Shown: positions 1 to 64,000 of the stretch, one piece after another
How the letters are laid out: every line of letters starts with the position of its first letter
Position numbering within the stretch: the first letter of the stretch is position 1
Origin: Roseobacter sp.
GTDB lineage: Bacteria; Pseudomonadota; Alphaproteobacteria; Rhodobacterales; Rhodobacteraceae
DNA: 64,000 nt
Assembly (NCBI GenBank): GCA_011050655.1
Contig: DRFG01000092.1
Coordinates: forward strand, 12,053-76,052
Direction: 5' to 3'
Program-made: the position numbers and the translations under genes
The notes under the pieces: generated by a model
Database searches by the model: none
What the model saw: only the letters and a program-made list of their open reading frames with translations
What the model was told of the DNA's origin: nothing

Positions 1-924
1 GTCGATGGCACGATGACGGGCGGTTCGTCGTTTGTGAACTATCTGACCTCGGCGACACTGGCGTTGCAGGCTGGGCTTTGTGATGTGGCGCTGATCTGTT
101 ACGGATCCAATCAGCGTACGGCGTCAGGGCGGCTTGTGACCGCGTCAAAGCTGCCGCCCTACGAAGGGCTGTATAACCCGCGCTATCCGATCTCGGCATA
201 TGCGATGGCTGCGGCGCGGCATATGTATGAATATGGCACGACACGCGAACAACTGGCCGACGTAGCCGTTGCGGCACGCGCCTGGGCCCGGCATAATCCC
301 GAAGCCTTTGAGCGCGACGCGTTGACCCGCGAAGATGTACTGGGTGCGCGTATGGTGGGCGATCCGCTGACCACGCGCGATTGTTGCCTAGTGACCGATG
401 GCGGTGGTGCCATCGTGATGGTGCGGGCCGATCGGGCGCGGGATTTCCCCAAGGCACCAGTCTATGTCCTGGGGTCTGCGGCGGCCAGCAGCCATCGGCA
501 AATCTCGCAAATGCAGGATTTCACGGTTACGGCGGCGCGCGACTCCGGCAAACTTGCCTTTGCGATGGCCGGGGTGACGCCGGGCGATATCGACGTCGTT
601 GAGCTGTATGATGCGTTTACCATCAACACCATCCTGTTTCTCGAAGATCTCGGGTTCTGCGCCAAGGGCGAAGGCGGCGGATTTGTTGCCGATGGCCGGA
701 TCGCGCCGGGCGGGGCGTTGCCAGTCAACACCAATGGCGGTGGGCTGTCATGTGTGCACCCCGGAATGTACGGCATCTTCACGGTGATCGAGGCCGCACG
801 CCAGATCAGAGGTGATGCGCCGGGGTTGCAACAGGATAACGTGGAGCTGGCGCTGGCGCATGGCAATGGTGGGGTATTGTCTAGCCAAGTTACGGCCATT
901 CTCGGCGCGGCCAGCACCGTTTGA
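1..924 (+). CDS. Thiolase-family (SCP-x/Ltp-type) protein, 5'-truncated by the window edge
   Basis: The frame is open from base 1 (VDGTMTGGSSF...). Thiolase-like C-terminus VELYDAFT...LPVNTNGGGLSCVHPGMYG...ALAHGNGG. Confidence 0.85.
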   Translation, partial: VDGTMTGGSSFVNYLTSATLALQAGLCDVALICYGSNQRTASGRLVTASKLPPYEGLYNPRYPISAYAMAAARHMYEYGTTREQLADVAVAARAWARHNPEAFERDALTREDVLGARMVGDPLTTRDCCLVTDGGGAIVMVRADRARDFPKAPVYVLGSAAASSHRQISQMQDFTVTAARDSGKLAFAMAGVTPGDIDVVELYDAFTINTILFLEDLGFCAKGEGGGFVADGRIAPGGALPVNTNGGGLSCVHPGMYGIFTVIEAARQIRGDAPGLQQDNVELALAHGNGGVLSSQVTAILGAASTV

Positions 925-946
925 TTTAAGCAAGGAAAAACCGGAA

Positions 947-1804
947 ATGCCTTTGGATATTGATGCGCTGAACGCTTGGGAATTCAAAGACCTGGAGCAC
1001 AGCTATACCAAGCGGGACACGATGCTTTATGCCCTTGGTCTGGGGTTCGGAGAGGACCCGAACGATGAAAAAGAACTGGCCTATGTCTATGAAGACGGTC
1101 TGCTGGCCGCGCCAAGCATGGCCGTCATTCTGGGATATCCCGGTTTCTGGCTGAGCGACCCGCGCACAGGGGTCGAATGGAAAAAGGTCCTGCACGGTGA
1201 ACAATGGTTGGATGTGTTCAAGCCCCTGCCTGTCGAGGGTAAGGTGATCGGGCGCACCCGGATTGATCATATTTCTGACAAGGGCGAAGGCAAGGGCGCG
1301 GTGCTTCATATCAGCCGCGATATCATTGACGCGGCCAGCAATGAGACGCTGGCGCGGGTTTCGATGTCGACCTTTGCGCGTGGTGATGGCGGCTTCGGTG
1401 GTGAGAAGATTGCTGGGCCTATTCCGGCTACGTTGCCGGATCGGGCACCGGACCATATTTGCGATCTGACCACACTGCCGCGCCAAGCGCTGATTTACCG
1501 ACTGAGCGGTGATTACAACCCACTTCATGCCGACCCGGCGGTTGCGAGATCGGTGGGGTTTGACCGTCCGATCCTTCATGGTCTGGCAACCTATGGTCTG
1601 GGCTGCCGAGCGATCTTGAAGACGATCTGCGACTATGATGCAAGCCGCCTGACCGGTTTGGATGTGCGTTTTTCCGCGCCGGTTTACCCCGGTGAAACTG
1701 TGCGCTTCGAAATCTGGCGGGACGGCACAGAGGTTCGGTTTCGAGCAGTGGTACCCGAACGTAACGTGGTGGTGCTGAACAATGGCGCTGCAAGGCTTGC
1801 CTGA
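947..1804 (+). CDS. Double hot-dog (MaoC/HDE-type) (R)-enoyl-CoA hydratase
   Basis: Hydratase-2 motif YRLSGDYNPLHAD...GFDRPILHGL. Start moved to ATG 947, which follows AAGGA. Confidence 0.9.
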   Translation: MPLDIDALNAWEFKDLEHSYTKRDTMLYALGLGFGEDPNDEKELAYVYEDGLLAAPSMAVILGYPGFWLSDPRTGVEWKKVLHGEQWLDVFKPLPVEGKVIGRTRIDHISDKGEGKGAVLHISRDIIDAASNETLARVSMSTFARGDGGFGGEKIAGPIPATLPDRAPDHICDLTTLPRQALIYRLSGDYNPLHADPAVARSVGFDRPILHGLATYGLGCRAILKTICDYDASRLTGLDVRFSAPVYPGETVRFEIWRDGTEVRFRAVVPERNVVVLNNGAARLA

Positions 1805-1816
1805 GGAGAGAGACAT

Positions 1817-2935
1817 TTGACACAACCGCTTGACGATATTCTGGTGCTGGATTTTAGCACACTTTTGCCCGGTCCGATGGCCACGCTGATGCTGGCCGAA
1901 GCCGGGGCGGAGGTCATCAAACTGGAGCGTCCGGGCTCCGGCGAAGACATGCGCCTGACAGAGCCAATGATCGAGGGCCGCAGTCTGGGCTATGCTATCC
2001 TGAACCGGGGCAAGAAAAGCATCGCGCTGGACCTCAAGGCGGAAGGGGCTGTGGCCAGTTTGCGGTCGCTAATCGAAAAGGCCGATGTTATCGTCGAGCA
2101 ATTCCGTCCTGGCGTCATGGAACGGTTGGGACTGGGGTATGATGCGGTCAGGACGCTTAACTCCAAAATCATCTATTGTTCAATAACAGGGTACGGCCAG
2201 AGCGGCCCGAAACGAGACGTTGCCGGGCATGACATGAACTATGTTGGGGATGCGGGTGTCCTGTCGCTTAGTTCAGGTTCGGTTGACAGTCCGACCGCAC
2301 CGTTTGGTCTGATCGCCGATATCGGCGGGGGAACCTATCCGGCAATCATGAATATCCTGCTTGCGCTGCGCCAGCGCGACAAGACCGGGCAAGGCGTCCA
2401 TCTGGATATCGCCATGTCTGAGGGCGCGTTTGCCTTCGCCTATTGGGCGCACGCCAAGGGGGTCATCGCGGGCGAGCCTATTGAAAATGGCGGTGACAGG
2501 CTGACTGGGGGCAGGGCACGTTACAGGCTCTATTCGGCATCAGACGGCCGACAGGTTGCGGTCGGGGCGCTGGAGCAGAAATTCTGGGACGCATTTTGCA
2601 ATGTCATCGACCTGCCGCGGGACCTGCGCGATGACCTTGCCGATCCAGCGGCGACAAAGGCCGAGGTCGCGCGCCGGATTGTGGTCAAACCATCTGCTCA
2701 TTGGGCACCATTGCTGGAAGCGGCGGATTGCTGCTGCACCATTGTCAAGACACCGGCCGAGGCCGCAGCCGATCCGCATTTCACGGCGCGCGACACGTTC
2801 GGGCGGGTGGTTTCGGTTGGGGGCGAGCAAGTTCCGGCACTGCCTTTGCCGATTGCACCAGAATTTCGCGGGGCAGTCGCCGACAGTCGCGCCGCGCCCG
2901 ATCTGGGTGAGCAAAATGCCGAGTTTGGGTTGTAA
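1817..2935 (+). CDS. CaiB/BaiF class III CoA transferase
   Basis: LDFSTLLPGP, GAEVIKLE, NRGKKSIALDL, QFRPGVMERLGLGY, GHDMNY. TTG start after GAGGAG. Confidence 0.9.
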   Translation: MTQPLDDILVLDFSTLLPGPMATLMLAEAGAEVIKLERPGSGEDMRLTEPMIEGRSLGYAILNRGKKSIALDLKAEGAVASLRSLIEKADVIVEQFRPGVMERLGLGYDAVRTLNSKIIYCSITGYGQSGPKRDVAGHDMNYVGDAGVLSLSSGSVDSPTAPFGLIADIGGGTYPAIMNILLALRQRDKTGQGVHLDIAMSEGAFAFAYWAHAKGVIAGEPIENGGDRLTGGRARYRLYSASDGRQVAVGALEQKFWDAFCNVIDLPRDLRDDLADPAATKAEVARRIVVKPSAHWAPLLEAADCCCTIVKTPAEAAADPHFTARDTFGRVVSVGGEQVPALPLPIAPEFRGAVADSRAAPDLGEQNAEFGL

Positions 2936-2963
2936 ATAGTGGTCGCTGAGGCGTCAGAATAGG

Positions 2964-3004
2964 TTGACGGCTGACGCTGTTTGGAATAATCTAACAAATG
3001 TTAG
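2964..3004 (+). promoter_or_regulatory. Sigma70-type promoter with overlapping palindromic operator
   Basis: TTGACG (2964-2969), 17 bp, TAATCT (2987-2992). Palindrome CTAACAAATGTTAG (2991-3004) overlaps the -10. A 7-bp inverted repeat GCGTCAG/CTGACGC (2951-2977) flanks the -35. Confidence 0.65.
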
Positions 3005-3037
3005 AAACTTGTTTGAATTCCTTTGGGAGGGGTTACA

Positions 3038-3760
3038 ATGTCTGAGCCGATGTCGGAACTTTCCGCTGAAGCGGAACGATTTGTCTCTCCTGCGCACTAT
3101 GTCGATAGCGATAGTAGGGAGGTGCAGGCCTTTGTGATGCGGGCGCTGCGCAACATGGCACCGGATGCATCCAAAAAGGACATGGCAGTGCGCCTGTTTC
3201 AGGCTGTGCGCGACGATTTGCGGTATGATCCCTATACGTTTTCCCTGAACACCGAGGATTATCGGGCAAGTGTTATCGCGGACATGGACTCGGCGTTTTG
3301 CGTGCCCAAGGCGATCCTCCTGGCTGCATGCCTGCGGGCTGTTGGCATTCCGGCAGCACTTGGCTTTGCCGATGTTCGCAACCACTTGAATACGCCCAAA
3401 CTGGCCGAGCTGATGGGCACTGACCTGTTCATCTACCACGGCTATGTTCAGCTTTGGCTGGGTGAATCATCTTTCAAGGTGACCCCGGCCTTCAACATGG
3501 AATTGTGCCAGCGTTTTGGCGTCAAGCCGCTGGAATTTGACGGAGAGCACGACGCGCTGTTTCACGAATTTGACGACACGAACCGCCGCCATATGGAATA
3601 CGTCAATGATCGGGGCTTGTTTGTGGATGCGCCGATGCAGGAGTTCCTGACCGCATTTGGTGAGACATATCCGAAGCTGAAGGAATTCAACCGGCGCAGG
3701 ATTTCCGGTGAGTTCTTTGATGCGGGTTTTGCTAGTCCCGAAGGCTCACCTGCAAAATGA
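3038..3760 (+). CDS. Transglutaminase-like (Cys-His) family protein
   Basis: VRDDLRYDPY, FCVPKAILLAACLRAVGIPA, HGYVQL, KVTPAFN. ATG after GGGAGG. Confidence 0.8.
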   Translation: MSEPMSELSAEAERFVSPAHYVDSDSREVQAFVMRALRNMAPDASKKDMAVRLFQAVRDDLRYDPYTFSLNTEDYRASVIADMDSAFCVPKAILLAACLRAVGIPAALGFADVRNHLNTPKLAELMGTDLFIYHGYVQLWLGESSFKVTPAFNMELCQRFGVKPLEFDGEHDALFHEFDDTNRRHMEYVNDRGLFVDAPMQEFLTAFGETYPKLKEFNRRRISGEFFDAGFASPEGSPAK

Positions 3761-4206
3761 AGTATTTGGAAGATTTCAGTGTTGGTCAGGTTTTCGAATT
3801 TCGCTCTGCGCCGTTGACCAAACAGCAGATCATGGAGTTTGCTCAGGAATGGGACCCTCAGCGTCTGCATACGGATGAAGCCTATGCTGAAGGTATCCAC
3901 GGCGGGCTGATCGCCTCTGGTTTCCAGACACTTCTGACCGTGTTCAAACCTATCATGCAGGACTTGATGGTCGACGTCGCCAACATTGGTGGTATCGGGT
4001 TTGACCAGCTGCGCTGGCTGCGACCAGTGCGCCCAGAAGAACCACTGAATATCCGGATCGAAGTTCAGTCTTTGGTCCCATCGCGCAGCAAGCCTGACCG
4101 GGGTGTTTTGATTTACACGCTCGAAGCGCGAAACCCCGCCGGTGAGTTGGTTATGAGCGTTGAGACCCCAGTGATGATCCAGCGCCGAAAGGAAGACCTG
4201 AAATGA
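3757..4206 (+). CDS. MaoC/NodN-type single hot-dog dehydratase
   Basis: YLEDFSVGQ, WDPQRLHTD (D-x4-H), GLIASG, LRWLRPVRP. ATGA overlap with the upstream gene. Confidence 0.85.
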   Translation: MKYLEDFSVGQVFEFRSAPLTKQQIMEFAQEWDPQRLHTDEAYAEGIHGGLIASGFQTLLTVFKPIMQDLMVDVANIGGIGFDQLRWLRPVRPEEPLNIRIEVQSLVPSRSKPDRGVLIYTLEARNPAGELVMSVETPVMIQRRKEDLK

Positions 4207-5312
4207 CTATGGTACAAGACGAAGACCTACGGCTTTTGCGCGACAGCGTTGGTACGCTGCTGGATCGGGCGGGCGGACTTGGGCGCGCCCGCCGCGTGCG
4301 TGATGACGATACGCCCTGGGACGCGGGTATCTGGCAGGAACTGGCTGCTGCCGGTGTACTGGGGGTCGCAGCCCCCGAAGAGGCCGGGGGGCTTGGTATG
4401 GGGCTGACGGCGGCTGGTGTCGTGGCCGAAGAGATTGGCCGCGTGACCGCGCCTGAGCCGGTGGTGCCGACAATCGGGCTGGCAATCGGGCTGATGCAGC
4501 GGCTGTGCCCGCAGGATCCGATGCTGGAAGCCGCCATCGCTGGCGATGTCGTGTTGGCCGTGGCCTGGCAGGAACGCTGCGCGACGGGCCTATCGGATGA
4601 TATCGAATGCCGTTTTGATGGAACCACACTGACCGGCAGTAAGGATTGGGTGGTGGGGGCCAGTGGTGCGGACCATATTCTGGTCCTCGCCGAGGGGCCG
4701 CGAGGTTCGGTTCTGGTGCGCATCGCGGCGGATGCGTCTGGTCTGCTGATGCAGACCCGGCTGCAATCGGATGCCAGCGAGCTTTGGGGCATAAGCTTTG
4801 CGGACACCCCGGCAGAGGTGCTGGCCGAAGGCGCGCAGGTCACTGATGCGCTGACTAATGCCGTTGCGGATACGACCGCATTAGCCGCCGCCGAACTGGT
4901 CGGGCTAAGCGGTACAGCGCTGGTACTGACACTGGACTATATCAAAACACGCGAACAATTTGACAAGCCGATTGGTTCGTTTCAGGTGATTCAGCACCGT
5001 GCCGTTGATATGCATGTCTCGCAGGAAGTTTCCCAGGCCGCCGTACGCGAGGCGCTGGCCGCGATGGATCAAGCAGGTTCGACGCTAGAACGGGTGCGAC
5101 AGGCAAGCCGCGCCAAGGCCCGCGCCTGTACCGCCGCGCAAAAAATCACCCGCGAGGCGATCCAGCTGCATGGCGCGGTCGGGTACACGGATGAATTCGA
5201 TGTCGGCATGTTGCTGAACCGGGCGCTTGTCCTGTCGGCGTGGCTGGGGGATGCGGCGTTTCATCGCCGCCGCTGGCTGGATGCAAATGAAACAGAGGTG
5301 GCTGCGCAATGA
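4203..5312 (+). CDS. Acyl-CoA dehydrogenase, PimD-like subunit of a heteromeric pair
   Basis: TREQFDKPIGSFQVIQH, AIQLHGAVGYTDE. Degenerate N-terminal FAD motif; coupled to the next ACAD. Confidence 0.85.
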   Translation: MTMVQDEDLRLLRDSVGTLLDRAGGLGRARRVRDDDTPWDAGIWQELAAAGVLGVAAPEEAGGLGMGLTAAGVVAEEIGRVTAPEPVVPTIGLAIGLMQRLCPQDPMLEAAIAGDVVLAVAWQERCATGLSDDIECRFDGTTLTGSKDWVVGASGADHILVLAEGPRGSVLVRIAADASGLLMQTRLQSDASELWGISFADTPAEVLAEGAQVTDALTNAVADTTALAAAELVGLSGTALVLTLDYIKTREQFDKPIGSFQVIQHRAVDMHVSQEVSQAAVREALAAMDQAGSTLERVRQASRAKARACTAAQKITREAIQLHGAVGYTDEFDVGMLLNRALVLSAWLGDAAFHRRRWLDANETEVAAQ

Positions 5313-6454
5313 CCGACTGGAATGGAATAAGCGATGAAGAGTTTCGCCGAGAGGTTAGGGCTTTTTTCGAGGCCGAATATCCCGAAGAACTACGTCACCT
5401 GCCGCACCGACCTAAGTTTGCCGAGATTGAGCACTGGCATGTGAAGCTACACGCCAAAGGCTGGGTCGCACCTGCCTGGCCCATCGAATTTGGCGGCATG
5501 GGCTTGGAGGCGGCCAAACTGCTGATCTTTTACGAAGAACAGCAACACTATGGCGTCAACCGGGGTCGAGACATGGGGATCCAGATGGTTGGCCCCTTGA
5601 TTATCAAATTCGGCACCGAGGCACAAAAGGATTATTGGCTGCCGCGCATCCTGAGCTGTGAAGACATCTGGTGTCAGGGTTATTCCGAACCCGGAGCAGG
5701 CTCTGATCTGGCAAATCTGCGTACCAGTGCTGTGATTGATGGCGATGATTTCGTCATCAACGGCCAGAAGATCTGGACCACGATGGCGCATGACGCCACC
5801 CACATCTTCATGCTCGTGCGTACCGACCCCGATGCGCCTAAAAAACAACAGGGCATCAGTTTTGTTCTGGCCAGCATGGATCAGCCAGGCGTCGACGTGC
5901 GCACGATCACCACGCTGGCTGGCGAGACCGAGTTTTGCGAGGTGTTTTTTGACAACGCCCGCACCCCACGTGCCAACCTGGTGGGCGAGATCAACAAGGG
6001 TTGGAGCATGGCCAAGGCGCTGCTCAGCTTTGAGCGGATATTCATCGGCTCACCCGGCCTTGCGCAGAATGCACTGGGTCAGCTTGAAACTTTTGCCCGT
6101 GGTCGCGGTGCCTTTGACGACCCCGTGTTTCGGGATCGCTACGCCGAGGCGGCGCTGGACGTTGAAGACCACGCAGCCCTATACAGCCGCTTTGCCGATC
6201 AGCTTAAGCGCGGAGAGACATTGGGAGCAGATGTCTCGATGTTGAAAATCTGGGTGACCGAGACCTATCAGCGGATATCGGAACTGATGATCGAGGTCGC
6301 AGGCCCCGATGGTGGCAGTATAGGGCCGCTGCAGGTGGGCAATGTCGGGGTCGATGTGTTGGCCAGTTTTTACAAAGCACGGCCGACGACAATCTACGGC
6401 GGCTCAAACGAAATCCAACGAAATATCTTGTCTAAGGCCGTTTTGGGCCTGTGA
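5309..6454 (+). CDS. Acyl-CoA dehydrogenase, PimC-like subunit
   Basis: WCQGYSEPGAGSDLA, INGQKIWTT, FCEVFFD, TIYGGSNEIQRNI. Confidence 0.9.
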   Translation: MTDWNGISDEEFRREVRAFFEAEYPEELRHLPHRPKFAEIEHWHVKLHAKGWVAPAWPIEFGGMGLEAAKLLIFYEEQQHYGVNRGRDMGIQMVGPLIIKFGTEAQKDYWLPRILSCEDIWCQGYSEPGAGSDLANLRTSAVIDGDDFVINGQKIWTTMAHDATHIFMLVRTDPDAPKKQQGISFVLASMDQPGVDVRTITTLAGETEFCEVFFDNARTPRANLVGEINKGWSMAKALLSFERIFIGSPGLAQNALGQLETFARGRGAFDDPVFRDRYAEAALDVEDHAALYSRFADQLKRGETLGADVSMLKIWVTETYQRISELMIEVAGPDGGSIGPLQVGNVGVDVLASFYKARPTTIYGGSNEIQRNILSKAVLGL

Positions 6455-6483
6455 CGATCATTTGCCAAACAGAGGAAACTAAA

Positions 6484-7293
6484 ATGTTTGACTACGCAAC
6501 GAAGTACCCAAAATTGTCTTTCGACTACCCGGCAGATCGCGTTTTGCGCATCACTTTTGACCGGCCAGAGACCTATAACTCGGTTGATGCCGAAACCCAC
6601 ACCCAAATGACCGATATCTGGATCGACATTGACCGCGATCAGGACATCAATGCAGTAATCGTTACAGGCCGGGGCAAAGCGTTTTCGGCAGGCGGCGACT
6701 TCAGTTTGATCGAAGGCATCACCGGCAATTTCGACACGGTGATGAAGACATGGAAAGAAGCCAAGGATTTGGTTTACAACATCATCAATTGTAACAAGAT
6801 TATCATCTCGGCGATCAACGGCCCGGCGGCTGGTGCGGGCCTTGTTGTGGGTATCCTTGCCGATATCTCGATCGCGGGAAAACGCGCCAAAATCGTTGAT
6901 GGCCACCCGCGTTTGGGTGTCGCTGCGGGCGATTGTGCCGCGATCATCTGGCCCCTCCTGTGCGGCATGGCCAAAGCCAAATACTACCTGTTGACCTGCA
7001 AGCCGATAAGCGGTGAAGAGGCCGAACGTATTGGCATGGTGTCGATGTGCGTCGAGGATGACGAACTTGAACAGATCTCGATTGATACCGCGACTGAAAT
7101 GGCCACGGGATCGCAAAGCGCACTTCGCTGGACCAAATACTCACTGAACAACTGGCTGCGTCAGGCCGGGCCTATCTTTGACGCTTCGACCGCCCTGGAG
7201 ATGCTGGGATTTATGGGCGATGACGTAAAAGAAGGTGTACTTTCACACCGCGAAAAACGCGCGCCAAATTTCCGCAAAGATTGCCCGCTCTAG
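6484..7293 (+). CDS. Crotonase-superfamily protein with a His/Asp dyad (possible C-C hydrolase)
   Basis: AFSAGGD and [10 protein letters not shown] oxyanion motifs; [15 protein letters not shown] 6484 after GAGGA. Confidence 0.85.
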
Positions 7294-7319
7294 GTCAACC
7301 AACAACAAGGGAGGCCACC

Positions 7320-8516
7320 ATGTCTGACGCTGTCTATACGGAAATTGCCAGAGCCTATGCCAAAGCAGCACAAGTGGCACCGGGACTGAAGGCACGGTTT
7401 GACAAAGCGGGTTTTGACCCATCCAAGGTTTCATCACTGGCGGATCTCTCCCGCCTGCCGGTGATGAAAAAAGAGGAGTTGCTTACGCTCCAAAGAGCGA
7501 ACCCGCCTTTCGGCGGGTTCCTCGTCGCCGATCCCAAAGAGGTATCGCGCATCTATGTGTCTCCGGGCCCGATATTTGAGCCGTCGTTGCCCGGTGTGGG
7601 CGGCCATGGGCTTGACCTGTTGTTCAGATCTGCAGGGATCACAAATGCCGATATCATCCTGAACACTTGGGCCTATCATCTTGTCCCCGCGGGCCTACTG
7701 TTTGATGAGGCGGCGCAGGTCGTTGGTGCGACCGTGATTCCGGGAGGAACCGGAAACCGTGAATTGCAGGCCCAGATCATTCGCGAAACCGGTGTTACGT
7801 CGATCTGCGCCAGCACTGCGTTTTTTCTGGCGTTGGCCGACAAGGTGATCGAAACCTATGGCCGCGAAGCCTGGACCGTGAAATCCGCCTTTCTTGGTGG
7901 AGAAATGGGCGACTGGATGGCCAAGCGTCGCCGGATCGAATCCGACTATGGTGTAAAAACCTGGGCGGCCTATGCCACCGCCGATCTGGGGCTTGTCGGC
8001 TATGAGGACGGTGGCGAAGGGTATCTGGTTCACCCCGACCGGATCGTGCAGATATGTGACCCCGAAAGCGGCACGCCATTGGCGGATGGCGAAACAGGCG
8101 AGATCGTCGTCACCGCGCGCCAAGCCGACTGGCCGATGATCCGGTTTGGCACTGGCGACAGTGCCTATGCGCTGGAAAGTGAGGCGGATGGTCGAGTCAC
8201 CCGACTTTCGGCCATTCAGGGGCGGGTCGGTGCCGCAGTAAAAGTGCGCGAGATATTCATCTACCCCCGGGCAATCGAAGAAGTTGTGATTGCGGTATCA
8301 GGGGCCATCGCAGCGCAGGCTGTGGTCACGCGCGAAAATGATCGTGATACAGTGCGCCTGCATCTGGTTCTGGACCACGGCACCGACAAGGGCACCACCA
8401 CAAAGGCCGCAGCAGATGCGTTTCAGAGGACCGCGCGCATCCGTGCTGACAAGGTGGAGTTCATCGACCAACTGCCCGAAGATGCCGAATTGATTGTTGA
8501 TCGCCGGGATATGTGA
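7320..8516 (+). CDS. Phenylacetate-CoA-ligase-like (PaaK family) adenylating protein
   Basis: DLSRLPVMKK, GEIVVT, PMIRFGTGD, GRVGAAVKVREIFIYP. ATG after GGAGG. Confidence 0.75.
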   Translation: MSDAVYTEIARAYAKAAQVAPGLKARFDKAGFDPSKVSSLADLSRLPVMKKEELLTLQRANPPFGGFLVADPKEVSRIYVSPGPIFEPSLPGVGGHGLDLLFRSAGITNADIILNTWAYHLVPAGLLFDEAAQVVGATVIPGGTGNRELQAQIIRETGVTSICASTAFFLALADKVIETYGREAWTVKSAFLGGEMGDWMAKRRRIESDYGVKTWAAYATADLGLVGYEDGGEGYLVHPDRIVQICDPESGTPLADGETGEIVVTARQADWPMIRFGTGDSAYALESEADGRVTRLSAIQGRVGAAVKVREIFIYPRAIEEVVIAVSGAIAAQAVVTRENDRDTVRLHLVLDHGTDKGTTTKAAADAFQRTARIRADKVEFIDQLPEDAELIVDRRDM

Positions 8517-8551
8517 AGTCTTAGCAGAAGACACGACGACTGCGCACCGGG

Positions 8552-9406
8552 TCAATTATCACTGTACTGTGCCACAAAACTTCTTACGCCATTATCCGCC
8601 TCGCACCAGACCTTGCCGCCGCTATTTTCTTCAGTATGAAATAACGAGATTGAGCTTCCCAGTGTAACCGGCGCCAGACCCCGGAAGGAAAAGCGGCGGG
8701 GTGGTTTACCGGCGATTTTAGCAGCGAGATTTAGCAACAGCGTGGCCTGCAACGGACCATGCACCACAAGGTCGACATAGCCTTCGGTGTTGCGGGCATA
8801 GTCCTGATCATAATGGATACGATGAGAATTGAAGGTCAGGGCCGAGTAGCGAAACAACAATAACGGATCAGGTGTCAGCTTGCCCAGTTGGGTGCCCCGG
8901 TTCGTATCGCTCTGCGATGCTGGCTTGGAGCTTGGGGGATTACCGGTCTTTGGAAAATCTCTGAAAACGAGATCCTGGCGTTCAGATATGCACAGGCGAT
9001 CCTGCGAGAAGAATTCCTGCTCGACCGTTACAAAGATTAGAGGTCCGCTTTTCCCATTTTTAGCAACAACGTCCGAAACCCTTGAAATCCGGGTCACCGG
9101 CGAGTCTGAAGAAAGTCTTTGGTGGTGGATGATTTCACCTCCGGCCCACATCCGGGCAGGAAGCCGCACAGGCGGCAAAAAATCACCTTTTTCGGCGTGA
9201 CCGTCCTCTGAAAGTTTACTTTTATGGGTGGCCGACACGGTGGTACACCAATGAATGCCCAATGGAGCTCCTCTCCCCTCAAGCCACAGGAATGGATCAA
9301 GTGTGGCGCAAAACCTGTCGACCAGCGAATTTGTCAAATAATCGCCGACCTTTTCGGACCTTCCGACCCAGTCCTTGAGGGAGGGTAAATCAATTTCTTT
9401 GGTCAT
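8552..9406 (-). CDS. Itaconyl-CoA/mesaconyl-C4-CoA hydratase-like double hot-dog protein
   Basis: DGHAEKGDFLPP...RMWAGG, LLFRYSALTFNSHRIHYD, LVVHGPLQA. Start trimmed to MTKEID. Confidence 0.8.
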   Translation of the reverse strand: MTKEIDLPSLKDWVGRSEKVGDYLTNSLVDRFCATLDPFLWLEGRGAPLGIHWCTTVSATHKSKLSEDGHAEKGDFLPPVRLPARMWAGGEIIHHQRLSSDSPVTRISRVSDVVAKNGKSGPLIFVTVEQEFFSQDRLCISERQDLVFRDFPKTGNPPSSKPASQSDTNRGTQLGKLTPDPLLLFRYSALTFNSHRIHYDQDYARNTEGYVDLVVHGPLQATLLLNLAAKIAGKPPRRFSFRGLAPVTLGSSISLFHTEENSGGKVWCEADNGVRSFVAQYSDN

Positions 9407-9410
9407 TGGC

Positions 9411-10583
9411 TCAAAAAGACCTTGGCATTCCAAGGATATGCTCGCCGACATAAGACAGGATCAGATTGGTTGAGATCGGGGCGACTTGATATAGTCGAGT
9501 TTCGCGGAACTTGCGCTCGACGTCGTATTCGCGAGCAAAGCCAAAGCCACCATGGGTCTGGATGCAGGCATTGGCAGCCTCCCAGGAGGCGTCGGCGGCT
9601 AACAGTTTGGCCATATTGGCCTGCGCGCCGCAATCCTGACCTGCGTCAAAGCGTTTGCACGCCTCAAACCGCATTAGATTAGCGGCCTCAATGGCGACGT
9701 AGGATTTTGAGATTGGAAATTGAACACCCTGATTTTTCCCGATGGGACGGTCGAAAACCACCCGCTCACAGGCATAATCGCGCGACTTTTCAACGAACCA
9801 ATAGCCATCACCAATACATTCCGCAGCAATCAGGGTTCGTTCTGCATTTAGCCCATCAAGAATATGGTGAAACCCGCGCCCCTCTTCGCCGATCAGGTTT
9901 TCGGCAGGGATTACGAGATTGTCAAAAAATACCTCGTTGGTTTCGTGGCCCACCAGATTGTCGATCGGCTGGATCTCCATCCCGTTGCCGATGGCGTCCT
10001 TCAGATCGACAATAAAGATCGACATGCCATGTGACTTGCGTTTGACGTCGGCCAGCGGTGTTGTGCGCGCCAGCAGGATCATCAGGTCAGAATGCTGCAA
10101 CCGGCTGATCCAGACCTTCTGGCCGTTGATCACATAACGGTCGCCCTTTTTCACGGCGGTGGTCTTCAGCTTGGTGGTATCGGTGCCAGTTGTCGGTTCA
10201 GTCACCGCCATGGATTGCAGCCGCAGTTTGCCCGAGGCGATGCCCGGCAGGTATTGCTGCTTTTGCACATCCGAACCATGTCGAAGCAAAGTACCCATAT
10301 TGTACATCTGACCGTGGCAATGGCCAGCGTTGCCGCCTGATCGGTTGATCTCTTCCATCACGATGCTGGCCTCGGTCAGGCCAAGACCCGAGCCGCCGAA
10401 TTCTTCGGGGATCATCGCCGCCAGCCAGCCGGCCTCGGTCAGAGCATCGACGAATTCTACGGGATATGTTTCCGCGGCACCGTGTTTGCGGTGATATTCA
10501 GGGGGAAATCCGGCACAAAGCGAACGTAGCGCGTCACGCAGGTCATCATGGGTATCGGGGGCCGAGGTTTTCACTATAATCAC
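9411..10583 (-). CDS. Acyl-CoA dehydrogenase (type found in itaconate/methylsuccinate clusters)
   Basis: CHGQMYNMGTLLRHG, LRLQSMAVTEPTTGTDTT, ERKFRETRLYQVAPISTNL. Confidence 0.9.
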   Translation of the reverse strand: MIIVKTSAPDTHDDLRDALRSLCAGFPPEYHRKHGAAETYPVEFVDALTEAGWLAAMIPEEFGGSGLGLTEASIVMEEINRSGGNAGHCHGQMYNMGTLLRHGSDVQKQQYLPGIASGKLRLQSMAVTEPTTGTDTTKLKTTAVKKGDRYVINGQKVWISRLQHSDLMILLARTTPLADVKRKSHGMSIFIVDLKDAIGNGMEIQPIDNLVGHETNEVFFDNLVIPAENLIGEEGRGFHHILDGLNAERTLIAAECIGDGYWFVEKSRDYACERVVFDRPIGKNQGVQFPISKSYVAIEAANLMRFEACKRFDAGQDCGAQANMAKLLAADASWEAANACIQTHGGFGFAREYDVERKFRETRLYQVAPISTNLILSYVGEHILGMPRSF

Positions 10584-11782
10584 GCTCCATTCTTCGGATC
10601 GGCGGTTGCGTCCGACACACTCCCCGGTCCGAATTCTTCCAGTATTTGTTGGGTATGTTCACCAAGGCGCGGCACCGGAGCCATCTGTGGCTTCCAGCCT
10701 TGTCCGCTCGTCGGGGTCAGCGCGGGCATCGCGCCCGCTGGCGTGTCAATCTGTTGCCAACGCCCGCGCGCGGCCAGCTGCGGATGCGCCCACAGCCCGG
10801 CCATATCTCGCACTTCGGCGGTGCCAATCCCGGCCCTATTTAGCCGTGACAGCGCCTCGGTCGTGGTAAGTTTTGGCAATACGTCACCAATCACCCCCGC
10901 GATTACATCACGATGATCTGAGCGCCTGGAATTGCCAACAAACCGAGGATCAAGCGCCATGTCCGGGCGTTCCAGCACCTGTTCGCAGAACGCCTTCCAT
11001 TCGCGATCATTTTGCAACCCGAACAGCACCTGACCATCCGAGGTTTCAAACGGACCATAGGGATAAATCGTGGCATGTCCGGCACCGGTGCGCGGCGGCG
11101 GGGGTGCGCCATCATAGGCATAATACATCGGATAACCCATCCATTCGGCCATCGCTTCGAGCATCGAGATTTCGATATGATCGCCCGCCCCGGTCTTTGC
11201 GCGCATCAAAAGCGCGGCCAGGATCGAATGATAGGCAGTGACCCCGGAGCAGATATCGGCGATGGATATGCCGGACTTCGCGGGCGAGTTGGGGGTACCA
11301 GTAATCGACAAAAATCCGGCCTCGGCCTGAATAAATAGATCATACGCCTTGCGCCCGTCATATGGCCCACCCGGCCCGAAGCCGGAGATCGAACAGGTGA
11401 TCAGGCCTGGATTGTCTTTGCGCAGCTCGGCCTCTCCCAGACCCAGCCGTTCGGCAGCACCAGGCGCAAGATTTTGCACAAACACATCGGCACGCGACAG
11501 GATGGATTTCAGCGTGGCAATCCCATCGGGCGATTTCAGGTCCAGCGTCAGGCTCTCCTTGGAACGATTGCCCCAGATGAAATAGCTGCTTTCACCATTA
11601 ATGCGGGTGTCGTAATTGCGGGCAAAATCGCCGCCATCGGGGCGTTCAACCTTGATCACCCGCGCACCCTGATCGCCCAATAACCGCGTGCAATAAGGGG
11701 CGGAAACCGCCTGTTCCAGACTAACCACCAGGATACCGTCCAGCGGTCGCATCCCAGCACCATTGCACGGCGGTGCGGTCAT
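10580..11782 (-). CDS. CaiB/BaiF class III CoA transferase
   Basis: VVSLEQAVSAPYCTRLLGDQGARVIKVERP, GNRSKESLTLDL, KAYDLFIQAE. The true start may be 11752. Confidence 0.9.
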   Translation of the reverse strand: MTAPPCNGAGMRPLDGILVVSLEQAVSAPYCTRLLGDQGARVIKVERPDGGDFARNYDTRINGESSYFIWGNRSKESLTLDLKSPDGIATLKSILSRADVFVQNLAPGAAERLGLGEAELRKDNPGLITCSISGFGPGGPYDGRKAYDLFIQAEAGFLSITGTPNSPAKSGISIADICSGVTAYHSILAALLMRAKTGAGDHIEISMLEAMAEWMGYPMYYAYDGAPPPPRTGAGHATIYPYGPFETSDGQVLFGLQNDREWKAFCEQVLERPDMALDPRFVGNSRRSDHRDVIAGVIGDVLPKLTTTEALSRLNRAGIGTAEVRDMAGLWAHPQLAARGRWQQIDTPAGAMPALTPTSGQGWKPQMAPVPRLGEHTQQILEEFGPGSVSDATADPKNGA

Positions 11783-12576
11783 CAGCCTGCCCCCGGCCCG
11801 CTGGTTTCGAGGATTTCCTCTTCGACGCGCTGCCAGATATCATAGGATATGGGGTTTTCGCTTTCCTCAAGGATATGGCCAACCAGCCCGATGGCGCGGG
11901 CCATCACACCAAAGCCACGCACAATTTTCCAGGGGAAGCCAAACTCGCAGCAGATCGCGCCAATGGCACCGGTGGCATTGATCGGCAGCATCTTGCCAGA
12001 TCGGGCCTCGGCCTCGGTCTGGATTTTCTGCATTAAGGCGACGTACTCGCCGGATTTGCCGTTCTGGGCGGCAATTTCGAACAATCGCGGCGTGCGTGGG
12101 TCAACGGGTTTGTGCACAGGATGCCCCAGCCCCGGCACGATGGCCTTGCGGTCGCGGAAACCGGCCACCGTTTCAACCGCCAGCGCATCCAGATCAACAC
12201 CGGTGCCCAGCTTGTCGTGTGGCAACGCCTCGTAGAGCATCTTTGACGCGCCTTCCATCGAGCCGACAAACACCGTGCCCAGCCCGCAAAGCCCCGCCGC
12301 CACTGCTGCCTGCAACGATTCCGGCGCGCCCATATAGGTCATCCGCGCGGCAATCGCCGACGGGGTGATGCCGTGTTCGACCAGAGTTATCACGATGGCA
12401 TTGAAGACCTTGGATTCCTCAGGTGTCGCCTTTCGCCCAGTCAGTTGCAAAAACGCCAGATCACCCAGGTTCATATGCCCCAAAATCTCATTGGGCAGAT
12501 CCAGCCCGCGCACAGAGATTTTATCAGCAGTGCTCCAGCCAATTGAAGAGGTCAATTTATCCTTGCGTTTTCCCAT
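11782..12576 (-). CDS. Citrate-synthase-fold citryl-CoA-lyase-like protein
   Basis: LVEHGITPSAIAARMT, AVAAGLCGLG, VPGLGHPVHKPVDPR, LPINATG. Start trimmed to MGKRK. Confidence 0.8.
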   Translation of the reverse strand: MGKRKDKLTSSIGWSTADKISVRGLDLPNEILGHMNLGDLAFLQLTGRKATPEESKVFNAIVITLVEHGITPSAIAARMTYMGAPESLQAAVAAGLCGLGTVFVGSMEGASKMLYEALPHDKLGTGVDLDALAVETVAGFRDRKAIVPGLGHPVHKPVDPRTPRLFEIAAQNGKSGEYVALMQKIQTEAEARSGKMLPINATGAIGAICCEFGFPWKIVRGFGVMARAIGLVGHILEESENPISYDIWQRVEEEILETSGPGAG

Positions 12577-13490
12577 CAGACCGGATCCCACGAAAACACA
12601 TCGGCTGACACTTCAAGCGGCATGAAATCGGCCTTTAAAGCAGGGATCGCATGATTGGCGATTGCCTCGGGTGTCCAGCCATCGCCGGAATGCACAGACC
12701 GGATCGGGCGGGGCTGATTAACCAGGAATATCTCGTTGTTACGCACCGCAAAAATCTGGCCAGTGACATCTGCGGCCCTGTCGGACGCAAGATAGACAGC
12801 CATCGGCGCGACCTTGGCAGGGGTCATCTGCTTGAGTTTCTCAACCCGCGCTTCCTGCTCGGGAGTGTCCACCTTGATTGACGAAATCATCCGGCTCCAA
12901 GCGAAAGGCGCGATGCAGTTTGACCGCACGTTCCATCGTTTCATATCCAGCGCGACGGATTTGGAAAACGCCGTGATGGCCAGTTTTGCCGCAGCATAAT
13001 TTGCTTGGGCAAGGTTTCCAATCAGGCCTGAGGTTGACGTCATGTGCACCAACGCACCGCTTTCTTGAGTGCGGAAGTGATCCGCGGCAGCCCGGCTGGT
13101 ATTAAATGCACCGTAAAGATGGACCTTCACCACAGCGTCGAAATCCTCGTAGGTCATCTTGTGAAAAAACCCATCGCGCAGGATGCCGGCGTTGTTGACC
13201 ACTGCGTCAATACGACCGAACTCCCTGACCGCCAGATCAACCATCTCGCGGGCCGCATCGGGATCGGCCACACTGTCTGCGTTGGCGACGGCAGACCCAC
13301 CTGCGGCGGTTATTTCATCGACGACTTTTTGCGCGGCCAGCTCGGTCTGTCCCGTGCCCTTCAGCGATGCACCCAAATCGTTGACCACCACCGCAGCCCC
13401 GGCGGCAGCAGCAGCCAGCGCAATATCGCGCCCGATGCCGCCCCCAGCCCCGGTCACCAGAACAACCTTGCCATCCATTATCTTTGTCAT
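12576..13490 (-). CDS. Short-chain dehydrogenase/reductase (3-hydroxyacyl-CoA dehydrogenase, MFE2-like)
   Basis: VTGAGGGIG, VVVNDLG, NNAGILRD, NYAAAK (YxxxK). Confidence 0.9.
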   Translation of the reverse strand: MTKIMDGKVVLVTGAGGGIGRDIALAAAAAGAAVVVNDLGASLKGTGQTELAAQKVVDEITAAGGSAVANADSVADPDAAREMVDLAVREFGRIDAVVNNAGILRDGFFHKMTYEDFDAVVKVHLYGAFNTSRAAADHFRTQESGALVHMTSTSGLIGNLAQANYAAAKLAITAFSKSVALDMKRWNVRSNCIAPFAWSRMISSIKVDTPEQEARVEKLKQMTPAKVAPMAVYLASDRAADVTGQIFAVRNNEIFLVNQPRPIRSVHSGDGWTPEAIANHAIPALKADFMPLEVSADVFSWDPV

Positions 13491-13500
13491 CTTTTTCCCC

Positions 13501-14460
13501 TCACTTTGCCTTGCGGTACTTTTCCAGCCCGCCAGTATGCATCACCCGGCCCATCAAAGGAGCCCCGATGATTGTTTCGGCTTTCTGCGCGGCAAGGATC
13601 AGTTTATCCAAGTCAATGCCGGTTTCGATCCCCAGTTCGTGACACAGGAATACCATATCTTCGGTGCTGACATTGCCTGCCGCTCGGGCGTGGCCATGAC
13701 CGGCAAAAGGACATCCCCCAAGTCCCGCAACCGAGCTTTCGAACATGTCCACACCCATGCTGAGTGCGGCATAGACATTGGCGATACCAAGCCCGCGCGT
13801 GTCATGGATATGCATGCCGAGGCGGGCCTCGGGGGCCATGTCGCGCAGTGCTCCGATCATGCGTTTGACCGCTTCGGGGTTGCCCCAACCCATCGTGTCA
13901 GCGATCACAAGAATTGGCAACGGGATGTTTTCATCGGCGCACAGATCAAGGATGAAACGGAAATCGTCTAGCACCCGTTCCTGCGGAATCTCGCCTTCGA
14001 AATTGCAGCCAAATGCGGTCATCACATAAGCCGCGTCAACTGTCAGCCCCTCGGCTTTGTAAAGCTTGACCCATTCACGCTGTTTCTCGCGCATTTCCAT
14101 TGATGAGGCGTTGTTGTTCTTCCGCGAAAACCTATCGGAGGGGTAGAAAAGCAAGCGCGGGTCGATATCGACATCATGCGCGGTCATCGCCTTGCGAAAC
14201 CCTTTGTCGTTCAGCCAAAGCGCCGTGTAATTGACACCGGGCACGCGTTTGATGCGTTGAAACAGCTCTCCCGTGTCAGCCATTTGCGGCACGTATTTCG
14301 GACTGACAAAGCTACCGACCTGAATACGTTTCAAACCTGTGTCGGACAGCAGATCAATGAGCTCAATACGCTGCTCGATAGGATAAATCGTTTTCTCGAT
14401 CTGGAAGCCTTCGCGCGGGCCTTCCTCGCGGATTTCGACGAATTTGGGAAAATCGCTCAT
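13501..14460 (-). CDS. HMG-CoA-lyase-family C-C lyase
   Basis: EEGPREGFQ, GSFVSPKYVPQMAD, HIHDTRGLG, GLGGCPFA, GNVSTED. Confidence 0.9.
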   Translation of the reverse strand: MSDFPKFVEIREEGPREGFQIEKTIYPIEQRIELIDLLSDTGLKRIQVGSFVSPKYVPQMADTGELFQRIKRVPGVNYTALWLNDKGFRKAMTAHDVDIDPRLLFYPSDRFSRKNNNASSMEMREKQREWVKLYKAEGLTVDAAYVMTAFGCNFEGEIPQERVLDDFRFILDLCADENIPLPILVIADTMGWGNPEAVKRMIGALRDMAPEARLGMHIHDTRGLGIANVYAALSMGVDMFESSVAGLGGCPFAGHGHARAAGNVSTEDMVFLCHELGIETGIDLDKLILAAQKAETIIGAPLMGRVMHTGGLEKYRKAK

Positions 14461-16478
14461 TTCGGTTCGCTTTCATTAGGGGCAATTTCGGCGATGGTCT
14501 GACCGCGGTCGACCATCATGCCTTTGGTTACAGAAATGTTGATGGCGATTCCTGCCGCTGCAGCCTTTATCGATATTTCCATCTTCATGGATTCCATAAC
14601 GGCGATTACATCGCCTTCGGCGACCAAATCTCCATCAGAAACAACAACATCAACGATCATACCGGTGAGCGGGGATTCCACCATCCGCTCGGCTGCCCCT
14701 TCACTGCCCGCAAAAGCCAGGGGCGGGGCGGCGTGAAACAGGCGGCGGGCGTCGGCCGTGGTGATTTCGATAGCATTGCCGGTGACGCGGGCTTCCAGCA
14801 TCAGGGTTTCGCCGTTATGGGTAACGCGCCAGCGCCCTGTTTCCAGTTCAAGACAGGTCAGGGACAAAGGCACTTCATTCGCATCAAAAACGGTAAAATA
14901 ACCGCCCGACCCAATCGGGCCTACGCGCAGTTCTTCGTGCTTGGCACCCTTCTCCGATCCCATCAGGGTGACACGCTGGTCCGCCTCGACCAAAGCATCG
15001 CCTGCGTTTAGCCGCCAGCCAGTAAAGGTCGAACGATTGCTCCAAGGATTGGTGGTGTCGTCAGTTCGCCCGTTGCTGACAAATAGCACGGCTGCGACAG
15101 CGCGCCACAGGTTGGCGGTTGCGTCTGCCGGAGGTGTGGTCAGCGCATCAAGGCGGGTGTCGATCCAGCGGGTATGCACGTTCATCGCGGCAAATTCGGG
15201 ATCGCGCGCCAGCGCCGTCAGGAAACTACGGTTTGACTGAACGCCCGCGACGATGGTGTGATCTAACGCCTCGGCCAGCCGGGCCAGCGCCGTTTCGCGG
15301 TCGACCGCGTGAACAATAAGCTTGGCAATCATCGGATCGTAAAACGGGCTAACCTCGTCGCCGGTTTCGACACCGCTGTCGATGCGGATGCCCTTGGGCA
15401 GCGATAGGGTGGTGATCTTGCCGGTTGAAGGCGCAAAGTTATTGGCGGGGTCTTCGGCATACAGCCGCGCCTCGACGGCGTGGCCAGTGCAGGTGATATC
15501 ACCTTGGGTGATCCCAAGGCCCGCGCCCTGGGCAATGCGCAGATGCATCGCCACCAGATCAAGGCCGGTGATCGCTTCGGTCACCGGGTGTTCGACCTGA
15601 ATCCGCGGATTAACCTCGAGGAAAAAATAGTTGTCGCCCGCGACCAGAAACTCAACCGTACCCAATCCACGATAGTTCAAGCTCTCTCCCAGTTTCACCG
15701 CATCCGTTGCAATCTGGTCAAGCAAGGTACGTGGCAGACCCCATGCCGGAGCTTCCTCGATCACCTTTTGATGACGGCGCTGCAGAGTGCAGTCGCGTTC
15801 AAACAGATGCACCACATGGCCCGCGCCGTCGCCCGCAATTTGCACCTCGACGTGTCGCGCGGCAGGCAGGAAGCGTTCCAGCAACATGCCCTCGGACCCG
15901 AATGTGGACTTCGCCTCACGCAGGGCCCCTTCGATGTCTTGCACCAATGTGTTCTCAGTTTCGACCAGACGCTGACCGCGCCCGCCACCGCCACCAACAG
16001 CCTTGAGAAGCACCGGGAAGCCCATCTCGCGCACTGCGGCGGCAATTTCGGCGGGGTCGGATTTGGCACCGCTCGCGCCAGAGACCACCGGAACGCCTGC
16101 CGCAATCGCCGCGTCTTTGGCGCTGGCCTTGTCACCGAAACGATCCAGCGTTTCGGCCGTTGGGCCGACAAAGATCATCCCGGCGGCTTCGACAGCATTG
16201 GCAAAATCCGGATTCTCGGCCAGAAAGCCATAGCCGGGATGGATCGCATCGGCACCCACTTGGCGCGCGGCGTCAAGCACAGCGTCGATCCTGAGGTAGC
16301 TTTCGCTGGCCGGCCCCGCCCCGATCAGGATGGAGCGACCAATTTCGCGCACATGCAGTGCGTTCGCGTCTGCCTCTGAGTGAACGCCCACGGGGGTGAT
16401 ACCCTGCGCGCGCGCGGTGCGGGCAATTCGGCAGGCAATCTCGCCACGGTTGGCAATGAGCAATGTATTGATTTTCAT
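14457..16478 (-). CDS. Acyl-CoA carboxylase alpha subunit (biotin carboxylase plus biotin carrier), set 1
   Basis: LIANRGEIA, HPGYGFLAEN, RDCTLQRRHQK, EVNPRIQVEH, biotin motif ESMKME. Start at MKINT. Confidence 0.92.
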   Translation of the reverse strand: MKINTLLIANRGEIACRIARTARAQGITPVGVHSEADANALHVREIGRSILIGAGPASESYLRIDAVLDAARQVGADAIHPGYGFLAENPDFANAVEAAGMIFVGPTAETLDRFGDKASAKDAAIAAGVPVVSGASGAKSDPAEIAAAVREMGFPVLLKAVGGGGGRGQRLVETENTLVQDIEGALREAKSTFGSEGMLLERFLPAARHVEVQIAGDGAGHVVHLFERDCTLQRRHQKVIEEAPAWGLPRTLLDQIATDAVKLGESLNYRGLGTVEFLVAGDNYFFLEVNPRIQVEHPVTEAITGLDLVAMHLRIAQGAGLGITQGDITCTGHAVEARLYAEDPANNFAPSTGKITTLSLPKGIRIDSGVETGDEVSPFYDPMIAKLIVHAVDRETALARLAEALDHTIVAGVQSNRSFLTALARDPEFAAMNVHTRWIDTRLDALTTPPADATANLWRAVAAVLFVSNGRTDDTTNPWSNRSTFTGWRLNAGDALVEADQRVTLMGSEKGAKHEELRVGPIGSGGYFTVFDANEVPLSLTCLELETGRWRVTHNGETLMLEARVTGNAIEITTADARRLFHAAPPLAFAGSEGAAERMVESPLTGMIVDVVVSDGDLVAEGDVIAVMESMKMEISIKAAAAGIAINISVTKGMMVDRGQTIAEIAPNESEPK

Positions 16479-16488
16479 GATACTCTCC

Positions 16489-18096
16489 TCAGAACCGGAA
16501 CACGCCAAAATTGGTTTCAACTTTCGGTCGCCGCGAGGCGACATCCAGCAGCAACGCCAGCACATCACGGGTCTCGGAGGGTTCAATCACGTTGTCGGCC
16601 CACAGATTTGACGCAAAATTATAGGCACCCTGGAAATCTTCGTATTCCTTGCGAACCGGAGCCTTAAAGACTTCTTCTTCTTCAGGGGTCCATGTCATGT
16701 CGTCGCGTGCCAGAATTTGCGCGCGCACCTGTGCCAAAACACTGGCGGCCTGTTCCGGCCCCATGATTGCCGAGCGCCCCGAGGGCCACATGAACATCGC
16801 GTCTGGTTGAAATGGACGGCCTAGCATCGCCAGATAGCCGGCACCATAAGACCCACCGGTAATCACCGTATATTTTGGCACCCGGGCCGACGACATGGCG
16901 GTGATCATCTTGGCCCCGGCCTTGGCGATGCCGGCCTGTTCGGCCTCGCGGCCGACCATGAACCCATTCACATCCACCAGAAACACCAGCGGAATGTCGC
17001 GTTGAACACAAAGGTTGATGAAATGCGTGGCCTTCAGTGCCGCCTCGACGAACAGCACGCCAGTGTTGGCAAGGATGCCAACCTCGTGGCCATGAATGCG
17101 CGCCCAGCCGGTCATCATGGTGTCGCCATACAGCGGTTTGAATTCGTGAAAATCGCTACCATCCACAAGGCGGGCAACAATCTCGCGGTTGTCGGTGGGC
17201 ACTTTGGCATCGCGGCTGACGATGCCGTGAATATCCTCAACCGGATAAGCGGGAGGGATGGCCGCGGCAGGGGTTTTTCGGGGGCTCGATATTTCCCCTA
17301 AATGCGATACTATCTGGCGAGTGATGGCCAGTGCGTGGGCGTCATCTTCGGCCAGATGGTCGGTAACTCCCGACACCGAGCTGTGCATTTTGCCCCCGCC
17401 CAGCGTTTCGGCGTCTACCTTTTCGCCGGTCGCAGCAAAAGTTAGCTCGGGTCCGCCAAGATACATGAAGCCTTGGCCGCGCACGATCACAATCTCGTCG
17501 CAAAGCGCCGGAATATAGGCTCCGCCCGCCGTACATGGCCCCATGACCACAGCAATCTGTGGCACGCCGTCCCCCGACATGCCAACCTGCTGGTGAAAGA
17601 TCGAACCGAACTGGCCCTCGTCGGGAAAGATATTTGCGATTTCGGGCAAGAACGCCCCTCCGCTGTCGACCAGTGTAATCACGGGCAGTCGGTTTTGCCA
17701 CGCAATACGCTGTGCCCGCACATGTTTCTTGCAGGTCATGCCAAAGTAGGTTCCACCTTTCACAGTCGCATCATTGGCGATAATCATGCACTGGCGACCC
17801 TCGATCACCCCGATTCCGGTGATGATGCTGGCCCCCGGTGGCACGTCTTCATATTTCCCAAGCCCTGCCAAATCGCCCAGTTCAAGAAACGGGCTGCCCG
17901 GATCAATTAGCCGCTCTACCCGTTCACGGGGCAGCATTTTGCCTTTGGCCACATGACGCTCGCGCGCCTTCTTTGGTCCACCGATGCGTTGCGCGCGGCG
18001 CAACTCATGCAACTCGTCCAGTTTCCCGCGATAATGCGCCTCGTTGGCGCGAAACTCTTCCGACCCTGTGTTGATCGTCGTTTTCAGCTGGGTCAT
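16489..18096 (-). CDS. Acyl-CoA carboxylase beta (carboxyltransferase) subunit, MCC/GCC-like, set 1
   Basis: ANDATVKGG, LVDSGGAFL, CTAGGAY, GGSYGAG, FGVFRF C-terminus. Confidence 0.92.
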   Translation of the reverse strand: MTQLKTTINTGSEEFRANEAHYRGKLDELHELRRAQRIGGPKKARERHVAKGKMLPRERVERLIDPGSPFLELGDLAGLGKYEDVPPGASIITGIGVIEGRQCMIIANDATVKGGTYFGMTCKKHVRAQRIAWQNRLPVITLVDSGGAFLPEIANIFPDEGQFGSIFHQQVGMSGDGVPQIAVVMGPCTAGGAYIPALCDEIVIVRGQGFMYLGGPELTFAATGEKVDAETLGGGKMHSSVSGVTDHLAEDDAHALAITRQIVSHLGEISSPRKTPAAAIPPAYPVEDIHGIVSRDAKVPTDNREIVARLVDGSDFHEFKPLYGDTMMTGWARIHGHEVGILANTGVLFVEAALKATHFINLCVQRDIPLVFLVDVNGFMVGREAEQAGIAKAGAKMITAMSSARVPKYTVITGGSYGAGYLAMLGRPFQPDAMFMWPSGRSAIMGPEQAASVLAQVRAQILARDDMTWTPEEEEVFKAPVRKEYEDFQGAYNFASNLWADNVIEPSETRDVLALLLDVASRRPKVETNFGVFRF

Positions 18097-19484
18097 GGCA
18101 ACTCCGGAAATTCACTGAGAGTAAGTGCAACTTTGGCGGCACCCGGCTTTTCAAACGTGTTGGCTGCGACGATTGTGACATCCGCTTTGAAAACCAACGC
18201 TTCTCGTAGCCGGGTTTCGATGGTTGATTTCAGGTCGAGATCGTCCTGGGGCGATCTGTCCGGACCGCGCTCCACGATCACTTTCAGGGCACCCTGAGTG
18301 GTGTGGCCGTCAAAATCGGCCACCACGCGCATAATCCCGTTGGTGTCGGGCATCATGTCATTGATGATGCTGTGAATTGCGGACGGAAACACATTCGCGC
18401 CGCGCACGATCAACATGTCGTCAGTGCGCCCAACACAGCGGATTTTTGGCCCAGTTCGACCGCACGAACAGGAAGTGCCCAGAACTTCGATGAAGTCCCC
18501 CGACCGAAAGCGCAATACAGGGCTGGCTTGACGGGTGATGGCAGTATAGATCATTTCGCCTTTTGCGCCCTCGTCAAAGGGGATGATTTCGCCGGTATCC
18601 GAGTCCAGAAGTTCGGTAATGATGTGATCCATGCTGACCATATGCATGCCGGATTGATCGTCGCATTCTGCCCAATAGGCCACGCCCAGATCGGTGCCGC
18701 CCAGCATTTCGCAACATTTGGCACCCCAGAGTTCCTCAATACGGTTGCGAATGGCAGGAATGCCGCCGCCCGGCTCGCCGCCGACAATAATGCGTTCGAC
18801 GCCCAGCTCCGAGGCTTTGACCCCAAGAATTTCCTCGGCCTTTTCGCCAAGATGCAACACAAAGTTCGGCGCCCCGACGATACAGCGCGGGCGGGTGTCG
18901 GCGCAGGCCCGCAACAGCCGGTCCGCCCCGCCATCAGCGCCGATCGGCACATCAACAGCACCCATGTATTGCAGCGCCTGCATCACCGGAATACCGCCGA
19001 CAAAGCCTTTGGCCAGCGAAAACCCGTGCAACACCAGGTCACCGGGGCGGATGCCGTTGGCAAAGAAACACCGCGCCGACATTTCGTTCCAGACTTCGAC
19101 ATCTGTTTCAGTCAATGCCACATACGACGGGCTGCCGGTAGTGCCGGACGACGCCTGCATCTGGATGACGTCTTTTGGGTCTGCCGCCAGATGTCGGCCA
19201 AAAGGCTTTCGCGACGCAAGGCTTTCGCGGATGTCGGTCTTGAACGTATAGGGCAGCTTTTGCAGGTCTTCGATGGTGCGAATATCGTCAAATGCGACGC
19301 CCGCCTGAGCTAGAATATCGCGGTAAAAATCGGAGTTCTCTTTCAGATAAGCCATCTGCGCGACCAGGTTTTCCTCCTGGACGCGGCGCACCGCGTTCGG
19401 CGGAGCCATTTCGATGTCATGCCAGCATTCGGCATTTGCCTTTTCCAACGCATCCGCGCGGCGGTACTGCATTGCGAATTTCAT
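18093..19484 (-). CDS. Phenylacetate-CoA-ligase-like (PaaK family) acyl-CoA ligase
   Basis: QASSGTTGSP, LRFRSGD, GRTDDMLIVRGANVFPS. ATG 19484 follows GGAGG. Confidence 0.88.
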   Translation of the reverse strand: MKFAMQYRRADALEKANAECWHDIEMAPPNAVRRVQEENLVAQMAYLKENSDFYRDILAQAGVAFDDIRTIEDLQKLPYTFKTDIRESLASRKPFGRHLAADPKDVIQMQASSGTTGSPSYVALTETDVEVWNEMSARCFFANGIRPGDLVLHGFSLAKGFVGGIPVMQALQYMGAVDVPIGADGGADRLLRACADTRPRCIVGAPNFVLHLGEKAEEILGVKASELGVERIIVGGEPGGGIPAIRNRIEELWGAKCCEMLGGTDLGVAYWAECDDQSGMHMVSMDHIITELLDSDTGEIIPFDEGAKGEMIYTAITRQASPVLRFRSGDFIEVLGTSCSCGRTGPKIRCVGRTDDMLIVRGANVFPSAIHSIINDMMPDTNGIMRVVADFDGHTTQGALKVIVERGPDRSPQDDLDLKSTIETRLREALVFKADVTIVAANTFEKPGAAKVALTLSEFPELP

Positions 19485-19514
19485 ATCATCGCCCTCCATT
19501 CACATTTGCCCGGC

Positions 19515-20675
19515 TTAATAGGACCGGGGCAAACCCATGACTTTGTTGCCAATATAGCTAAGGCACAATTCCCTGTTCACCGGGGCGGTGCGCAACAGGC
19601 GCATCATCGGATACATCTCGTAGATGCCGGTGTCTTCGGTGAAACCCGACCCGCCATGCGCCTGCAACGCGGCATCCACCGCCTCGATCCCGGCCTCGGC
19701 GGCGGCGTATTTCGCCATGTTCGATGATTCCCCCGCGGGCAGTTTGTGGTCAAATTCCCAAGCCGCACGCCGGGTCATCAAGCTGGCCATTTCGACATTG
19801 GTATAGGCCTTGGCCAGCGGATGCTGCACACCTTGGTGCGCGCCGATCGGCTGGTCGAACACGTTGCGTTCACTGGCATAAGTCACTGCCTTGTTGAGCG
19901 CAAAGCGACCGATACCACAGCACAAGGCACCCAGTACGATCCGTTCGGGGTTGAGCGAATCAAACAGGATATTGAACCCCTCGTCGACGTGACCCACCAC
20001 ATCCTCGGGGCCAAGGTCCACATCGTCAAAGAACAGGGTCCACTGTTCCTCGGGCAACGGGATTGAAATGCGTACCCGTTGCATGTCGACGCCCTTTTTC
20101 TTCAGATCGACTGCAAATAGCGTAAAGCCATCGGTCTTGCGGGCCACCTGATCGAGCGGTGTGGTGCGCGCCACAACAAGGCAGTAGTCCGACACATCCG
20201 CGCCAGTGATGAAGGTCTTTTCGCCAGACAGAGAAAACCGGTTGCCGTTGCGCTTAGCCATCGTCTTGGTTTTCATTGAGTTCGATCCGGCACCGGGTTC
20301 GGTGATTGCAAAACAAAACTGGATGTCACCCTTGCAAGCGGCTGGAAGCAGCTCTTTTTTGTGGAATTCGGTTCCGTGTGTCGCCAGATGCGCCATCGAC
20401 ATCGTCGGCCCAACCACCATCATCAGCAGCGGGATGCCATGGTTAGCTGTGCCCTCCATGAACAATGCCATTTCGGTCATGCCCAGCCCGGCACCACCAT
20501 ATTCCTCGGGCACCATGATGCCCAGAAAGCCGTCATCGGCGATCTGTTGAAACATCTCTTTGGGAAACTCATGGCGGCGCGCGTGTTCCAGCCAATAGGT
20601 ATTGTCGTAACTTTGCGCCAACTGGCCACCATATTCATAAATCTGGCGCTGTTCGTCGTTCAGGTTGAAATCCAT
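19515..20675 (-). CDS. Acyl-CoA dehydrogenase
   Basis: FCFAITEPGAGSN, GEKTFIT, ERNVFDQPIGAHQGVQHPLA, QAHGGSGF. Confidence 0.92.
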   Translation of the reverse strand: MDFNLNDEQRQIYEYGGQLAQSYDNTYWLEHARRHEFPKEMFQQIADDGFLGIMVPEEYGGAGLGMTEMALFMEGTANHGIPLLMMVVGPTMSMAHLATHGTEFHKKELLPAACKGDIQFCFAITEPGAGSNSMKTKTMAKRNGNRFSLSGEKTFITGADVSDYCLVVARTTPLDQVARKTDGFTLFAVDLKKKGVDMQRVRISIPLPEEQWTLFFDDVDLGPEDVVGHVDEGFNILFDSLNPERIVLGALCCGIGRFALNKAVTYASERNVFDQPIGAHQGVQHPLAKAYTNVEMASLMTRRAAWEFDHKLPAGESSNMAKYAAAEAGIEAVDAALQAHGGSGFTEDTGIYEMYPMMRLLRTAPVNRELCLSYIGNKVMGLPRSY

Positions 20676-20691
20676 TGTTCAGATCTCCGGT

Positions 20692-21471
20692 CTATTGTTT
20701 GAAATCAGGCGTGCGGCGGCTTTCGAAGGCGTCCAAACCTTCGGCCACATCCGCACTAGGCAGGGCGCGCACTGCAGCGTCACGTTCCAGTCGCATCTGC
20801 TGATCAACCGTCATGTCTGCGCCTTCGCGCGCCAGCCGTTTCATTTCGGCTATGCCGGGCCGTGATCGGGTTGCGATGGTCTGGCAATATTCCTGCGCCG
20901 CTATGTGCAGATCACTGTCCGGCACGATGTAGTTGATCAGACCCGCGTCTTTCGCGTCACCCGCCCCCAGCCAGCGGGCCGAAAACATCAGGTCCAATGC
21001 GCGGCGTTGCCCCATCAACCGGGTCAGCCTCTGGCTGCCGCCCCAACCGGGGATCAGCCCGAACTGGGCGTGCTGGTCGCCGAACTGGGCGGTTTCAGCG
21101 GCAAAACAGACATCCGCCGCCAGCATCAATTCGATCCCACCTGCAAGGCACAAACCTTGAACCGCGACGATGACGGGTAGGGGGCATTGCTCCAGCTTGC
21201 GCAGGTTGTCCATACCAAAGCCGATGAAATGGTCCAGCGCGACTGGATCGTATAACTTTTCCTTGACCTCGGTCAGATCGGCACCGGTGCAGAAATGCTT
21301 GCCCTGTGCGCGAATCAAAATGGCGCGTACCTCGCGGTTGGCCTCGAATTCGGCGCGGGCGGCAGCGATGCCCTCGTGCACCTCCAACGACAGGCAGTTG
21401 AACTTTTCCGGACGGCTCAACTCGATGATGCCGACATTTCCTTCAATTCTAGCAGTTACCGGAGTGCTCAT
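20692..21471 (-). CDS. Enoyl-CoA hydratase/isomerase
   Basis: HFCTGADL, LAGGIELMLAAD, FGLIPGWGGSQRL. The second canonical Glu position reads DQH. Confidence 0.88.
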   Translation of the reverse strand: MSTPVTARIEGNVGIIELSRPEKFNCLSLEVHEGIAAARAEFEANREVRAILIRAQGKHFCTGADLTEVKEKLYDPVALDHFIGFGMDNLRKLEQCPLPVIVAVQGLCLAGGIELMLAADVCFAAETAQFGDQHAQFGLIPGWGGSQRLTRLMGQRRALDLMFSARWLGAGDAKDAGLINYIVPDSDLHIAAQEYCQTIATRSRPGIAEMKRLAREGADMTVDQQMRLERDAAVRALPSADVAEGLDAFESRRTPDFKQ

Positions 21472-22649
21472 TTCGCCGCCCCTTTGGATTTGTTGTCGTA
21501 TTGCAGCGCAACCCGGCCGACTTTTTCACGCGCGATCACCAGTTTCTGGATCTGCGCGGTGCCGTCGCCGATCTGCAGGCCAAGCACATCGTTGTAGCGC
21601 TGGTGATGCGGCAGGTCGGTGGTGTAGCCATAATGCCCGTGCAGGATCAGGCATTGATGGATGATCTCGCAGCAAGTCTTGGGAAGATACCATTTGCACA
21701 TCGCGGCTTCGGATGTGTGTGGCAGGTTCTGGTCCCGCAGATTCAGCGTATAATAGCAAAGCTGGCGCATCATCGTCAGCTGGGTTTCGGCTTCGGTCAG
21801 CGGAAAGCTGACGCCCTGATACTGTACCAGCGGCGCGCCAAAAGCCTCGCGGTCTTGCACGTAGGCCCAAGTTTCATCAACGGATGCCTGCGCCGCACCC
21901 AGACATTCCAGTCCAATCAGTGCACGGCTGAAATCAAATCCGGCCATGATCGAGCCAAAGGCGCGGTCTTGTTCGGCCATCATGTTTTCGGCGGGCACAT
22001 ATACATCATCGAAAAACACCGATCCCCGCCCGACAGGTTTGGTTCCGATATCGTCGAAATGGGTACGGCTGATGCCCTTTTCGGTCAGGTCTACGAAGAA
22101 GGCACTGACGCCTCTAGATCCGCCCTCGGGGTTGCTAGTGCGGGCAAAAACTACGGCTGCATCGGCCTGATCGGCAAAGCTCATCGAGGTTTTTTCACCG
22201 CTCAGACGCCAGCCGTTGCCAAATTTTTCGGCCTTGAGCTGCAGGTTGGCGGCATCCGAACCTCCACGCGGTTCTGTCAGACCCAACCCGATGACCACAT
22301 CACCCGAGATGACTTTTGGCACCCATTCCGCCGCGATTTCAGACGAGGCATGCTTAGCGACCATGCCGCCCATAAGAGACCCAAGAAGCTGAATGTAGCT
22401 GGCGTTGAAATCAGCATAGGCGATCTCTTCGACAATCAGTCCGGCGGTGACGGACTCCAGGCCCAACCCGCCATATTCCTCGGGCAGGTCAGGGGCAATC
22501 AGGCCAAGCGCGCCCATTTCACGGATCAGTTCCCGATCAAACGTATGGCCCGAGGCCCGTTTCTGATAGCCAGGGGCCAATTTATCACGCGCAAACCGTG
22601 CGGCGAGATCGCGAAAGGTTTTTTGATCTTCTGTTGGCTGAAACTGCAT
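21468..22649 (-). CDS. aliB: Cyclohexanecarboxyl-CoA dehydrogenase-like ACAD
   Basis: LTEPRGGSDAANL, SGEKTSMSFADQAD, GRGSVFFD, GFDFSRALIGL, VLGLQIGDGTAQI, recognised as the AliB subfamily. Start trimmed to MQFQP. Confidence 0.75.
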   Translation of the reverse strand: MQFQPTEDQKTFRDLAARFARDKLAPGYQKRASGHTFDRELIREMGALGLIAPDLPEEYGGLGLESVTAGLIVEEIAYADFNASYIQLLGSLMGGMVAKHASSEIAAEWVPKVISGDVVIGLGLTEPRGGSDAANLQLKAEKFGNGWRLSGEKTSMSFADQADAAVVFARTSNPEGGSRGVSAFFVDLTEKGISRTHFDDIGTKPVGRGSVFFDDVYVPAENMMAEQDRAFGSIMAGFDFSRALIGLECLGAAQASVDETWAYVQDREAFGAPLVQYQGVSFPLTEAETQLTMMRQLCYYTLNLRDQNLPHTSEAAMCKWYLPKTCCEIIHQCLILHGHYGYTTDLPHHQRYNDVLGLQIGDGTAQIQKLVIAREKVGRVALQYDNKSKGAAK

Positions 22650-22692
22650 TCCTAAATTTCCTCCCAGAGTGTCGGATTCTATCTTTTCATAA

Positions 22693-22721
22693 AACCTAAC
22701 AAATGTTAGAAAGTGAGGCAA
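22693..22721 (-). promoter_or_regulatory. Promoter for the aliB operon with operator palindrome, in the divergent aliB/fadH gap
   Basis: On the minus strand: TTGCCT, 17 bp, TAGGTT. CTAACAAATGTTAG at 22696-22709. Confidence 0.65.
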
Positions 22722-22740
22722 GCCGTAAAGGGAGATCTCC

Positions 22741-24780
22741 ATGAATCAGAACCAAAAGAGAACGAGCGCATTCGATAATTTGCTGTCGCCGCTTCGCGTT
22801 GGGGCATTTGAATTGCGCAACCGCGTTATCATGGGCTCGATGCACACGCGGCTTGAATCCGGGCCCGATCCAATTACCAGGCAGGCCGCGTTTTACGCCG
22901 AACGCGCGCGTGGCGAGGTTGCGCTGGTTATCACTGGAGGGTTCTCCCCAAATAGCGAGGGGTTGCTGGAGCCAGGCGGTCCCCGTATGGACGATGCCGT
23001 CGAAACTGCCACGCTGCGGCCCATCTGTGATGCGGTCCACACAGAGGGCGCACTGATCTGCGCCCAACTTCTGCATGCGGGGCGGTACGCCAAGGTCGAA
23101 AACTGCGTCGCACCGTCGCCGATCCGCTCCCCGATCAATAAATTTGTTCCCCGTGAACTTACCCATGAAGACATCGTTCGCACGATCAATAATTTTGTCA
23201 CCGCCGCTGCCAATGCGCAGGCCGCCGGTTTCGACGGGGTCGAGGTGATGGGATCCGAAGGCTATCTGCTGAACGAATTTACGGTGCCCCATACCAACAA
23301 GCGCACCGATGACTGGGGTGGCAGTGTCGAAAACCGCCATCGCTTGCCGGTAGAGGTCGTGCGCGCCGTGCGCGATCACTGCGGCCCGGATTTCATGATT
23401 ATCTACCGGATTTCTGCTGCGGATCTTATTGAAAACGGTGCCCCTGCCGAAGAAATCGCGTTGCTGGCCCAGAAAGTCGAGGCTGCAGGCGCCGATATGC
23501 TGAACACCGGTATCGGCTGGCATGAGGCGCGCGTGCCGACCATCGCATATCCTGTGCCCCGCGGAGCGTGGCGTCAGGCAGCTGCGAATGTGAAGCGCGC
23601 GGTGTCGATCCCCGTCGTGGCTTCGAACCGGATCAACACGCCTGAACTGGCCGAGGACATTATCGCCAGCGGCGATGCGGATCTGATTTCGATGGCGCGC
23701 CCTATGCTCGCCGACCCGCATTTCGTCCGCAAGACTCGACAAGGGCGCACGGATGAGATCAACACCTGCATCGCCTGTAATCAGGCCTGTCTTGACTATA
23801 TATTTTCGGAACGTGTGGCAGGATGTCTGGTGAACCCGCGCGCCGGGCGCGAAACTGAATTCCACGACAATGTGGCGACCGTGCCCAAAAAGATCGCCGT
23901 GGTCGGGGGCGGAGCGGCTGGCTTGGCCAGCGCGGCCGAGGCCGGACGGTTGGGTCACGACGTAACCCTATTTGAGGCCACCGACACATTGGGTGGGCAA
24001 CTGAATCTGGCACGCGCCGCCCCCGGCAAAGACGAATTTGACGAAACGCTGCGCTATTTCCGGGCGCAATTGCACAAACACGGTGTGGTCGTGAAACTGG
24101 GCACAGCTGCTTCAGCCACGGATCTGGGCGGCTTTGACCATGTGGTGATCGCCACTGGTGTGACGCCGCGATTTCCGGATGTGCCGGGTATCGACCATCC
24201 CAAGGTGGCGACTTATGCGCAGATCCTGTCAGGCGAACGCCGCGCGGGTGCGCGGGTTGCGGTGATGGGAGCAGGCGGTATCGGCTTTGACGTGGCAGAG
24301 TTCTTGGTCACGGCACCGGCCGAAACAGAACAAAGCGCCGTGTTCTTTAGTGTTTGGGGCGTGGATGGAAAATTCACCCGGCCCGGGGCGCTGAGTGGCG
24401 ATCCGCTGGCTCCGGTTCCTGGCACACGTGCAGTGACCGTGCTGCAACGCAAACCCAGTAAACCGGGCAAGGCTTTGGGCGTGTCCACGGGGTGGATATT
24501 GCGCAACGCCTTACGCAAACGCGGGGTCAAGATGCTGACCGGTGTCAGCTATGACCGGATTGACGATACCGGACTACACATCACGCTGGATGGCGCGCCA
24601 ATGAGCGTCGAGGCCGACACGATTGTTCTGTGCACCGGGCAGGAGCCGGTGCGCGCGCTATATCAGGCGCTGACGGATCAGGGCGTTGTTGCCACCATGA
24701 TTGGCGGCGCGAAAGAGGCCTCCGAGCTGGATGCGCTGCGCGCCATCGACGAAGGGGTCAGGCTGGTGCAGACCTTCTGA
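22741..24780 (+). CDS. fadH: NADPH-dependent 2,4-dienoyl-CoA reductase
   Basis: MGSMHT, QLLHAGRY, GSEGYLLNEF, IGWHEARVPT, 4Fe-4S motif CIACNQAC...CLVNP, FAD motif GGGAAG. Confidence 0.88.
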   Translation: MNQNQKRTSAFDNLLSPLRVGAFELRNRVIMGSMHTRLESGPDPITRQAAFYAERARGEVALVITGGFSPNSEGLLEPGGPRMDDAVETATLRPICDAVHTEGALICAQLLHAGRYAKVENCVAPSPIRSPINKFVPRELTHEDIVRTINNFVTAAANAQAAGFDGVEVMGSEGYLLNEFTVPHTNKRTDDWGGSVENRHRLPVEVVRAVRDHCGPDFMIIYRISAADLIENGAPAEEIALLAQKVEAAGADMLNTGIGWHEARVPTIAYPVPRGAWRQAAANVKRAVSIPVVASNRINTPELAEDIIASGDADLISMARPMLADPHFVRKTRQGRTDEINTCIACNQACLDYIFSERVAGCLVNPRAGRETEFHDNVATVPKKIAVVGGGAAGLASAAEAGRLGHDVTLFEATDTLGGQLNLARAAPGKDEFDETLRYFRAQLHKHGVVVKLGTAASATDLGGFDHVVIATGVTPRFPDVPGIDHPKVATYAQILSGERRAGARVAVMGAGGIGFDVAEFLVTAPAETEQSAVFFSVWGVDGKFTRPGALSGDPLAPVPGTRAVTVLQRKPSKPGKALGVSTGWILRNALRKRGVKMLTGVSYDRIDDTGLHITLDGAPMSVEADTIVLCTGQEPVRALYQALTDQGVVATMIGGAKEASELDALRAIDEGVRLVQTF

Positions 24781-24798
24781 TCCGCCTGATTGATGAAT

Positions 24799-25653
24799 TC
24801 ACCGGCCAAACGCGGCTGCGTTCTCGGTGATGAAACCCGCGAACCGGCGGGCAGGGCGGCCCAGAACGTCCTGCACCGTGGTTTCGGTGCCAGACAGATA
24901 TCCTTTCGGGGCAAGTCCGGCCAGTTCTATCATCGCATCGGCGACCTCTGCGACCATGCCGGATGTTATCATATTGGCGCGCGCCTCGTCGGGGCCAACG
25001 GCGCGGCGAGTGATGTCGCGGCCAAGCGTTTGCGTCAGCAGCGCCGCAATATCGTCGCCGCTCAGTGCCTCGTCGCCGGTCAGCCCATAGGCTTTGCCAA
25101 GATGCCCCTCGCCGGTCAAAGCTTCGGTTGACACATCGGCGATGTCGCGGGCATCGACCCAGGAAACGGGTCCGCCCACATCGTCGAGGTAAGTGTTTCC
25201 ATTGGCGATGCTATCGGACTGCCACAGCAGATTCTGCACGAAATAGGTCGGTTGGATCAACGTCCAGCCCATGCCGCTTTCCTTCAGCAACTCCTGGCTG
25301 GCCGAATGCCAGATGCCAAAGGTCAGCCGGGCCTTGGGCGAGGCCCCGAGCCCGGTCGACATGACCATATGCTGCACACCTGCGTCTGCTGTAGCGTGGA
25401 CCACATTGGCCTTCCAGCGCCCCATTTCCTGATGTGCGGGCGTGACAAGGAACGCCTTTTGCGCCCCCTTGCAGGCCCGCGCCAGCGCGGCAGGGTCGTC
25501 GAAATCAGCCACCATGGCCTCGCAACCCTGCGCCTTGAGCGCCGCAATCCGCGAGGCATCGCTGGTCACGGCGCGCAGGGCGATGCCTTTGTCCGAAAGC
25601 GAAGAAATAAGGTGTGTGCCAATCGTGCCAGTGGCACCGAAAATAACGATCAT
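24799..25653 (-). CDS. NmrA-like NAD(P)H-binding protein (atypical SDR)
   Basis: VIFGATGTIG, WTLIQPTYFVQN, VSWVDARDIA. Start trimmed to MIVIF, overlapping the ligase stop. Confidence 0.85.
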   Translation of the reverse strand: MIVIFGATGTIGTHLISSLSDKGIALRAVTSDASRIAALKAQGCEAMVADFDDPAALARACKGAQKAFLVTPAHQEMGRWKANVVHATADAGVQHMVMSTGLGASPKARLTFGIWHSASQELLKESGMGWTLIQPTYFVQNLLWQSDSIANGNTYLDDVGGPVSWVDARDIADVSTEALTGEGHLGKAYGLTGDEALSGDDIAALLTQTLGRDITRRAVGPDEARANMITSGMVAEVADAMIELAGLAPKGYLSGTETTVQDVLGRPARRFAGFITENAAAFGR

Positions 25654-27587
25654 GTCTGTTTTCCTTGCAATGCTTCGATTGGGGCGATGGTTTCCGGGTT
25701 CTGCACGGACGACAGATCGCCCGGATCCTCGCCCAGAAATGCTGCCCGCACGATGCGGCGCATGGTTTTCATCGTCCGGGTCTTTGGCAGGGCTTCGACG
25801 AAATGAATTTCGCGCGGGCGGAACGGTTTTGAGACCGCTGTGCCCACTGCGTCTTTTAGAAAGTCGACCAATGCCGCGTCGGGGGTCACGCCGGGGGCTG
25901 CGACGCAGACAACGACAACGGCGACACCTTTCAACGCATCTGGCGCAGCGATGGCGGCGGCGTCGATGACTTTGCCGGTCAGGGTCATGGCCGCCTCGAT
26001 CTCGGGCGGACCGATGCGTTTGCCGGCGATGTTCAGAGTGTCGTCGGATCGGCCCAGAATATACCATGTGCCATCAGCATCATGACGCACCCAGTCGCCG
26101 TGGCACCAGACGCCGGGGAAGGTGGACCAGTAGGTTTCCAGATACCGCGCCTTGTCCTGCCAGATTGTCGGCGTCAGCCCCATGGGTGGTTGGGCCACCA
26201 CCAACTCACCGACCTCGCCCAAATCAGCCTCTGACCCATCCGGGCGCAGAACCTTGGCGCCAACCCCCAACGCTTGCGTCGAGAACCCGCCCGGCGATAG
26301 CCGGTGCAACACCGTTGAGGTCAGGATCGCGCCAAACAGTTCGGTGCCGCCGGAAATATTCAGCGGGGCTGCGCGATGGCGGCATATATGCGCCAGTTGC
26401 CATAGCCAGGCATCGTCGGTCCAGGGCTCTCCGGTTGATCCGACGATGCGCAGTGGCGACAGATCGTATCCGGCCAACGGGGCAGGGTCCTGTACCATAA
26501 ACTGACGCACCAGCGTGGGCGCCACGCCCATGTGGGTCACCTTCGTTTCGGCGGCAACGCGCAGCAAGCGAAACGGGTCGTCTGGCGTTGACGGGGCACC
26601 TTCGGCAAGCACCAGCGTGGCACCGGCCAGAAGAACCGAAATCAGGGTCAGCGGCCCCATGACCCAGCCCATATCCGTCATCCACAGATGCCGGTCATCG
26701 CGCTGAAGGTCGAGACACAGAAGGAAGTCAGTCGTTGCTTTGGCCTGAACTCCCAGATGCGTGTGTACCACACCTTTGGGCCGGCCGGTTGTGCCCGAAG
26801 TATAGGCGATCATCAAGGGACCTGCGGCGTCTACGGGAGCGGCGGGGAAGGTCGGATCGGCCGCTGCGATAGTGTCATGCCAGTCCAGATCGCGGGCCGG
26901 ATCGGCGGATGTTCCCCCGAATCGGCGCAGGCTGATGACCGTTTGCACCAACGGAAGATCGTCTATCGCACTGACCAGTGTCCGCTCCATCGCCACCGGC
27001 TTGCCCCGGCGCGGTGACGCATCAACTGTCAGCACAGCCCGGGCGTTGCTGTCGTTCAGCCGTGCGGTGATTGCGGGAGCGGAGAAACCGGAAAACAACG
27101 GCACAGCGATGGCTCCCAACCGGGCAATGCCCAGAAACGCGGCCGCAATTTCAGGGATCATCGGCATATAGATGCCAACCGCATCGCCCGCGCCGATGCC
27201 CCGGGCGGCCAGAGCGCCGGCGACACGGGCGCTCTGCTCGGCCAGATCGTTGTAGGTCCAGCTGCGGGTGGTCCCGTCTTCTGCCACCCAGTCAATAGCG
27301 GTCTTGCCGCCAAGTCCAAGGTCAATTCGCGCGTCGAGACATGTTTGCGTCAGGTTGAGCGTGGCACCGGTGGCCCAGCGGATATTCTCGGGGCCGCCGG
27401 TGAAGTCACGCAGTGTATGAAAGGGATGCGAGAACCGGATACCGGCAAGATCAATAATCTTAGACCAAAACCAATCGGGGTCGGCGTTGGACCGTTCAAG
27501 CAGGTCTTCGTATGTATCCGCGCCACAATGGTTCAGAAAACCGGCAAGATTGCTGTTTTTACGGATATCATCGGCGGGATCAAACAT
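25650..27587 (-). CDS. Acetyl-CoA-synthetase-like acyl-CoA ligase
   Basis: AYTSGTTGRPKG, WMTDMGW, GSTGEPW, HGDW, GRSDDTLNIAGKRIG, LPKTRTMKTMRR. Confidence 0.9.
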   Translation of the reverse strand: MFDPADDIRKNSNLAGFLNHCGADTYEDLLERSNADPDWFWSKIIDLAGIRFSHPFHTLRDFTGGPENIRWATGATLNLTQTCLDARIDLGLGGKTAIDWVAEDGTTRSWTYNDLAEQSARVAGALAARGIGAGDAVGIYMPMIPEIAAAFLGIARLGAIAVPLFSGFSAPAITARLNDSNARAVLTVDASPRRGKPVAMERTLVSAIDDLPLVQTVISLRRFGGTSADPARDLDWHDTIAAADPTFPAAPVDAAGPLMIAYTSGTTGRPKGVVHTHLGVQAKATTDFLLCLDLQRDDRHLWMTDMGWVMGPLTLISVLLAGATLVLAEGAPSTPDDPFRLLRVAAETKVTHMGVAPTLVRQFMVQDPAPLAGYDLSPLRIVGSTGEPWTDDAWLWQLAHICRHRAAPLNISGGTELFGAILTSTVLHRLSPGGFSTQALGVGAKVLRPDGSEADLGEVGELVVAQPPMGLTPTIWQDKARYLETYWSTFPGVWCHGDWVRHDADGTWYILGRSDDTLNIAGKRIGPPEIEAAMTLTGKVIDAAAIAAPDALKGVAVVVVCVAAPGVTPDAALVDFLKDAVGTAVSKPFRPREIHFVEALPKTRTMKTMRRIVRAAFLGEDPGDLSSVQNPETIAPIEALQGKQT

Positions 27588-27600
27588 GTCGGACCTTGTG

Positions 27601-27625
27601 AAAAAGGCCGCGCCGTAGCGCGGCC
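27601..27625 (-). terminator. Intrinsic terminator-like hairpin between badH and the ligase gene
   Basis: Minus strand GGCCGCGC-UACG-GCGCGGCC-UUUUU: 8-bp GC stem, C(UNCG)G tetraloop and U tract. Confidence 0.7.
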
Positions 27626-27685
27626 AGTTGAGGAGGTAGTTCTTTTATTTACCTTCCAGGGGGCGCACGCGCCCGACTAAAATGC

Positions 27686-28447
27686 CTAGCCGTGCATGGA
27701 CAAGCCGCCCGACACGGAAATGACCTGACCTGTGATGAACCCAGCGTCCTCCGACGCTAGGAAGCAGACAATCCCAGGGTAATCTTCGGGCTGGCCAAGT
27801 CGCTTCATCGGAATGGCGCGTTTCAAGCCTTCGGCAATCTTTACGCCGGCTTCGCCTTCGGCAAAGCTTGCAAACAACGCTGTGTCAGTCGGCCCTGGAG
27901 ATACGGTGTTCACCTGCACACCTTTGCGGGCCAGTTCGCGTGCGACTGTTTTCGAAAAAGAGATGATTCCGCCCTTGCAAGCCGAATAAACCGCTTCCCC
28001 GGACGATCCGACACGCCCGGCATCCGAAGCAATGTTGACCACGCGACCGCCCCCATTCTTAACCATTCCGGGCAGTACCGCGTGATGCATATGCAGCGGC
28101 CCATAAAGGTTTATTGCAATGATCTTGTCCCAGAGCGCGACATCGGTATCGAGGAACGGCTTTGCGACATCCCAGCCCGCATTGTTGACCAGAACATCGA
28201 TAGGCCCGCCCGCTTCGAATGCAGTTACAGCGCTATCGACTGCGGCGCGATCCGCGATATCAACCGTGTAGGCGCTGGCCTTCCCACCATTTGCCTCAAT
28301 AAGCGATACGGTTTCGGCCGCGCCGTCCGCATTGAGGTCAAACACCGCAACTTCGGACCCTTCTTCGGCGAAACGTTTGCACACTTCGCGTCCAATCCCA
28401 CTGCCACCACCTGTGACGATCACTCTTTTACCTTGCAGTCCACGCAT
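27686..28447 (-). CDS. badH: 2-hydroxycyclohexanecarboxyl-CoA dehydrogenase-like SDR
   Basis: VTGGGSGIG, NNAGWD, LHMHHAVLPGM, VNIASDAGRVGSSGEAVYSACKGG, CPGPTDT-like SPGPTDT, GQVISVSGGLSMHG; matches BadH as recalled. Confidence 0.78.
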   Translation of the reverse strand: MRGLQGKRVIVTGGGSGIGREVCKRFAEEGSEVAVFDLNADGAAETVSLIEANGGKASAYTVDIADRAAVDSAVTAFEAGGPIDVLVNNAGWDVAKPFLDTDVALWDKIIAINLYGPLHMHHAVLPGMVKNGGGRVVNIASDAGRVGSSGEAVYSACKGGIISFSKTVARELARKGVQVNTVSPGPTDTALFASFAEGEAGVKIAEGLKRAIPMKRLGQPEDYPGIVCFLASEDAGFITGQVISVSGGLSMHG

Positions 28448-28497
28448 CCTGTAACTCCTCTTGGGCCCTTGCTGTTTAGTCGCGCACGGGCTAAAAT

Positions 28498-28511
28498 CTA
28501 ACATCTGTTTG
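28498..28511. promoter_or_regulatory. Degenerate operator copy in the divergent badH/tandem-TetR gap
   Basis: CTAAC-ATCT-GTTTG, one arm mismatch to CTAAC-N4-GTTAG. Confidence 0.5.
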
Positions 28512-28553
28512 AATTTATCTGCTTGATATCGGTGTGTCCAGAGGTATTTACCC

Positions 28554-29855
28554 ATGAATATGACGCCCAAACCCCAAAACGCTGTGCTGCATGACGGACA
28601 GCCAAGTAAGTCCGAGCAGACGCGAGAGACGATCCTCGCGGCGGCGGCACAGTTTTTCCGCAATGAAGGGTACAATGCCGCGACCATGCGCAAAATCGCC
28701 AAAGTTGCAAATATGGAAGCTGGCAGCATCTACTACCACTTTTCGTCCAAAGAAGACATTCTGGGTGAAGTTATGGAGCTTGGGTTGCGCCGCCTTTATG
28801 TCGAGGCGTCGCGGGTTCTGGCCGAGGCTAGGGCGCAGGACAAGGATTTCCGACAGGTCCTGTCAGAGATGGTCGATACACACCTGACCTTTCTTTTGTC
28901 TGAAGGCGATTATACATCCGCCAATATTCGCAACTTTCCGACGCTACCCAAAGAGTTACGCCAAAAACACCGGCCGCTGCGACGCGCATATTCCGACCTG
29001 TGGAACGGTTTCTTGGTAGAAGCCCAGCAGAATGGCTGTGTTCGCACCGATATCGCGATCAGGCCTGTACGCCAGTTCGTGCTCGGCGCGCTCAACTGGA
29101 CGGTCGAATGGTATGACACGGAGCGTTTTCCCGTCGCAACACTGTCCGAGCGGGTTACAAGGCTATTGCTGGATGGGATGGCCACAAAAGAGCACGCTCT
29201 GGTTCTTGTCCCCCGGCATCGCGACCGGCAGATTTTTGAACCGGAAGCCGATACCAACAAGGCAGCACGTACACGTATGCAAGTGCTATCTGCGGCCGCG
29301 CGGATCATCCGCGACCGTGGCTACAAAGCGGCAACAATGCGGGCCATTTCGACCGAGGCTGGGATCGAGGCCGGCAGCATCTACTACCATTTCGGGTCAA
29401 AAGATGACATTTTAGATGAAGTGCTGGATTTGGGGCTGCGCGATCTATTGAAGGGTGTGACTAGGACCGTTTCTGATTGGGAAAAGTTTCCTGATGACCT
29501 GAGCAGAATGTCTGCAGCGATCAAGACACATATGGAGTGTCTGTTTCAGGCCAGTGAATTCACTTCGGCAAATATTCGAATCTATGGTCAACTGCCCAGT
29601 AATGTGCGCGCTCGCCATTGGCCAGTGCGCCATGAATATGCGCAGCTTTGGGACCGCATTCTGAAAGATGCGCAAGACTCCGGTTGCTTGCGTTCCGATA
29701 TCAGGATCGTCCCTTTGCGGCAGGTCATGTTGGGTGCATTGAACTGGACCGTTGAATGGTTTGACCCAAAAAAGGCGGGGCAGGAGGGAAATATCTCGTT
29801 GCCCGAACTTGTCGAAATTCTGCAAAAACTGCTTCTTGGCGGACTGTCGAAGTAA
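28554..29855 (+). CDS. Tandem (two-unit) TetR-family regulator
   Basis: Two HTHs (EAGSIYYHFSSKEDIL; EAGSIYYHFGSKDDIL) and two ligand domains (SANIR...LGALNWTVEW), spaced 217 aa apart. Confidence 0.9.
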   Translation: MNMTPKPQNAVLHDGQPSKSEQTRETILAAAAQFFRNEGYNAATMRKIAKVANMEAGSIYYHFSSKEDILGEVMELGLRRLYVEASRVLAEARAQDKDFRQVLSEMVDTHLTFLLSEGDYTSANIRNFPTLPKELRQKHRPLRRAYSDLWNGFLVEAQQNGCVRTDIAIRPVRQFVLGALNWTVEWYDTERFPVATLSERVTRLLLDGMATKEHALVLVPRHRDRQIFEPEADTNKAARTRMQVLSAAARIIRDRGYKAATMRAISTEAGIEAGSIYYHFGSKDDILDEVLDLGLRDLLKGVTRTVSDWEKFPDDLSRMSAAIKTHMECLFQASEFTSANIRIYGQLPSNVRARHWPVRHEYAQLWDRILKDAQDSGCLRSDIRIVPLRQVMLGALNWTVEWFDPKKAGQEGNISLPELVEILQKLLLGGLSK

Positions 29856-30012
29856 AACAACACGTTCGTCTGAATGCGCCGGAAAGCCCCATTTTTCAGA
29901 TCAGCTCGGGCTAAAGCCTTCGGCGAGACTGCTTAAAGGTTTACTGATCTGATTGATGCAAGGCATTTCACTGCAAGCCTTTGTTGACAAATTTGACAAT
30001 TGGCGAAATAAC

Positions 30013-30029
30013 CAAGCAATCGTTTGCTT
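30013..30029. promoter_or_regulatory. Candidate TetR operator upstream of the tetR-mutase operon
   Basis: CAAGC-AATC-GTTTG (30013-30026), overlapping AAGCAA-N4-TTGCTT (30014-30029). Two TTGACA hexamers lie upstream at 29984 and 29993. Confidence 0.45.
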
Positions 30030-30044
30030 ATTTAAGGAATCACG

Positions 30045-30698
30045 ATGACAGCCTTGGCACCCAAAGCCAGAAGCAACAATCGCCGAGAACTCATTCTTGA
30101 CGTCTCGGCGCAGCAGTTTGTTGAAAAGGGTTTTGCCAGTACGTCAACGCGCGATATCGCCAAGGCAACCGGCATGTTGCCCGGTTCGCTGTATTATCAT
30201 TTCGCATCAAAAGATGATTTGCTTGTCGCCGTATTCGAAGAAGGCGTGCAGCGGATAAGCGCCAGTGTGGATACAGCCCTGGAGGCCGCGGGCGCGGACC
30301 CCTGGGTGCGCTTGCAGGCCGCCTGCGAGGCGCACCTGGCGATGCTGCTGGGTACAAGCAGCTATGCCCATGTCGTGATCAGAACGTTGCCGTCAGATTT
30401 CAGCGACGCGGAAAAGACTCTGGTTGGCTTGCGTCGGCAATACGAGGCGCGGTTCACGAGGCTTTGCGATGCGTTGCCATTGCCGCCACAGACCGACCGA
30501 AGCGTTCTGCGGCTGATGCTGATTGGCGCAATGAATCACACGCCAGTCTGGTACCGCGAGGGTCGCGATACACCAGCCGGACTTGCCCGTAAATTCATCG
30601 AAAATCTGCACGTGCCGCTGGTCGGGGCAGGGGCCAGCGAAGCGGCCCGTACAGATGCGTCAGGTGAACCAGTTTCGAGGAGGATTGAGGATGAATGA
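30045..30698 (+). CDS. TetR-family regulator
   Basis: GFASTSTRDIAKATGMLPGSLYYHFASKDDLL; IGAMNHTPVWY. Confidence 0.92.
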   Translation: MTALAPKARSNNRRELILDVSAQQFVEKGFASTSTRDIAKATGMLPGSLYYHFASKDDLLVAVFEEGVQRISASVDTALEAAGADPWVRLQAACEAHLAMLLGTSSYAHVVIRTLPSDFSDAEKTLVGLRRQYEARFTRLCDALPLPPQTDRSVLRLMLIGAMNHTPVWYREGRDTPAGLARKFIENLHVPLVGAGASEAARTDASGEPVSRRIEDE

Positions 30699-31119
30699 CG
30701 TTCTGTTGGCCCCTGCGCGGGTGCTGGTTACCAAGATCGGACTGGACGGGCACGACCGCGGCAGTCGCATCATCGCGGCCTATCTGCGCGATGCGGGCAT
30801 GGAAGTGATCTATACCAACCCCTGGCAGGCCATCGACGCGGTTGTGGCGCTGGCGCTCGAAGAGGACGTGGATGTCATCGGCATCAGCTCTTTGGCAACC
30901 GATCATCTGTTGGTTCCAAAGCTGATGGTCGCGCTGGATGCGGCCGGGTTGGGCCATGTGCGCGTCGTAGTCGGTGGCATTGTGCCCGATGAAGATGAAG
31001 CGAATCTGTTGGCCGCAGGCGTTTCGAAGGTGTTTCACCCTGGAGCCGTGCGCGAAGACATTGTCACCGAGGTGGAAAGACTTGCAATCGCCGCCAGCAA
31101 CGAACGCCCTTTGGACTAG
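30691..31119 (+). CDS. Cobalamin-binding small subunit of an acyl-CoA mutase
   Basis: KIGLDGHDRG (DxHxxG), GMEVIYT, VIGISSL, VVGGIVP. ATG after GAGG. Confidence 0.92.
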   Translation: MNDVLLAPARVLVTKIGLDGHDRGSRIIAAYLRDAGMEVIYTNPWQAIDAVVALALEEDVDVIGISSLATDHLLVPKLMVALDAAGLGHVRVVVGGIVPDEDEANLLAAGVSKVFHPGAVREDIVTEVERLAIAASNERPLD

Positions 31120-31131
31120 AGAAAGGCAGAA

Positions 31132-32826
31132 GTGATGAACAAGATAGCCAAGCCCGTGATGTCGACCGGAAAAGGTACACACCAAGCTGCATTTGACGAG
31201 TGGCAACAGAATTATCACGCCCTGATCGGGGAGGACAAACCGGTCAGAAATCGCTCTGGCATCAAGGTCGAACCGCTTTACTGGCCGTCGGACGATCCCG
31301 ATGGTGCCTATAACGGAAAACTTGGGTTTCCAGGCGCCGATCCGATGACGCGCGGCATTTATCCAACGATGCATCGCGGGCGCACATGGTCGCAGCGCCA
31401 GTTGATCGGGCTGGGCCGTCCGGTGGATTTCAATGGGCGGATCAAGAAAATACTGGCCTCAGGGGCCAGCGCACTCAGCATCATACCGTGCAATTCGGTC
31501 TACCGGGGGATCGACTGTGATGAGGTAGAGCCAGAAATTCTGGGCACTTGCGGGACCATTATCAATACCGAAGAGGACATGGACATATGTCTGGCAGACA
31601 TCCCGATTGACGAGATTTCGATCGGTCTGAACGATCCAAGCCCGTTCACCATGTTGGCGCAGATGTTGGTGGTGGCCGAAAAGCGCGGGATCGATTGGAA
31701 AAAGGTCACCGGAACGTCAAACCAAAGCGACTACATCTCGCATTTCGTCGCCAACCACATGTTCTATCGCCTGTCTTTGCAAGGTGCCCGCCGGGTGCAG
31801 CTGGACACCGCCGCCTATCTGGCCGAGCATGTGCCGAACTGGAACGCCTTTTCGATCGTTGGCCAGCATATGCAACAGGCCGGGGCGACCCCGGCACAGG
31901 CGATGGGGTTGACGCTGTCCACCGCCATCCAATACGCCGAGGATTGCAAAGCGCGCGGGATGGACCCGGAAAAATTCCTTGAACGGTTCACCTTCTTTTT
32001 CGACATCTCGATCAGTTTCTTTGAAGAAGTGGCCAAGTTCCGCGCCGGACGGCGTATCTGGAACCGGCTTGTGAGCGATCGTTTCGGGGTCACCAATCCG
32101 CGCGCCAAACGGTTCAAGTTTCACGCCCAGACATCGGGCTGCGATCTGACCCGGCAACAGCCGCTGAACAATATCGCGCGGGTAACGATACAGGCAATGG
32201 CCGGCATCCTTGGCGGGCTGCAATCCATGCACACGGACGGCTATGATGAAGTTCTGTCAACGCCTACCGAAGACTCTGCCAAGGTTGCCGTTTCCACCCA
32301 GAATATCCTGAAACACGAGGCGCATTTGTGCGATGTGATCGACCCGTTGGGTGGGTCCTATTACGTTGAATCCCTGACCGATGCGATGGAGGTGGAAATC
32401 CTGAATGTCATTGCGGAAATTGACGCGGAAGGCGGCATGTTCAAGGCCGTCGAAAGCGGTTTTGTGCAAGAAATGATCGGGGCCAGCGCCCTTGAATTCC
32501 AGGATCAGGTGGACAGCGGCGAACAGATCGTTGTCGGCGTCAACGCATTCAAAGAGGATGAAGACGCCTCGGCCCGACCTTTCCTGAAGCGCCCCTCGCA
32601 GGTACATATGAAACAACAGGTAGAGCAGCTGAAAAAGATCAAGGCTGCCCGCGACCCCGCTTTGCTGAACAATGCATTGCAGGAATTGCGTCAGGCCGCG
32701 CGGTCCGAAGATATCAACGTCTTCGCCGCCGAGATCGACGCGGTGCGTGCTGGCGCCACACTGGGTGAAATCGTCAAGGTGTTGCGGGACGAATTGGGCT
32801 TTGGCCAACCGCTTGTAGTCGCCTGA
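31132..32826 (+). CDS. Acyl-CoA mutase large subunit with non-canonical (pivalyl-CoA-mutase-like) specificity residues
   Basis: [82 protein letters not shown]. Confidence 0.9.
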
Positions 32827-32831
32827 TCACC

Positions 32832-33797
32832 GTGCAGGATCAAACCGCCGAAAAGCCGGGGCTTTTGGCGCGTCTGTTGGCCGGACAAACCGCCGCACTT
32901 GCCCGCGCAATAAGCATCGTCGAGCGTGATGGTCCAACTGTCAGTGCGCTGTTGAAAGCAATCCAGCCGCATCTGGGCCGCGCGATCGTGGTTGGCTTTA
33001 CCGGCCCGCCGGGTGCTGGAAAATCGACGCTGGTGAATGCGTTCATCGGGGAAATGCGGGGGCGGGGGCGGACAGTCGCAGTCGCCGCTGTCGATCCTTC
33101 CAGCCCGATTACCGGCGGCGCGGTTCTGGGTGACCGGATCCGGATGGCAGAGCACACGATGGACGCCGGCGTGTTCATCCGCTCGCTTGCATCGCGGGGG
33201 CATCTGGGCGGCCTGTCGGCTTCGGCCGCGCGGGTGGCTGACCTTATGGACGCTGCGGGCTTTGACGTGATCGTTCTGGAGACCGTGGGTGCAGGGCAAT
33301 CCGAGGTCGAGATGGCGGAAATGGCGGATGTCAGGATTGTCATCTCGGCGCCGGGCCTGGGGGATGACGTTCAGGCGATCAAGGCAGGCATTCTCGAGAT
33401 CGCCGACATTCTGGTCGTCAATAAGTCCGATTTGCCGCTGGCCAAACGGACAGTTGGTCAGTTGCAGGCAATGTTGGCCCTGCGCGCGCCGGGCGACTGG
33501 AAAGTGCCGGTCCTGGCGACCAATGCAGTCGATCGGACGGGCCTGTGCGAACTGGCCGACGCAGTCGATCACCGGGCCGCGACGCGCAAAATGAAAGGCC
33601 CGCGTGATGCCCTTGGCGGGCGTACCCGGCGCTTGCTGGCACAATCCGTCGCCAAATATGCAGAACATCGCGTTCTGAACGATACATGCGCAACCATCGA
33701 CGCGGTGGTTTCGGACCTTCAACAGGCAGGAATCGGTCTGGACGATGCAATTACAAAGGTCCTGATGCGACTATGCGAAAGCCAAGACAATGGATGA
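32832..33797 (+). CDS. meaB: MeaB/ArgK-family GTPase chaperone of B12 mutases
   Basis: GFTGPPGAGKST, AVDPSSP..GGAVLGDRIRM, FIRSLASRG, ETVGAGQSE, QAIKAGILE, VNKSD. Confidence 0.9.
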   Translation: MQDQTAEKPGLLARLLAGQTAALARAISIVERDGPTVSALLKAIQPHLGRAIVVGFTGPPGAGKSTLVNAFIGEMRGRGRTVAVAAVDPSSPITGGAVLGDRIRMAEHTMDAGVFIRSLASRGHLGGLSASAARVADLMDAAGFDVIVLETVGAGQSEVEMAEMADVRIVISAPGLGDDVQAIKAGILEIADILVVNKSDLPLAKRTVGQLQAMLALRAPGDWKVPVLATNAVDRTGLCELADAVDHRAATRKMKGPRDALGGRTRRLLAQSVAKYAEHRVLNDTCATIDAVVSDLQQAGIGLDDAITKVLMRLCESQDNG

Positions 33798-34224
33798 TTC
33801 TGCAACCGACCTACCGTCACTTGAACTGTTGAAGGCGCAATTTGTGGCGCGCGACGGTTATATGCAGTCGTTGGGCGCTGAACTGGCCAAGATGGGTCGC
33901 GGTCATGCAATTGTCCGGATGCCGGTCCGTCAGGACAGTCTGAACTTCAACGGAACCTGCCATGGCGGCGCGATTTTTTCAGTCGCGGATTGTGCCTTTG
34001 GGGTGGCGTCGAACAGCTATGGCACACTGGCGGCAGGCATTGACGTTCACATCACCTACAACGCCGCAGCCCGGCTTGGGGATGTATTGACCGCGACAGC
34101 AACCGAAGTTTCTCGGTCTCGCAAGATCGCGGTCTACGAAGTGACGGTCAGCGGCGACACGGCAGGGCATATAGCGTCCTTTACAGGCACGGTCTATATC
34201 ATTGGCCACAAGAATTTTACCTGA
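33790..34224 (+). CDS. PaaI-type hot-dog thioesterase
   Basis: LNFNGTCHGGAIFSVADCAFGVASNS. Confidence 0.88.
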   Translation: MDDSATDLPSLELLKAQFVARDGYMQSLGAELAKMGRGHAIVRMPVRQDSLNFNGTCHGGAIFSVADCAFGVASNSYGTLAAGIDVHITYNAAARLGDVLTATATEVSRSRKIAVYEVTVSGDTAGHIASFTGTVYIIGHKNFT

Positions 34225-34237
34225 CTTTGAAACCGGG

Positions 34238-34274
34238 TTGACAGGATGTCGCCCGACACCTAACAAGTGTTAGG
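34238..34274 (+). promoter_or_regulatory. Promoter with a perfect palindromic operator upstream of tetR (autoregulation candidate)
   Basis: TTGACA (34238-34243), 17 bp, TAACAA (34261-34266), which lies inside CCTAACA-AG-TGTTAGG (34259-34274). Confidence 0.65.
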
Positions 34275-34297
34275 TAGGTAAATTTTTGTAGGGCACG

Positions 34298-34921
34298 ATG
34301 GCACTCTCGAAAACAGTTGCACAAAACGCCGAGGTAGGCCGCACGGGCATTCTGGATGCGGCCGCCTTGCTGTTAGGCCGCCAAGGATACGGGGCGGTAT
34401 CTCTGCGCATGATCGCCGAGGCCGCGGGGATCAAGGCCGGCAGCATTTACTATCACTTCGCCTCTAAAGATGACATTATCACGGAAATTCTTGATGCAGG
34501 AATCCAAGCGGTTCATGACGAGGTCCGCGACAGGGTGGCGGCCTTGAGTGCAGATGCGCCCGCGCGTGACGTATTTCGTGCAGTACTCCGTGGGCATCTA
34601 TGTGCTTTGCTGGAACATGGCGCTTACACCTCGGCCAACGTGCGCATCTTCGGCCAAGTGCCACCTGTAGTGCGCGACGCCAACCTACCGGTTCGCCGCG
34701 CCTATGAGGCTTTCCTGGATAATCTGTTGTCAGAATTGAAGGTGCGGGACGCGATCCGCAGCGATGTCAATCTGCCCCGGTTTCGCTTGCTGCTGATCGG
34801 CGCGCTGAACGCGACGCTTGAATGGTTCGACCCCCAGAAGGGCAGCGCCGAGGATCTTGCCGATGACTATGCCGACACATTCTTGAACGGGATTCTCAGC
34901 CAAAGCGGAGACAACACATGA
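34298..34921 (+). CDS. TetR-family regulator
   Basis: AEAAGIKAGSIYYHFASKDDII, SANVRIFG, IGALNATLEWF. Confidence 0.92.
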   Translation: MALSKTVAQNAEVGRTGILDAAALLLGRQGYGAVSLRMIAEAAGIKAGSIYYHFASKDDIITEILDAGIQAVHDEVRDRVAALSADAPARDVFRAVLRGHLCALLEHGAYTSANVRIFGQVPPVVRDANLPVRRAYEAFLDNLLSELKVRDAIRSDVNLPRFRLLLIGALNATLEWFDPQKGSAEDLADDYADTFLNGILSQSGDNT

Positions 34922-36516
34922 GCCGCATCGCAACCCGGATAGATACCCGATCCCCGGTTTTTGAACAAAACTGGGCGCAATCACAAACCTTGTTGGGAAC
35001 TCTGCGAACACGCATGGCCTTTGCCACAACTGGCGGCGCGGAAAAGCTGCGCGCCCGCCACCATGAGCGCGGAAAGCATCTGGTGCGCGACCGGATCGAC
35101 CGATTGATCGACCCGGGCACGGCCTTTCTGGAACTGTCGCCACTTGCCGCCTGGGGCCAGTATGACAATCAGGTCCCCGCGGCCGGAATCGTTACCGGTA
35201 TCGGCCTTGTGAAGAGCAAGCATGTGGTTATCATCGCCAATGATGCTACCGTCAAGGGCGGCAGCTTTTTCCACGAGACAGTGAAAAAACACCTGCGCGC
35301 GCAGGAGATCGCCGAACAGAACCGTATGCCCTGCCTTTATCTGGTGGATTGCGGCGGGGCCTATCTGCCGGAACAGGACCGGGTGTTCCCCGACCGCGAC
35401 CATTTCGGAAATTCGTTTCATCGCCAGTGCCGCATGTCGGCTGCCGGATTGCCGCAGATATCGGTGGTGTTTGGCGGCTGTACCGCCGGTGGTGCCTATA
35501 TTCCGGCGCTCAGCGATCAGGTGATCATGGTTGATGGCAACGCACGCATCCATCTGGGCGGCCCGTCAATCGTCAAGGTTGCGATCAACGAAGCGGTTGA
35601 CGGCGAGACTCTAGGCGGCGCCGCGATGCACACGCGGATCTCTGGCGTAAGCGACCATCTGGTGGCGGATGAAGACCAGGCGTTGGCGCTGGCCCGCACC
35701 CTGATCGGCGAGACGAATTTTGAGCGTAAGCCAGCAAAGGTCGCGCCGGTGCTGTCGCCGCGATACCCCGCATCAGAGCTTGGCGGGGTGATCAGCGCCG
35801 ATCCCAAAATGCCCTATGACGTGCGCGAAATTATTGCGCGCACCGTGGATGACAGCGGTTTCAGCGAATTCAAACCTGAATGGGGCGAAACGGTTGTCTG
35901 CGGCACCGCCCGCATACATGGTCATATGGTAGGGATAATCGGCAATAACGGCGCGCTATTATCGCAATCGGCACTGAAAGCCGCGCATTTCATAACCCTT
36001 TGCGATCAGCGCAACATCCCGCTTCTGTTTCTGCATAATATCACCGGCTTCATGGTTGGAACTGTCGCCGAGCGCGAAGGCATAGCCAAGAACAGCGCCA
36101 AGATGGTTTACGCACAGGCAGTCGCGCGGGTGCCCAAGCTGTCGGTCATCGTCGGCGGTTCTTATGGCGCGGGCAATTACGGCATGTGCGGGCGCGGCTT
36201 TCGGCCGAACTTCCTGTTCGCATGGCCAAGCGCGGTGCTGGCCACGATGTCGGCCAATATCGCCAGCAACGTGATGCTGGAACTGCGCCGGACCAATGTC
36301 AAAGCCCCCACCGCCACGCAAGAAGAACTGGACGAAATCGAATCCCGCGTGCGCGCCCAGTACGGCGAACAATCGGACCCGTATTTCGCCACCTCACGGC
36401 TTTGGGATGATGGCATCATCGAGCCTGCGCAAACCCGTGATGTGTTGGGTCTTTGTCTGTCGATCGTGTCCAGCACACCTGATGCAATGGGACACTCCCC
36501 AGTTTACCGAATGTAG
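34918..36516 (+). CDS. Acyl-CoA carboxylase beta subunit, MCC/GCC-like, set 2
   Basis: ANDATVKGGSF, KKHLRAQEIA, CTAGGAYIP, GGSYGAGNYGMCGR, PVYRM. Confidence 0.92.
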   Translation: MSRIATRIDTRSPVFEQNWAQSQTLLGTLRTRMAFATTGGAEKLRARHHERGKHLVRDRIDRLIDPGTAFLELSPLAAWGQYDNQVPAAGIVTGIGLVKSKHVVIIANDATVKGGSFFHETVKKHLRAQEIAEQNRMPCLYLVDCGGAYLPEQDRVFPDRDHFGNSFHRQCRMSAAGLPQISVVFGGCTAGGAYIPALSDQVIMVDGNARIHLGGPSIVKVAINEAVDGETLGGAAMHTRISGVSDHLVADEDQALALARTLIGETNFERKPAKVAPVLSPRYPASELGGVISADPKMPYDVREIIARTVDDSGFSEFKPEWGETVVCGTARIHGHMVGIIGNNGALLSQSALKAAHFITLCDQRNIPLLFLHNITGFMVGTVAEREGIAKNSAKMVYAQAVARVPKLSVIVGGSYGAGNYGMCGRGFRPNFLFAWPSAVLATMSANIASNVMLELRRTNVKAPTATQEELDEIESRVRAQYGEQSDPYFATSRLWDDGIIEPAQTRDVLGLCLSIVSSTPDAMGHSPVYRM

Positions 36517-36525
36517 GACCGTACT

Positions 36526-37326
36526 ATGACCAGCCGGACATTCCAGACCATCACTGTTGAAACGGACACGCGCGGCGTGGCGCGCCTGACGCTGAACCGG
36601 CCTGCCAAGCACAACGCGTTGAACGGTCAGCTGATTGACGAGCTCAAACAAGCCGCAGATTTGTTGGCGTCGGATGACAGCGTCCGGGTTGTTGTTCTCA
36701 CCGGCGAAGGCAAAAGCTTTTGCGCGGGAGGTGATTTCAACTGGTTCAAAGGCAATGCCGCAGCCGACCGTGCCACCCGTATCCGCGAAAGCAGCAAGCT
36801 GGCGCATATGCTGAATGCGTTGAATGCGCTGCCCAAACCGCTGATCGGGCGGATCCAGGGCCCGGCCTATGGCGGCGGGGTCGGGATGATTTCAGTTTGT
36901 GACATCGCCGTGGGTGTCGATACCGCACGCTTTGGTCTGACAGAGGTGCGTCTGGGGCTGATCCCGGCCAATATCTCGCCTCATGTGGTGGCACGCATCG
37001 GCGCGGCCAATGCGCGGGCCACGATGCTGTCGGGGGCCTTGTTCAGCGCAGCAAATGCCGAAAAGATCGGGTTGCTGAACGAAACGGTAACGCCTGACGA
37101 TCTGGACGCGCGGATTGACTCGATCATCGCCGACCATCTTGAGGCGGCCTTGGGTGCAGTCGGTGAAACCAAGCGACTGATTGCCTACGTCGCCAGCCAC
37201 AGTATCAACGACAGCATGATGTATACCGCCGATCGCCTGGCGGACGCATGGGAAACCGACGAAGGCACCACCGGCATCAACAGTTTTCTGGGCAAGACAC
37301 TGCCCCCATGGCGGACCGGCAAATGA
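36526..37326 (+). CDS. Methylglutaconyl-CoA-hydratase-like (LiuC/AtuE-type) crotonase
   Basis: SFCAGGD, AYGGGVGMISVCD (first Glu absent), FGLTEVRLGLIPANISP. Lies between carboxylase beta and alpha. Confidence 0.82.
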   Translation: MTSRTFQTITVETDTRGVARLTLNRPAKHNALNGQLIDELKQAADLLASDDSVRVVVLTGEGKSFCAGGDFNWFKGNAAADRATRIRESSKLAHMLNALNALPKPLIGRIQGPAYGGGVGMISVCDIAVGVDTARFGLTEVRLGLIPANISPHVVARIGAANARATMLSGALFSAANAEKIGLLNETVTPDDLDARIDSIIADHLEAALGAVGETKRLIAYVASHSINDSMMYTADRLADAWETDEGTTGINSFLGKTLPPWRTGK

Positions 37327-39311
37327 ATTTCTCAACCGTTTTGATCGCCAACCGGGGCGAGATTGCCCTGCGCCTTGTGCGGGCCTGTCAGGGTCTGGGC
37401 CTGCGCGCAGTCGCAGTCTATTCCGACGCGGACAGGGAGGCACCGCATGTGGTTGCCGCCGAGACGGCGGTGCATATCGGCCCGTCCGAGGCCGCCCAGA
37501 GCTATCTGGATGGTGCCCGGATTATTGCGGCTGCCAAACAGGCCGGCGCGCAGGCTGTTCATCCCGGTTATGGGTTTCTGGCCGAAAATGCAGGTTTCGC
37601 GCAGGCCTGCGCTGATGCCGGTCTGGTCTTCGTTGGACCGTCGCCGGAAAACATTGCGCTGATGGGCTCAAAAATCGCGGCCAAAGCGGTTGCGGTTGCG
37701 GCAAACGTGCCGGTTGTGCCGGGCTACTACGGCGATGATCAGTCCGACGACCGGCTGCTGGCCGAGGCGCATATCATCGGCGTGCCGCTATTGATCAAAG
37801 CCAGCGCCGGGGGCGGCGGGCGCGGTATGCGACAGGTGCATGATCTGGCCGATTTTACCACCGAACTGATTGCCGCTCGGGCCGAGGCTGAGGCTGCCTT
37901 CGGCGATAGCCAGATTTTGCTGGAACGCTATGTCGGCACCGCGCGCCATATCGAGGTGCAGATCCTTGCGGACCAGCAGGGTAATGTGCGCCACTTGTTT
38001 GAACGCGATTGTTCGCTGCAACGAAACCATCAGAAAGTGATCGAAGAGGCACCTGCGCCACTACTGCCAGCCGACGTTCGCGCCAGCCTTCTGGAAAGCG
38101 CGGTGCGGCTGACCAAGGGCATCGGCTATGACAGCGCGGGTACGGTTGAGTTCCTGCTGGATGCCGATACCGGCGAATACTATTTTCTCGAAATGAACAC
38201 CCGCCTGCAGGTGGAACATCCGGTGACAGAGGCGGTCACCGGCATCGACATTGCCGCATGGCAGTTGCGTGTCGCCGGGGGCGAGTCGCTACCATTCGCG
38301 CAAGACGATATCACCTGCTCCGGCTGGGCGATCGAGGCCCGCATCGCCGCCGAAGACCCGGCCAACAACTATCGCCCCGAGATCGGAAAAATCACCAGCT
38401 ACGCCGCCCCCGACATGCCCGGCTTGCGGCTCGATAGCGGTGTGCGCGCGGGCAGCATTGTCAGCCATTATTACGATTCCATGCTGGCCAAGCTGATCAG
38501 TTTGGCACCGGATCGCGCGTCGGCGATCCGGCTTTTGGATCAGGGGCTGGCCAAGTATCACATCACCGGGCCCGGCACCAATATCGCCTTTCTGCGCGAT
38601 CTTCTGGCCTTGCCGGATTTTGTCGCCGGAACGCACAGCACCGCATCCCTTGGTGCGGCTTATCCCGATGGCTGGCACGCGCCCATACCCGGCCACCATC
38701 AGTGGGCCGAGGCCGTTCTGACAAACTTTCTGGCCAGCAATGACCGGGGCGGACATGATCCCTGGACCGCATTGGGTGCCTGGCGCGTGACCGAACCGTC
38801 CGGTCGACCAGGTGGCGCCATTTACCGGATCAACGGTGAAGATGCCCGCATCGAGGGGCGCGACGGGACCTATATCGTCACCCTTCATGATCTGGCCCCT
38901 ATTGAAATGGAAAACGCCAGCCTGCGTGGCGGCATACTGTCTTATGAAACTGACGGCATGCGCCATAGCGCAAGCGCCGAAATCGACGGTGAGAAAGTTT
39001 CGTTGGATGGTCAAACCGGTCGCGCCTCGTTTGTTGTTCTGGACAGCGACAGGATCATTCAAGCGGCTGGCGAGGCCGCACTGGGTGGCGGCAATCAGGT
39101 GCGCGCACCGATGCCCGGCCTTGTCTCGGACGTTCTGGCCCAACCCTGTGATGTTGTCATCGCCGGACAACCGGTTGTTGTAATCGAGGCCATGAAACTT
39201 TTGCAAACCCTGACCGCGCCCTGTGCGGGCACTGTCGCCCAAGTCAATTATGCAGCCGGAGAAAACGTCGATATGGGCGCCGTGCTGATCACCATCGACC
39301 CCGAGGAATGA
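37323..39311 (+). CDS. Acyl-CoA carboxylase alpha subunit, set 2
   Basis: LIANRGEIA, HPGYGFLAEN, RDCSLQRNHQK, EMNTRLQVEH, biotin motif EAMKL. Start at MNFST. Confidence 0.92.
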   Translation: MNFSTVLIANRGEIALRLVRACQGLGLRAVAVYSDADREAPHVVAAETAVHIGPSEAAQSYLDGARIIAAAKQAGAQAVHPGYGFLAENAGFAQACADAGLVFVGPSPENIALMGSKIAAKAVAVAANVPVVPGYYGDDQSDDRLLAEAHIIGVPLLIKASAGGGGRGMRQVHDLADFTTELIAARAEAEAAFGDSQILLERYVGTARHIEVQILADQQGNVRHLFERDCSLQRNHQKVIEEAPAPLLPADVRASLLESAVRLTKGIGYDSAGTVEFLLDADTGEYYFLEMNTRLQVEHPVTEAVTGIDIAAWQLRVAGGESLPFAQDDITCSGWAIEARIAAEDPANNYRPEIGKITSYAAPDMPGLRLDSGVRAGSIVSHYYDSMLAKLISLAPDRASAIRLLDQGLAKYHITGPGTNIAFLRDLLALPDFVAGTHSTASLGAAYPDGWHAPIPGHHQWAEAVLTNFLASNDRGGHDPWTALGAWRVTEPSGRPGGAIYRINGEDARIEGRDGTYIVTLHDLAPIEMENASLRGGILSYETDGMRHSASAEIDGEKVSLDGQTGRASFVVLDSDRIIQAAGEAALGGGNQVRAPMPGLVSDVLAQPCDVVIAGQPVVVIEAMKLLQTLTAPCAGTVAQVNYAAGENVDMGAVLITIDPEE

Positions 39312-40456
39312 CCATGACCAACCCATATTTTTCCGACGAACTGACCATGCTGCGCGAGCAAATCCGCCGTTTTGTCGAGGCCGAGATCGTGCCGCACGGC
39401 GACGCCTGGGAAGAAGCAGGCAAAGTCCCGCGCGAGGTATTCGCCAAGATGGGCGAGCTGGGCTTTCTTGGAATGCGTTACCCTGAGAAATATGGCGGAG
39501 CGGATCTGGATACGATGGCCAGCGTCGTGCTGGCTGAAGAGCTGGGCCGCTGCACATTCGGAGGCTTTTCAGCTGACCTGCTGGTGCACACGGATATGGC
39601 CAGTCCGCATCTGGCCAATGTAGGCACACCCGAACAAATGGCACGCTGGATGCCGGGTATCACGTCAGGCAAAAGCGTCTGTGCCGTTGCCGTAACCGAA
39701 CCCGGTGCCGGGTCAGACGTGGCAGGAATGCGCACACGCGCGGTCCGCGACGGCAATGGCTGGGTGATCAACGGTACCAAAATGTTCATCACTAATGGTG
39801 TGCATGGCGATCTGTTTTTCGTCGCTGCCAAAACCAACACCGAAGCAAAAGGTTCGCGCGGGGTCACGATCTTTGCAGTCGAAAAAGGCACAGCGGGATT
39901 TTCGGTCGGCAAGAAGCTGAACAAGACTGGATGGCTGTGTTCGGATACTGCCGAACTGGTTTTTGACAACGTCCGTGTCACAGGCGACCATATTCTGGGC
40001 GAGGTTGATAAGGGTTTCTACGCCATCATGAAGAACTTTCAGAACGAACGAACGGTTCTGGGAGCGATGGCCATGGGTGAGGCGCAGAAAGCCATCGAAC
40101 TGACGCTGGATTATGTGAAGGATCGTCCTGCCTTTGGCGGTGTTCTATGGGACAAACAGGTGATCCGTCACCGACTTGCCGAGCGCGCCGCCCAGGTCGA
40201 GGCTGGCCGGCAACTAGTCTACAGCGCGGCGTGGAAAGACGCTCAGGGGATGGATTGTGTCAAAGAGGTTTCGATGGTCAAGGCCTATTGCGGCGATCTG
40301 GTCAACAAGGTGATGTATGATTGCGTTCAGTTTCACGGCGGCATGGGCTACATGCGCGAAACCCCGGTTGAACGGATGTCTCGCGACGCGCGTATTCAGG
40401 CCATTGGCGGCGGCGCAACCGAAGTGATGTTGGAAGAAATTGCCAAGCGGCTTTAG
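39308..40456 (+). CDS. Acyl-CoA dehydrogenase
   Basis: AVAVTEPGAGSDVA, NGTKMFITNG, FQNER, QFHGGMGYM, IGGGATEVM. Confidence 0.92.
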   Translation: MTMTNPYFSDELTMLREQIRRFVEAEIVPHGDAWEEAGKVPREVFAKMGELGFLGMRYPEKYGGADLDTMASVVLAEELGRCTFGGFSADLLVHTDMASPHLANVGTPEQMARWMPGITSGKSVCAVAVTEPGAGSDVAGMRTRAVRDGNGWVINGTKMFITNGVHGDLFFVAAKTNTEAKGSRGVTIFAVEKGTAGFSVGKKLNKTGWLCSDTAELVFDNVRVTGDHILGEVDKGFYAIMKNFQNERTVLGAMAMGEAQKAIELTLDYVKDRPAFGGVLWDKQVIRHRLAERAAQVEAGRQLVYSAAWKDAQGMDCVKEVSMVKAYCGDLVNKVMYDCVQFHGGMGYMRETPVERMSRDARIQAIGGGATEVMLEEIAKRL

Positions 40457-40708
40457 ACGGCAAGAACTGGATTCCGGATGAATTAACGTGTTTGTTGAAC
40501 TGAGAGGTTAACGCTCTTTGCGGTGCCATTGGCACGAAACCCCACGGTATCGATCTGGCACGTGTAACTACTCTGACTTGTCACGAACATCTGAAATTGA
40601 CCGAAACTCATTTCGCCTCGTCCTCCGCTCAAAAGTTCGCAGATTTTGCTCAGGTTTAATGCGCCAGCTCGGGCGCTAAATGCGTTCAGAAACATGGGGG
40701 AGCCAGCT

Positions 40709-41197
40709 TCACAGCCGGATCGACGCGGGGTTTGAGAGTTTTCCACGCGCGAAATCATAAGACGTAGCGAGGATTTTCAATGCTGTTTCGATCTCGGCTG
40801 TGTCCCGCGCGGCGAACACCATGACGGCGGTTGCGGGGATCATGCCTGAGGCCGCCATCGGGTGCGGCTCGCCCCATCCTTTAGCGAACAGTTCAAGCGT
40901 ACATTCGATTGGCAGCATCAGATGCATGGAGCCGTCATAATGCGGATGCACATGGGCAAACTCATTTCCCACCATAAAAGATTCTTGACAGCCGTGGGCA
41001 TGATCATGTGCCAGCCAAAGAGCTTCGGCTCCGGGGACAGAGATAATGCTGGGGCGACGCTCGACAAAGGGAAAATCAAATGCGCGCTCTTTGAGCTTTT
41101 GATAGGTACTGGCATCGGGGTTTTGGCTTACCTGCTCGTGAGGCGCGCAATCGGTAGTCTCTGGTCGCGGGCCGATGCGGGGCGTCAGTTCAAACAT
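40709..41197 (-). CDS. Luciferase-domain (DUF5519-like) hypothetical protein
   Basis: GPRPETT...PHEQ, EFAHVHPHYDGSMHLMLP, GWGEPHP, VMVFAARD. Family recalled, not searched. Confidence 0.6.
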   Translation of the reverse strand: MFELTPRIGPRPETTDCAPHEQVSQNPDASTYQKLKERAFDFPFVERRPSIISVPGAEALWLAHDHAHGCQESFMVGNEFAHVHPHYDGSMHLMLPIECTLELFAKGWGEPHPMAASGMIPATAVMVFAARDTAEIETALKILATSYDFARGKLSNPASIRL

Positions 41198-41221
41198 TTC
41201 CAGCCTTTGTGGTTTATATGG

Positions 41222-42253
41222 TTAGGACCCCAGAGCCTTGCGGACATCCGGTGCAACGCGGGTTCCCAGGATCTCGATCGCGTTCATCAGGGATTTTTGA
41301 TCGAGCCGCCCGATCGCCATCTGAATGGTAATCCGTGTAAAGCCGAAGATTTCATGATGGGCGAGGATCTTGTCGGTCAGTTCTGCGGGGCCGCCCACGA
41401 ACAACGCGCCGCTGGGGCCGCTCATGGTATCAAACTGTTCACGGGTTGCCGGGGGCCATCCGCGTTCTGCGCCAAGTCGGGTCATGACCTCGTTATGCGG
41501 GCCACTGTAAATGTCGCGGGCGGCTTGACTGGTTTCGGCCACAAACCCATGCACATTCAGTGAGGTTTCAAAGATGGCCGGGTCGTGCCCGGCCTTGGTG
41601 GCGGCAGAGCGGTAAAGATCGAACAAAGGCGCAAACCGCACAGGTTCCCCGCCAATTATACCAAGCGCAAGAGGCAGGCCAAGTGTGCCGGCCCGCACCG
41701 CCGATTGTGGGGTTCCCCCGATACCCAGCCAGATCGGCAGCTTGTCCTGATAGGGACGTGGATAGACGCCCTGATGATCGACCGCAGGCAAATGTTTTGT
41801 GCCAGGCCAACTTATGTGTTCGGCTTCGTTCACCATCATCAAAAGCTGGAGTTTTTCAGCAAAAAGGCCGTCGTAGTCATCCAGCGCATGACCAAACAGC
41901 GGAAAGGATTCAACAAAGGCACCGCGCCCGACCATGATCTCGGCGCGCCCCTGGGTCAGGTTGTCCAGCGTCGAAAACTGTTGGAAGACGCGAATCGGAT
42001 CATCGGAACTAAGCACAGTGACGGCGCTGGAAAGGCGGATGTTTTTGGTTTGTGTAGCCGCCGCTGCCAGCGCTACAGCAGGATTTGAAACTGCATAGTC
42101 GGGGCGGTGATGTTCGCCAACGCCGAACCAATCCAGCCCGACCTGATCGGCCAGCACGATTTCCTCAACCAGATTGCGCAGCCTTTGGGAAGGGCTGACG
42201 CTGCCAGCTTGATCGGCGCCCGACTCTGCGAATGTGTATATGCCTATTTGCAC
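41222..42253 (-). CDS. LLM-class flavin-dependent oxidoreductase
   Basis: GLDWFGVGEHHR, IRLSSAVTVLSSDDPIRVFQQF, GRAEIMVGRG. Confidence 0.9.
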   Translation of the reverse strand: MQIGIYTFAESGADQAGSVSPSQRLRNLVEEIVLADQVGLDWFGVGEHHRPDYAVSNPAVALAAAATQTKNIRLSSAVTVLSSDDPIRVFQQFSTLDNLTQGRAEIMVGRGAFVESFPLFGHALDDYDGLFAEKLQLLMMVNEAEHISWPGTKHLPAVDHQGVYPRPYQDKLPIWLGIGGTPQSAVRAGTLGLPLALGIIGGEPVRFAPLFDLYRSAATKAGHDPAIFETSLNVHGFVAETSQAARDIYSGPHNEVMTRLGAERGWPPATREQFDTMSGPSGALFVGGPAELTDKILAHHEIFGFTRITIQMAIGRLDQKSLMNAIEILGTRVAPDVRKALGS

Positions 42254-42313
42254 GATATGGCCTTCTTTGGGGCGGGGGCGAATACCTCGCCCCCGCAGAT
42301 ATTTCCGTGGATT

Positions 42314-42952
42314 CTAAACGCCAAATAGGGCCCGAACAGGTGCAAACGCCTCCTTCCACGAAGCGCGCGCCTCAAGCCGTTCGATCCAGGCCGCGACGTT
42401 CGGGAGATCGTCAAGCGAGATATCAGACTGCACACGGTACATGAATGTCGAGGCCAGCGCGAAATCCGCAACGCTAAGATCGCCCGCGATCCAATCCTTG
42501 CCCGCAAGGCCGAATTCCAGCACTGCTAGGAACTGATCTACGTTCTTCAACTCGGCGTCTATGACGCTTTGATCCGCCTCTCCCATGCCGAACTTCGCTT
42601 TCAGGAACCGCTCGAACGACAACTTTTGCATTGCCGGACCAAGGTGAATTGTCTGCCAGTAAAGCCACTGATCCACCGTTGCCCGGGCCTTTGGGTCGTC
42701 AGGATAAAGACCGCGCTCGGGTTTCTTGCTTGCCAGATAGGAATTGATGGCGCGGGATTCCCATATCACGAAATCGCCGTCTGCCAGCACCGGCACCTTG
42801 GCATTGGGATTCATCGACAGGAATTCCACGCTGCGGTTGTCGCCGCCGCGTATGTCGACCTCGATGATCTCAAGATCGATCCCCAGTTCCAGGGCAACCG
42901 CCCGCACCCGAAGGGCGTTGGGCGAGAAATTGGCGTTGTAAAGCTTCATCAT
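42314..42952 (-). CDS. Glutathione S-transferase
   Basis: SPNALRV, NPNAKVPVL, IWESRAI, LSVADFAL. Confidence 0.9.
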   Translation of the reverse strand: MMKLYNANFSPNALRVRAVALELGIDLEIIEVDIRGGDNRSVEFLSMNPNAKVPVLADGDFVIWESRAINSYLASKKPERGLYPDDPKARATVDQWLYWQTIHLGPAMQKLSFERFLKAKFGMGEADQSVIDAELKNVDQFLAVLEFGLAGKDWIAGDLSVADFALASTFMYRVQSDISLDDLPNVAAWIERLEARASWKEAFAPVRALFGV

Positions 42953-42959
42953 GGTTTCC

Positions 42960-43859
42960 TTATTGCGCCGGTGGGGTGAGCAGGGCCGCCTTGTTGGCAA
43001 TCAAGAAATCACGCGCCGACTGGCCGGCCTGTCCGGTCAGTTTTTCCAGATCACCCGTTGCAACACTCAGATAGTCCTTGGCCATCGCCTCGTCGAAGGA
43101 CGCAAAAACCTTTGCCATGAACTCTGGCAAGCCAGCGCCGATCATTGCCTGGACCAGATCGTCGGTTGAGATCGGGATATAGGGGATATCCTTGCCCGAG
43201 ATTTCCGACAGGAAGGCCGCGATGTCGCTTTGGGAAAGCGCCGCGGGGCCGGTGATGTCCAAAACGCTTGAACCGGTTTCCTGCATCAGGGCCGCTGCAG
43301 CGGCGCGGGCGCAATCGGCGCGAGTAACATAGCCGGTTTTCCCCTCAGCGGCAGCGGCGAAGTGTTGCCCCATTCCAATGCTTTGCCCACCACCCATCAG
43401 CACCAGATCGGTGTAAAGGTTGTTGCGCAGGATGGTATAGTCGACACCGGTGTCCTTGATTAGCGCTTCGGTGTCGCTGTGATCTTTGGCGAACGTGATC
43501 GGGCTTTCCTCAACCGGGTTTGTCAATGACGTATAAACGATATGTGTGATCCCTTCCTTCGTCGCGGCTGCAACGGCGTTTTTATGCGCTGCCAGTCGCT
43601 TGCCTGGTTCCAGATCGTCGGTCGAAATGATCAGCAAACGCTTGCCACCCGCAAAAGCCGCGCTCAACGATGCGGGGTCGTTGAAATCACCCTTGCGGGC
43701 CTCAACTCCCTTGTCAGCCAGATCGGCCAGCTTTTCCGGCGAACGGGAGACGGCGATGATCGGACCGGCACCGGCCGCAATCAGATTGTCGATGACCTGT
43801 CGGCCAAGTTGGCCGGATGCACCGGTGACGATGAAAGGGCCGTTTTGAATGTTTGTCAT
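42960..43859 (-). CDS. NmrA/QorB-like NAD(P)H-dependent oxidoreductase
   Basis: VTGASGQLG, RKGDF, YTILRNNLY, YVTRADCA. Confidence 0.88.
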   Translation of the reverse strand: MTNIQNGPFIVTGASGQLGRQVIDNLIAAGAGPIIAVSRSPEKLADLADKGVEARKGDFNDPASLSAAFAGGKRLLIISTDDLEPGKRLAAHKNAVAAATKEGITHIVYTSLTNPVEESPITFAKDHSDTEALIKDTGVDYTILRNNLYTDLVLMGGGQSIGMGQHFAAAAEGKTGYVTRADCARAAAAALMQETGSSVLDITGPAALSQSDIAAFLSEISGKDIPYIPISTDDLVQAMIGAGLPEFMAKVFASFDEAMAKDYLSVATGDLEKLTGQAGQSARDFLIANKAALLTPPAQ

Positions 43860-43914
43860 TGGGTATTCCTCGATTTTTCGGGTTGGATTTGGATGTTCAA
43901 GCGTCTGATGGGAT

Positions 43915-44727
43915 TCAGCCAAAGGTAAACGCGCTTTCGACTGCTCCGAGCACGTGATCCTCCAGCGTTTTCACGCCTTTGTCGGCAAGGGCGGCCCCCG
44001 CGACAACATGCAGCGGAATCAGATGTTCTTCGCGCGGGTTGGCATCGCGGGCACCAGGGGCGGCGTCCCACCGAGCCAGCATTTGATCACGCTCTGCTGG
44101 ATCGGTGCGGGTGGCCGCATCGCTTAGCCAGCGGTCAAATTCCTGCCCGTTCACGGAATCGGTTGCACCACCCCGCATCGCATGCATCATTTTTTGCATG
44201 TTGTGATAGGTGTTGCCCGAACCGATGATCAGAACACCTTCATCTCGCAACGGTGCCAGTGCCCGCCCGACCGCAATATGCGCAGTTGGGTCAAGATCAC
44301 TTCGCAAGCTAAGCTGCACACAGGGAATGTCTGCCTGCGGAAAGGCCACCTTGAGCGGGATGAACACGCCGTGATCGTAACCGCGCGCCTCATCAACGGG
44401 GCAGGGGAACCCGGCCGCCTCGACCAGCGTCTGCACCCTGTCGGACAGCGCGACATCGCCGGGCGCGGGCCAAGTCAGTTCGTAGGTGTGAGGTGGAAAC
44501 CCGTTATAATCGAACAACAGCGACGGGGCCGGGTTTTTCTGCACCGTAAATTGCGGCTCTTCCCAATGGCCTGAAATCACCAGCAACGCCTTGGGGGCTT
44601 CCGGCAATGACGCGGACACATCGGCAAGGAACTCGCGCTGCCGGTTCCAGGTTTCTGGCGGGTCCCAGTCCATGAAGAAACAGGGGCCTCCACCGTGTGG
44701 AATGAACATCGTTGGCATTCGGGTCAT
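43915..44727 (-). CDS. DODA/LigB-type extradiol dioxygenase
   Basis: FIPHGGGP, VISGHWEE, RGYDHGVFIPL, IGSGNTYHN, PREEHLIPL. The start could be 44736. Confidence 0.88.
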   Translation of the reverse strand: MTRMPTMFIPHGGGPCFFMDWDPPETWNRQREFLADVSASLPEAPKALLVISGHWEEPQFTVQKNPAPSLLFDYNGFPPHTYELTWPAPGDVALSDRVQTLVEAAGFPCPVDEARGYDHGVFIPLKVAFPQADIPCVQLSLRSDLDPTAHIAVGRALAPLRDEGVLIIGSGNTYHNMQKMMHAMRGGATDSVNGQEFDRWLSDAATRTDPAERDQMLARWDAAPGARDANPREEHLIPLHVVAGAALADKGVKTLEDHVLGAVESAFTFG

Positions 44728-44800
44728 GTACTGCATCCTTTCGTCTTTATTGCGAGCGAAGCCTGACGATCCAGCCCGCCTATGGTTGCTAAGATTCCGG

Positions 44801-45205
44801 TTACGCCGCGCTATTCAGCAAATCACCGTAGGGCGATTTCTTTTCGCGAACCCGGTTTTGCGTCAGGAACGATATGATCAGTGCCGCCCATGCGATGATC
44901 GCCGGCGGCCAGCCCGGATCGCCCGCAGCTATATGCGCTGAAGCGGCCAGCAACAGGTGCCAGAACATCGCCGCATAGGCGAAATCGGACAGGAACGTCG
45001 ACGGGCGCCAAAGGATGACTACGGCCGCCACGATCTTTAGGATGGCCAACGGCCATATTATGTAGGTTGGGTACTTCAACAAGCCCTCATACATTCCCGC
45101 AACCATGTCATGCGCGGTGATGTAAAATGTCGCCCCGCCCAGATAGACCAACGCAACCAACCCGGTTGCCGCCCAGTATGTAATTTTCACAGATTTTTCG
45201 CTCAT
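44801..45205 (-). CDS. DoxX-family membrane protein
   Basis: Four hydrophobic segments; KITYWAATGL, YPTY, FAYAA...HIAAGD. Confidence 0.75.
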   Translation of the reverse strand: MSEKSVKITYWAATGLVALVYLGGATFYITAHDMVAGMYEGLLKYPTYIIWPLAILKIVAAVVILWRPSTFLSDFAYAAMFWHLLLAASAHIAAGDPGWPPAIIAWAALIISFLTQNRVREKKSPYGDLLNSAA

Positions 45206-45358
45206 TTCGACGTCCCCTTTTTTTGTAATATTTGCCTGGGCATTCTTCCGAATGGCTCACCCTTGCTAGGTTTTGCTATTCGCTCTAGTATTATAAAGCG
45301 TCTTAGTTTTGAAAGAAAAGTAGGCACTGAAAAGTAACTGCCCTTGGAGAACCTCAAA

Positions 45359-45712
45359 ATGAAACAAACAACACCGCCCGCGTGTCCCATGGACTCCATT
45401 CTGCGCTTGCTGATGGGGCCGTGGACAACTTATATTCTCTGGGTCCTTAGTGACGGCGGGCCACAACGTTTTGGGGTGCTAAAACGGGCAGTGCCGGGAA
45501 TTTCGACTCGTGTTCTGACCGAACGGTTGCGAATGTTGCAGGCGGCCGGGGTGATCTGGCGCGATCAGACCCAAACGATCCCGCCCGCCGTTACCTATGG
45601 TCTGACTGAACGAGGTGACGATCTGCGCCAAGTGCTCGAATCCTTGGGTGAAGTCGCGCAGCGCTGGCAATCCGAAGGGGCGTTTGAAACGGGTGATGTT
45701 GCTGCAGAATGA
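45359..45712 (+). CDS. HxlR-family winged-helix regulator
   Basis: ACPMDSILRLLMGPWT, RFGVLKRAVPGISTRVLTERLRML, PPAVTYGLT. Divergent from the doxX operon. Confidence 0.9.
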   Translation: MKQTTPPACPMDSILRLLMGPWTTYILWVLSDGGPQRFGVLKRAVPGISTRVLTERLRMLQAAGVIWRDQTQTIPPAVTYGLTERGDDLRQVLESLGEVAQRWQSEGAFETGDVAAE

Positions 45713-45846
45713 TCAATACGACGATGTAGTGGTCCACATAATTTTGATCTGCTACCGCAAAATCTGCCAATTTGAGCCAATATTAATTGCTTAGTATCCG
45801 GCTTGCCACGCTATATTTAACATAAGATTGATTATGCGAGATCTTT

Positions 45847-45876
45847 CAATAATATATTTAGAGTTGCAATAATATA
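45847..45876. repeat. 10-bp direct repeat CAATAATATA x2 in an AT-rich gap
   Basis: Copies at 45847-45856 and 45867-45876 (20-bp period). Confidence 0.6.
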
Positions 45877-45922
45877 CTACAGGAGTTATGCTGATTTCAC
45901 CCTACTCGATAGGATGCTTCAC

Positions 45923-46669
45923 ATGCTTCGCACATTTCGAAAATACTCAATTGTCGCCGTACTTGCACTTGTTGGTTCGTCTGTGGGCCTTGCCAATCGT
46001 GTTCAGGCTCAAACGTATCAGATCGACTGCGCAATATTACTGTGCCTCTCTGGCGGCTGGCCAACATCAGTTCCATGTGCCCGTGCACGCGCCGAATTCA
46101 TCCGCCGGATCACGCCTTGGCCCGTTGAACCGCCATTGCAGATTTGGCGGTGCCCGATGGGCGCATCCTATGATCCGGTTACCCCGTCGGATCATCGAGG
46201 TCGTTTTTACAATATTCTGTTCACTAGTCAGGATCGCCCGCGACCGCTTTTGTCGCCTGCAACCAAACCTCTGCCTTCTGAAAATGCCGTTTTCGACATT
46301 GCCGGACCAAAGCCTCACCCGCTTCCGGAAGGATTTGCGCTCCAGTTGGTCCAAGACCGCGCTGACATCGACATCAGCGGCCCCGAATTCAACTTTGTAC
46401 GCTCAATCCGCGTCTACGATGTCAGATACGCACGCCAAAACGAGTCTGGCCGTGACGGAGATTGCAACCGATCCGCAACCATTTACCTTGGCACCTATGG
46501 AACCCAAGGTGATTTTTCATGGGCTCGGTCGGCTCCAGCAGCTCTACCCGAGGCACATATTGGCCTTGAAAGATGGGGGTACAATTGCCCGAGTATTTAC
46601 CATAGATCAGTCTTCGTTGATTGGCGCGACTATGAAGGAAACTACGGCTTCGAACAGGTCAATTACTGA
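45923..46669 (+). CDS. Secreted Cys-rich hypothetical protein, TrbM/KikA-like
   Basis: Sec signal ending VQA; IDCAILLCLSGGWP...PC...EPPLQIWRCPM. ATG 45923 follows AGGA. The family link is tentative. Confidence 0.6.
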   Translation: MLRTFRKYSIVAVLALVGSSVGLANRVQAQTYQIDCAILLCLSGGWPTSVPCARARAEFIRRITPWPVEPPLQIWRCPMGASYDPVTPSDHRGRFYNILFTSQDRPRPLLSPATKPLPSENAVFDIAGPKPHPLPEGFALQLVQDRADIDISGPEFNFVRSIRVYDVRYARQNESGRDGDCNRSATIYLGTYGTQGDFSWARSAPAALPEAHIGLERWGYNCPSIYHRSVFVDWRDYEGNYGFEQVNY

Positions 46670-46929
46670 CGGAGCATAAGGGCTATTACTTAGTCGAAAC
46701 TCATCAGACGACAGCCCAGCAGTCTATCGGTAACGATAACTAGGAATTATGGTGACAAGTCGCATATCGTAACTTACGAAAACCCGACAAAGTATACCTT
46801 CAGCTACGGCTAGAACAAAAAGTGAAAACATCTACGCCTTCGGATTGAAAATTTGCGCAGAGTGGGGTACATCTTGGGGTCCTGCGGCCCCGACTCACAA
46901 TATGGGCCGAAAATCATGAGGTCTCTACC

Positions 46930-47565
46930 TTGGCTGAACATGAGTACTCCGTTGTCGGTCACAGCCGATCCAAAATTGGGATGTGGATATCCTTTGCAGC
47001 TGGCCTGATCGCGGGCGGGCTAGTCGTCGGTGTCGGCCTGCTGCTTGCATTGGCAGAAGATCGTGGTCTGATAGATGTGCCTGAAATTGTCTTCTGGCCA
47101 TTGACTGGGGCCGCTGTTTTCGGTGCTCTTTTCTTGCTTTTTGACCGATCTGGATGGCGTTGGAAGGGTGTCCGTTCGGTGGTTGGCATTCCCGACATAT
47201 CAGGATCATGGGATCTAGAAGGCAAATCGTATGACCAGGATAACGAACCTCAATGGGACTGGGCGGGAAAGATCGAGATCACACAGCACTATGAGCGAAT
47301 ATTCGTTTGGCTAAAGACAGCGCAAAGCCAGTCTCATAGCGTTTCAGCGGCCATCCTGCCTGAAGGTCGCGCTGGATTCAGACTAATCTATAGCTACCGC
47401 AATCAACCAAAACCAGGTGAGGCGGAGCTTCAGGCACACATAGGTCACTGCGACCTGTTGTTCGCACCTGATCTCCAAACGGCCGAGGGATCGTATTTCA
47501 ATGGCGGCGGCCGCTTCACGCATGGAACTATGAATTTGAAAAGGAGAGCGCCGGATGCCGCTTGA
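46930..47565 (+). CDS. cap15: CBASS 2TM/beta-strand-rich effector
   Basis: Two N-terminal TM helices; FDRSGWRW..VGIPDISGSW; beta-rich C-domain (IEITQ..IFVWL, LIYSYRNQP, LQAHIG, GSYF). Overlaps a CD-NTase. Confidence 0.78.
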   Translation: MAEHEYSVVGHSRSKIGMWISFAAGLIAGGLVVGVGLLLALAEDRGLIDVPEIVFWPLTGAAVFGALFLLFDRSGWRWKGVRSVVGIPDISGSWDLEGKSYDQDNEPQWDWAGKIEITQHYERIFVWLKTAQSQSHSVSAAILPEGRAGFRLIYSYRNQPKPGEAELQAHIGHCDLLFAPDLQTAEGSYFNGGGRFTHGTMNLKRRAPDAA

Positions 47566-48667
47566 TTTTGACGAACGACTTTCGCGGCTCCGTTCGCGCC
47601 GAATGGATGACAATAACACCGTCCTCATGTCTGCCGGGTATGGCGAAGCCTATGAGAAGAGAACGGCCAACAAGGCAACGAAGTATGCTTTAGGATCGAT
47701 GCAGGAGGTCGATCCACGGTCCACGCAGATTTCGCATGAAGAAGCAGAGAAAGTTGAACGAAACCTAAGTGAAGGGCTTCGCGATGAGCATCTCTATCCG
47801 GAATTCAAACTTCAAGGTTCCGTCCCGCTTAATGTCCATATCCGAGGTGCCAGCGACGTTGATCTTCTTGTAATGGAAGGGCGTTGTTTGCGTGTGAGCC
47901 CGTGCGTAAGCAGTCTGAAATCCTACGTCGATTTCTCGGGAAATGTGAAAGACACCGTTTTAGACCTGCGGCGCAAATCAGAAATTGTCCTAGATCGACG
48001 CTTCTGGGGTGCGACTGTCGATAAAACACCCGCGAAATCCATTGCACTCAGCGATGGCGGTTTCAGACGTAAAGTAGATGTCGTTCCAGCTAACTGGCTT
48101 GACTCGGCAGACTATCAGCGGTCTCTTGATGAAGCGTCTCGCGGCGTAGAAATCGTCAACAAATACACTCTGGAGCATATTGAAAATTATCCATTTCGGT
48201 ACATTGCTGAAATTGAGGCAAAGGCGGGATTGACGAACGACGGAGCGCGTATGGGTATCAGGTTGGCCAAGAACCTCAAAAACGACTCTGATGCCGACAT
48301 CGAGCTGAGCAGCTACGATATCGGTAGCCTGATCTACCATTGCCCCAGCCACTATATTACCCACCAAGTAGCGCGCGATCTGATGGTACTGTCAGGTGTT
48401 GAACGCTGGCTTGATGAATTAAGCAAAGATCGTAGTACGGCGATTGCTCTCATGACCCCGGACAAGACCCGCAGGATTCTCGATGAGGACGCAAAGTGGA
48501 CAGGGCTGCTTCGTCTAGCCAACGATGTCACAGACTTAGCAAAAGCTGTCGAGAAGGAACTCGTCGGACCCTACTATTTCGACCATTCAGACAGAGAGAC
48601 TATCCGGAAGCATCTTAACGAGAATGCCATCCCGCTTGCACCAGAATTTGTGGGTTCGAGATTTTGA
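47555..48667 (+). CDS. cGAS/DncV-like nucleotidyltransferase (CD-NTase)
   Basis: QGSVPLNVHIRGASDVDLL (GS..DxD), KSIAL, KVDVVPANW, ENYPF, IRLAKNLK, LSSYDIGSL. Confidence 0.85.
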   Translation: MPLDFDERLSRLRSRRMDDNNTVLMSAGYGEAYEKRTANKATKYALGSMQEVDPRSTQISHEEAEKVERNLSEGLRDEHLYPEFKLQGSVPLNVHIRGASDVDLLVMEGRCLRVSPCVSSLKSYVDFSGNVKDTVLDLRRKSEIVLDRRFWGATVDKTPAKSIALSDGGFRRKVDVVPANWLDSADYQRSLDEASRGVEIVNKYTLEHIENYPFRYIAEIEAKAGLTNDGARMGIRLAKNLKNDSDADIELSSYDIGSLIYHCPSHYITHQVARDLMVLSGVERWLDELSKDRSTAIALMTPDKTRRILDEDAKWTGLLRLANDVTDLAKAVEKELVGPYYFDHSDRETIRKHLNENAIPLAPEFVGSRF

Positions 48668-48694
48668 TAAGGTGAAATAGACAGGAGCTTCTGC

Positions 48695-49357
48695 TTGCAA
48701 CAAAAATCAAAGACAGATTTTCTACGGGGCGTTCGCGAATTCAACCCAAGTGCGTATGGAAAGCCGGGTACAGCGCAGGAAGTGGCACGCTTGAAAGCCA
48801 AAATTGATGACTATGATGCACAATCTGGAGGAACCTGGAACTACGATAGCCTATACTCGACGTGCATATCCTATCTAAAAGGCATTCCCCACGAGCAGGC
48901 TGAGAAATTTCTGGAGTCTCTTGATGGTCCCGGCGAGGCCAAAGCAAAGCTGTCGATTTTCAATGCGCTGTGCAAGTCAATACCTTTTGATCGAGCGCAA
49001 CATGTTGAAGATGGTCGCAAGACGGTTTCTTTCGGTAAACGACAGGCAACTATCGCACCAGATTTTAGCTATAAGACAGATAAAGGTGTGTTTTGTGTTT
49101 TCGTCTATCCCTATAAACAACCAGCCCTTAAGCAAAACCAGCGGATGGCGATAGTCAGCACACTTGCGTCGCCACCTCATTCCGAGCCACACTTTCTCCA
49201 ACTTGTCGAATATTCCGAGGTAGCGGGACAGCGTCGCGTCGCGATTGAAACGTTTGAATTTTCTTACCGAAGCCTAGGCGACGACTTCTTACTGCACATG
49301 TCTGGTTTTTACGAAGTTCTGGATACTTCTTCGGGCACAGGCGACCTCTTCGGCTGA
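48695..49357 (+). CDS. Hypothetical protein (220 aa) downstream of the CD-NTase
   Basis: TTG start 7 nt after CAGGAG; 27-nt gap from the CD-NTase stop; soluble, no TM segment; no family recognised. Confidence 0.7.
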   Translation: MQQKSKTDFLRGVREFNPSAYGKPGTAQEVARLKAKIDDYDAQSGGTWNYDSLYSTCISYLKGIPHEQAEKFLESLDGPGEAKAKLSIFNALCKSIPFDRAQHVEDGRKTVSFGKRQATIAPDFSYKTDKGVFCVFVYPYKQPALKQNQRMAIVSTLASPPHSEPHFLQLVEYSEVAGQRRVAIETFEFSYRSLGDDFLLHMSGFYEVLDTSSGTGDLFG

Positions 49358-49427
49358 TAGTGTTGAACTCTGCTTTCCTGTTTCCATACCAGTTTACAAG
49401 AGTAAATCCGGGGCCTACTCAAACCTG

Positions 49428-52400
49428 TCAGTCTGGCATGTTCACGACAGTCACCCCCTTGATGGTGTCGCGTGCCAATTCGACCAGATGGGCGTGATGC
49501 GTGAAGAGGATTGCCTGTCCGTTCGTGCCGATCCCGGCACAAAGCCGCAAGGCCGCTCGCGCGCGCGTATCGTCAAAGGTTTCCATGATGTCGTCAAGGA
49601 TCATCGGCAGTGGGCCCGGCTCGCGGGCAAAGCTGCGATATCCAGCGAGGCGCAGCGCAAAATACAACTGACCCATTGTGCCCGTTGACATCTGTTCAAC
49701 AGGAACCGTGCTGCCGTCAGGTTGGATACCGACGAGCTTTTCGCCTTCCGCCTGGCTCCAAACATCAACTCCTTTCCACTTGGGAGCGGTCATGGTGACA
49801 AAGGCCTCTTCGACGTCGCGCAGCATGCCGCTGCGCCGCTCTGCCGCGAGTCGACGCAGCGCCCCGCGCGACGCCAGCACCCCGAACCGAGCTACAGCCG
49901 CCTGACGCGCGCCGCTCCGGAGTTCTTCTAGCAGTGTCGCCTGTTCGGTGGCGAGATCGCTGCGGTCGGCAGCCTCAAAAGCTTCGCGATACAGGCGGGC
50001 AGCCTCGCGCTGCGCGTCTCGGGCCGTATCGCGGGAGTCCTGCGCATCTTTCAACGCCTGTTCCAGCTCTGCTGCGCGTGTGGCGTCCGGCATCCGGTCC
50101 AGTTCCTCTGCAAAGAGATCGGCGTCTACACTATCACGGGCCTTCTGCCGATCGCGGTCCGCCGTTGCCTTATCTGCGCGCAGACGATCACGTTCAACCA
50201 ACTTTGCGACCCTGTCGCGCGGCGCGAGGTCTTGCCCGCCCTGCCCATTGAAGCAGCCATCTAGGTCACCGATTGCAGCTTGAAGTTCGGTCTTTGCGCG
50301 GCTTTTTAAGCTGGCGGTTTCATCGCGTCGCGATGTGGCCTCAGCTCGTTTTTCGTCAGCCCGCATGGATGCCGCCACGCGCACACGCGCACGGTCGATG
50401 ACTCGAACGGGGTCGATATCAGGCTCTTCCTCAGGATCATCCAAAATCTGATTCAGACTCTGCGCGCCATCGGCAAGGGCGGCAACCGCCTTCTCTAAGG
50501 CCTCGATCCGAGCGGAAAGCTTTTGATGCTCGCCATAAAGCTGCTGCAGGCTGCGTAGGTGCGGCAAAGCGGCTCGAATTGCCTCAAGAGAGTGATCAGG
50601 CAGAGGCAGCGCCGCAGTCAACCGGTCAAGCTTCCCCTGCGCCGTTTCGCAGTCGGTTCGGCATTCCTCCGACTTGCTGTCTAGCTTGGCTATAGTCTTC
50701 TCGCCGTCCTGCCATTTGGCCCAAGCCTTGCGATCACTATCCTCCAACGTCAATGCGCGTTGTACCTGAGTGGGTAGAGCACCTTTCGCAGGGTCAAGTC
50801 CAAGGGGCCGCGCAGCACCAATCAGCGCGTCGCGGGCCGCCTCCTGATGGGCAAGACGGGCTCTTAACGCTTCTTTCGCATTGGAATGATCGGCAGCAGC
50901 TTCGGCCGCTGCGTTCAGTGTCTGCTGGCGCGCGCTGAAGGCTGAGGGGGCCGCGTCTTCTTCCAATCCTAGTGCAAGCGCCAATCTGGAACAGCGCTCC
51001 GACAGGCGGTCACAGAGAGTGACCAGGTCGTCGTGACGCGTCTTTGCGGTTCCATGCCTTGCGTCGGCGGTCCGCTCCTGACTTTGTGCCGCGAGCAGTC
51101 GCTGCCGAGCCTCTGCGCCGGTCAGGTAATGCGCACGGGTGCCATCATCAGCATACATCGCCGCCTCGAATTGATCCGCGGTCTTGGTGGTCAGATCGCC
51201 CCGGTGCTGCTGCCATACCATGTCACGCCGACGCCGGGTCTCTTCGGTTATGACGATGTCAACAGCGTCAGGTGCAGCCTCATGCGCGGAAAGGTCGCCC
51301 CGCGCCTCGGCCAGTTCTGCCGCGCGCGCGTCGAGGTCATTGCTCGCCGACGCAAGGTCGGCGGCCAGGGCCGCCCAATTCCGACCGACTTCGTCGAGCG
51401 TTTCGCGCGTCGGAAGGCCCTCGGAGATCAGTTCTTTCCAGGACCCCGGCAGACCAGCAGTGACCTTAGTCAGACGCGCCAAAGCTTGGCTTTGATCAGT
51501 CTCTAACGCGGTAAGATCGGCCACAGTCTTCCAAAGATCGAAGGCGGCTCGCAGCGCAGTCAAGTCTTGCGGTTCAGCGGGCGCATCGCCCTGTTGGACG
51601 CGGGCTGCTTCGACGGCCTTTCGCGCGGCGTCCGCTGAAATACTAGCGGTCAAGCACTCCTGGACTGCAGCCGCGAGATGCTCAAGAACGCTTGCCTCCA
51701 AGGCAATTGTGGATGCCGGCGCATCTGGCACCTGGAGGAGCCGCAAAACGGTGTCTATTTGGCTACTGAGTTTTTCCTGATCTTCGCTGCGCCGGGCAAG
51801 ATCGGCCCGCGCAGTGCTGGCCCGCCCCATCAGCGGCGCTCCGTCGATGGTCAGTTGATCGAGCCGTTCCAACTCTGCCGTCAACAGTTGGGCCAGCATG
51901 TCGACCGGATTGTCTGCGATGATCAGATCTTGCTTGGTGATCTCTTCTTCCGCCTCCATGATCCGGATCGTTTGCGCCGCGATTTTTTCGACAAGGCCCG
52001 CCACGCGCTCTGCCGCGCCAGGAGGAAGCTCGGGGCCGTCGGGGAAATCGACCAAGGCCTCTGTCAGCTGCCCTATCTCCTCGGTCCGATCGTACCAGAC
52101 CTCTGCGGCTTTCGACGCAGCTTGTCTTTGATGGGCTTGCCGAAGCTCGGCATCGACCCCCTCAAACTCCGCCGCAGCCCGGTCCCGATCATGACGCAGG
52201 TTGCGATCTCGCTCGGTCGTCAGGCGATCAGCCCTCAGCTCGCGACCAATCTCTTTCAGGCGGTCACTGCCTGTTTTAAGAGCGTTCCCTCGACCGCGTT
52301 TCTTGTGAAATTTGTCGGCCCGCTCCGCCAACGCGTCCAGCGTTTGTGCCATGCCTGTCAGGCCAGAGAGACCCGCATGCAGGAGCTGGCCAAGGTCCCC

Positions 52401-52835
52401 TTGCGCCCCGGCGATCCGTTCTCCGCCTTCCCGCAAACCCTTTTCGTTGAGCGAAAACCGCTCCTCGTATGTATCTCGCGTCAAGCCGTGCAAAGCACCC
52501 GACAAGATCGCCTCGTTTATTGGGCGGTCATTTGCGTCCAACAGCGATTGGGACCTCTTGCTATTTCGGCGCAAAGCCAAGGCCCCGCGCCCAGGCAGGT
52601 CAAGTTCTGCTCCCACCAAAAGATCACTTCGGTCGAAACGAAAGGCATAAGGGTGCGCCCCTCCTTTGAACCCGAAGAGCAATTCCAGAAAGGCGTGATA
52701 GGCCGTGGACTTGCCCGCCTCGTTCGGACCAAAGATCACTGTCACGTCGGACACGCCTTCGTCACGCTTTGGAAAGGCAATCTCGGCGTCTTTGAAACGG
52801 CCATAGCGGATCAGGTCTAACCGGTTCAGCCTCAT
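49428..52835 (-). CDS. Rad50/SMC-like ATPase with long coiled coil (YhaN/AAA_27 type)
   Basis: Walker A GPNEAGKST; ~800 aa of heptad-rich coil; signature MSTGTMGQLYFALRL; Walker B ILDD; LFTHH. Confidence 0.85.
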   Translation of the reverse strand: MRLNRLDLIRYGRFKDAEIAFPKRDEGVSDVTVIFGPNEAGKSTAYHAFLELLFGFKGGAHPYAFRFDRSDLLVGAELDLPGRGALALRRNSKRSQSLLDANDRPINEAILSGALHGLTRDTYEERFSLNEKGLREGGERIAGAQGDLGQLLHAGLSGLTGMAQTLDALAERADKFHKKRGRGNALKTGSDRLKEIGRELRADRLTTERDRNLRHDRDRAAAEFEGVDAELRQAHQRQAASKAAEVWYDRTEEIGQLTEALVDFPDGPELPPGAAERVAGLVEKIAAQTIRIMEAEEEITKQDLIIADNPVDMLAQLLTAELERLDQLTIDGAPLMGRASTARADLARRSEDQEKLSSQIDTVLRLLQVPDAPASTIALEASVLEHLAAAVQECLTASISADAARKAVEAARVQQGDAPAEPQDLTALRAAFDLWKTVADLTALETDQSQALARLTKVTAGLPGSWKELISEGLPTRETLDEVGRNWAALAADLASASNDLDARAAELAEARGDLSAHEAAPDAVDIVITEETRRRRDMVWQQHRGDLTTKTADQFEAAMYADDGTRAHYLTGAEARQRLLAAQSQERTADARHGTAKTRHDDLVTLCDRLSERCSRLALALGLEEDAAPSAFSARQQTLNAAAEAAADHSNAKEALRARLAHQEAARDALIGAARPLGLDPAKGALPTQVQRALTLEDSDRKAWAKWQDGEKTIAKLDSKSEECRTDCETAQGKLDRLTAALPLPDHSLEAIRAALPHLRSLQQLYGEHQKLSARIEALEKAVAALADGAQSLNQILDDPEEEPDIDPVRVIDRARVRVAASMRADEKRAEATSRRDETASLKSRAKTELQAAIGDLDGCFNGQGGQDLAPRDRVAKLVERDRLRADKATADRDRQKARDSVDADLFAEELDRMPDATRAAELEQALKDAQDSRDTARDAQREAARLYREAFEAADRSDLATEQATLLEELRSGARQAAVARFGVLASRGALRRLAAERRSGMLRDVEEAFVTMTAPKWKGVDVWSQAEGEKLVGIQPDGSTVPVEQMSTGTMGQLYFALRLAGYRSFAREPGPLPMILDDIMETFDDTRARAALRLCAGIGTNGQAILFTHHAHLVELARDTIKGVTVVNMPD

Positions 52836-54013
52836 TGCGAGGCCCCCGCGTGCAATGTCAGAGAGACTTCCGCAATCGCTTCCTCCAGAAGCGCATCCAG
52901 CCCGCCCTCATCCAACTCGTCCATGATTTCGGATGGCAGGGCGAGGCGTAATTCTTCAAGCTGTTGCAGGGCGGCCTGTCGAAAGCCTTCTTCGGCCAGT
53001 TCGTCCTGCATGAGGCGGACGAGATCGTCGGTCTCGGCACCCGGTTTGCGGGGCGGCGGGGCAGATTTGACCTTATCGAGGAATACGCGATCAATGCTAT
53101 CCAGCACCTCTGCCGCCAGTTCCGTCACCAGTTCTGTCCCATGGCGATCCGAGGTGACGTGCAGGCGCACCGCCACATCGCGTCCCGGCACTTGCGCGGA
53201 AATGAATGCGTCGCGCAAGCTGAGCAGGACCTCCTGTTGGTCAGAACAGGTTCGCAAATCCAGCGCGCATTCGGAAAAGCCAAGGTAGCCAATGGCGCGG
53301 CGTTCGAATTCCGGCGCACCCTCGCTCAGGGACACAAAGGTCACGGAGCCACCGTTGCGCTCACCAAAGTGACGCGGCTGCGGGATACCGGGCATGACCG
53401 CCAGAACCGATCCATCGAGCCGCTCAAAAGGCGCATGAATGTGCCCGAGACACCAGAGGTCGTACCCATGCGCCATCAGGTCCCGTTCGGCGCAGGGTGC
53501 GTAGGGATCATGACCCTGAGCACCGTCAAGTGAGGTATGCATCAGCCCCACGTTGCGCTTGCCCGGCACCGGTCGCGGATAATCGGGAAGGAAGCTCTTC
53601 GCCACATGGGCCGCATCGAAGGAGAGGCCATGGAAAGCCGTTCCGCCGATCTCGACCGTTGGTGCGCCCTTGTGCAGCAGATGGATGTTTGGCCCCAAAT
53701 CTCCATGCGCCTTGTGATCTAACAGCGCATCGTGGTTACCCCTGATCAGCACCGTGGGCACACCAGCTTCGGATGCACGCGCCAACTGGGCAATCAGGAA
53801 GGCGCGGGATTTCAGGTCCGGGTAACCATTGTCAAAGATGTCGCCCGCCAGAACCAACGCATCGACCTGTTCCGATATCGCCAGATCGATGATCTCGGCA
53901 AAAGTGTCGCGGCTGGCCTGTTTCAGCCGGTCGCCGAGGTCGGGGTTGCGTAACGCCACGGATCGGATGGGTGATCCCAGGTGAATATCAGCGGTAACGA
54001 GGAGGCGCATCAT
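52832..54013 (-). CDS. Mre11/SbcD-like metallophosphoesterase nuclease (YhaO type)
   Basis: TADIHLG, LAGDIFD, IRGNHD, GLMHTS, LGHIH, PGIPQPR. 4-nt overlap with the ATPase gene. Confidence 0.88.
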   Translation of the reverse strand: MMRLLVTADIHLGSPIRSVALRNPDLGDRLKQASRDTFAEIIDLAISEQVDALVLAGDIFDNGYPDLKSRAFLIAQLARASEAGVPTVLIRGNHDALLDHKAHGDLGPNIHLLHKGAPTVEIGGTAFHGLSFDAAHVAKSFLPDYPRPVPGKRNVGLMHTSLDGAQGHDPYAPCAERDLMAHGYDLWCLGHIHAPFERLDGSVLAVMPGIPQPRHFGERNGGSVTFVSLSEGAPEFERRAIGYLGFSECALDLRTCSDQQEVLLSLRDAFISAQVPGRDVAVRLHVTSDRHGTELVTELAAEVLDSIDRVFLDKVKSAPPPRKPGAETDDLVRLMQDELAEEGFRQAALQQLEELRLALPSEIMDELDEGGLDALLEEAIAEVSLTLHAGASQ

Positions 54014-54308
54014 ATTCCGTACGTATTCCCGCGAATGATGCGGCTTCTGCTTCTACATATTCCATTTAACACCTGTTTTTCGCCTTGTCGTTGTTCCTCA
54101 AAGTAGCGATCTGCTATTTGCGGCCGCTTGTTTAACGTGCAGTGGATGACCGCTCCAAATCTAAACCGCTCCTGCAGTAGCGCCCCTTCGCCGCGCTACT
54201 TCACATGATAATTCCCAGAAAACTGACTTTAGGAGCTATCGTGCCCAATGACTACAGACTCCCGAATTCACTGTTTTCATGCCCCACAAGTCAAATAACT
54301 GCAGCGGT

Positions 54309-56189
54309 TTATTCTCCAACTCCCGCGATCATTTGTGTAATGGTTGCTAGCCAACCTCTAATCTCGTTGTCCGGGTCAGTTTGAGCCAGTCTTGCAACGG
54401 TCATCTGGCTTACTGCACCACTGTTAAGTAGCCGCTTTGCTTTGCTTTCCTTCTTTCGCCTCTTTTCATCATCAAGGCTGCCCCATGGATCACCGCCATT
54501 GGCTCCGTGAACAGCTTGAGCCACCATTGAGGGTACATCATCGAAATCGGCAAACGGTCCAGGGAAGGTGATGGTAATTTGGTTTTGAGCATAAGCTTCG
54601 CAAATCGCATCGTGGTGGAGATAACTTTCAAGTTCTCGTTTTTGTGTCGCCACTGCTTGACAGCCAATGCGCGCATTGATGGCAGCTATGTGCGCTGCAT
54701 ATTTTGGATCTGCTGGGGGCTGGTTGTCCCGATCGCACATATGAAACTCGGGTCTATTAAAAGGAGCAAGGCGGGAAGCCCAAAGAGCCAAATTGCTGCC
54801 GCCGAGGGGTACGAATATCAGCTCGCCGTCCAGTTCCAATTGTTCAAGGTCTAGTACGTCTTCGCCAGCCGCATTGAGAATTCGCGAAATTCCCTTGAGG
54901 AAAGTTATGTCGTGAGGCCCTTCTACTCCAACGAATACCTTAACATTATGGTCGGGCAGTACGCCAAGAGATTTGGCGATATCCTCAGATGTGGCTGGAC
55001 TTCCCTCGATGATTTCCCGACTTCCATCATCCGCTCGCTTTATGAACCGCAGGTTATCCTCATCAAGGTATCGAGCGAGCATCGGTGTGTGTGTGGTCAC
55101 GATCACCTGCCTGCCCTCGCCGGTAGAAAGGTCTCGAAGAGCATTGAGAAGCAGCCGTTGATTTCGGGGATGTTGACTCGTTTCAGGTTCTTCGATGGCG
55201 TAGATGACTGAACTGGCGTTCTTTGCAGACGCATCTTTTTCCGCTTTCGCCCTAAAAAAATTAAGCAAGACAAGGCGCTTGACGCCACTCCCTCTTTTAT
55301 TGAGCGGTATACCCTCATCACCCGTAATGCTCGTGGAGAAAAGAGTGTCCCATTTTCTGGTGGAAACAACCGGGTTTAGTGTCTCGGCAATAGTAGGGTC
55401 CATTTCACGAAGCTTTTCAACGGTTGCCTTCGCTATTTTACTCACTTCAGATTCAACGAAGTCTTGGACCTTTTGAAGCTCCGCTTCAACAGACTTGACC
55501 GCCTCCCGAATCGCGGCTTTGAGAGGGTCCTGTGCTTCAGCATCTTGATCGGTACTTGCCCGATCCGATTTGAAGAGTGCGAAAGTTGGGAGATAGGGTT
55601 GCAATGCGGCCCAGACCTGCTTTCCTCCCTCTGCGTCCAGCGGCACAGCTACTTCAGCCTTTTTCAAGTCCGCACATGACGCCCATATAGCTGCGCGCAC
55701 AAGGGCGTTCACGCGCTTGTCAATCCCATCTAGGTCAACGCCAAGGTCAGCTGCTCGCTTCGCCAACTCAGCTTTTTTCAGCGAAAGCAGATCATCGTAA
55801 CCTTCAACTGTTGGGTGCTCAGCTAGGGCGACAATGGATGTCACACTCGGAGTACCGATGCTTCCATTGTAAGTCTTCTGAATGACCAAGTTGCCAGTTG
55901 GACCAAGCAAGTGTTCCGCCAAGAGCGTGGTTGGAAAATCGGTGTCTACAATTAACCTACTAGGAGTGCTATCGAATTCGCAGGTAATGCGCATCTGCTT
56001 CGGATCGCCCGATTTACAAGCATCGTCCTTGTCGGGTTTGGCAGACTCAAAGAAAACTGCGAGTGCGTCCATCAGCGTCGATTTTCCAACGTCGTTTCGG
56101 CCGACCAATGCAGTTAGGTTTCCAAATTGGACTGAAATGGGCGTTGAGTAGCAGCGAAAATTTTCAACAGTCAGGCCAACTAATTTCAT
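54309..56189 (-). CDS. OLD-family ABC-ATPase plus TOPRIM nuclease
   Basis: ENFRCY, GRNDVGKST, KRGSGVKR, AIEEPETSQHP, VTTHTP. TOPRIM VGVEGPHD and CDRD (DxD); RELESYL. Confidence 0.85.
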   Translation of the reverse strand: MKLVGLTVENFRCYSTPISVQFGNLTALVGRNDVGKSTLMDALAVFFESAKPDKDDACKSGDPKQMRITCEFDSTPSRLIVDTDFPTTLLAEHLLGPTGNLVIQKTYNGSIGTPSVTSIVALAEHPTVEGYDDLLSLKKAELAKRAADLGVDLDGIDKRVNALVRAAIWASCADLKKAEVAVPLDAEGGKQVWAALQPYLPTFALFKSDRASTDQDAEAQDPLKAAIREAVKSVEAELQKVQDFVESEVSKIAKATVEKLREMDPTIAETLNPVVSTRKWDTLFSTSITGDEGIPLNKRGSGVKRLVLLNFFRAKAEKDASAKNASSVIYAIEEPETSQHPRNQRLLLNALRDLSTGEGRQVIVTTHTPMLARYLDEDNLRFIKRADDGSREIIEGSPATSEDIAKSLGVLPDHNVKVFVGVEGPHDITFLKGISRILNAAGEDVLDLEQLELDGELIFVPLGGSNLALWASRLAPFNRPEFHMCDRDNQPPADPKYAAHIAAINARIGCQAVATQKRELESYLHHDAICEAYAQNQITITFPGPFADFDDVPSMVAQAVHGANGGDPWGSLDDEKRRKKESKAKRLLNSGAVSQMTVARLAQTDPDNEIRGWLATITQMIAGVGE

Positions 56190-56357
56190 TATTATCTCCA
56201 GTGATCTCGGAATGATTGCATCATTTCAACTCCAATAGTCAAAGTATTTGCACCTCACTCCTTCAGGTTGATAATTTCGTTGTCTGGCCCTAGCAAAAGC
56301 TCAGCAGTATGAATTTCAGACGTTGATACTTAGCCCCGCGAAACCAAATTGTCCGAG

Positions 56358-58532
56358 CTACACTTTGGAAACTATCAGACCAACAATGTCCGACAATAAG
56401 TGAAGTGCCAGTTTGGAGGAAGCTGCATCCAGCGCCCGAAGATCAGCCGTCAGATAAGGATGAAACTTCTCCGACATAAGGTTTCCGACACCTATAAAGA
56501 GATCAACCGCTTCGCCTGACGCAATCCTCTCCAATACCATTTGAAGAGGCGGTGTTTCATCGCCTCCTTCCACCTGTAAGAACCCATCGTATTGCTCTAC
56601 GGAAAACCCAAAACTTCTCAGCGCAAGCGCTAGGGTCGTCGTTTTCATAGTCCCTACCCGGGTTGCGATGATTGAGGTTTCTTCGCCCAAATTGACAAGC
56701 GACGCGTTAGCAAACCCCATCTGCGCATAGTTCAACCGCGCTTCCTCAAGCATTTCAAGCGCATTCGCGTCCATGTAGAGGGGTTTGGTATCAGCTTCCA
56801 ACACGTCGAACATGCGCTCGATTACCTCGTCATGGATTTCACCCGGATCTCCACCGAACACAGGCGGCACACCTGCTTTGGCAGGTTTGACCATAATTAC
56901 CTTTTCTCGGTCATGGATTTCCTGAACCAGCCAACGGCGTCCGGAAAAGATGAGCATCATCCCGGGTGAGAGGATGTTGTCGATTGGCAATGTCCCAAGA
57001 TCCCGTCCGTTTGAAACCAGCCTGTATTCTTCGGGCGTCTTGAACACCGCGTAAAAGCTATAATGCTCGACTAGCCGCTCTCCGTTTTGGCCCAAGAGTA
57101 ACAAACCACCGTCCGTTTGCTCTATCAAGCCCGTTTCAGGATGACCGAGCGCGCGCAGCACGTCAGTGAACATTGCTGGGGTGACCTGCCGAAACGGACC
57201 TTCCCGACACAGCACGCTGTATAGAATATTGGCTGGTGCCCCTCCCCTCTGCGCGATTACGGATAGGATCTGATGCACAAGTGTCGACAGATGCAGCGCT
57301 TGCGGCTTTGGTGGTTCGCACCAGCCCTCCAGCAACAGATCAATCATCGCAATAGACCGGATCAAGCCTAATCTCAGACGATCCACAAAGCTGCTATCCG
57401 AAGAGAGCCTCGTTTCTACCGCGTATTGTCGCAGGATCGCTGGCTGGCCCTCCCTACGTCCTGAACGTCCCAATCGCTGCCGCAGGGCTGCGACAGTGAA
57501 GGGTGCGCCGATTTGGGCGACACAGGTCACATCGCCGATGTCGATGCCAAGCTCTAGTGTGGACGTGCAGACAGCCGTAGTCGGTTTGCTGCTGTCTTTC
57601 AGACGCCGTTCAACAAAATCACGGTGGTCGCGTGAAAGGCTAGCATGGTGCGGATAAAACTCTTGGGGTAGATGCTCTTGCTCGCACAGATTGCGCAGTC
57701 GGTCAGCGTAAATTTCAACACGTTGACGGGCACCGGCAAACACAAGATTGTCGCTTCCCCGTAGATGCTCGAACAAATGCGCTGCGACGGCATCTGTGGC
57801 AGATGGGGTGTTGTCGTCTTCTCCTCCGGGAAGATATCCACGCAGCTGAAGTTTCAGTTCCGCTTCTCCGCCCTCTGCTTCGATCAATGTGACGTGTTCC
57901 GCATTGTCAGGCCGCAGGTAAGCGCGGGCGAGGTCCATATCCCCAAGCGTCGCAGATAGTCCAATCCGGCGGATGGGCCTTTTGATTGCCAACTCAAGAC
58001 GTGTCAGCAGCGACCGCAATTGCACCCCGCGCTCACTATCGAGCACAGTGTGCAACTCATCAATCACCACAGCTCGGGTTGCACCGAACAGGCGCGCGAT
58101 TTCCAGGCCCCGACGGACGAACAATGCCTCCAGCGATTCTGGCGTGATGAGCAAAATCCCTTTGGGATTTTTCATCGCGCGCGTTTTGACTGATTGCGAC
58201 ACATCGCCGTGCCACGGCACCACTGGAAGCTCCGCCTCTTGACAGATGCCTTCTAGCCGCCCCGCCTGATCCGTGATCAGCGCCTTGAGTGGCCCGATGT
58301 AAAGCACGTCGAACCCGCCGCCCTCTGCGGGTGCATCCAGCACCTGAGAAATCAATGGAAAAAATGCGGCCTCTGTTTTACCACCGGCGGTCGATGCCGC
58401 GACGATGAGATCGTTGTCAGTTTCGTAAATAGTCCGAATTGCACGCGCCTGAATGTCGCGCAGCTCACGCCAGCCCTGCTGTCTGATCCACTTCTGGACG
58501 GGGCGGGAAAGTTGGTCAAAGGCGCTACTCAT
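56358..58532 (-). CDS. sngC: Shango SF2 DEAD/DEAH (Lhr-like) helicase
   Basis: ASTAGGKTEA, ITPESLE, IDELH, GLSATL, HHASL, CTSTLELGIDIG, QRLGRSGRR. Third gene of the TerB-ATPase-helicase triad. Confidence 0.82.
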   Translation of the reverse strand: MSSAFDQLSRPVQKWIRQQGWRELRDIQARAIRTIYETDNDLIVAASTAGGKTEAAFFPLISQVLDAPAEGGGFDVLYIGPLKALITDQAGRLEGICQEAELPVVPWHGDVSQSVKTRAMKNPKGILLITPESLEALFVRRGLEIARLFGATRAVVIDELHTVLDSERGVQLRSLLTRLELAIKRPIRRIGLSATLGDMDLARAYLRPDNAEHVTLIEAEGGEAELKLQLRGYLPGGEDDNTPSATDAVAAHLFEHLRGSDNLVFAGARQRVEIYADRLRNLCEQEHLPQEFYPHHASLSRDHRDFVERRLKDSSKPTTAVCTSTLELGIDIGDVTCVAQIGAPFTVAALRQRLGRSGRREGQPAILRQYAVETRLSSDSSFVDRLRLGLIRSIAMIDLLLEGWCEPPKPQALHLSTLVHQILSVIAQRGGAPANILYSVLCREGPFRQVTPAMFTDVLRALGHPETGLIEQTDGGLLLLGQNGERLVEHYSFYAVFKTPEEYRLVSNGRDLGTLPIDNILSPGMMLIFSGRRWLVQEIHDREKVIMVKPAKAGVPPVFGGDPGEIHDEVIERMFDVLEADTKPLYMDANALEMLEEARLNYAQMGFANASLVNLGEETSIIATRVGTMKTTTLALALRSFGFSVEQYDGFLQVEGGDETPPLQMVLERIASGEAVDLFIGVGNLMSEKFHPYLTADLRALDAASSKLALHLLSDIVGLIVSKV

Positions 58533-58541
58533 CCTCGAGGC

Positions 58542-59849
58542 TCAGAGCTTGAAGCTGATCAAATCGTCGTCACCATTAGGTTGAGCACCAGTCGTTTCCT
58601 CTACTTCGCTCATATCCTCGCCTCGGTCTTCTGAGACGTCGATTTTCTCGATCAGGTCACTCCATTCAACGCCTGGATTTTGCTCCAGCACGGACAGCAA
58701 ATTCACAAAAGCAGTGACGGTATTGCGCGGCGTCCTGAAATAGGCTTCCCCAATCCGATCAGAGCAATGGTTCATAAAGGCTTCCAGCGCTGTATCCGGC
58801 AAGGCAGTTTCATCATCCTGCATCACGCGTCTGACATTGGCCAACAGAACAAACAGATCTTCCGGCGTCAGGCTGGCCAGCCGCACAACCGGCCCCGACA
58901 AATCGACGAGCCCATCGCGGGCGAAGGTGTTTTCTGCCAACCGCGATTGCAGGGCTTCATAGCTATAAAGCCCACGGCGTGTGTTCATCAAAAACTCTGG
59001 CGTGCCTCCCATGAGAAACCCAAGATTCTCGGCACTGCCCTGAAGTACGTCGTTCAGAATCCGAAGAATCTGCTCGTAGTTCGCATTGCGCGCTTGGGAC
59101 GATGTCAGCTTGAACAGGTTCACCATTTCATCAAGGCCGACAAGTAGCCCTTTGTAACCCGCCTCGCACACAAATGCCGACATCAGCTTGAGATGATCGT
59201 AAACGCTCGCATCATCGACAATCGTGCGCACGCCAAGTGCTTTGCGCGCATCCGTGCGGGTTGCGAATTCTCCCCTCAGCCAACGAAGTGCTGCCGACTT
59301 AAGTTCGTCATCCCCGTTTTCATGGCCTTCCCAATACCGGCGAATGACCTCTGCAAATTCAAAACCGCCAGTGAGTTCTTCAAAATGGCCCAAGCGCTCG
59401 CGAATGATGGTGCCCGTAGGCACATCTTTTTCCTCGGCGTCTCGGTGCGCTTGGCTGACAAACCGCTCAACCACACTGGCCAAAGCACCACCATCTGGCT
59501 TTGTGCGCGTTGACAGGTTGCGCGCCATCTCTGCGTAGAGGCCGCGCGCTTGCCCACCTGTCGCGTGAATACGCCGGTCGGGTGCAAGATCAGCGAACAT
59601 CACCACAAGCCCTTTTTCTAAAGCTACCAGACGGATCAGATTCATAAAGAAGGTTTTGCCAGACCCATATTCCCCGATAACAAAACGGATGGCGGCGCCG
59701 CCATCCGCGATGCGCTCCATGTCCTTCACAAGTTCTTCGATCTCACGAACGCGCCCTACCTGAATATGACGAAGGCCCAATTTTGGCACGACCCCTGCCC
59801 GCAACGCCTGAACAATTGCATCGCGCTCACGTGGCTTCAATTTAGACAT
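58542..59849 (-). CDS. sngB: Shango ATPase (DUF2791/BrxD-like)
   Basis: LRAGVVP, IGEYGSGKTF, GLLVGLDEMVNL, GGTPEF, YSYEALQSRL. Confidence 0.82.
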   Translation of the reverse strand: MSKLKPRERDAIVQALRAGVVPKLGLRHIQVGRVREIEELVKDMERIADGGAAIRFVIGEYGSGKTFFMNLIRLVALEKGLVVMFADLAPDRRIHATGGQARGLYAEMARNLSTRTKPDGGALASVVERFVSQAHRDAEEKDVPTGTIIRERLGHFEELTGGFEFAEVIRRYWEGHENGDDELKSAALRWLRGEFATRTDARKALGVRTIVDDASVYDHLKLMSAFVCEAGYKGLLVGLDEMVNLFKLTSSQARNANYEQILRILNDVLQGSAENLGFLMGGTPEFLMNTRRGLYSYEALQSRLAENTFARDGLVDLSGPVVRLASLTPEDLFVLLANVRRVMQDDETALPDTALEAFMNHCSDRIGEAYFRTPRNTVTAFVNLLSVLEQNPGVEWSDLIEKIDVSEDRGEDMSEVEETTGAQPNGDDDLISFKL

Positions 59850-62373
59850 GACGCCCCTCCCCTTCTAATTTTTGTTTTACCGCATCCGCAATTTCCGGAG
59901 ACACGTCATATCCATCATACTCGTCCAGCAAGGCTTCATCATGAGTTTCAAAGGCCCACTCGTTGACGGCCTCCAATGCACCAGACGGCATCAATCCATG
60001 CTTCCCACAAAGCTGTTCGAACGCGTCCTCGGTCCAGTTCTCTTGACCCACCAAATCCAACACCAGTGCCCCATGTTTTGCATCTAGCCCAGCAAACAGC
60101 GTTACATCCTTGGAGTCCCTGCCCTCTTCCGCTTCTTCCTCGGCTTCAAATATCTGCCCAAGGACAGAAGACACCCGCGCCGTATCTGATCTAATGGCCG
60201 CAATCCGTGATGCGTCCAGCACTGGCCCGGTTGCCTTTTGTAGTTCAGGAATGGCCTCTCCAGAATTGCCCGGCTGGGCCGCACGAACAGTGGGTGGCGC
60301 GTCTGCAATCTCTCCAGCGTGAAGGTCGGAATAGGCGAGTGATGGATCAAGGCCCAATGCCTTGTACACCTTTTCGATGCTGGCGACTTCTTCGGATTGG
60401 ATGACACCATCGGCGTGTGCCGCACCCACCAAGGCCGCACGCATCGCCGTTTGGTCTTCCACACCAACATCTTTGAGTTTGCGGCGCAGCAGCGTCATGT
60501 CAGGCGGCACGGCAAGGAACCAAACCATGTTTGCCTGAAGCCGGTGCCTTTCCTGCTCACTCAACTCCTCGACAGATGCAACTTGGGTCTCCAACGCTTT
60601 GCGTTCAGCTTCGGCGATACGCCCGTCAGCATGGGCAACAAACGAGGCAAGGGCCAACTCCATCAACGCGGTCTGATAGCTTACCGAAACATCTTCCAGC
60701 TTTTCGATCTGCTCGCCGAGATCAAACAAAACCACAGGCTCTTCCGGTTTCGGTGAACGCAGTGCAAAGCGAGGATCAGGTGCGAGCCCAAATCCAAGAC
60801 GCGCCAAAGCATCTGCCGCCCCTGTTAGCTGTCTCTTTCCAATTTTCGTACTGCGCTGTCCTTCGAGCTTCTCGATCACGTCGGCCAGCGGAATAAGTCC
60901 GCCGCTCTGCATGATCCCCCTCGCCCACTTCTTCAGCGCTTCCATTTCTGTCGACGGGAACAGAGTCCACAGATCTAGTGGCAAAAGGGCGTGCGCTTCG
61001 ATGCTTCCCCTGCCCTCGGGGTTCCGACCAAGGTAGCGGCTCAGCTTATCAAGGTCGTCTATAACTTCATCTGCAACTTCCTGCGCAATCTCGACCGGTT
61101 TTCGCAACCCAGAAATATCAGGAACGGGTTTGCCGTCGGCTGTCGGATTGATAGTCCCTTCGAACTCGCTTGAGGCTGCACGATACGTTGCTTTGAGGTG
61201 TTTGCGCGGCTTGCTGACCTTTAAGCCGTTGGGAAAACGATCGTCGAACCGGATCTTGAACAACGCCAGAAACTCTTCACGGCACCGCGTAGCGGGCGTG
61301 CGCAAATGGTTTTCTGGATGGCACATCAACCAGCTCAGAACCCAGTCTGCACTCAGGTTTTCTCCCTTATAAAGACGCGCGCCAATCGCATACTTCAGCG
61401 AAAAAGGAAGCTCCCAACCCTGGCGTTCAAAGATCGGCTCCAGCGCCTCAAACTTAGTTTCGGCAAGTGTCGCGATATCAAGAAATTCTCCCAAGTATCG
61501 CTTCACCGAATGGTTTTCGGGATAGACGGAAATCAATCTGCGAACTTCCGCAATGATATCCTTGGCATCAGCATTGGATTGATCGACGAAAAATCGACGT
61601 TCTAGCCCGTAAAAATACAAGAACATGTAGCCCGGATCATAGGATGGGTCAGAACGGCCACTTGCCAACCATTCAAGATAGGTCGCCCTGCTTCGTGCCG
61701 AAATATCAGAATACCCAGGCCAGTATGACATGCCCTCCCCTGCCCTATCGTCCCCTACCCTCGCGACGGAGAGAGAAGGGTCGATGTAGGCCCTGCATTT
61801 GTCGCGATAGCCATGGTGATTAAGCAATGGTGGCGTGCCGACATAGACCATTCCGCCAATATCTCGCGCAGCAACGGTCGCGGTCTCTGCCGCTGGTATC
61901 CAGCCATTTTTACGTGAATTCGTTTGCAGCTTGTGTGCTGTTGGCCGCGGGTTCTCATACCGCTTTGCAATTGCCGAAAGTGCTGGTGCCGCAGACTGGC
62001 CGGCACGCACGATTTCCGCGTAGTCCTGTTTTGGTGGTTTGGGCGGCGCTGTCGACGATGATTGAATAGCATTCGCTTCGCGAGTTCTCTCTCGCTCACG
62101 CTCGATGCGTTTGTCGTGTGCACTTACACGTGCGACTGGCTCGGATTGAGTTACTCTTGTGTTTGTGCTTTCCGCGGCAAGCACTTTGGCTTCCACTTTT
62201 CGGGATCGTCTCTTTTCTTGCCACCAGACCAAAACGATAGGTAACCCGAAGGCAAAGAGCATTTGACCGCCAACGGGCCAGCCTTGCAACACGGTCACTA
62301 CGGCAACCATGCACAACAAAAAATAGAGCGCGTAAAAAAATAGAATTCGAAAAAGCTTTAGTATTGATGACAT
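59842..62373 (-). CDS. sngA: Shango TerB-N/TerB/TerB-C protein with N-terminal membrane segments
   Basis: YWPGYSDI...RATYLEWLA, GYMFLYFYGLERR (TerB-N); AHADGRI and AAHADGVI (TerB); C-terminal VNEWAFE. Start trimmed to MSSILK. Confidence 0.8.
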   Translation of the reverse strand: MSSILKLFRILFFYALYFLLCMVAVVTVLQGWPVGGQMLFAFGLPIVLVWWQEKRRSRKVEAKVLAAESTNTRVTQSEPVARVSAHDKRIERERERTREANAIQSSSTAPPKPPKQDYAEIVRAGQSAAPALSAIAKRYENPRPTAHKLQTNSRKNGWIPAAETATVAARDIGGMVYVGTPPLLNHHGYRDKCRAYIDPSLSVARVGDDRAGEGMSYWPGYSDISARSRATYLEWLASGRSDPSYDPGYMFLYFYGLERRFFVDQSNADAKDIIAEVRRLISVYPENHSVKRYLGEFLDIATLAETKFEALEPIFERQGWELPFSLKYAIGARLYKGENLSADWVLSWLMCHPENHLRTPATRCREEFLALFKIRFDDRFPNGLKVSKPRKHLKATYRAASSEFEGTINPTADGKPVPDISGLRKPVEIAQEVADEVIDDLDKLSRYLGRNPEGRGSIEAHALLPLDLWTLFPSTEMEALKKWARGIMQSGGLIPLADVIEKLEGQRSTKIGKRQLTGAADALARLGFGLAPDPRFALRSPKPEEPVVLFDLGEQIEKLEDVSVSYQTALMELALASFVAHADGRIAEAERKALETQVASVEELSEQERHRLQANMVWFLAVPPDMTLLRRKLKDVGVEDQTAMRAALVGAAHADGVIQSEEVASIEKVYKALGLDPSLAYSDLHAGEIADAPPTVRAAQPGNSGEAIPELQKATGPVLDASRIAAIRSDTARVSSVLGQIFEAEEEAEEGRDSKDVTLFAGLDAKHGALVLDLVGQENWTEDAFEQLCGKHGLMPSGALEAVNEWAFETHDEALLDEYDGYDVSPEIADAVKQKLEGEGRHV

Positions 62374-62507
62374 TAACGAAACCCTCTTTCGGAACACACT
62401 AGATTGCGTGATTTGCGATGCAATCACTATCGCTTAGGTAGAGGTACAGTTTTCCTTTTAAATTCAGCGCTATCTCCTTGCTCTACCGAAGTACAAAGCC
62501 GCTATAC

Positions 62508-64000
62508 TTAGGTGAATGCCGCAACCCGCTCCCTGCAAAGGGCAACCATAGCATCTGCCCGCTCCTCGATATCACGGTCCACACCAGGAAGATCAGGCAG
62601 AGAAACGCCGTCTATGGCTTCAGCAAAGCGCTGCAAGAAATGATCAATCTCTTCGCCTACGCCGGTTGCAGCTAAACCGGCAATCGCCGCAACCTGCATG
62701 AAATCACGACGCCGCAACCGGTCATCTTTGCCGTTCAGCTTAAGGGCCATGCGATCATGTTCAAGGCTCGGGAAGACCCTGGTCGTTACCGCATCATAGA
62801 GCGGCGCGAGGCGGATTGTGCTGAAGCGGTCCGCAACAGGATCGGCAATCTTTAGGAGCGCTAAATTCTTCAGGTGCATATCGCCGTCGCCGATCAACCA
62901 AGCGAATAAGGCGCGCTTGATGACCAACAGAAGATCTTCCCCGGCAGATGTCGACAGCGGTCGAATAGCACGCGTTATCCTCTCGATTGTTCCATCATAT
63001 TTCGCATCGGGGGGCAGATCGAGGACCGAACAAAGATCCTCCAAAGCAAAGCGGCGTTCATCCTCTGGCGATGTGCGAATATCGAAACGCTCGACCAGTA
63101 AGGCAGGGGGCATGTCATCCGGCATTGCTACCAAAGCGATGTCAGGTGCCTCCAACCCTGAAGCACGGCCAAGAGTCATGGCAAGATACTCGATCACGGG
63201 AAGCGCCTGAAATCCGCTAGTTCCCGCCGGCTTCAAAATGTGAGTGAACGGCAAGCCCGCGCTCGGCGACAATTGGCCATCCTGCGCCAAATACATTGGC
63301 GCCTTGATCTGAACGCCAGATAGGCGCGGTGTGTCCGGCCTCTCATAAAGGCGCGCCAGCCCGGCCTCGAAATCTGCTTCAAGCTTGCCGCGCCCGGGGC
63401 CGGCATAGTTTCCGGTAAACACACCGTCGCGGGCATATCGGGACAACGACACGGATAGCATGTCTACGGGGAGCGATGCGAGCTCGGCTGCGTCTTCGCT
63501 GATCGTAATGTTGGACATATATCGTTTGCCCGAGCGCAGAACCGCACGCTCGTCATTGTCTTTGAGAACCTTCTCGAGCCATCCCTCGGGCAACAGTGAG
63601 AGGATGAAGGGGGGTAGCCTGCCAGGAACCCGCTGTTGCACGAGCGGCAAATTGAAATTGTCTTGTGGCTGCCATCGCCATTCAAAACCGTCATGACCCA
63701 GCTGACCGACGATTTGCCCATGCCAAGCAACCGAGAACGTCAGTGCTGCTTCGTTGCGAACATCCACCGCAACAGCAGAACGCAACAAATATCGCTCTGT
63801 ATGCTCCCCCTCGCGATACCATTTGTTTTCGCGCGCTAGCGCCCAAACCGCATCCGCCGCGGCAGACGGGCTGCCGTATTCTTCAATAAGACGCGCGGCG
63901 ATCTCGGTCCGCATCCCTTCATCAATCGCGCTGGCGTGCTCGCTGCGTTGCCGAAAGGCTTCAAGAAATCGCTGCCGCATCGACGAGACGGCGACTTTGA
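62508..64000 (-). CDS. hipA: HipA-family Ser/Thr kinase with N-terminal extension, 5'-truncated by the window edge
   Basis: LSGVQIK, HILKP, LLVERFD, GDGDMHLKNLAL, LAPLYD. The frame stays open to the window end (KVAVSS upstream of M at 63980). Confidence 0.85.
   Translation of the reverse strand, partial: KVAVSSMRQRFLEAFRQRSEHASAIDEGMRTEIAARLIEEYGSPSAAADAVWALARENKWYREGEHTERYLLRSAVAVDVRNEAALTFSVAWHGQIVGQLGHDGFEWRWQPQDNFNLPLVQQRVPGRLPPFILSLLPEGWLEKVLKDNDERAVLRSGKRYMSNITISEDAAELASLPVDMLSVSLSRYARDGVFTGNYAGPGRGKLEADFEAGLARLYERPDTPRLSGVQIKAPMYLAQDGQLSPSAGLPFTHILKPAGTSGFQALPVIEYLAMTLGRASGLEAPDIALVAMPDDMPPALLVERFDIRTSPEDERRFALEDLCSVLDLPPDAKYDGTIERITRAIRPLSTSAGEDLLLVIKRALFAWLIGDGDMHLKNLALLKIADPVADRFSTIRLAPLYDAVTTRVFPSLEHDRMALKLNGKDDRLRRRDFMQVAAIAGLAATGVGEEIDHFLQRFAEAIDGVSLPDLPGVDRDIEERADAMVALCRERVAAFT

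Follow-up and report, generated by a model that had tools for sequence, protein, structure and literature searches.

The enzyme encoded by Xaut_5043/5044 of Xanthobacter autotrophicus Py2, which we take to be the biochemically characterised isovaleryl-CoA/pivalyl-CoA mutase (PCM), is said to have been described by Kitanishi, Cracan and Banerjee (J Biol Chem 2015). In denitrifying Thauera, pivalate is reported to enter the Liu pathway by way of isovaleryl-CoA. The Liu/Atu pathways of Pseudomonas (MCC/GCC, LiuC/AtuE, LiuE, LiuA/AtuD; PMC4673880) combine gamma-carboxylating MCC-lineage carboxylases with an HMG-CoA-lyase family enzyme, an ACAD and a TetR-type regulator, with the gene order beta subunit-hydratase-alpha subunit. 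The Ali/Bad pathway of Rhodopseudomonas palustris and the Mrc pathway of Castellaniella defragrans (PMC4109377) have an AliB-like ACAD, a crotonase, a BadH-like SDR, a CoA ligase, a 2,4-dienoyl-CoA reductase and MaoC hydratases. Two further relatives are 2-methyl-branched beta-oxidation (AMACR/Mcr racemase, MFE-2 hydratase-2, SCPx thiolase) and, in actinobacteria, the steroid-type sets of heteromeric ACAD, MaoC and Ltp. On balance we lean towards reading the locus analysed here as a TetR regulon by which methyl-branched acyl-CoAs are catabolised, with an added pivalyl-type mutase that supplies a Liu-like route.

Gene content and plasmid context

The stretch of DNA analysed (64 kb; the window) is part of a conjugative Roseobacter plasmid: its bases 1-24000 are 99.8% identical to the 147-kb conjugative plasmid of Sulfitobacter sp. 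BSw21498 (NZ_CP040754.1). Positions 1-40456 account for most of a catabolic island that exceeds 60 kb and on NZ_CP040754.1 goes on upstream of the window start with genes for a DUF35/OB-fold protein, ETF alpha/beta, a Liv-type ABC transporter with a ligase, and more ACADs, MaoC proteins and thiolases. Using NCBIfam and Pfam profiles and the RefSeq annotation of NZ_CP040754.1, we found at positions 1-40456 all the gene types that a sequence-only reading had named, although several labels had to be corrected. This region holds seven ACADs and two biotin carboxylase sets (14457-18096 and 34918-39311), and is organised as four separately conserved acyl-CoA modules, not as one obligatory pathway. 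As judged from contig depths, metatranscriptome and cDNA contigs covered all modules.

A mutase of the pivalyl-CoA-mutase type

The mutase cassette (30045-34224, + strand) encodes a TetR (30045-30698), the B12-binding small subunit of a B12 mutase with its DxHxxG motif (GLDGHDRG; 30691-31119), the large subunit (31132-32826), MeaB (32832-33797) and a PaaI-type thioesterase (33790-34224). The operon order TetR-small-large-MeaB-thioesterase is identical in X. autotrophicus Py2, where the subunits are likewise split and the thioesterase is of the PaaI/PaaD type. The large subunit, small subunit and MeaB are 60.5%, 74% and 63% identical, respectively, to those of the Xaut_5043/5044 operon, and the window mutase and Xaut_5043 have in common the clade-specific active-site motifs RQLIGLG, (I/L)(I/L)PC and a third ending in (V/I)ANHxFYRL. 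Substrate-contact residues of MCM/HCM are replaced in this clade (Tyr89 by Leu, Arg207 by Asn, 'FD' by 'PC'). Six plasmid matches to the mutase have 60-100% identity, while the others among the best 40 listed have at most 41% (411 records are below 60%), and the clade therefore looks discrete. The earlier proposal of a pivalyl-CoA-mutase-like B12 mutase with MeaB is thus upheld; judged by sequence, the enzyme is of the pivalyl-CoA-mutase type and forms one clade with Xaut_5043/5044.

The core of the cassette is conserved across 85 loci (TetR in 67, small subunit in 81, large subunit in 85, MeaB in 70, PaaI in 39), and its neighbours there are thiolase, ACADs, ligases and Liv-type ABC uptake systems. 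The isovaleryl-CoA/pivalyl-CoA mutase reaction is reversible, as is known for the family, and the mutase might thus work biosynthetically, making pivalyl-CoA from isovaleryl-CoA for tert-butyl starter units. We regard this as very improbable, because the neighbours across the 85 loci are catabolic and no PKS, NRPS or fatty-acid-synthase genes lie nearby.

The cassette (4.4 kb) is an accessory insert. It sits between the tandem double TetR regulator TetR2x (28554..29855, + strand) and a further TetR, TetR_C, in the window and in loci L096, L108, L113 and L115, and is missing from this position in L100, L147, L157 and Sagittula p5. Only 4 of the 39 TetR2x-anchored loci carry it, and no mutase cassette was found in the otherwise syntenic Sagittula plasmid or in the Bradyrhizobium module B operon. 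Its surroundings also differ from those in Xanthobacter: in the window a larger operator-linked regulon surrounds it on a marine conjugative plasmid, and the next unit is an MCC-type module that has an LCAD-type ACAD, whereas downstream in Xanthobacter there are two ligases, one of them PaaK-like, and a Liv-type ABC transporter.

Carboxylase, dehydrogenase and lyase modules

Module C (34298-40456, + strand) follows the cassette and consists of TetR_C (34298-34921), an MCC-type carboxylase beta subunit (34918-36516), a LiuC/AtuE-type hydratase (36526-37326), the carboxylase alpha subunit (37323-39311) and an LCAD-type ACAD (39314-40456). The hydratase is of the PRK07468 type (373 bits, cut-off 350) and reaches only 214 of the 426 bits required by the AtuE model. 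The ACAD was considered as a canonical IVD and rejected, being LCAD-type. The module thus has the beta-hydratase-alpha order, the ACAD and the TetR-type regulator of Liu/Atu clusters, but differs from them in its LCAD-like ACAD and in having its lyase elsewhere, the sole HMG-CoA-lyase homologue being in module B. Module C comes directly after the mutase in L005 and L006, while in L010 and L014 it lies some 8 kb further downstream, and in other loci it occurs both with and without the cassette; in the SAR324 locus L076, an orthologue of its ACAD (62% identity) directly follows MeaB. A carboxylase lies within 10 kb of the mutase in at most 5 of the 85 clade loci.

Module B (- strand) starts with an AliB-like ACAD (21468-22649), a crotonase (20692-21471), an ACAD (19515-20675) and a PaaK-like ligase (18093-19484), followed by the beta (16489-18096) and alpha (14457-16478) subunits of the second MCC-type carboxylase, an HMG-CoA-lyase family protein (13501-14460; 273 bits against a cut-off of 246) and an SDR of the PRK07791 type (12576-13481). 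The tail encodes a short citrate-synthase-fold 'citryl-CoA lyase' (11782-12576), a SUGCT/formyl-CoA-transferase-like CoA-transferase (10580-11782), an ACAD (9411-10577) and an Htd2/FAS1-type hydratase (8552-9406); this segment (8552..12576) is absent from a strain variant. Relative to Liu/Atu, the AliB-like ACAD, PaaK-like ligase, SDR and short lyase are additions. The nine-gene module B operon is syntenic as a whole unit in Bradyrhizobium L091.

The two carboxylases had been proposed to be of the MCC/GCC types, of which the GCC part was not borne out: unlike in Liu/Atu, there are two paralogous MCC-type sets, neither of them GCC-type. Both have the MCC-type Phe-containing segment and lack the GCC deletion, and the module B beta subunit, which matches PaMCC-beta at 584 bits but GCC-beta at only 411, aligns without gaps across the segment that discriminates MCC from GCC. 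The two beta subunits are about 48% identical to each other. In a published MCC/GCC comparison, MCC-type features exclude bulky substrates.

Next to module B lie a FadH/OYE-type 2,4-dienoyl-CoA reductase (22741..24780, + strand) and, on the - strand, an NmrA-like protein (24799-25653), an Acs/acetoacetyl-CoA-synthetase-like ligase (25650-27587) and a BadH-like SDR (27686-28447). Module B and FadH also occur on plasmids H43-H52 at about 77% nucleotide identity; none of these belongs to the six whose PCM-type mutase reaches 60% identity or above.

Module A (13-8516, + strand) comprises an SCP2/SCPx-type thiolase (PRK06158; 13..924; 539 bits against a cut-off of 421, with Pfam Thiolase_C_1), which is cut by the window start and on NZ_CP040754.1 is preceded by the DUF35/OB-fold gene; a double-hotdog (R)-specific hydratase of the MFE-2 hydratase-2 type (947..1804; Pfam MFE-2_hydrat-2_N and MaoC_dehydratas); a CaiB-family protein (1817..2935); a transglutaminase-like protein (3038-3760); a small MaoC dehydratase (3757-4206); the small (4203-5312) and large (5309-6454) subunits of a heteromeric ACAD; an EchA15-type crotonase (6484-7293); and a PaaK-like acyl-CoA ligase (7320-8516). 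The best solved relatives of the CaiB protein are alpha-methylacyl-CoA racemases of M. tuberculosis (PDB 2G04 and 1X74, 176 bits, against at most 161 for CoA-transferases). These racemase, MFE-2 hydratase-2 and SCP2-type thiolase plus DUF35 relatives suggest a branched-chain character for module A, reminiscent of 2-methyl-branched and steroid-type degradation, from which it differs in being bacterial and plasmid-borne and in its extra crotonase, transglutaminase-like protein and ligase. The ACAD pair had been called PimCD-like. This label does not hold, since the large subunit reaches 300 of the 624 bits required for PimC (TIGR03204) and the small subunit 134 of the 653 for PimD (TIGR03203), about half and a fifth of the curated cut-offs; the pair is a distant heteromeric relative.

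The same reading had chained the island into a single alicyclic route, from 1-methylcyclohexanecarboxyl-CoA to cyclohexylacetyl-CoA, then through carboxylase and lyase to the Ali/Bad enzymes and 'PimCD', ending in pimelate. The AliB- and BadH-like proteins are indeed closest to AliB (TIGR03207, 521 bits) and BadH (TIGR03206, 368 bits), with the next families at 222 and 226. Their genes are tightly linked (29/39 and 39/39 TetR2x-anchored loci, with the BadH-like gene adjacent to TetR2x in all 39) and co-occur with the ligase (32/39) and the dienoyl-CoA reductase in 29-39 of 39 loci, a clustered, co-conserved set resembling the Bad/Ali and Mrc ring pathways (PMC4109377), and an operator ties the modules together. 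However, both proteins fall below their own equivalog cut-offs (575 and 431); the unit occurs without the mutase cassette in 35 of 39 loci, and also in Sagittula; and it is fused with a carboxylase/lyase operon. Both carboxylases are MCC-type, and the PimCD assignment failed. A profile search of the crotonases and other genes at 1-40456 found no BadI-like ring-opening hydrolase (the BadI/MrcE-type 2-oxocyclohexanecarboxyl-CoA hydrolase of Ali/Bad and Mrc), the crotonases being EchA15-like, generic or LiuC-like. We therefore consider a single alicyclic chain improbable.

A shared TetR-type operator

The claim that several promoters share an operator proved correct. The palindrome CTAACAnnTGTTAG occurs at four window promoters, all in promoter gaps: perfectly as CTAACAAATGTTAG at 2991..3004, upstream of the second half of module A, and at 22696..22709, in the divergent AliB-like/FadH promoter; perfectly as CTAACAAGTGTTAG at 34260..34273, 25 bp upstream of TetR_C; and with one mismatch as CTAACATCTGTTTG at 28498..28511, in the divergent BadH-like/TetR2x promoter. 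In a shuffle control permitting up to two mismatches, 0.69 matches were expected, and a perfect palindrome with 12 specified bases is expected by chance about 0.004 times in 64 kb. The motif recurs in Sagittula, Ruegeria, Bradyrhizobium and 52 of 80 metagenome loci; the 2991 site is also present in Bradyrhizobium L068 and Sagittula L092, and the 28498 variant has counterparts in L006, L092 and L157. Since this 14-bp TetR-type operator is present in three promoter regions belonging to modules A and B and the ligase/BadH-like unit, and also in the promoter of module C, these modules would form one regulon. TetR2x is a candidate binder, and the operator may be bound by it and/or its paralogue TetR_C. 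The mutase cassette has a different operator, a degenerate copy (CAAGCAATCGTTTG, 30013..30026, 19 bp upstream of its TetR) of the mutase-clade-wide CAAAC-N4-GTTTG, which 40 of 88 loci have without mismatch at the corresponding position; co-induction of the cassette with the regulon is therefore not implied.

A cassette with its own regulator and operator would also fit a collection of independent pathways gathered on a catabolic plasmid, under a general acyl-CoA-sensing TetR like FadR/PsrA, with no intermediates passed between modules. Every module is indeed found alone elsewhere (module B in Bradyrhizobium L091, module B with FadH on H43-H52), modules A and B occur without the mutase in Sagittula, and the cassette stands by itself in L003 and L004. 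Yet modules A, B and C each lie beside the mutase clade in unrelated genera at 62-90% protein identity; Bradyrhizobium L068 has module A there, Nisaea L001 the tail of module B and Rhodobacteraceae module C, which gives each of them at least one such distant genome. Moreover, module C has no lyase of its own while module B has one, and the operator and TetR_C likewise follow the mutase in Bradyrhizobium L039. Such a collection is a possibility that we rate as rather unlikely.

A proposed route for quaternary acids

The regulon with an added mutase that we favour would probably comprise about 35 co-regulated genes for methyl-branched fatty-acid-like compounds, the B12 cassette adding quaternary carbons. 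Its core unit, module B with FadH and NmrA-ligase-BadH-like-TetR2x, often with module A, appears to be a unit widespread in marine bacteria that handles acyl-CoAs with methyl or alpha branches, possibly alicyclic ones. Module A would contribute the racemase-like CaiB, heteromeric ACAD, MFE-2-type hydratase and SCPx-type thiolase; module B the AliB-like ACAD, crotonase, MCC-type carboxylase and the HMG-CoA-lyase-type and citryl-CoA-lyase-type lyases, with the BadH-like dehydrogenase encoded nearby. Into this, between TetR2x and TetR_C, the cassette with its own TetR and operator would bring the PCM-type mutase, MeaB and the PaaI thioesterase.

As the mutase is directly upstream of the carboxylase, hydratase and ACAD set, the previously suggested order 'mutase, dehydrogenate, carboxylate, hydrate, lyse' is plausible. 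A ligase would activate a 2,2-dimethyl acid with a quaternary alpha-carbon, such as pivalate, and the mutase would move the thioester carbon to give a 3-methylacyl-CoA (isovaleryl-CoA). The module C LCAD-type ACAD would desaturate it, the MCC-type carboxylase would carboxylate the gamma-methyl group, the LiuC-type hydratase would add water, and the HMG-CoA-lyase homologue of module B would cleave the product to acetyl-CoA and a 3-oxoacid. We infer these substrates and the direction of flux. What would be new is the combination of known enzyme kinds, not the chemistry. Pocket-adjacent residues of the mutase differ from those of Xanthobacter (IIPCNSVY in the window versus LLPCCSGF, and ANHM versus ANHQ), and its natural substrate could, going by its sequence, be a larger 2,2-dialkyl acyl-CoA.

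A pivalyl-CoA mutase-type cassette in an island of acyl-CoA genes

The first 40,456 nucleotides of the window (1-40456) are a dense run of acyl-CoA genes, on which ORF calling, NCBIfam, Pfam and the RefSeq annotation of a twin plasmid agree; the gene list of the sequence-only reading was correct, with three corrections. Module A (1-8516, forward strand) encodes an SCP2-type thiolase, an MFE-2-type double-hotdog hydratase, a CaiB-family protein, a transglutaminase-like protein, a small MaoC protein, a heteromeric pair of acyl-CoA dehydrogenases (ACADs), an EchA15-type crotonase and a PaaK-like ligase. Module B (8552-22649, reverse strand) encodes an AliB-like ACAD, a crotonase, a second ACAD, a PaaK-like ligase, carboxylase beta and alpha subunits, an HMG-CoA-lyase homologue, an SDR, a short ‘citryl-CoA lyase' of citrate-synthase (CS) fold, a CoA-transferase, a further ACAD and an Htd2-type hydratase. 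Between the modules lie a divergent gene for a FadH/OYE dienoyl-CoA reductase and then those for an NmrA-like protein, an Acs-like ligase and a BadH-like SDR, divergent from TetR2x, a tandem double TetR (28554-29855). The mutase cassette (30045-34224) comprises TetR, the B12 small subunit, the large subunit, MeaB and a PaaI thioesterase, and module C (34298-40456) comprises TetR, a carboxylase beta subunit, a LiuC/AtuE-type hydratase, an alpha subunit and an ACAD. Several long ORFs (22696-23958, 24799-26067, 32691-33722 and others) are antisense to, or overlap, annotated genes and are high-GC artefacts; the same antisense ORFs were grouped across loci in the all-against-all comparison.

The small subunit of the mutase (30691-31119; TIGR00640, 126 bits) carries the DxHxxG motif as GLDGHDRG, and the large subunit has 564 amino acids (TIGR00641, 482 bits). 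A split B12 small subunit with a substrate-binding large subunit of about 560 amino acids is the architecture of pivalyl-CoA mutase (PCM)-type enzymes. The operon is also of PCM type, with TetR first, MeaB adjacent (TIGR00750, 292 bits against a cut-off of 241) and a hotdog thioesterase after it. A tblastn search of all PLSDB plasmids returned six records at 60-100% identity to the window mutase; beyond those six, the rest of the top 40 matches listed reach at most 41%, and 411 records fall below 60%, which leaves a clear gap. Xanthobacter autotrophicus Py2 contributes one of the six, pXAUT01; the large subunit there, Xaut_5043, shares 60.5% identity with that of the window, and its neighbours stand in the same order: Xaut_5045 (TetR), Xaut_5044 (B12 subunit, 74%), Xaut_5042 (MeaB, 63%) and Xaut_5041 (PaaD-type thioesterase). 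This TetR-to-thioesterase order is also that of most of the 85 mutase loci that we compared. By its sequence, the window mutase is a member of the Xaut_5043/5044 clade. We take Xaut_5043/5044 to be the native isovaleryl-CoA/pivalyl-CoA mutase; the Xanthobacter enzyme was reportedly characterised by Kitanishi, Cracan and Banerjee (J Biol Chem 2015). No database record matched the window mutase protein exactly.

The nearest solved structure to the window mutase is HcmA (368 bits), followed by MCM. At the pocket positions where HcmA and MCM have I/Y, D/A-F-D and Q/R, the window mutase has RQLIGLG, with Leu at the position of MCM Tyr89 and HCM Ile90; IIPCN, where other mutases have (A/D)FD(L/M); and a third motif, containing (V/I)ANHxFYRL, with Asn at the position of MCM Arg207 and HCM Gln208. 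RQLIGLG, (I/L)(I/L)PC and the motif ending in (V/I)ANHxFYRL are common to the window mutase and Xaut_5043. When 20 relatives at 60-90% identity are aligned, C120, N197-D200, S203, H204 and H209-F211 are invariant, and the other motif residues are at least 90% conserved. The predicted pocket, hydrophobic and carboxylate-free, fits a neutral branched acyl group. Pocket-adjacent residues differ between the window and Xanthobacter (NSVY versus CSGF; HM versus HQ), and at these the window mutase agrees with the clade majority.

Identity of the catabolic enzymes

We analysed whether the two carboxylases, previously described as MCC/GCC-type, belong with 3-methylcrotonyl-CoA carboxylase (MCC) or geranyl-CoA carboxylase (GCC). 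Both beta subunits score 584-588 bits against Pseudomonas aeruginosa MCC-beta and 411-428 bits against GCC-beta, and both align without gaps to the MCC-beta where GCC-beta spans three fewer residues. The discriminating segment keeps its phenylalanines in both, as (H/Q)FG and (I/S)F, although mapping ‘Phe191' to the phenylalanine of HFG rests on human numbering and is uncertain; both have His directly after the second Phe, a position occupied by Phe or Tyr in MCCs. The N-domain pocket of MCC-beta has a Phe and a three-residue insertion, both absent from GCC-beta, and an MCC-type pocket keeps out geranyl-size substrates (PMC4673880). By this guideline the gapless alignment and the retained phenylalanines make both carboxylases MCC-type. 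The MCC half of the earlier description thus stands, both carboxyltransferases being of the MCC clade, and we rejected GCC identity of either carboxylase on the bit scores and the gapless alignment.

The ACAD of module C (39314-40456) scored 311 bits against 2PG0 and 298 against human LCAD, versus 229-231 for isovaleryl-CoA dehydrogenases (IVDs), which makes it LCAD-like rather than IVD-like; like LCAD and IVD types it has no Glu at the position of MCAD E376 (GGGATE). As this ACAD is LCAD-type by score, we dropped, as regards the ACAD, the view of module C as a canonical Liu cluster.

The AliB-like and BadH-like genes have AliB and BadH as clearly their nearest families by profile score, both below the equivalog cut-offs, so the earlier naming holds as to kinship and falls short of identity. 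The AliB-like ACAD, by this measure a close AliB relative, scored 520.9 bits over its full length with TIGR03207 (cut-off 575.35; next family 222), and the BadH-like SDR 367.8 bits with TIGR03206 (cut-off 431.2; next family 226). The heteromeric ACAD pair, which had been called PimCD-like, lost that label, with 300.5 bits against a PimC cut-off of 623.85 and 134.3 bits against a PimD cut-off of 652.7. A BadI-type ring hydrolase was not among the 25 best NCBIfam families of any of the three island crotonases. The crotonase of module A is EchA15-like (306 bits, versus about 80-85 for MenB-type) and that of module B is generic; neither is BadI-like or MenB-like. The HMG-CoA-lyase homologue can be assigned to its family by PRK05692 (273 bits, cut-off 246), with 122 bits for Pfam HMGL-like. 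The CaiB protein of module A is nearest to mycobacterial alpha-methylacyl-CoA racemases (176 bits, versus 161 for transferases), and that of module B to transferases of formyl-CoA transferase/SUGCT type.

We noted that the short ‘citryl-CoA lyase' is conserved at 73-95% identity across many Alphaproteobacteria and Alcanivorax (among them loci of Paracoccus, L089; Alcanivorax, L090; and Bradyrhizobium, L091), where its repeated companions are an ACAD and an Htd2-type hydratase, in some cases along with PrpD, an HpcH-type lyase and TRAP transporters. This conservation and these neighbours suggest an uncharacterised, widespread pathway for cleavage of tertiary-alcohol acyl-CoAs.

The mutase cassette as an accessory insert

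A scan of GTDB species genomes found at least 585 relatives of the mutase. We compared 85 loci, namely the 80 best of these relatives (58-84% identity), which range over Alpha-, Beta- and Gammaproteobacteria, Nitrospira, Actinomycetota and SAR324, and five reached through exact-protein look-ups. The conserved core consists of the large subunit (85 loci), the small subunit (81), MeaB (70), TetR (67) and PaaI (39). Beyond this core, the flanks hold catabolic genes of generic kinds, namely thiolase (14), ACADs (13), Liv-type ABC transporters (9-12), long-chain ligase (11), PrpD/MmgE (9) and PaaK-like ligases (8). Within 10-kb flanks modules A, B and C seldom adjoin the mutase, yet each recurs. 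Module C stands with the mutase in six Rhodobacteraceae loci (L005, L006, L008, L009, L010 and L014), with or without the ligase/BadH-like/TetR2x unit. A Nisaea locus (L001) has the tail of module B, with the alpha subunit, HMG-CoA-lyase homologue, SDR, CS-like lyase and ACAD at 67-90% identity and the Htd2-type hydratase at 44%; a Bradyrhizobium metagenome-assembled genome (L068) has module A at 64-86% by the mutase; and in SAR324 (L076) an orthologue of the module C ACAD follows MeaB immediately.

Seen from the island, the mutase is accessory. Plasmid p5 of Sagittula sp. MA-2 carries ETF, module A, module B, FadH, the NmrA-like protein, the ligase, the BadH-like SDR and TetR2x; both the mutase cassette and module C are missing from it. 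The nine-gene module B operon occurs in identical order in Bradyrhizobium (L091), with no mutase within 10 kb. In a plasmid search in which 60 records matched some part of the query, further Roseobacter-group plasmids (H43-H52) have module B and FadH at about 77% nucleotide identity, and none is one of the six PLSDB plasmids that carry a PCM-type mutase. With TetR2x as the anchor, a metagenome scan yielded 39 loci of at least 15 kb. Beside TetR2x these have the BadH-like SDR (39/39), the Acs-like ligase (32/39), FadH (29/39), the AliB-like ACAD (29/39, at 76-94% identity), the module B crotonase (21/39), module C (about 8/39, three of them without the mutase) and the mutase cassette (4/39). 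Co-occurrence in other genomes, which the sequence-only reading expected of its gene set, was found for the AliB-like and BadH-like genes, and was rare for the mutase cassette. On these counts and those anchored on the mutase, with the Sagittula and Bradyrhizobium loci, we rejected the mutase as an obligatory partner of module A, B or C.

One metagenome locus (L100) has TetR2x, then 339 bp, then the operator and the module C regulator TetR_C (34298-34921 in the window). In the window and in four other loci (L096, L108, L113 and L115) the gap between TetR2x and TetR_C holds the 4.4-kb cassette. Comparison of the empty and filled gaps indicates that the mutase cassette is an accessory insertion into a conserved regulon.

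Operators, replicon and transcription

A shared operator at several promoters had been proposed, and we could confirm it. The 14-bp sequence CTAACAnnTGTTAG is perfect at 2991, 22696 and 34260 and has one mismatch at 28498, all four sites lying within promoter gaps. Five copies are present on Sagittula sp. MA-2 p5, and 52 of 80 metagenome loci have the operator (67 sites in 1.06 Mb, against about 0.06 expected). A second palindrome, CAAAC-N4-GTTTG, lies upstream of the cassette TetR; 40 of 88 loci, drawn from many phyla, have an exact copy at a constant distance, about 1.1 kb upstream of the large-subunit gene (loci L003-L083), and the window copy (30013-30026) is degenerate, with two mismatches. 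The repressor of the cassette itself probably has this palindrome as its operator.

Over bases 1-24000 the window is 99.8% identical to NZ_CP040754.1, a 147.5-kb conjugative plasmid (MOBP/MPF_T) of Sulfitobacter sp. BSw21498 from Svalbard seawater. The last 20 kb match instead, at 95.5%, plasmid NZ_CP022419.1 of Pseudosulfitobacter pseudonitzschiae; the Sulfitobacter plasmid has Qat genes and a HEPN gene further downstream in their place. The replicon is thus a mosaic of both. The window large subunit is 99.6% identical in protein to that of NZ_CP040754.1 and 96.8% to that of a P. pseudonitzschiae plasmid from a Skeletonema culture. In NZ_CP040754.1 (82-100 kb; L088), upstream of the window start, the island extends at least 18 kb further, with two more copies of CTAACAnnTGTTAG and genes for a DUF35/OB-fold protein, a CoA-transferase, ETF alpha/beta, two crotonases, a Liv-type ABC transporter with an embedded AMP-ligase (as beside the Xanthobacter mutase), SDRs, MaoC, an ACAD and a lipid-transfer-type thiolase.

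Metagenomes from seawater, algae, plastisphere, marsh and ballast water contain nearly identical copies of the stretch at 30.7-36.5 kb. Contigs from two seawater metatranscriptomes (X24 and X25) and two cDNA-like runs (X29 and X31, with remnants of SMART and poly-A adaptors) span all modules at uneven depth, indicating that the genes are transcribed in nature; these data are contig depths that carry no condition labels. Two runs provisionally labelled as RNA (X26 and X27) were dropped as expression evidence, as their flat depth and long contigs are DNA-like. A strain variant seen in X26, X27, X29 and the P. pseudonitzschiae plasmid is without 8294-12576, the module B tail with the hydratase, ACAD, CoA-transferase and CS-like lyase; it also diverges at 29855-31293, from after the TetR2x stop codon until it rejoins within the large-subunit gene.

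A probable regulon for branched acyl-CoAs

Quaternary carbons stop beta-oxidation, and we know of few biological solutions to them. The above results best support the island as a TetR-controlled, plasmid-borne regulon for methyl- or alpha-branched acyl-CoAs to which a PCM-type cassette has been added. The mutase would convert a 2,2-dimethyl (quaternary) acyl-CoA to its 3-methyl isomer. The beta-methyl branch would then be open to Liu-like removal by three enzymes encoded beside the mutase (an LCAD-type ACAD, an MCC-type carboxylase and a LiuC-type hydratase) and one from module B, the HMG-CoA-lyase homologue. The make-up of module A, in which a racemase-like protein and a hydratase-2 accompany an SCPx-type thiolase and DUF35, resembles that of 2-methyl-branched beta-oxidation. 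The general claim of the sequence-only reading, a co-regulated island for beta-blocked or quaternary carbons, survives in weakened form.

Alicyclic or alpha-branched substrates would suit the core unit of AliB-like ACAD, crotonase, BadH-like SDR, FadH and ligase, which is similar to the Bad/Ali and Mrc sets (PMC4109377). Unlike the Bad/Ali pathway, however, the unit in the window has no identifiable ring-opening enzyme, which leaves unsupported and improbable the specific alicyclic chain proposed earlier, from 1-methylcyclohexanecarboxyl-CoA to pimelate.

A bolder reading, which we consider unlikely, is that through this mobile operator-linked regulon alga-associated Roseobacters mineralise natural terpenoid acids with gem-dimethyl or quaternary carbons. 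Candidate substrates would be carotenoid or apocarotenoid ring fragments (geronic and cyclogeranic-type acids) and other isoprenoid acids. The AliB/BadH/FadH unit and module A would take alpha-branched or ring carbons, the PCM-type mutase would resolve 2,2-dimethyl blocks of acyl-CoAs larger than pivalyl-CoA, and the two sets of MCC-type carboxylase and lyase would then strip the resulting beta-methyl groups. To our knowledge such a route is described nowhere; if it existed, B12-dependent rearrangement of quaternary carbons would be a common step in marine carbon turnover.

Returning to the regulon for branched acyl-CoAs, the kinds of enzyme in it (PCM, MCC/Liu, Ali/Bad-like and branched-chain beta-oxidation) are already known. 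New, as far as we checked, are their combination in one operator-linked, mobile Roseobacter regulon; the cassette behaviour of the mutase operon, with its clade-wide operator; and the conserved nine-gene module B operon, which joins an MCC-type carboxylase with lyases of HMG-CoA-lyase and citryl-CoA-lyase type. The PCM-type cassette is widespread, and in Roseobacters it is plugged into a conserved conjugative-plasmid regulon for branched acyl-CoAs. The two operators, three TetRs, three ligases and two MCC-type carboxylases are testable candidates, of use in finding natural quaternary or branched marine substrates, in assessing the B12 dependence of their turnover and in bioremediation of pivalate and neo-acids.

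Genes downstream of the island

Downstream of the catabolic genes, a defence island (45000-64000) encodes a CBASS-type oligonucleotide cyclase (47555-48667; PADLOC, 402 bits), a 1135-amino-acid SMC/LmuB-like ATPase with an SbcD-like partner (49428-54013), an AriA-like ATPase (54309-56189) and a complete Shango set (SngC 56358-58532, SngB 58542-59849 and SngA 59842-62427). After module C, 40709-44727 encodes a luciferase-family protein, an Atu2307-type LLM monooxygenase, a GST, an NAD(P)H-binding protein and a LigB-type extradiol dioxygenase. It is conceivable that this block is tied to ring cleavage of tert-butyl-substituted aromatics. The LLM/LigB block is also present in a metagenomic plasmid-like contig (L005, 19372-21680), and a Granulosicoccaceae genome has a LigB homologue (57%) some 2 kb beyond MeaB (L003 and L013 at about 13.9 kb).

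Follow-up and report, generated by a model that had tools for sequence, protein, structure and literature searches.

The mutase operon described here raises the question which acyl-CoA is isomerized by a B12-dependent enzyme whose active site departs from that of methylmalonyl-CoA mutase (MCM). The operon lies in a stretch of 64,000 nucleotides from Roseobacter sp., hereafter called the window, which matches a Sulfitobacter plasmid with about 99.8% identity. Databases name the gene generically as 'acyl-CoA mutase large subunit family protein' or 'methylmalonyl-CoA mutase', while an assignment as pivalyl-CoA mutase (PCM) would give it a specific function. An initial annotation had placed the small subunit at 30691-31119, the large subunit at 31132-32826 and a MeaB-type chaperone at 32832-33797, and all three ORFs were found at these positions.

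Active site of the large subunit

The gene for the predicted large (substrate-binding) subunit of a PCM (31132..32826, + strand) encodes 564 aa and matches PF01642 with 543 bits. The near-identical gene in RefSeq starts one codon later at ATG 31135, yielding 563 aa, so the residue numbers given here may be off by one. The residue register was taken from HMMER alignments to the PDB chains 1REQ, 5REQ, 2XIJ and 4R3U. Leu91 (RQ-L91-IGL) corresponds to MCM Tyr89, the human and the P. shermanii enzyme both reading RQ-Y-AGF here, and to the Ile in RQ-I-AGF of 2-hydroxyisobutyryl-CoA mutase (HCM, 4R3U). The register at this column is fixed because 5REQ, a Y89F mutant, shows F exactly there. Q198 equals MCM Q197, offset by a one-residue insertion, and N208 equals MCM R207 (MVRNT) and the Gln of HCM (MAQKE). 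GQHMQQAG aligns with GYHMQEAG of MCM, replacing Tyr243 and Glu247 by Gln and keeping His244, and PCNSV stands opposite FDLAT in human MCM, FDLPT in P. shermanii MCM and FDMPT in HCM. The initial annotation had read Leu91, Q198, N208, GQHMQQAG and PCNSV in the same way, and each was confirmed by the alignments to PDB chains, which do not shift these positions to canonical residues.

Relatives of the protein are named 'methylmalonyl-CoA mutase' in databases and its closest solved structure is HCM 4R3U (368 bits, full-length match), which would fit a misjudged methylmalonyl-, isobutyryl- (ICM) or 2-hydroxyisobutyryl-CoA mutase. The residues argue otherwise. Fold, cofactor and radical 1,2-shift of the thioester group would be common to MCM (1REQ, 2XIJ) and the window enzyme, but Tyr89 and Arg207, which bind the carboxylate in MCM, are both replaced: Leu, Asn and Gln occupy the positions of Tyr89, Arg207 and Tyr243, only His244 is kept, and identity is 35-40%. 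With HCM HcmAB (4R3U) the enzyme shares the fold, the split into a large and a small subunit, a MeaB-type partner, His244, Gln197 and the regions contacting the cofactor. In contrast, HcmAB has Ile for Tyr89 and Gln for Arg207, reads GYHISEAG and FDMPT, is about 40% identical and acts on hydroxylated C4 acyl-CoAs. The large subunit has Leu, Ile (SIIPCNS) and Asn where 4R3U has Ile90, Asp117 (STDFDMPT; numbered by the chain offset) and Gln. The pocket of ICM and of its fused form IcmF is described in the literature as having Phe at the Tyr89 and Gln at the Arg207 position, where Leu and Asn are found here, and the match to IcmF (4XC6) is much weaker at 169 bits. Identity to all these mutases is about 40% or less, compared to 60% to PCM, and they are separate in the tree described below. 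We consider a misjudged MCM, ICM or HCM very improbable. Two long proteins (P0230 and P0231) considered as IcmF were rejected since they are MCM fusions.

Orthology to the pivalyl-CoA mutase of Xanthobacter

A PCM from Xanthobacter was reportedly characterized by Kitanishi, Cracan and Banerjee (J Biol Chem, 2015). In UniProt the exact sequence of Xaut_5043 from Xanthobacter autotrophicus Py2 is found as A7IQE5 under 'RecName: Pivalyl-CoA mutase large subunit', and Xaut_5044 is named as the small subunit of the same enzyme. Xaut_5043 is 60.5% identical to the large subunit and has the motifs RQLIGLG, PC(C/N)[13 protein letters not shown](I/V)ANH and [10 protein letters not shown] in common with it. 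The statement in the initial annotation that a Leu/Asn pair marks this enzyme proved correct, Xaut_5043 having RQLIGLG and ANH at these places. Both enzymes replace Tyr89 of MCM by Leu, Arg207 by Asn and Tyr243 as well as Glu247 by Gln, keep His244 and have the P-C motif. Both are built from separate large and small subunits, both are plasmid-borne, and in both operons TetR is followed by the small subunit, the large subunit, MeaB and PaaI.

We extended the comparison to 82 clade members, comprising 81 related loci and the window. L91, P119, C120, N208, Q245, H246 and Q249 are invariant in all 82, and the motifs are therefore under selection rather than due to chance. In a neighbor-joining tree with other mutases, a check already proposed in the initial annotation, the large subunit, Xaut_5043 and the representative P0125 group together in 200 of 200 bootstraps (100%), with the MCM, ICM and HCM types falling apart from this clade. 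The clade is represented by one full-length protein in a 50%-identity protein set, matching with 748 bits; the next protein reaches 473 bits and 43% identity, and outside the clade identity to the large subunit never exceeds 43%.

Judged by its sequence, the window mutase is a clear orthologue of the Xanthobacter PCM, though not near-identical (60.5%), and its unusual active site is the normal signature of the PCM family, not new chemistry. Near-identity to characterized PCM had been named as the outcome that would make the enzyme known rather than new; it is not near-identical, yet signature, operon order and 100% bootstrap support identify a clear orthologue. Of the alternatives 'PCM-like or new isomerase', the first holds and the second is not supported, since Xaut_5043 and every clade member share the signature. 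The further substitutions, on which the second alternative was based, do not point to a cyclic or bulkier substrate either: the P-C motif and the Gln residues in place of Tyr243 and Glu247 all occur in the characterized PCM and in every clade member and are therefore uninformative in this respect. Across the whole large subunit, 40% of the residues differ from the characterized enzyme, and the function of the window protein is a prediction from sequence.

Two pocket-adjacent positions bear on the question whether the marine Rhodobacteraceae enzyme uses pivalyl-CoA itself or another uncharged acyl-CoA with a quaternary alpha-carbon. The large subunit has N121 and M210, the Xanthobacter PCM Cys and Gln. 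The window residues represent the majority state (76/83 and 79/83, respectively), making the characterized enzyme, with its minority residues, the atypical one. The clade is moreover found in at least 569 species genomes from many phyla, mostly MAGs of environmental and marine origin, whereas a xenobiotic niche would lead one to expect fewer. Candidate substrates would be, for example, 2,2-dimethylacyl-CoAs from the breakdown of isoprenoids, carotenoids (ring) or tert-butyl natural products, and the 3-methyl-branched acyl-CoA formed would enter a carboxylation route of the Atu/Liu type dedicated to it. However, the first-shell signature residues are all identical to those of the characterized PCM, and we found no positive sequence sign of a pocket larger than that of PCM.

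Organization of the mutase operon

The operon begins with a TetR-family regulator, a predicted repressor (30045..30698, +, NCBIfam TetR-type matches), the stop codon of which overlaps with the start of the small subunit by 8 nt. Xaut_5045, which occupies the corresponding place in Xanthobacter, shares 44% identity with it, and a TetR is found there in 59-62 of the 81 related loci. An inverted-repeat scan yielded a weak imperfect palindrome at 30009-30034 as sole candidate, a putative operator for this regulator. The predicted small (B12-binding) subunit of PCM (30691..31119, +, 142 aa; PF02310, TIGR00640) carries the histidine-ligand motif DxHxxG (DGHDRG) as well as SxL and GG, as read in the sequence, and is 74% identical to Xaut_5044. 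It is followed, after the large subunit, by a MeaB-type G-protein chaperone (32832..33797, +; TIGR00750 with 292 bits, above cut-off, and PF03308) predicted to load and protect adenosylcobalamin, in which a P-loop GPPGAGKST and NKSD are visible. It shows 67% identity to Xaut_5042, and MeaB is present in 66-67 of the 81 loci. The next gene encodes a PaaI-like hotdog-fold acyl-CoA thioesterase (33790..34224, +; TIGR00369 above cut-off, PF03061), which scores 106 bits against TIGR02286 (PaaI) and thereby stays under the cut-off of 118.9. Its counterpart in the Xanthobacter operon, Xaut_5041, shows 35% identity, and about half of the related loci have such a gene.

No B12 riboswitch or any other RNA family was found in the window using Rfam. 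Contigs of at least 99% identity from metatranscriptome assemblies cover the operon, the runs being only guessed to be RNA, with carry-over of DNA possible. When gene neighborhoods of the related loci were compared by clustering all ORFs, regulator, mutase and chaperone together with uptake or activation genes emerged as the conserved module over the 81 loci. Further neighbors differ from one clade member to another, with thiolases, ligases and ABC transporters among them, a variability that would also suit a substrate other than pivalyl-CoA.

Upstream ligase and downstream genes

Upstream of the operon and transcribed divergently we found an acyl-CoA ligase of the acetyl-CoA synthetase (ACS) family (25650..27587, -, 645 aa) with the Pfam domains ACAS_N, AMP-binding and AMP-binding_C. 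In the PDB it comes closest to acetate-CoA ligases (362 bits). Aligned with these, it reads NISGGTE instead of the ACS motif DTWWQTE, with Gly-Gly for the Trp-Trp of the acetate pocket, and the protein may be the CoA ligase for pivalate, a bulky short-chain acid. Ligases of 73-77% identity adjoin the mutase operon in three further Rhodobacteraceae loci (L005, L007 and L008). Orthology to the Xanthobacter ligase Xaut_5039 was rejected, as there is only a local match at 25% identity. A tandem (duplicated) TetR-family regulator of 433 aa (28554..29855, +) with two TetR_N and two TetR_C_24 stretches lies between ligase and operon and is likewise kept upstream in these three loci.

The Liu/Atu-type genes downstream (34918-40456) were found as the initial annotation had described them, together with the operon's own small subunit, MeaB and PaaI-like thioesterase. 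They are headed by a second TetR-family regulator (34298..34921, +, NCBIfam TetR-type matches) and adjoin the mutase operon only in Rhodobacteraceae relatives among the related loci. The first enzyme is a carboxyltransferase (beta) subunit of the 3-methylcrotonyl-CoA carboxylase (MCC) type (34918..36516, +), matching in the PDB search M. tuberculosis AccD1 with 612, P. aeruginosa MCC beta with 588 and human MCCC2 with 582 bits, compared to only 428 bits for the geranyl-CoA carboxylase beta subunit. A crotonase-family hydratase (36526..37326, +) matches NF005675 with 373 bits, above cut-off, making it a candidate 3-methylglutaconyl-CoA hydratase. Its next profile match is gamma-carboxygeranoyl-CoA hydratase, and an Atu-type enzyme, isohexenylglutaconyl-CoA hydratase 4ZU2, is among its PDB matches. 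The biotin carboxylase and biotin-carrier (alpha) subunit (37323..39311, +) has NCBIfam biotin carboxylase and C-terminal BCCP matches; its start at 37323 was taken from the RefSeq annotation of the near-identical plasmid. We rejected either of the two carboxylases as a geranyl-CoA carboxylase, as both score MCC-like.

The last gene encodes an acyl-CoA dehydrogenase (ACAD) of the IVD/LCAD type with three ACAD Pfam domains (39308..40456, +), a candidate isovaleryl-CoA dehydrogenase (IVD). As read from the sequence, it has Gly at the position of the MCAD catalytic Glu (IGGGATE) and Glu in QNER, as in IVD and LCAD. In the PDB search LCAD scores higher (298 bits) than IVD (229-231 bits), and an ACAD of 62% identity follows the mutase genes in the SAR324 genome L078. 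An HMG-CoA lyase is encoded 17 kb away at 13501..14460 (-; RefSeq annotation of the 99.8% identical plasmid) in a different, Liu/Atu-like cluster that also holds ligases, CoA-transferases and a 2,4-dienoyl-CoA reductase; none is found in the mutase operon. The lyase could complete the pathway and may be linked to the operon. Next to the mutase, the Liu module is seen as MCC-like carboxyltransferase, biotin carboxylase/BCCP and crotonase, with a dehydrogenase nearer to LCAD.

Both this dehydrogenase and the second Liu/Atu-like cluster would be consistent with another substrate, although the carboxyltransferase scores as MCC and not as geranyl-CoA carboxylase. The PCM clade may serve natural quaternary-alpha-carbon acyl-CoAs in general, with the Rhodobacteraceae version processing such a substrate instead of pivalate. 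If so, the LCAD-type dehydrogenase, MCC-like carboxylase and enlarged-pocket ligase of Rhodobacteraceae would serve that substrate. We regard this as unlikely, though clearly more probable than a misassigned mutase.

The reaction is reversible in principle, and the operon could serve biosynthesis, making pivalyl-CoA out of isovaleryl-CoA as the source of a tert-butyl starter unit in some natural product. Such units are reported for a polyketide of a marine-derived Streptomyces (PMC5355916). Within the window, however, there are no polyketide or non-ribosomal peptide genes, the neighbors are all catabolic (ligase, dehydrogenase, carboxylase, hydratase, thioesterase), and the module of the 81 loci combines regulator, mutase and chaperone with uptake or activation genes. 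A biosynthetic role can hardly be expected.

Proposed pathway and comparison with known systems

Taken together, the observed gene content, motifs, orthology and synteny suggest that the locus is probably a pivalate (tert-butyl) catabolic module, feeding pivalyl-CoA via isovaleryl-CoA into a leucine-type pathway, with substrates, direction of flux and regulation predicted accordingly from these features. The ACS-like ligase with its enlarged pocket would activate a short bulky acid such as pivalate, and the mutase would isomerize the acyl-CoA formed. Homolysis of the Co-C bond of adenosylcobalamin would generate a 5'-deoxyadenosyl radical that takes a hydrogen from a methyl group of pivalyl-CoA, the thioester carbonyl would move by a 1,2-shift, and return of the hydrogen would give isovaleryl-CoA. 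Leu and Asn for the carboxylate-binding Tyr89 and Arg207 and Gln for Tyr243 would leave a pocket that is uncharged and gives the tert-butyl group more room. The leucine/isovalerate route to HMG-CoA would then be provided by the adjacent dehydrogenase, MCC-type carboxylase and hydratase, and the distant lyase would cleave the HMG-CoA.

A denitrifying bacterium, Thauera humireducens PIV-1, is said to degrade pivalate by the same logic (Jacoby et al., Environ Microbiol, 2022), with a CoA ligase, a B12-dependent pivalyl-CoA mutase and the isovaleryl-CoA/leucine route; the comparison is one of pathway logic, and organism, habitat and probably gene arrangement differ. In Xanthobacter the operon is followed by an ABC transporter and by ligases of the PaaK-like and AMP-dependent types, whereas the window has the MCC-type carboxylase, hydratase and dehydrogenase downstream and the ACS-like ligase upstream. 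A natural source of pivalate in seawater is, to our knowledge, not established, which counts against a pivalate pathway. Interconversion of pivalyl-CoA and isovaleryl-CoA is also reported for IcmF, the fused form of isobutyryl-CoA mutase (PMC10481361). Reaction type and G-protein chaperone function would be common to both enzymes, but IcmF (4XC6) consists of one fused chain, within which the G-domain lies, and its activity on the pivalyl/isovaleryl pair is a side reaction.

The locus reveals no new chemistry. Ligase, mutase and downstream pathway are located on one plasmid, which offers a natural arrangement for testing. The gene family is widespread, being carried by roseobacter plasmids as well as by numerous uncultured bacteria of sea and soil, and its assignment as PCM suggests that these bacteria can break down quaternary-carbon skeletons that are normally recalcitrant.

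Organization of the mutase operon

The locus of the B12-dependent acyl-CoA mutase comprises three genes in the same orientation on the forward strand, which were assigned by NCBIfam and Pfam to a B12-binding small subunit of 142 aa (30691–31119), a mutase large subunit of 564 aa (31132–32826) and a MeaB GTPase (32832–33797). The cobalamin motifs DxHxxG (DGHDRG), SxL and GG can be read in the small subunit, and the P-loop and NKxD motifs in MeaB. In the RefSeq copy, a near-identical gene, the large subunit starts one codon later, at ATG 31135. Upstream of the small subunit lies a TetR gene (30045–30698, +), the stop of which overlaps the small-subunit start. MeaB is followed by a PaaI-like hotdog thioesterase (33790–34224, +; NCBIfam, Pfam) and, after a gap of 73 nt, by five genes encoding a second TetR, a carboxyltransferase, a crotonase, a biotin carboxylase/BCCP and an acyl-CoA dehydrogenase (39308–40456). 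The neighborhood described in the initial annotation, comprising small subunit, MeaB, PaaI thioesterase and downstream Liu/Atu-type genes, was thereby recovered by family models and synteny.

The operon is covered at ≥99% identity, with uneven depth, by contigs of runs taken as metatranscriptomic, and DNA carry-over may contribute to these contigs. This is consistent with transcription of the operon. One contig of run X26 shows 137 nt replaced in 31155–31293, early in the large-subunit gene, as well as many substitutions in 30779–31155, suggesting a related strain with a divergent junction between small and large subunit.

Active-site residues and relation to the Xanthobacter enzyme

We checked the residues proposed for the active site by HMMER alignment to solved structures (1REQ, 5REQ, human methylmalonyl-CoA mutase (MCM) and 4R3U). 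Leu91 shares its column with the Tyr of 1REQ and of human MCM and with the Ile of 2-hydroxyisobutyryl-CoA mutase (4R3U). Since the Phe of the Y89F mutant 5REQ also aligns to Leu91, this column is that of Tyr89. The conserved Gln198 corresponds to Gln197, preceded by a one-residue insertion, and Asn208 is aligned to Arg207. Isobutyryl-CoA mutase (ICM) carries Phe and Gln at the Tyr89 and Arg207 positions. The remaining substitutions were likewise reproduced, with GQHMQQAG aligned to GYHMQEAG and PCNSV to FDLAT, FDLPT and FDMPT.

A translated search of plasmids showed that pXAUT01 of Xanthobacter autotrophicus Py2 carries a large-subunit match at 60.5% identity, other mutases reaching at most 40%. 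The matching gene is Xaut_5043, which exact-sequence look-up identified as UniProt A7IQE5, "RecName: Pivalyl-CoA mutase large subunit"; UniProt lists Xaut_5044 as "Pivalyl-CoA mutase small subunit". The Xanthobacter gene order is TetR (5045), small subunit (5044), large subunit (5043), MeaB (5042) and PaaD (5041). Judged by sequence identity to their Xanthobacter counterparts (small subunit 74%, MeaB 67%, TetR 44%, PaaI-like thioesterase 35%), the partner proteins are orthologous. The Leu/Asn pair, a mark of the Xanthobacter pivalyl-CoA mutase (PCM) according to the initial annotation, is indeed present in the Xaut_5043 alignment (aligned segments [30 protein letters not shown] and [10 protein letters not shown]), and the pair and all further substitutions therefore belong to the characterized enzyme. 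Of the proposal of a PCM-like or new isomerase, the former is upheld by orthology to Xaut_5043, and the latter is not supported, as the substitutions all occur in Xaut_5043. The observation itself is confirmed, and the enzyme belongs to the already known PCM family.

Extent and coherence of the PCM clade

The best 120 database clusters (62–90% identity) derive from Rhodobacteraceae, Rhodospirillales, Gamma- and Deltaproteobacteria and bear generic names only. Searching the signature peptides GTSNQSDY and H[FC][VI]ANH[MQ]F in 185,579 species genomes gave at least 598 matching stretches and at least 569 confirmed relatives; hosts among the matches listed include Alpha-, Beta- and Gammaproteobacteria, Nitrospira, Actinomycetota, Acidobacteriota, SAR324 and Desulfobacterales. 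This distribution is far wider than a xenobiotic niche would suggest, one point in favor of the less likely reading that the natural substrate is not pivalyl-CoA.

When 83 sequences were aligned, L91, P119, C120, N208, Q245, H246 and Q249 were kept in all 82 clade members, the sole exception being a neighboring paralogue with Phe/Gln. This paralogue is a second mutase large subunit beside the PCM-type gene in one of 81 related loci, with an ICM-like signature (Phe 91, F-D 119–120, Gln 208, Tyr 245, Glu 249). The Xanthobacter PCM differs from the window protein at position 121 (Cys versus Asn) and position 210 (Gln versus Met). Of the 83 sequences, 76 have Asn and four have Cys at position 121, while 79 have Met and three have Gln at position 210; the window protein thus shows the common state and the characterized enzyme the rare one. 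These rare residues of the characterized enzyme, at two sites next to the pocket, are a second point for the less likely reading of another natural substrate.

After clustering of a protein library at 50% identity, a single full-length representative (748 bits) stands for the clade, and the next protein scores 473 bits at 43% identity. A neighbor-joining tree (512 columns, 200 bootstraps) grouped the window protein, Xaut_5043 and the library representative in 100% of bootstraps, with two uncharacterized families as sister in 98.5%. These sisters, library representatives P0127 and P0128 from outside the window, have 41–43% identity and resemble the clade in having Leu in the Tyr89 column, one inserted residue ahead of Gln197 and Gln in place of Tyr243; the rest of their motifs differ (RRNLIGLR / TPDNTF / VGQNIQQK and KRLLVGYG / TGSSVS / IGQHYAQN).

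Gene neighborhood and plasmid setting

Across the 81 related loci, the mutase is accompanied by the small subunit in 78–79, MeaB in 66–67, TetR in 59–62 and the PaaI-like thioesterase in 18 by ORF clustering or 39 by tblastn. Outside this core the neighbors vary: medium-chain acyl-CoA ligases (15 loci), thiolases (13), ABC transporters (10–17) and EamA exporters (9). Downstream Liu-type genes together with an upstream acetyl-CoA synthetase (ACS)-like ligase and tandem TetR are common only to Rhodobacteraceae relatives (loci L005, L007, L008, L009, L013). The tandem regulator, kept upstream of the mutase operon in Rhodobacteraceae relatives, is a 433-aa protein (28554–29855) in which an entire TetR unit occurs twice in tandem (TetR_N and TetR_C_24 matched two times each).

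The carboxyltransferase scores as a 3-methylcrotonyl-CoA carboxylase (MCC) beta type (M. tuberculosis AccD1 612 bits, P. aeruginosa 588, human 582; geranyl-CoA carboxylase 428). The crotonase scores above the cut-off of an NCBIfam model and is similar to hydratases of the Atu/Liu type. The acyl-CoA dehydrogenase scores higher with long-chain (LCAD, 298 bits) than with isovaleryl-CoA dehydrogenase (IVD, about 230 bits) and carries what we take to be the helix-G glutamate arrangement common to both; it is not a clear IVD orthologue, which is a further point for the less likely reading of another natural substrate. The divergent ligase (25650–27587, −; 645 aa) belongs to the ACS family and has NISGGTE in place of DTWWQTE; loss of the ACS tryptophan opens the acetate pocket to larger and to branched acids.

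Downstream of the operon, 41222–44736 (−) encodes an LLM-class monooxygenase, a glutathione S-transferase, an NAD(P)H-binding protein and a class III extradiol ring-cleavage dioxygenase. Breakdown of tert-butyl-aromatics can yield pivalate, and a link of these genes to it is speculative.

An HMG-CoA lyase (13501–14460) is part of another Liu/Atu-like cluster (8552–22649, −, plus 22741–24780), which has a separate MCC-like carboxylase made up of carboxyltransferase and biotin carboxylase; the two window carboxyltransferases are 48% identical. Its other products are two acyl-CoA dehydrogenases, an enoyl-CoA hydratase, an AMP-binding ligase, an SDR, a citryl-CoA-lyase-like protein, a CaiB/BaiF CoA-transferase, a further dehydrogenase and a dehydratase, and a 2,4-dienoyl-CoA reductase is encoded next to it. 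The cluster is kept at ~77% nucleotide identity on Sagittula, Roseibium, Roseovarius and Phaeobacter plasmids. A further acyl-CoA catabolic set (1–8516, +) comprises a thiolase, MaoC hydratases, a CaiB/BaiF transferase, two acyl-CoA dehydrogenases, an enoyl-CoA hydratase and a phenylacetate-CoA-ligase-family protein. All clusters together devote ~40 kb of the window to CoA-ester catabolism.

Over positions 1–25000 the window shares 99.8% identity with a plasmid (147.5 kb) of Sulfitobacter sp. BSw21498, a Svalbard seawater isolate. This plasmid is typed as conjugative in PLSDB, and its mutase protein is 99.6% identical to that of the window. The last 23 kb are closest to a Pseudosulfitobacter pseudonitzschiae plasmid (95.9%). 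They include a probable defense island (49428–63980, −) with an AAA_27 ATPase (1135 aa) and metallophosphatase, an AAA_15 ATPase, a HipA-like kinase and a trio of DEAD-box helicase, BrxC/D-family ATPase and TerB-N/TerB-C protein. This region matches the P. pseudonitzschiae plasmid (95.9%) and not that of BSw21498, which has a Qat system there; the plasmid backbone is therefore mosaic.

The physiological substrate is the main residual uncertainty of the PCM assignment. The best-supported reading of the sequence is a putative pivalyl-CoA/isovaleryl-CoA mutase operon in a plasmid-borne catabolic island. By analogy with the mutase family, the enzyme would act by a radical mechanism in which the substitutions may have their role, and the operon would let pivalate, or a tert-butyl acid resembling it, enter a leucine-type pathway.

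What the first reader, a model, noticed from the sequence alone, without database searches (positions are those of the whole stretch)
48695..49357. Unknown third gene tightly linked to CBASS: candidate new ancillary protein or second effector
Seen: 27 nt after the CD-NTase stop, own RBS (CAGGAG), same strand, low GC like the cassette, and the last gene before the convergent block. It is not E1/E2, JAB, HORMA, TRIP13 or an exonuclease by motif. It has a beta-rich core TIAPDFSYKTDKGVFCVFVYPYK resembling a degenerate PD-(D/E)xK fold and ends in GDLFG, similar to beta-clamp-binding DLF motifs. Inference only: a nuclease-fold or SocB-like replication-blocking toxin, or a regulator/sensor of the cyclase. 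This would be a CBASS architecture I do not recognise.
Basis: partly seen in the sequence, partly recalled or inferred. Interest (0 to 1): 0.75.

Follow-up and report, generated by a model that had tools for sequence, protein, structure and literature searches.

The report
Stand-alone nuclease-fold gene beside swapped-in CBASS
The gene after the CBASS cyclase is real and conserved, but it is an independent, uncharacterised nuclease-fold gene of a Roseobacter plasmid defence island, and the two-gene CBASS cassette was swapped in next to it, so it is not a new CBASS component.

Summary
The ORF 48695-49357 (+) exists exactly as described: TTG start, AGGAG 6 nt upstream, 27 nt after the CD-NTase stop. 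It is under purifying selection (dN/dS about 0.09).

The CBASS link is an accident of cassette exchange. DNA homology to related elements starts at 48684, just before the RBS. In those elements the upstream slot holds either integrase plus XRE plus ImmA/IrrE peptidase, or a ThsB-like TIR plus SLOG cassette. The nearest Cap15 plus CD-NTase cassettes on other plasmids are two-gene units with no such third gene.

The protein belongs to a very rare family (26 clusters among 1.84 billion representatives). All named members are Rhodobacterales, and no Pfam, NCBIfam or PADLOC model matches.

A confident AlphaFold model (pLDDT 89) matches only PD-(D/E)xK nucleases (Cas4, RecE, lambda exonuclease). The canonical (D/E)xK strand motif is missing.

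Every full-length member carries a DLF-like peptide at either the N- or the C-terminus, never both. That marks a docking motif. Beta-clamp binding is plausible but untested, and only three of the five consensus positions fit.

Distant homologues are single-gene low-GC islets after parE or thyX. The parE site otherwise holds TIR and HEPN genes.

Best reading: an autonomous accessory gene, probably defence-type. Its mechanism is inferred.

The parts
48695..49357 (+). Gene X: 220-aa protein of a rare uncharacterised family with a PD-(D/E)xK-like fold. It behaves as an autonomous single-gene module.
   Evidence: ORF. dN/dS about 0.09. 26 representative clusters among 1.84 billion proteins. AlphaFold2 pLDDT 88.9, pTM 0.85. 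Foldseek matches are Cas4, RecE, lambda exonuclease and MGME1.
48684..48688 (+). Ribosome-binding site AGGAG of gene X. It is also the first base of DNA homology to related elements, that is, the right-hand breakpoint of the CBASS cassette.
   Evidence: Sequence. blastn homology to L001, L005 and L007 begins at 48684. The aligned junctions show a conserved RBS and TTG/GTG start with unrelated sequence upstream.
49340..49354 (+). Codons for the C-terminal peptide G-D-L-F-G (residues 216-220), a disordered terminal docking motif.
   Evidence: pLDDT is below 50 for residues 215-220. Every full-length family member has a [DGSA][LFI][FLI] peptide at the extreme N- or C-terminus, and the two positions are mutually exclusive.
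48935..49063 (+). Segment that spans the conserved polar core residues: E81 (near invariant) and K85 on the first core helix, and D123 at the start of a core strand.
   Evidence: Invariant columns of the 22-sequence alignment are W48, Y50, K85, D123, P139 and R180. E81 is conserved in at least 90%. Secondary structure comes from the model.
46740..48683 (+). Swapped-in type I CBASS cassette: Cap15 effector (46930-47565) and CD-NTase (47555-48667). It has no counterpart in most related elements.
   Evidence: Pfam and PADLOC hits. This stretch replaces L001 965-3758, which holds integrase, small ORFs, XRE and the M78 peptidase. The cassette is present with gene X only in pSMR1-4, at 97% nt identity.
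46728..46739 (+). Left arm (CGGTAACGATAA) of an inverted-repeat site. It marks the left-hand breakpoint of the cassette exchange.
   Evidence: The full site CGGTAACGATAA-GGAGGGGCCA-TTATCGTTACCG lies at L001 953-986, 72 nt before the integrase gene. Window homology to L001 ends exactly after the left arm.
49428..54013 (-). Convergent AAA_27 ATPase (49428-52835) and Metallophos nuclease (52832-54013), an SbcCD-like pair. It is co-inherited with gene X in most but not all elements.
   Evidence: Pfam hits. One continuous homology block 48684/48701-54050 with L001, L007, L009 and L103-L105. The pair is absent next to X in L005, L006 and L017.
45914..46669 (+). 251-aa ORF whose N-terminus looks like a signal peptide. 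It is the conserved left flank of the variable slot, and the island's left end lies near 45812-45817.
   Evidence: Homology to L001 32-964 and to L103 starts at 45812-45817. A contig of run X25 diverges before 45815. The signal-peptide reading is by eye from the translation.

Best explanation
Gene X is an autonomous single-gene accessory module of a defence island carried on Roseobacter (Rhodobacterales) MOBP plasmids. It is not part of CBASS.

How the adjacency arose: the slot upstream of X is a cargo-exchange site. In this element a two-gene Cap15 plus CD-NTase cassette replaced an integrase plus XRE plus ImmA/IrrE module. The replacement runs from an inverted-repeat recombination site on the left to the base before X's own RBS on the right. 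X therefore now sits 27 nt behind the cyclase and is probably read through from the CBASS promoter.

What the protein is: a diverged PD-(D/E)xK-fold domain (Cas4/RecE/lambda-exonuclease-like). It keeps an acidic residue and a lysine on the first core helix (E81, K85) and the strand aspartate (D123). It lacks the canonical (D/E)xK on the next strand. It ends in a flexible G-D-L-F-G tail.

Inferred mechanism: X acts on DNA, either as a non-canonical nuclease or as a nuclease-derived DNA binder. It is docked to a host partner through the terminal DLF peptide, and the replisome beta clamp is the best candidate. It serves as a stand-alone anti-phage or anti-plasmid (defence-type) function, as do the other single genes that occupy the same kinds of hotspot.

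Shown: the gene is real; it is independent of CBASS; the fold; the motif conservation; the hotspot and plasmid context. Inferred: DNA targeting, the identity of the docking partner, and the defence role.
For: Independence from CBASS:
- blastn homology to related loci covers 45817-46739 and then 48684-54109. It skips the CBASS genes exactly.
- L005 and L006 share only 48684-49357, which is X alone.
- Upstream cargo differs between elements: integrase plus XRE plus M78 peptidase in L001, L005-L008, L104 and L105; ThsB-like TIR plus SLOG plus a 484-aa gene in L009 and L010; CBASS only in the window and pSMR1-4.
- Downstream cargo also differs: Fic, AAA_13 and nSTAND3 in L005; DUF4238 in L017.
- Six nearest CD-NTase homologues on other plasmids have no X-family ORF within 3 kb.

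A real, selected gene: dN/dS is 0.07-0.14.

Fold: AlphaFold2 gives pLDDT 88.9. The leading Foldseek hits are nearly all PD-(D/E)xK nucleases: PDB Cas4 SSO0001 at 4.5e-4, plus RecE, lambda exonuclease, MGME1 and AddAB; BFVD phage Cas4/RecE-like proteins down to 1.6e-5 with TM 0.50.

Docking motif: the DLF-like peptide is at the N-terminus in some clades and at the C-terminus in others, never both, in all full-length members. The tail is predicted disordered.

Accessory and defence context:
- Window neighbours are CBASS, an AriA-like ATPase and Shango SngABC.
- Distant homologues are gene-sized low-GC islets (GC3 0.33-0.43, against 0.83-0.88 in the neighbours) directly after parE or thyX.
- The parE-downstream site in 64 other Rhodobacterales-like contigs never holds an X-family gene. 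About half of them carry a low-GC stretch there, and sampled genes from those stretches include TIR, HEPN_RiboL-PSP, HEPN and DUF4145.
- X is on conjugative or mobilizable plasmids.
Against: - No experiment or strand-specific expression data exist.
- The canonical (D/E)xK is absent: strand 132-138 reads VFCVFVY, followed by P139. Nuclease activity is therefore uncertain.
- Foldseek TM-scores are only 0.3-0.5.
- The DLF peptide matches only positions 3-5 of the clamp-binding consensus Q-aliphatic-x-[L/M]-[F/L]. The N-terminal versions (M-D-L-F-G) leave no room for the first two positions (PMC11139829).
- The defence role rests on guilt by association.
- X is co-inherited with the SbcCD-like pair in most elements, so some functional tie to that pair is not excluded.
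- In this element X has lost its native upstream spacer and is physically operonic with CBASS, so a secondary functional interaction cannot be ruled out.
Confidence: 0.55

Rival explanations
1. One reading: X is a CBASS ancillary protein or second effector. It would be activated by, or would regulate, the CD-NTase, giving a new three-gene CBASS architecture.
For: X lies 27 nt after the cyclase on the same strand, and no terminator-like site lies between them. The three genes are kept together at 97% nt identity on plasmid pSMR1-4. One RNA-seq contig (run X26) spans 47474-49589, covering the cyclase and X.
Against: X homologues are otherwise never next to a CD-NTase. The recombination breakpoint separates X from the cassette. 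The nearest Cap15 plus CD-NTase cassettes lack X. X matches no Cap family model. Cap15 already provides the effector. The RNA contig has no strand information, and DNA carry-over is not excluded.
Confidence: 0.04
2. X is a third component of the convergent AAA_27 plus Metallophos (SbcCD/YhaNO-like) module, for example a nuclease-fold specificity or recruitment subunit.
For: X, the AAA_27 ATPase and the Metallophos nuclease form one continuous homology block with similar divergence in the window, L001, L007-L014 and L103-L105. Both partners are DNA-end-processing-type proteins.
Against: X occurs without the pair in L005, L006 and L017 and in all chromosomal homologues. The orientation is convergent, so they do not form one operon. 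Base composition differs strongly, GC 0.48 against 0.61.
Confidence: 0.12
3. X is the regulated output of the XRE plus ImmA/IrrE switch of the plasmid or integrative module. On this view it is a life-cycle or stress-induced function such as DNA processing for element replication or transfer. In the window it is merely orphaned.
For: XRE, the M78 peptidase and X are syntenic in L001 and L005-L008, and they lie next to a tyrosine recombinase, ArdC and ParB-like genes in the plasmid loci L104 and L105. A conserved spacer of about 108 nt precedes X in the loci that carry XRE and the M78 peptidase.
Against: X persists under purifying selection without XRE and ImmA in the window, pSMR1-4 and L009-L014. 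Chromosomal homologues have no such regulators.
Confidence: 0.15
4. X is a selfish, free-standing homing-endonuclease-like gene. It would spread by cutting X-less alleles next to conserved genes. Its double-strand breaks would also explain the mosaic flanks.
For: It has a nuclease fold. Homologues are precise gene-sized low-GC islets right after parE (three loci) and thyX (two loci); both are gene types I recall as common hosts of homing endonucleases (own knowledge, not tested here). Presence is polymorphic, 0 of 64 other parE loci. Homology breakpoints hug both ends of X.
Against: The parE-downstream site is a general hotspot for many unrelated low-GC genes, so no target specificity is shown. 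The canonical catalytic motif is missing. No repeated target or insertion signature was found.
Confidence: 0.1
5. X-family proteins are housekeeping replication or Topo IV partners, and the plasmid copy is a captured host gene.
For: The gene follows parE after 0, 9 or 52 nt in Thalassovita, a TARA contig and Phaeobacter piscinae. The DLF peptide resembles part of a clamp-binding motif.
Against: None of 64 other Rhodobacterales-like parE loci has the gene. GC3 is 0.33-0.43, against 0.83-0.88 for parE and thyX. In Phaeobacter piscinae the gene lies after a hairpin that looks like the parE terminator. The family is extremely rare.
Confidence: 0.03

Closest known systems
Cas4 / RecB-like PD-(D/E)xK nucleases (Cas4 SSO0001, RecE, lambda exonuclease, MGME1, AddAB nuclease domains)
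   Same: They give the best structural matches in both Foldseek libraries. The size is similar (about 200-260 aa). The core has helices flanking a mixed sheet, an aspartate at the start of a core strand (D123) and an acidic residue on the first core helix (E81).
   Different: There is no sequence-level match to any Pfam, NCBIfam, PADLOC or PDB model. The (D/E)xK on the following strand is replaced by hydrophobic residues and an invariant proline. No four-cysteine cluster is present. TM-scores are only 0.3-0.5.
NucS/EndoMS (mismatch endonuclease with a RecB-like nuclease domain and a C-terminal clamp-binding peptide)
   Same: The concept is the same: a small PD-(D/E)xK-fold protein with a short terminal peptide that could tether it to the sliding clamp. 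I know this architecture from the literature; only the title and abstract of PMC6159515 were seen.
   Different: No homology was detected. X lacks the NucS N-terminal DNA-binding domain. Its peptide fits only part of the clamp-binding consensus. X is accessory and plasmid-borne, not a core repair gene.
Type I CBASS with Cap15 effector (two-gene Cap15 plus CD-NTase operons)
   Same: The two upstream genes are a standard example. Cap15 and the cyclase overlap by 11 nt, as in the related plasmid cassettes.
   Different: X is not part of that unit. It is absent from the other cassettes checked and is separated from this one by a recombination breakpoint.
Single-gene cargo of defence hotspots (stand-alone TIR, HEPN and DUF4145 proteins)
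   Same: X-family genes are low-GC single genes that occupy variable slots. One such slot, downstream of parE, otherwise holds TIR and HEPN genes. X itself sits in a plasmid island with CBASS, Shango and an AriA-like ATPase.
   Different: No defence phenotype is known, and the family is not in PADLOC.
SocB-type clamp-binding toxin (Caulobacter)
   Same: The only shared idea is a protein that might bind the beta clamp through a short motif.
   Different: No antitoxin or adaptor partner is conserved next to X. X is kept without its neighbouring regulators. The fold is nuclease-like. Homology to SocB was not tested because no SocB sequence was at hand.

Membership tests
CBASS ancillary or effector genes (Cap2/Cap3, HORMA/TRIP13, Cap4, Cap5, Cap15 and others) | Sequence membership in a known Cap family | tested here: not met
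   No PADLOC, Pfam or NCBIfam hit at E up to 1.
CBASS ancillary or effector genes | Homologues recur next to CD-NTases | tested here: not met
   Homologue contexts were examined in L001-L022 and L103-L105. Only the window and its near-identical pSMR1-4 have a CD-NTase.
CBASS ancillary or effector genes | Related CD-NTase cassettes carry the gene | tested here: not met
   Six nearest plasmid CD-NTase loci have no X-family ORF within 3 kb at E up to 1.
CBASS ancillary or effector genes | Co-inherited with the cyclase as one DNA cassette | tested here: not met
   The homology breakpoint lies at 48683/48684, between the cyclase stop and X's RBS.
CBASS ancillary or effector genes | Function depends on the cyclic nucleotide signal | not testable with these tools
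   This needs genetics or biochemistry.
PD-(D/E)xK nuclease superfamily | Restriction-endonuclease-like alpha/beta core fold | tested here: met
   The model has pLDDT 88.9. The leading Foldseek hits in PDB and BFVD are nearly all PD-(D/E)xK proteins, with E down to 1.6e-5 and TM up to 0.50.
PD-(D/E)xK nuclease superfamily | Catalytic signature: D on one strand, then (D/E)xK on the next strand | tested here: not met
   D123 is invariant, but the next strand (132-138) is hydrophobic and ends in the invariant P139. E81 and K85 on the preceding helix might substitute, which is an inference.
PD-(D/E)xK nuclease superfamily | Metal-dependent nuclease activity | not testable with these tools
   This needs an enzyme assay.
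Cas4 family | Profile-level sequence match, and a conserved four-cysteine Fe-S cluster | tested here: not met
   No Pfam hit for any of 22 members. X has three cysteines (C58, C93, C134), and none is an invariant column.
Beta-clamp-binding proteins (clamp-binding motif) | Motif Q-aliphatic-x-[L/M]-[F/L], or the hexamer variant | tested here: inconclusive
   T-G-D-L-F matches positions 3-5 only. The N-terminal versions start M-D-L-F. Consensus taken from PMC11139829.
Beta-clamp-binding proteins (clamp-binding motif) | Motif lies in a disordered terminal or loop region and is conserved | tested here: met
   pLDDT is below 50 for residues 215-220. The motif is present at one terminus in all full-length members.
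Beta-clamp-binding proteins (clamp-binding motif) | Physical binding to DnaN | not testable with these tools
   No complex prediction or binding assay was available.
Free-standing homing endonucleases | Insertion next to one specific conserved target gene, with presence/absence polymorphism | tested here: inconclusive
   Polymorphism is shown: 0 of 64 other parE loci carry the gene. The same site also holds many unrelated genes, so specificity is not shown.
Toxin-antitoxin pair (SocAB-like) | A conserved adjacent partner gene | tested here: not met
   Neighbours on both sides vary. Chromosomal homologues are solitary.

The most novel reading that the evidence does not exclude
The X family is a new single-gene immune (anti-phage or anti-plasmid) effector. 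It would be a nuclease-derived protein with a non-canonical active site, tethered to the replisome sliding clamp by a minimal DLF peptide that has moved between the N- and C-terminus during evolution. It would act on replicating foreign DNA. It would travel as a gene-sized cassette between plasmid defence islands and chromosomal hotspots such as the sites downstream of parE and thyX in Roseobacters.
Probability: 0.25. Interest if true: 0.65.

Novelty: new variant of a known kind. Interest (0 to 1): 0.4.

Why it matters
The proposed new CBASS architecture is not real, and that matters for anyone cataloguing CBASS types. Tight spacing and a shared strand here result from cassette exchange in a defence-island slot, not from a functional operon.

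What remains is modest but real. This is an undescribed, very rare Rhodobacterales protein family with a confident PD-(D/E)xK-like fold. It has an unusual conserved-residue pattern and a terminal DLF peptide whose position flips between termini. It is found only in places where defence-type cargo accumulates.

If the peptide binds the sliding clamp and the protein restricts foreign DNA, it would add a compact replisome-tethered effector to the list of defence genes.

The comparison also exposes two exchange sites that could be mined for further Roseobacter defence genes: the slot beside X on MOBP plasmids, and the site downstream of parE.

Tried and rejected
Searches that found nothing:
- Sequence searches of X against Pfam, NCBIfam, PADLOC and PDB gave nothing. 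PHROGs gave one marginal short hit (E 0.0011).
- A family profile against PDB gave only one chance-level hit. Per-member Pfam scans gave nothing.
- No hit in GenBank phages or IMG/VR contigs, so there is no sign of a phage origin.

Steps that needed repeating:
- The first AlphaFold run, on six close sequences, was weak (pLDDT 63). It was superseded by the 22-sequence run.
- A genome-collection scan with the divergent alignment failed for lack of a conserved stretch. The close-family scan found only one partial copy, in Sulfitobacter sp. EhC04.

Ideas tested and dropped or downgraded:
- Topo IV partner. This was prompted by three parE-adjacent homologues. I rejected it because 0 of 64 other parE loci carry the gene and its composition is foreign.
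- Homing endonuclease. This was prompted by the single-gene low-GC islets beside parE and thyX. I downgraded it because the parE site is a general hotspot with unrelated cargo.

Inconclusive evidence:
- Promoter and terminator scans around X were at or below chance level and are not informative.
- RNA evidence for co-transcription is inconclusive. One contig from an oligo-dT RNA-seq metagenome spans the cyclase and X, but it has no strand information. The same run also holds a 79-kb contig, so DNA carry-over is possible.

Full report
OBSERVATION

AGGAG lies at 48684-48688, 6 nt before the start. The upstream gene's stop codon ends at 48667, which leaves a 27-nt gap.

The two upstream genes are a Cap15-type effector and a CD-NTase:
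- The effector occupies 46930-47565. It matches Pfam Cap15_CD_rec at 3e-32 and a PADLOC 2TM effector model at 3e-75.
- The cyclase occupies 47555-48667. It matches a PADLOC cyclase model at 4e-121.
Together they form a type I CBASS.

Downstream, 70 nt after the stop, a convergent AAA_27 ATPase (49428-52835) and a Metallophos nuclease (52832-54013) begin.

The gene, called X here, has no hit in Pfam, PADLOC, NCBIfam or PDB sequences. It is a genuine coding gene. Against homologues that are 86-88% identical, dN/dS is 0.07-0.14. The RBS and the TTG/GTG start are conserved in position in seven related loci.

IS X PART OF CBASS? NO.

A word-indexed search of 5.8 billion proteins found only nine relatives. 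Their genomic contexts settle the question.

- In L001, L005, L006, L007 and L008, X follows an XRE-type HTH gene and an M78 (ImmA/IrrE) peptidase, near a tyrosine recombinase.
- The same order is annotated on Yoonia vestfoldensis plasmid pSMR4r-1 and Phaeobacter inhibens plasmid pP88_c. There the run reads ParB, DUF3768, ArdC-like, integrase, HTH, ImmA/IrrE, X, AAA ATPase, exonuclease.
- In L009-L011, X follows a ThsB-like TIR protein (PADLOC 2e-65), a SLOG-family protein and a 484-aa unknown.
- Only the window and Pseudosulfitobacter pseudonitzschiae plasmid pSMR1-4 have CBASS there. The plasmid is 97% identical in DNA over window 45812-54046.

DNA comparison shows where the exchange happened. 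Window homology to L001 covers 45817-46739 and then 48684-54109. The Cap15 plus CD-NTase segment (46740-48683) therefore replaces L001 965-3758, which holds the integrase, three small ORFs, XRE and M78. L005 and L006 share only 48684-49357, which is X alone.

The right breakpoint falls on the base before X's RBS. The left breakpoint falls after the left arm of an inverted repeat. In L001 that repeat is complete (CGGTAACGATAA-GGAGGGGCCA-TTATCGTTACCG) and lies 72 nt before the integrase gene.

The converse test agrees. The six nearest CD-NTase relatives on other plasmids are 38-42% identical. They come from Polymorphobacter, Rhizobium, Kosakonia, Bradyrhizobium, Pseudochrobactrum and Klebsiella. 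In four of them an annotated gene of about 210 aa precedes the cyclase, so they form a compact effector-cyclase unit. All six have unrelated genes downstream, and none has an X-family ORF within 3 kb.

It is met. In this element X has lost its native spacer of about 108 nt and is probably read through from CBASS. One unstranded RNA-seq contig spans 47474-49589, but DNA carry-over cannot be excluded.

WHAT IS X?

An exhaustive profile search of 1.84 billion representative proteins found only 26 clusters at E up to 0.001. All members that carry an organism name are Rhodobacterales: Phaeobacter, Jannaschia, Thalassovita, Sulfitobacter, Pseudosulfitobacter and Yoonia.

With a 22-sequence alignment, AlphaFold2 gives a confident model (pLDDT 88.9, pTM 0.85). 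Only the last six residues are disordered.

The leading Foldseek matches are nearly all PD-(D/E)xK nucleases:
- In the PDB: Cas4 SSO0001 (4.5e-4), RecE, lambda exonuclease, MGME1, AddAB and HincII.
- In BFVD: 29 hits below 1e-3, almost all phage PD-(D/E)xK/Cas4/RecE-like proteins. The best is 1.6e-5 with TM 0.50.

TM-scores of 0.3-0.5 mean that only the core is shared.

Invariant residues are W48, Y50, K85, D123, P139 and R180. E81 and K6 are nearly invariant. D123 sits where the PD aspartate is expected, and E81 lies on the preceding helix. The next strand reads VFCVFVY followed by P139, so there is no (D/E)xK. Catalysis, if any, must use a non-canonical arrangement. K85 from the helix is a candidate, which is an inference.

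THE TERMINAL PEPTIDE

All full-length members carry a [DGSA][LFI][FLI] peptide at one extreme terminus:
- C-terminal forms include GDLFG, GDLFS, DDLFGG, GSLI, GSLL, PELI, GLFDSQ and GFFDV.
- N-terminal forms include MDLFG, MDIFG, MAFFG, MADLFG, MFDLFD, MTLFD and MSALFE.
No member has the peptide at both ends.

A motif that changes terminus between clades while the domain stays the same is the signature of a short docking peptide. It resembles the last three positions of the beta-clamp-binding consensus. That consensus is Q-aliphatic-x-[L/M][F/L], and such motifs can be N-terminal (Hda) or C-terminal (Pol II, Pol IV) (PMC11139829).

The peptide lacks the Gln and the aliphatic residue. The N-terminal versions have no room for them. 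Clamp binding is therefore a reasonable but unproven guess.

WHERE THE FAMILY LIVES

Distant homologues (19-30% identity, profile E-values 1e-23 to 1e-3) lie in two chromosomal settings:
- Directly after parE in Thalassovita mangrovi, a TARA contig and Phaeobacter piscinae.
- Directly after thyX in two long contigs.

I first read this as a replication link. Composition says otherwise. GC drops from 0.62-0.70 to 0.40-0.46 exactly over the gene and recovers at its end. GC3 is 0.33-0.43, against 0.83-0.88 for parE and thyX.

I then fetched 80 metagenomic Rhodobacterales-like parE loci. Of the 64 with at least 700 nt downstream, none has an X-family gene. About half have a low-GC stretch right after parE.

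Those stretches hold diverse single genes of about 200-280 aa. A sample of ten included TIR_2, HEPN_RiboL-PSP, HEPN, DUF4145 and DUF2971 proteins.

The parE-downstream site is therefore an accessory, defence-type hotspot, and X-family genes are one rare occupant. This rejects a Topo IV partnership. It also weakens a homing-endonuclease reading, because no target specificity is shown.

In the window, X sits in an island that starts near 45812-45817. The island contains:
- CBASS;
- the SbcCD-like pair;
- an AriA-like ATPase (54309-56189, PADLOC 3e-54);
- a complete Shango system (SngC 56358-58532, SngB 58542-59849, SngA 59842-62427);
- a HipA-like kinase.

Some island copies of X are broken. One carries an IS insertion (L008), and L007 and P0008 show a frameshift or truncation. 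X is therefore dispensable, as accessory genes are.

MECHANISM, WITH CONFIDENCE

Shown: X is an independent, selected, single-gene module of plasmid and hotspot cargo. It has a PD-(D/E)xK-like fold and a conserved terminal docking peptide.

Inferred: it acts on DNA, is recruited by the peptide (beta clamp as best candidate), and serves a defence-type role.

I put independence from CBASS above 0.9, the fold at about 0.85, a defence-type role at about 0.4-0.5, and clamp binding at about 0.3-0.4.

Rivals are: a tie to the co-inherited SbcCD-like pair, an output of the XRE/ImmA switch, a selfish nuclease, and the original CBASS-accessory idea. All are listed with their tests.

NOVELTY

The CBASS architecture is ordinary type I. 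X belongs to an undescribed family within a known fold class. I rate it a new variant of a known kind, of moderate interest.

Noticed in passing
window 56358-62427 (-): A complete Shango defence system. SngC is a DEAD helicase (PADLOC 2e-276), SngB is a BrxD-like ATPase (6e-176), and SngA is a TerB_N/TerB/TerB_C protein (5e-102).
   Followed up: partly
window 54309-56189 (-): An AAA_15 ATPase whose best PADLOC match is PARIS AriA (3e-54), with no obvious AriB beside it. It fills a second variable slot between the Metallophos gene and SngC. Other elements hold different cargo in that slot: DUF87 ATPase plus DUF4297 (L008, L009, L103-L105), or an OLD-like ATPase plus UvrD, which looks Gabija-like (L001).
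   Followed up: partly
window 62508-63980 (-): A HipA_C-domain kinase (Pfam 3e-38) at the end of the window. No PADLOC hit, and the partner gene was not examined.
   Followed up: no
window 46728-46739; L001 953-986: An inverted repeat, CGGTAACGATAA-GGAGGGGCCA-TTATCGTTACCG, lies just upstream of the tyrosine recombinase gene in related elements. The right arm is constant. The left flank differs between loci, with the switch at GATAA. The window keeps only the left arm. This looks like the recombinase's core site and the left edge of cargo exchange.
   Followed up: partly
L023-L102 (metagenomic parE loci), directly after the parE stop: In about half of 64 Rhodobacterales-like contigs a low-GC stretch follows parE. 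These stretches hold unrelated single genes. A sample of ten included TIR_2, HEPN_RiboL-PSP, HEPN, DUF4145, DUF2971 and a weak DNA methylase match. This is an apparent defence-islet hotspot.
   Followed up: partly
L018 8001-8660; L021 6001-6663: X-family homologues also sit as sharp low-GC islets after thyX, beyond two hairpins, in two syntenic chromosomal contigs. Whether this site is also a general hotspot was not tested.
   Followed up: no
L009 164-3413; L010 402-3651: A three-gene cassette occupies the same slot as CBASS: a ThsB-like TIR protein, a 201-aa SLOG (LD_cluster3) protein and a 484-aa protein with no family hit. It may be an undescribed TIR-SLOG system.
   Followed up: partly
L008 4343-6242; L007 9184-9813; L022 about 9800-10000: Several copies of X or its upstream region are disrupted. 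An IS3-type element (HTH_Tnp_1 plus rve) splits X in L008. X in L007 has a frameshifted C-terminus. In Sulfitobacter sp. EhC04 (L022) a transposase-like reading frame (read by eye, not tested) abuts the upstream spacer.
   Followed up: partly
window 1-45000: The rest of the window encodes ordinary catabolism: methylcrotonyl-CoA carboxylase-like subunits, acyl-CoA dehydrogenase, methylmalonyl-CoA mutase with MeaB, and acetyl-CoA synthetase-like enzymes. GC is 0.58. The island starting near 45812 therefore abuts metabolic cargo of a chromosome, chromid or large plasmid.
   Followed up: partly
protein P0025 (4875 aa, from the representative library): A giant protein gives nine separate matches to residues 98-135 of the X profile, the beta-hairpin region (E 3e-13). 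It is probably a repetitive beta-rich protein and was not examined.
   Followed up: no
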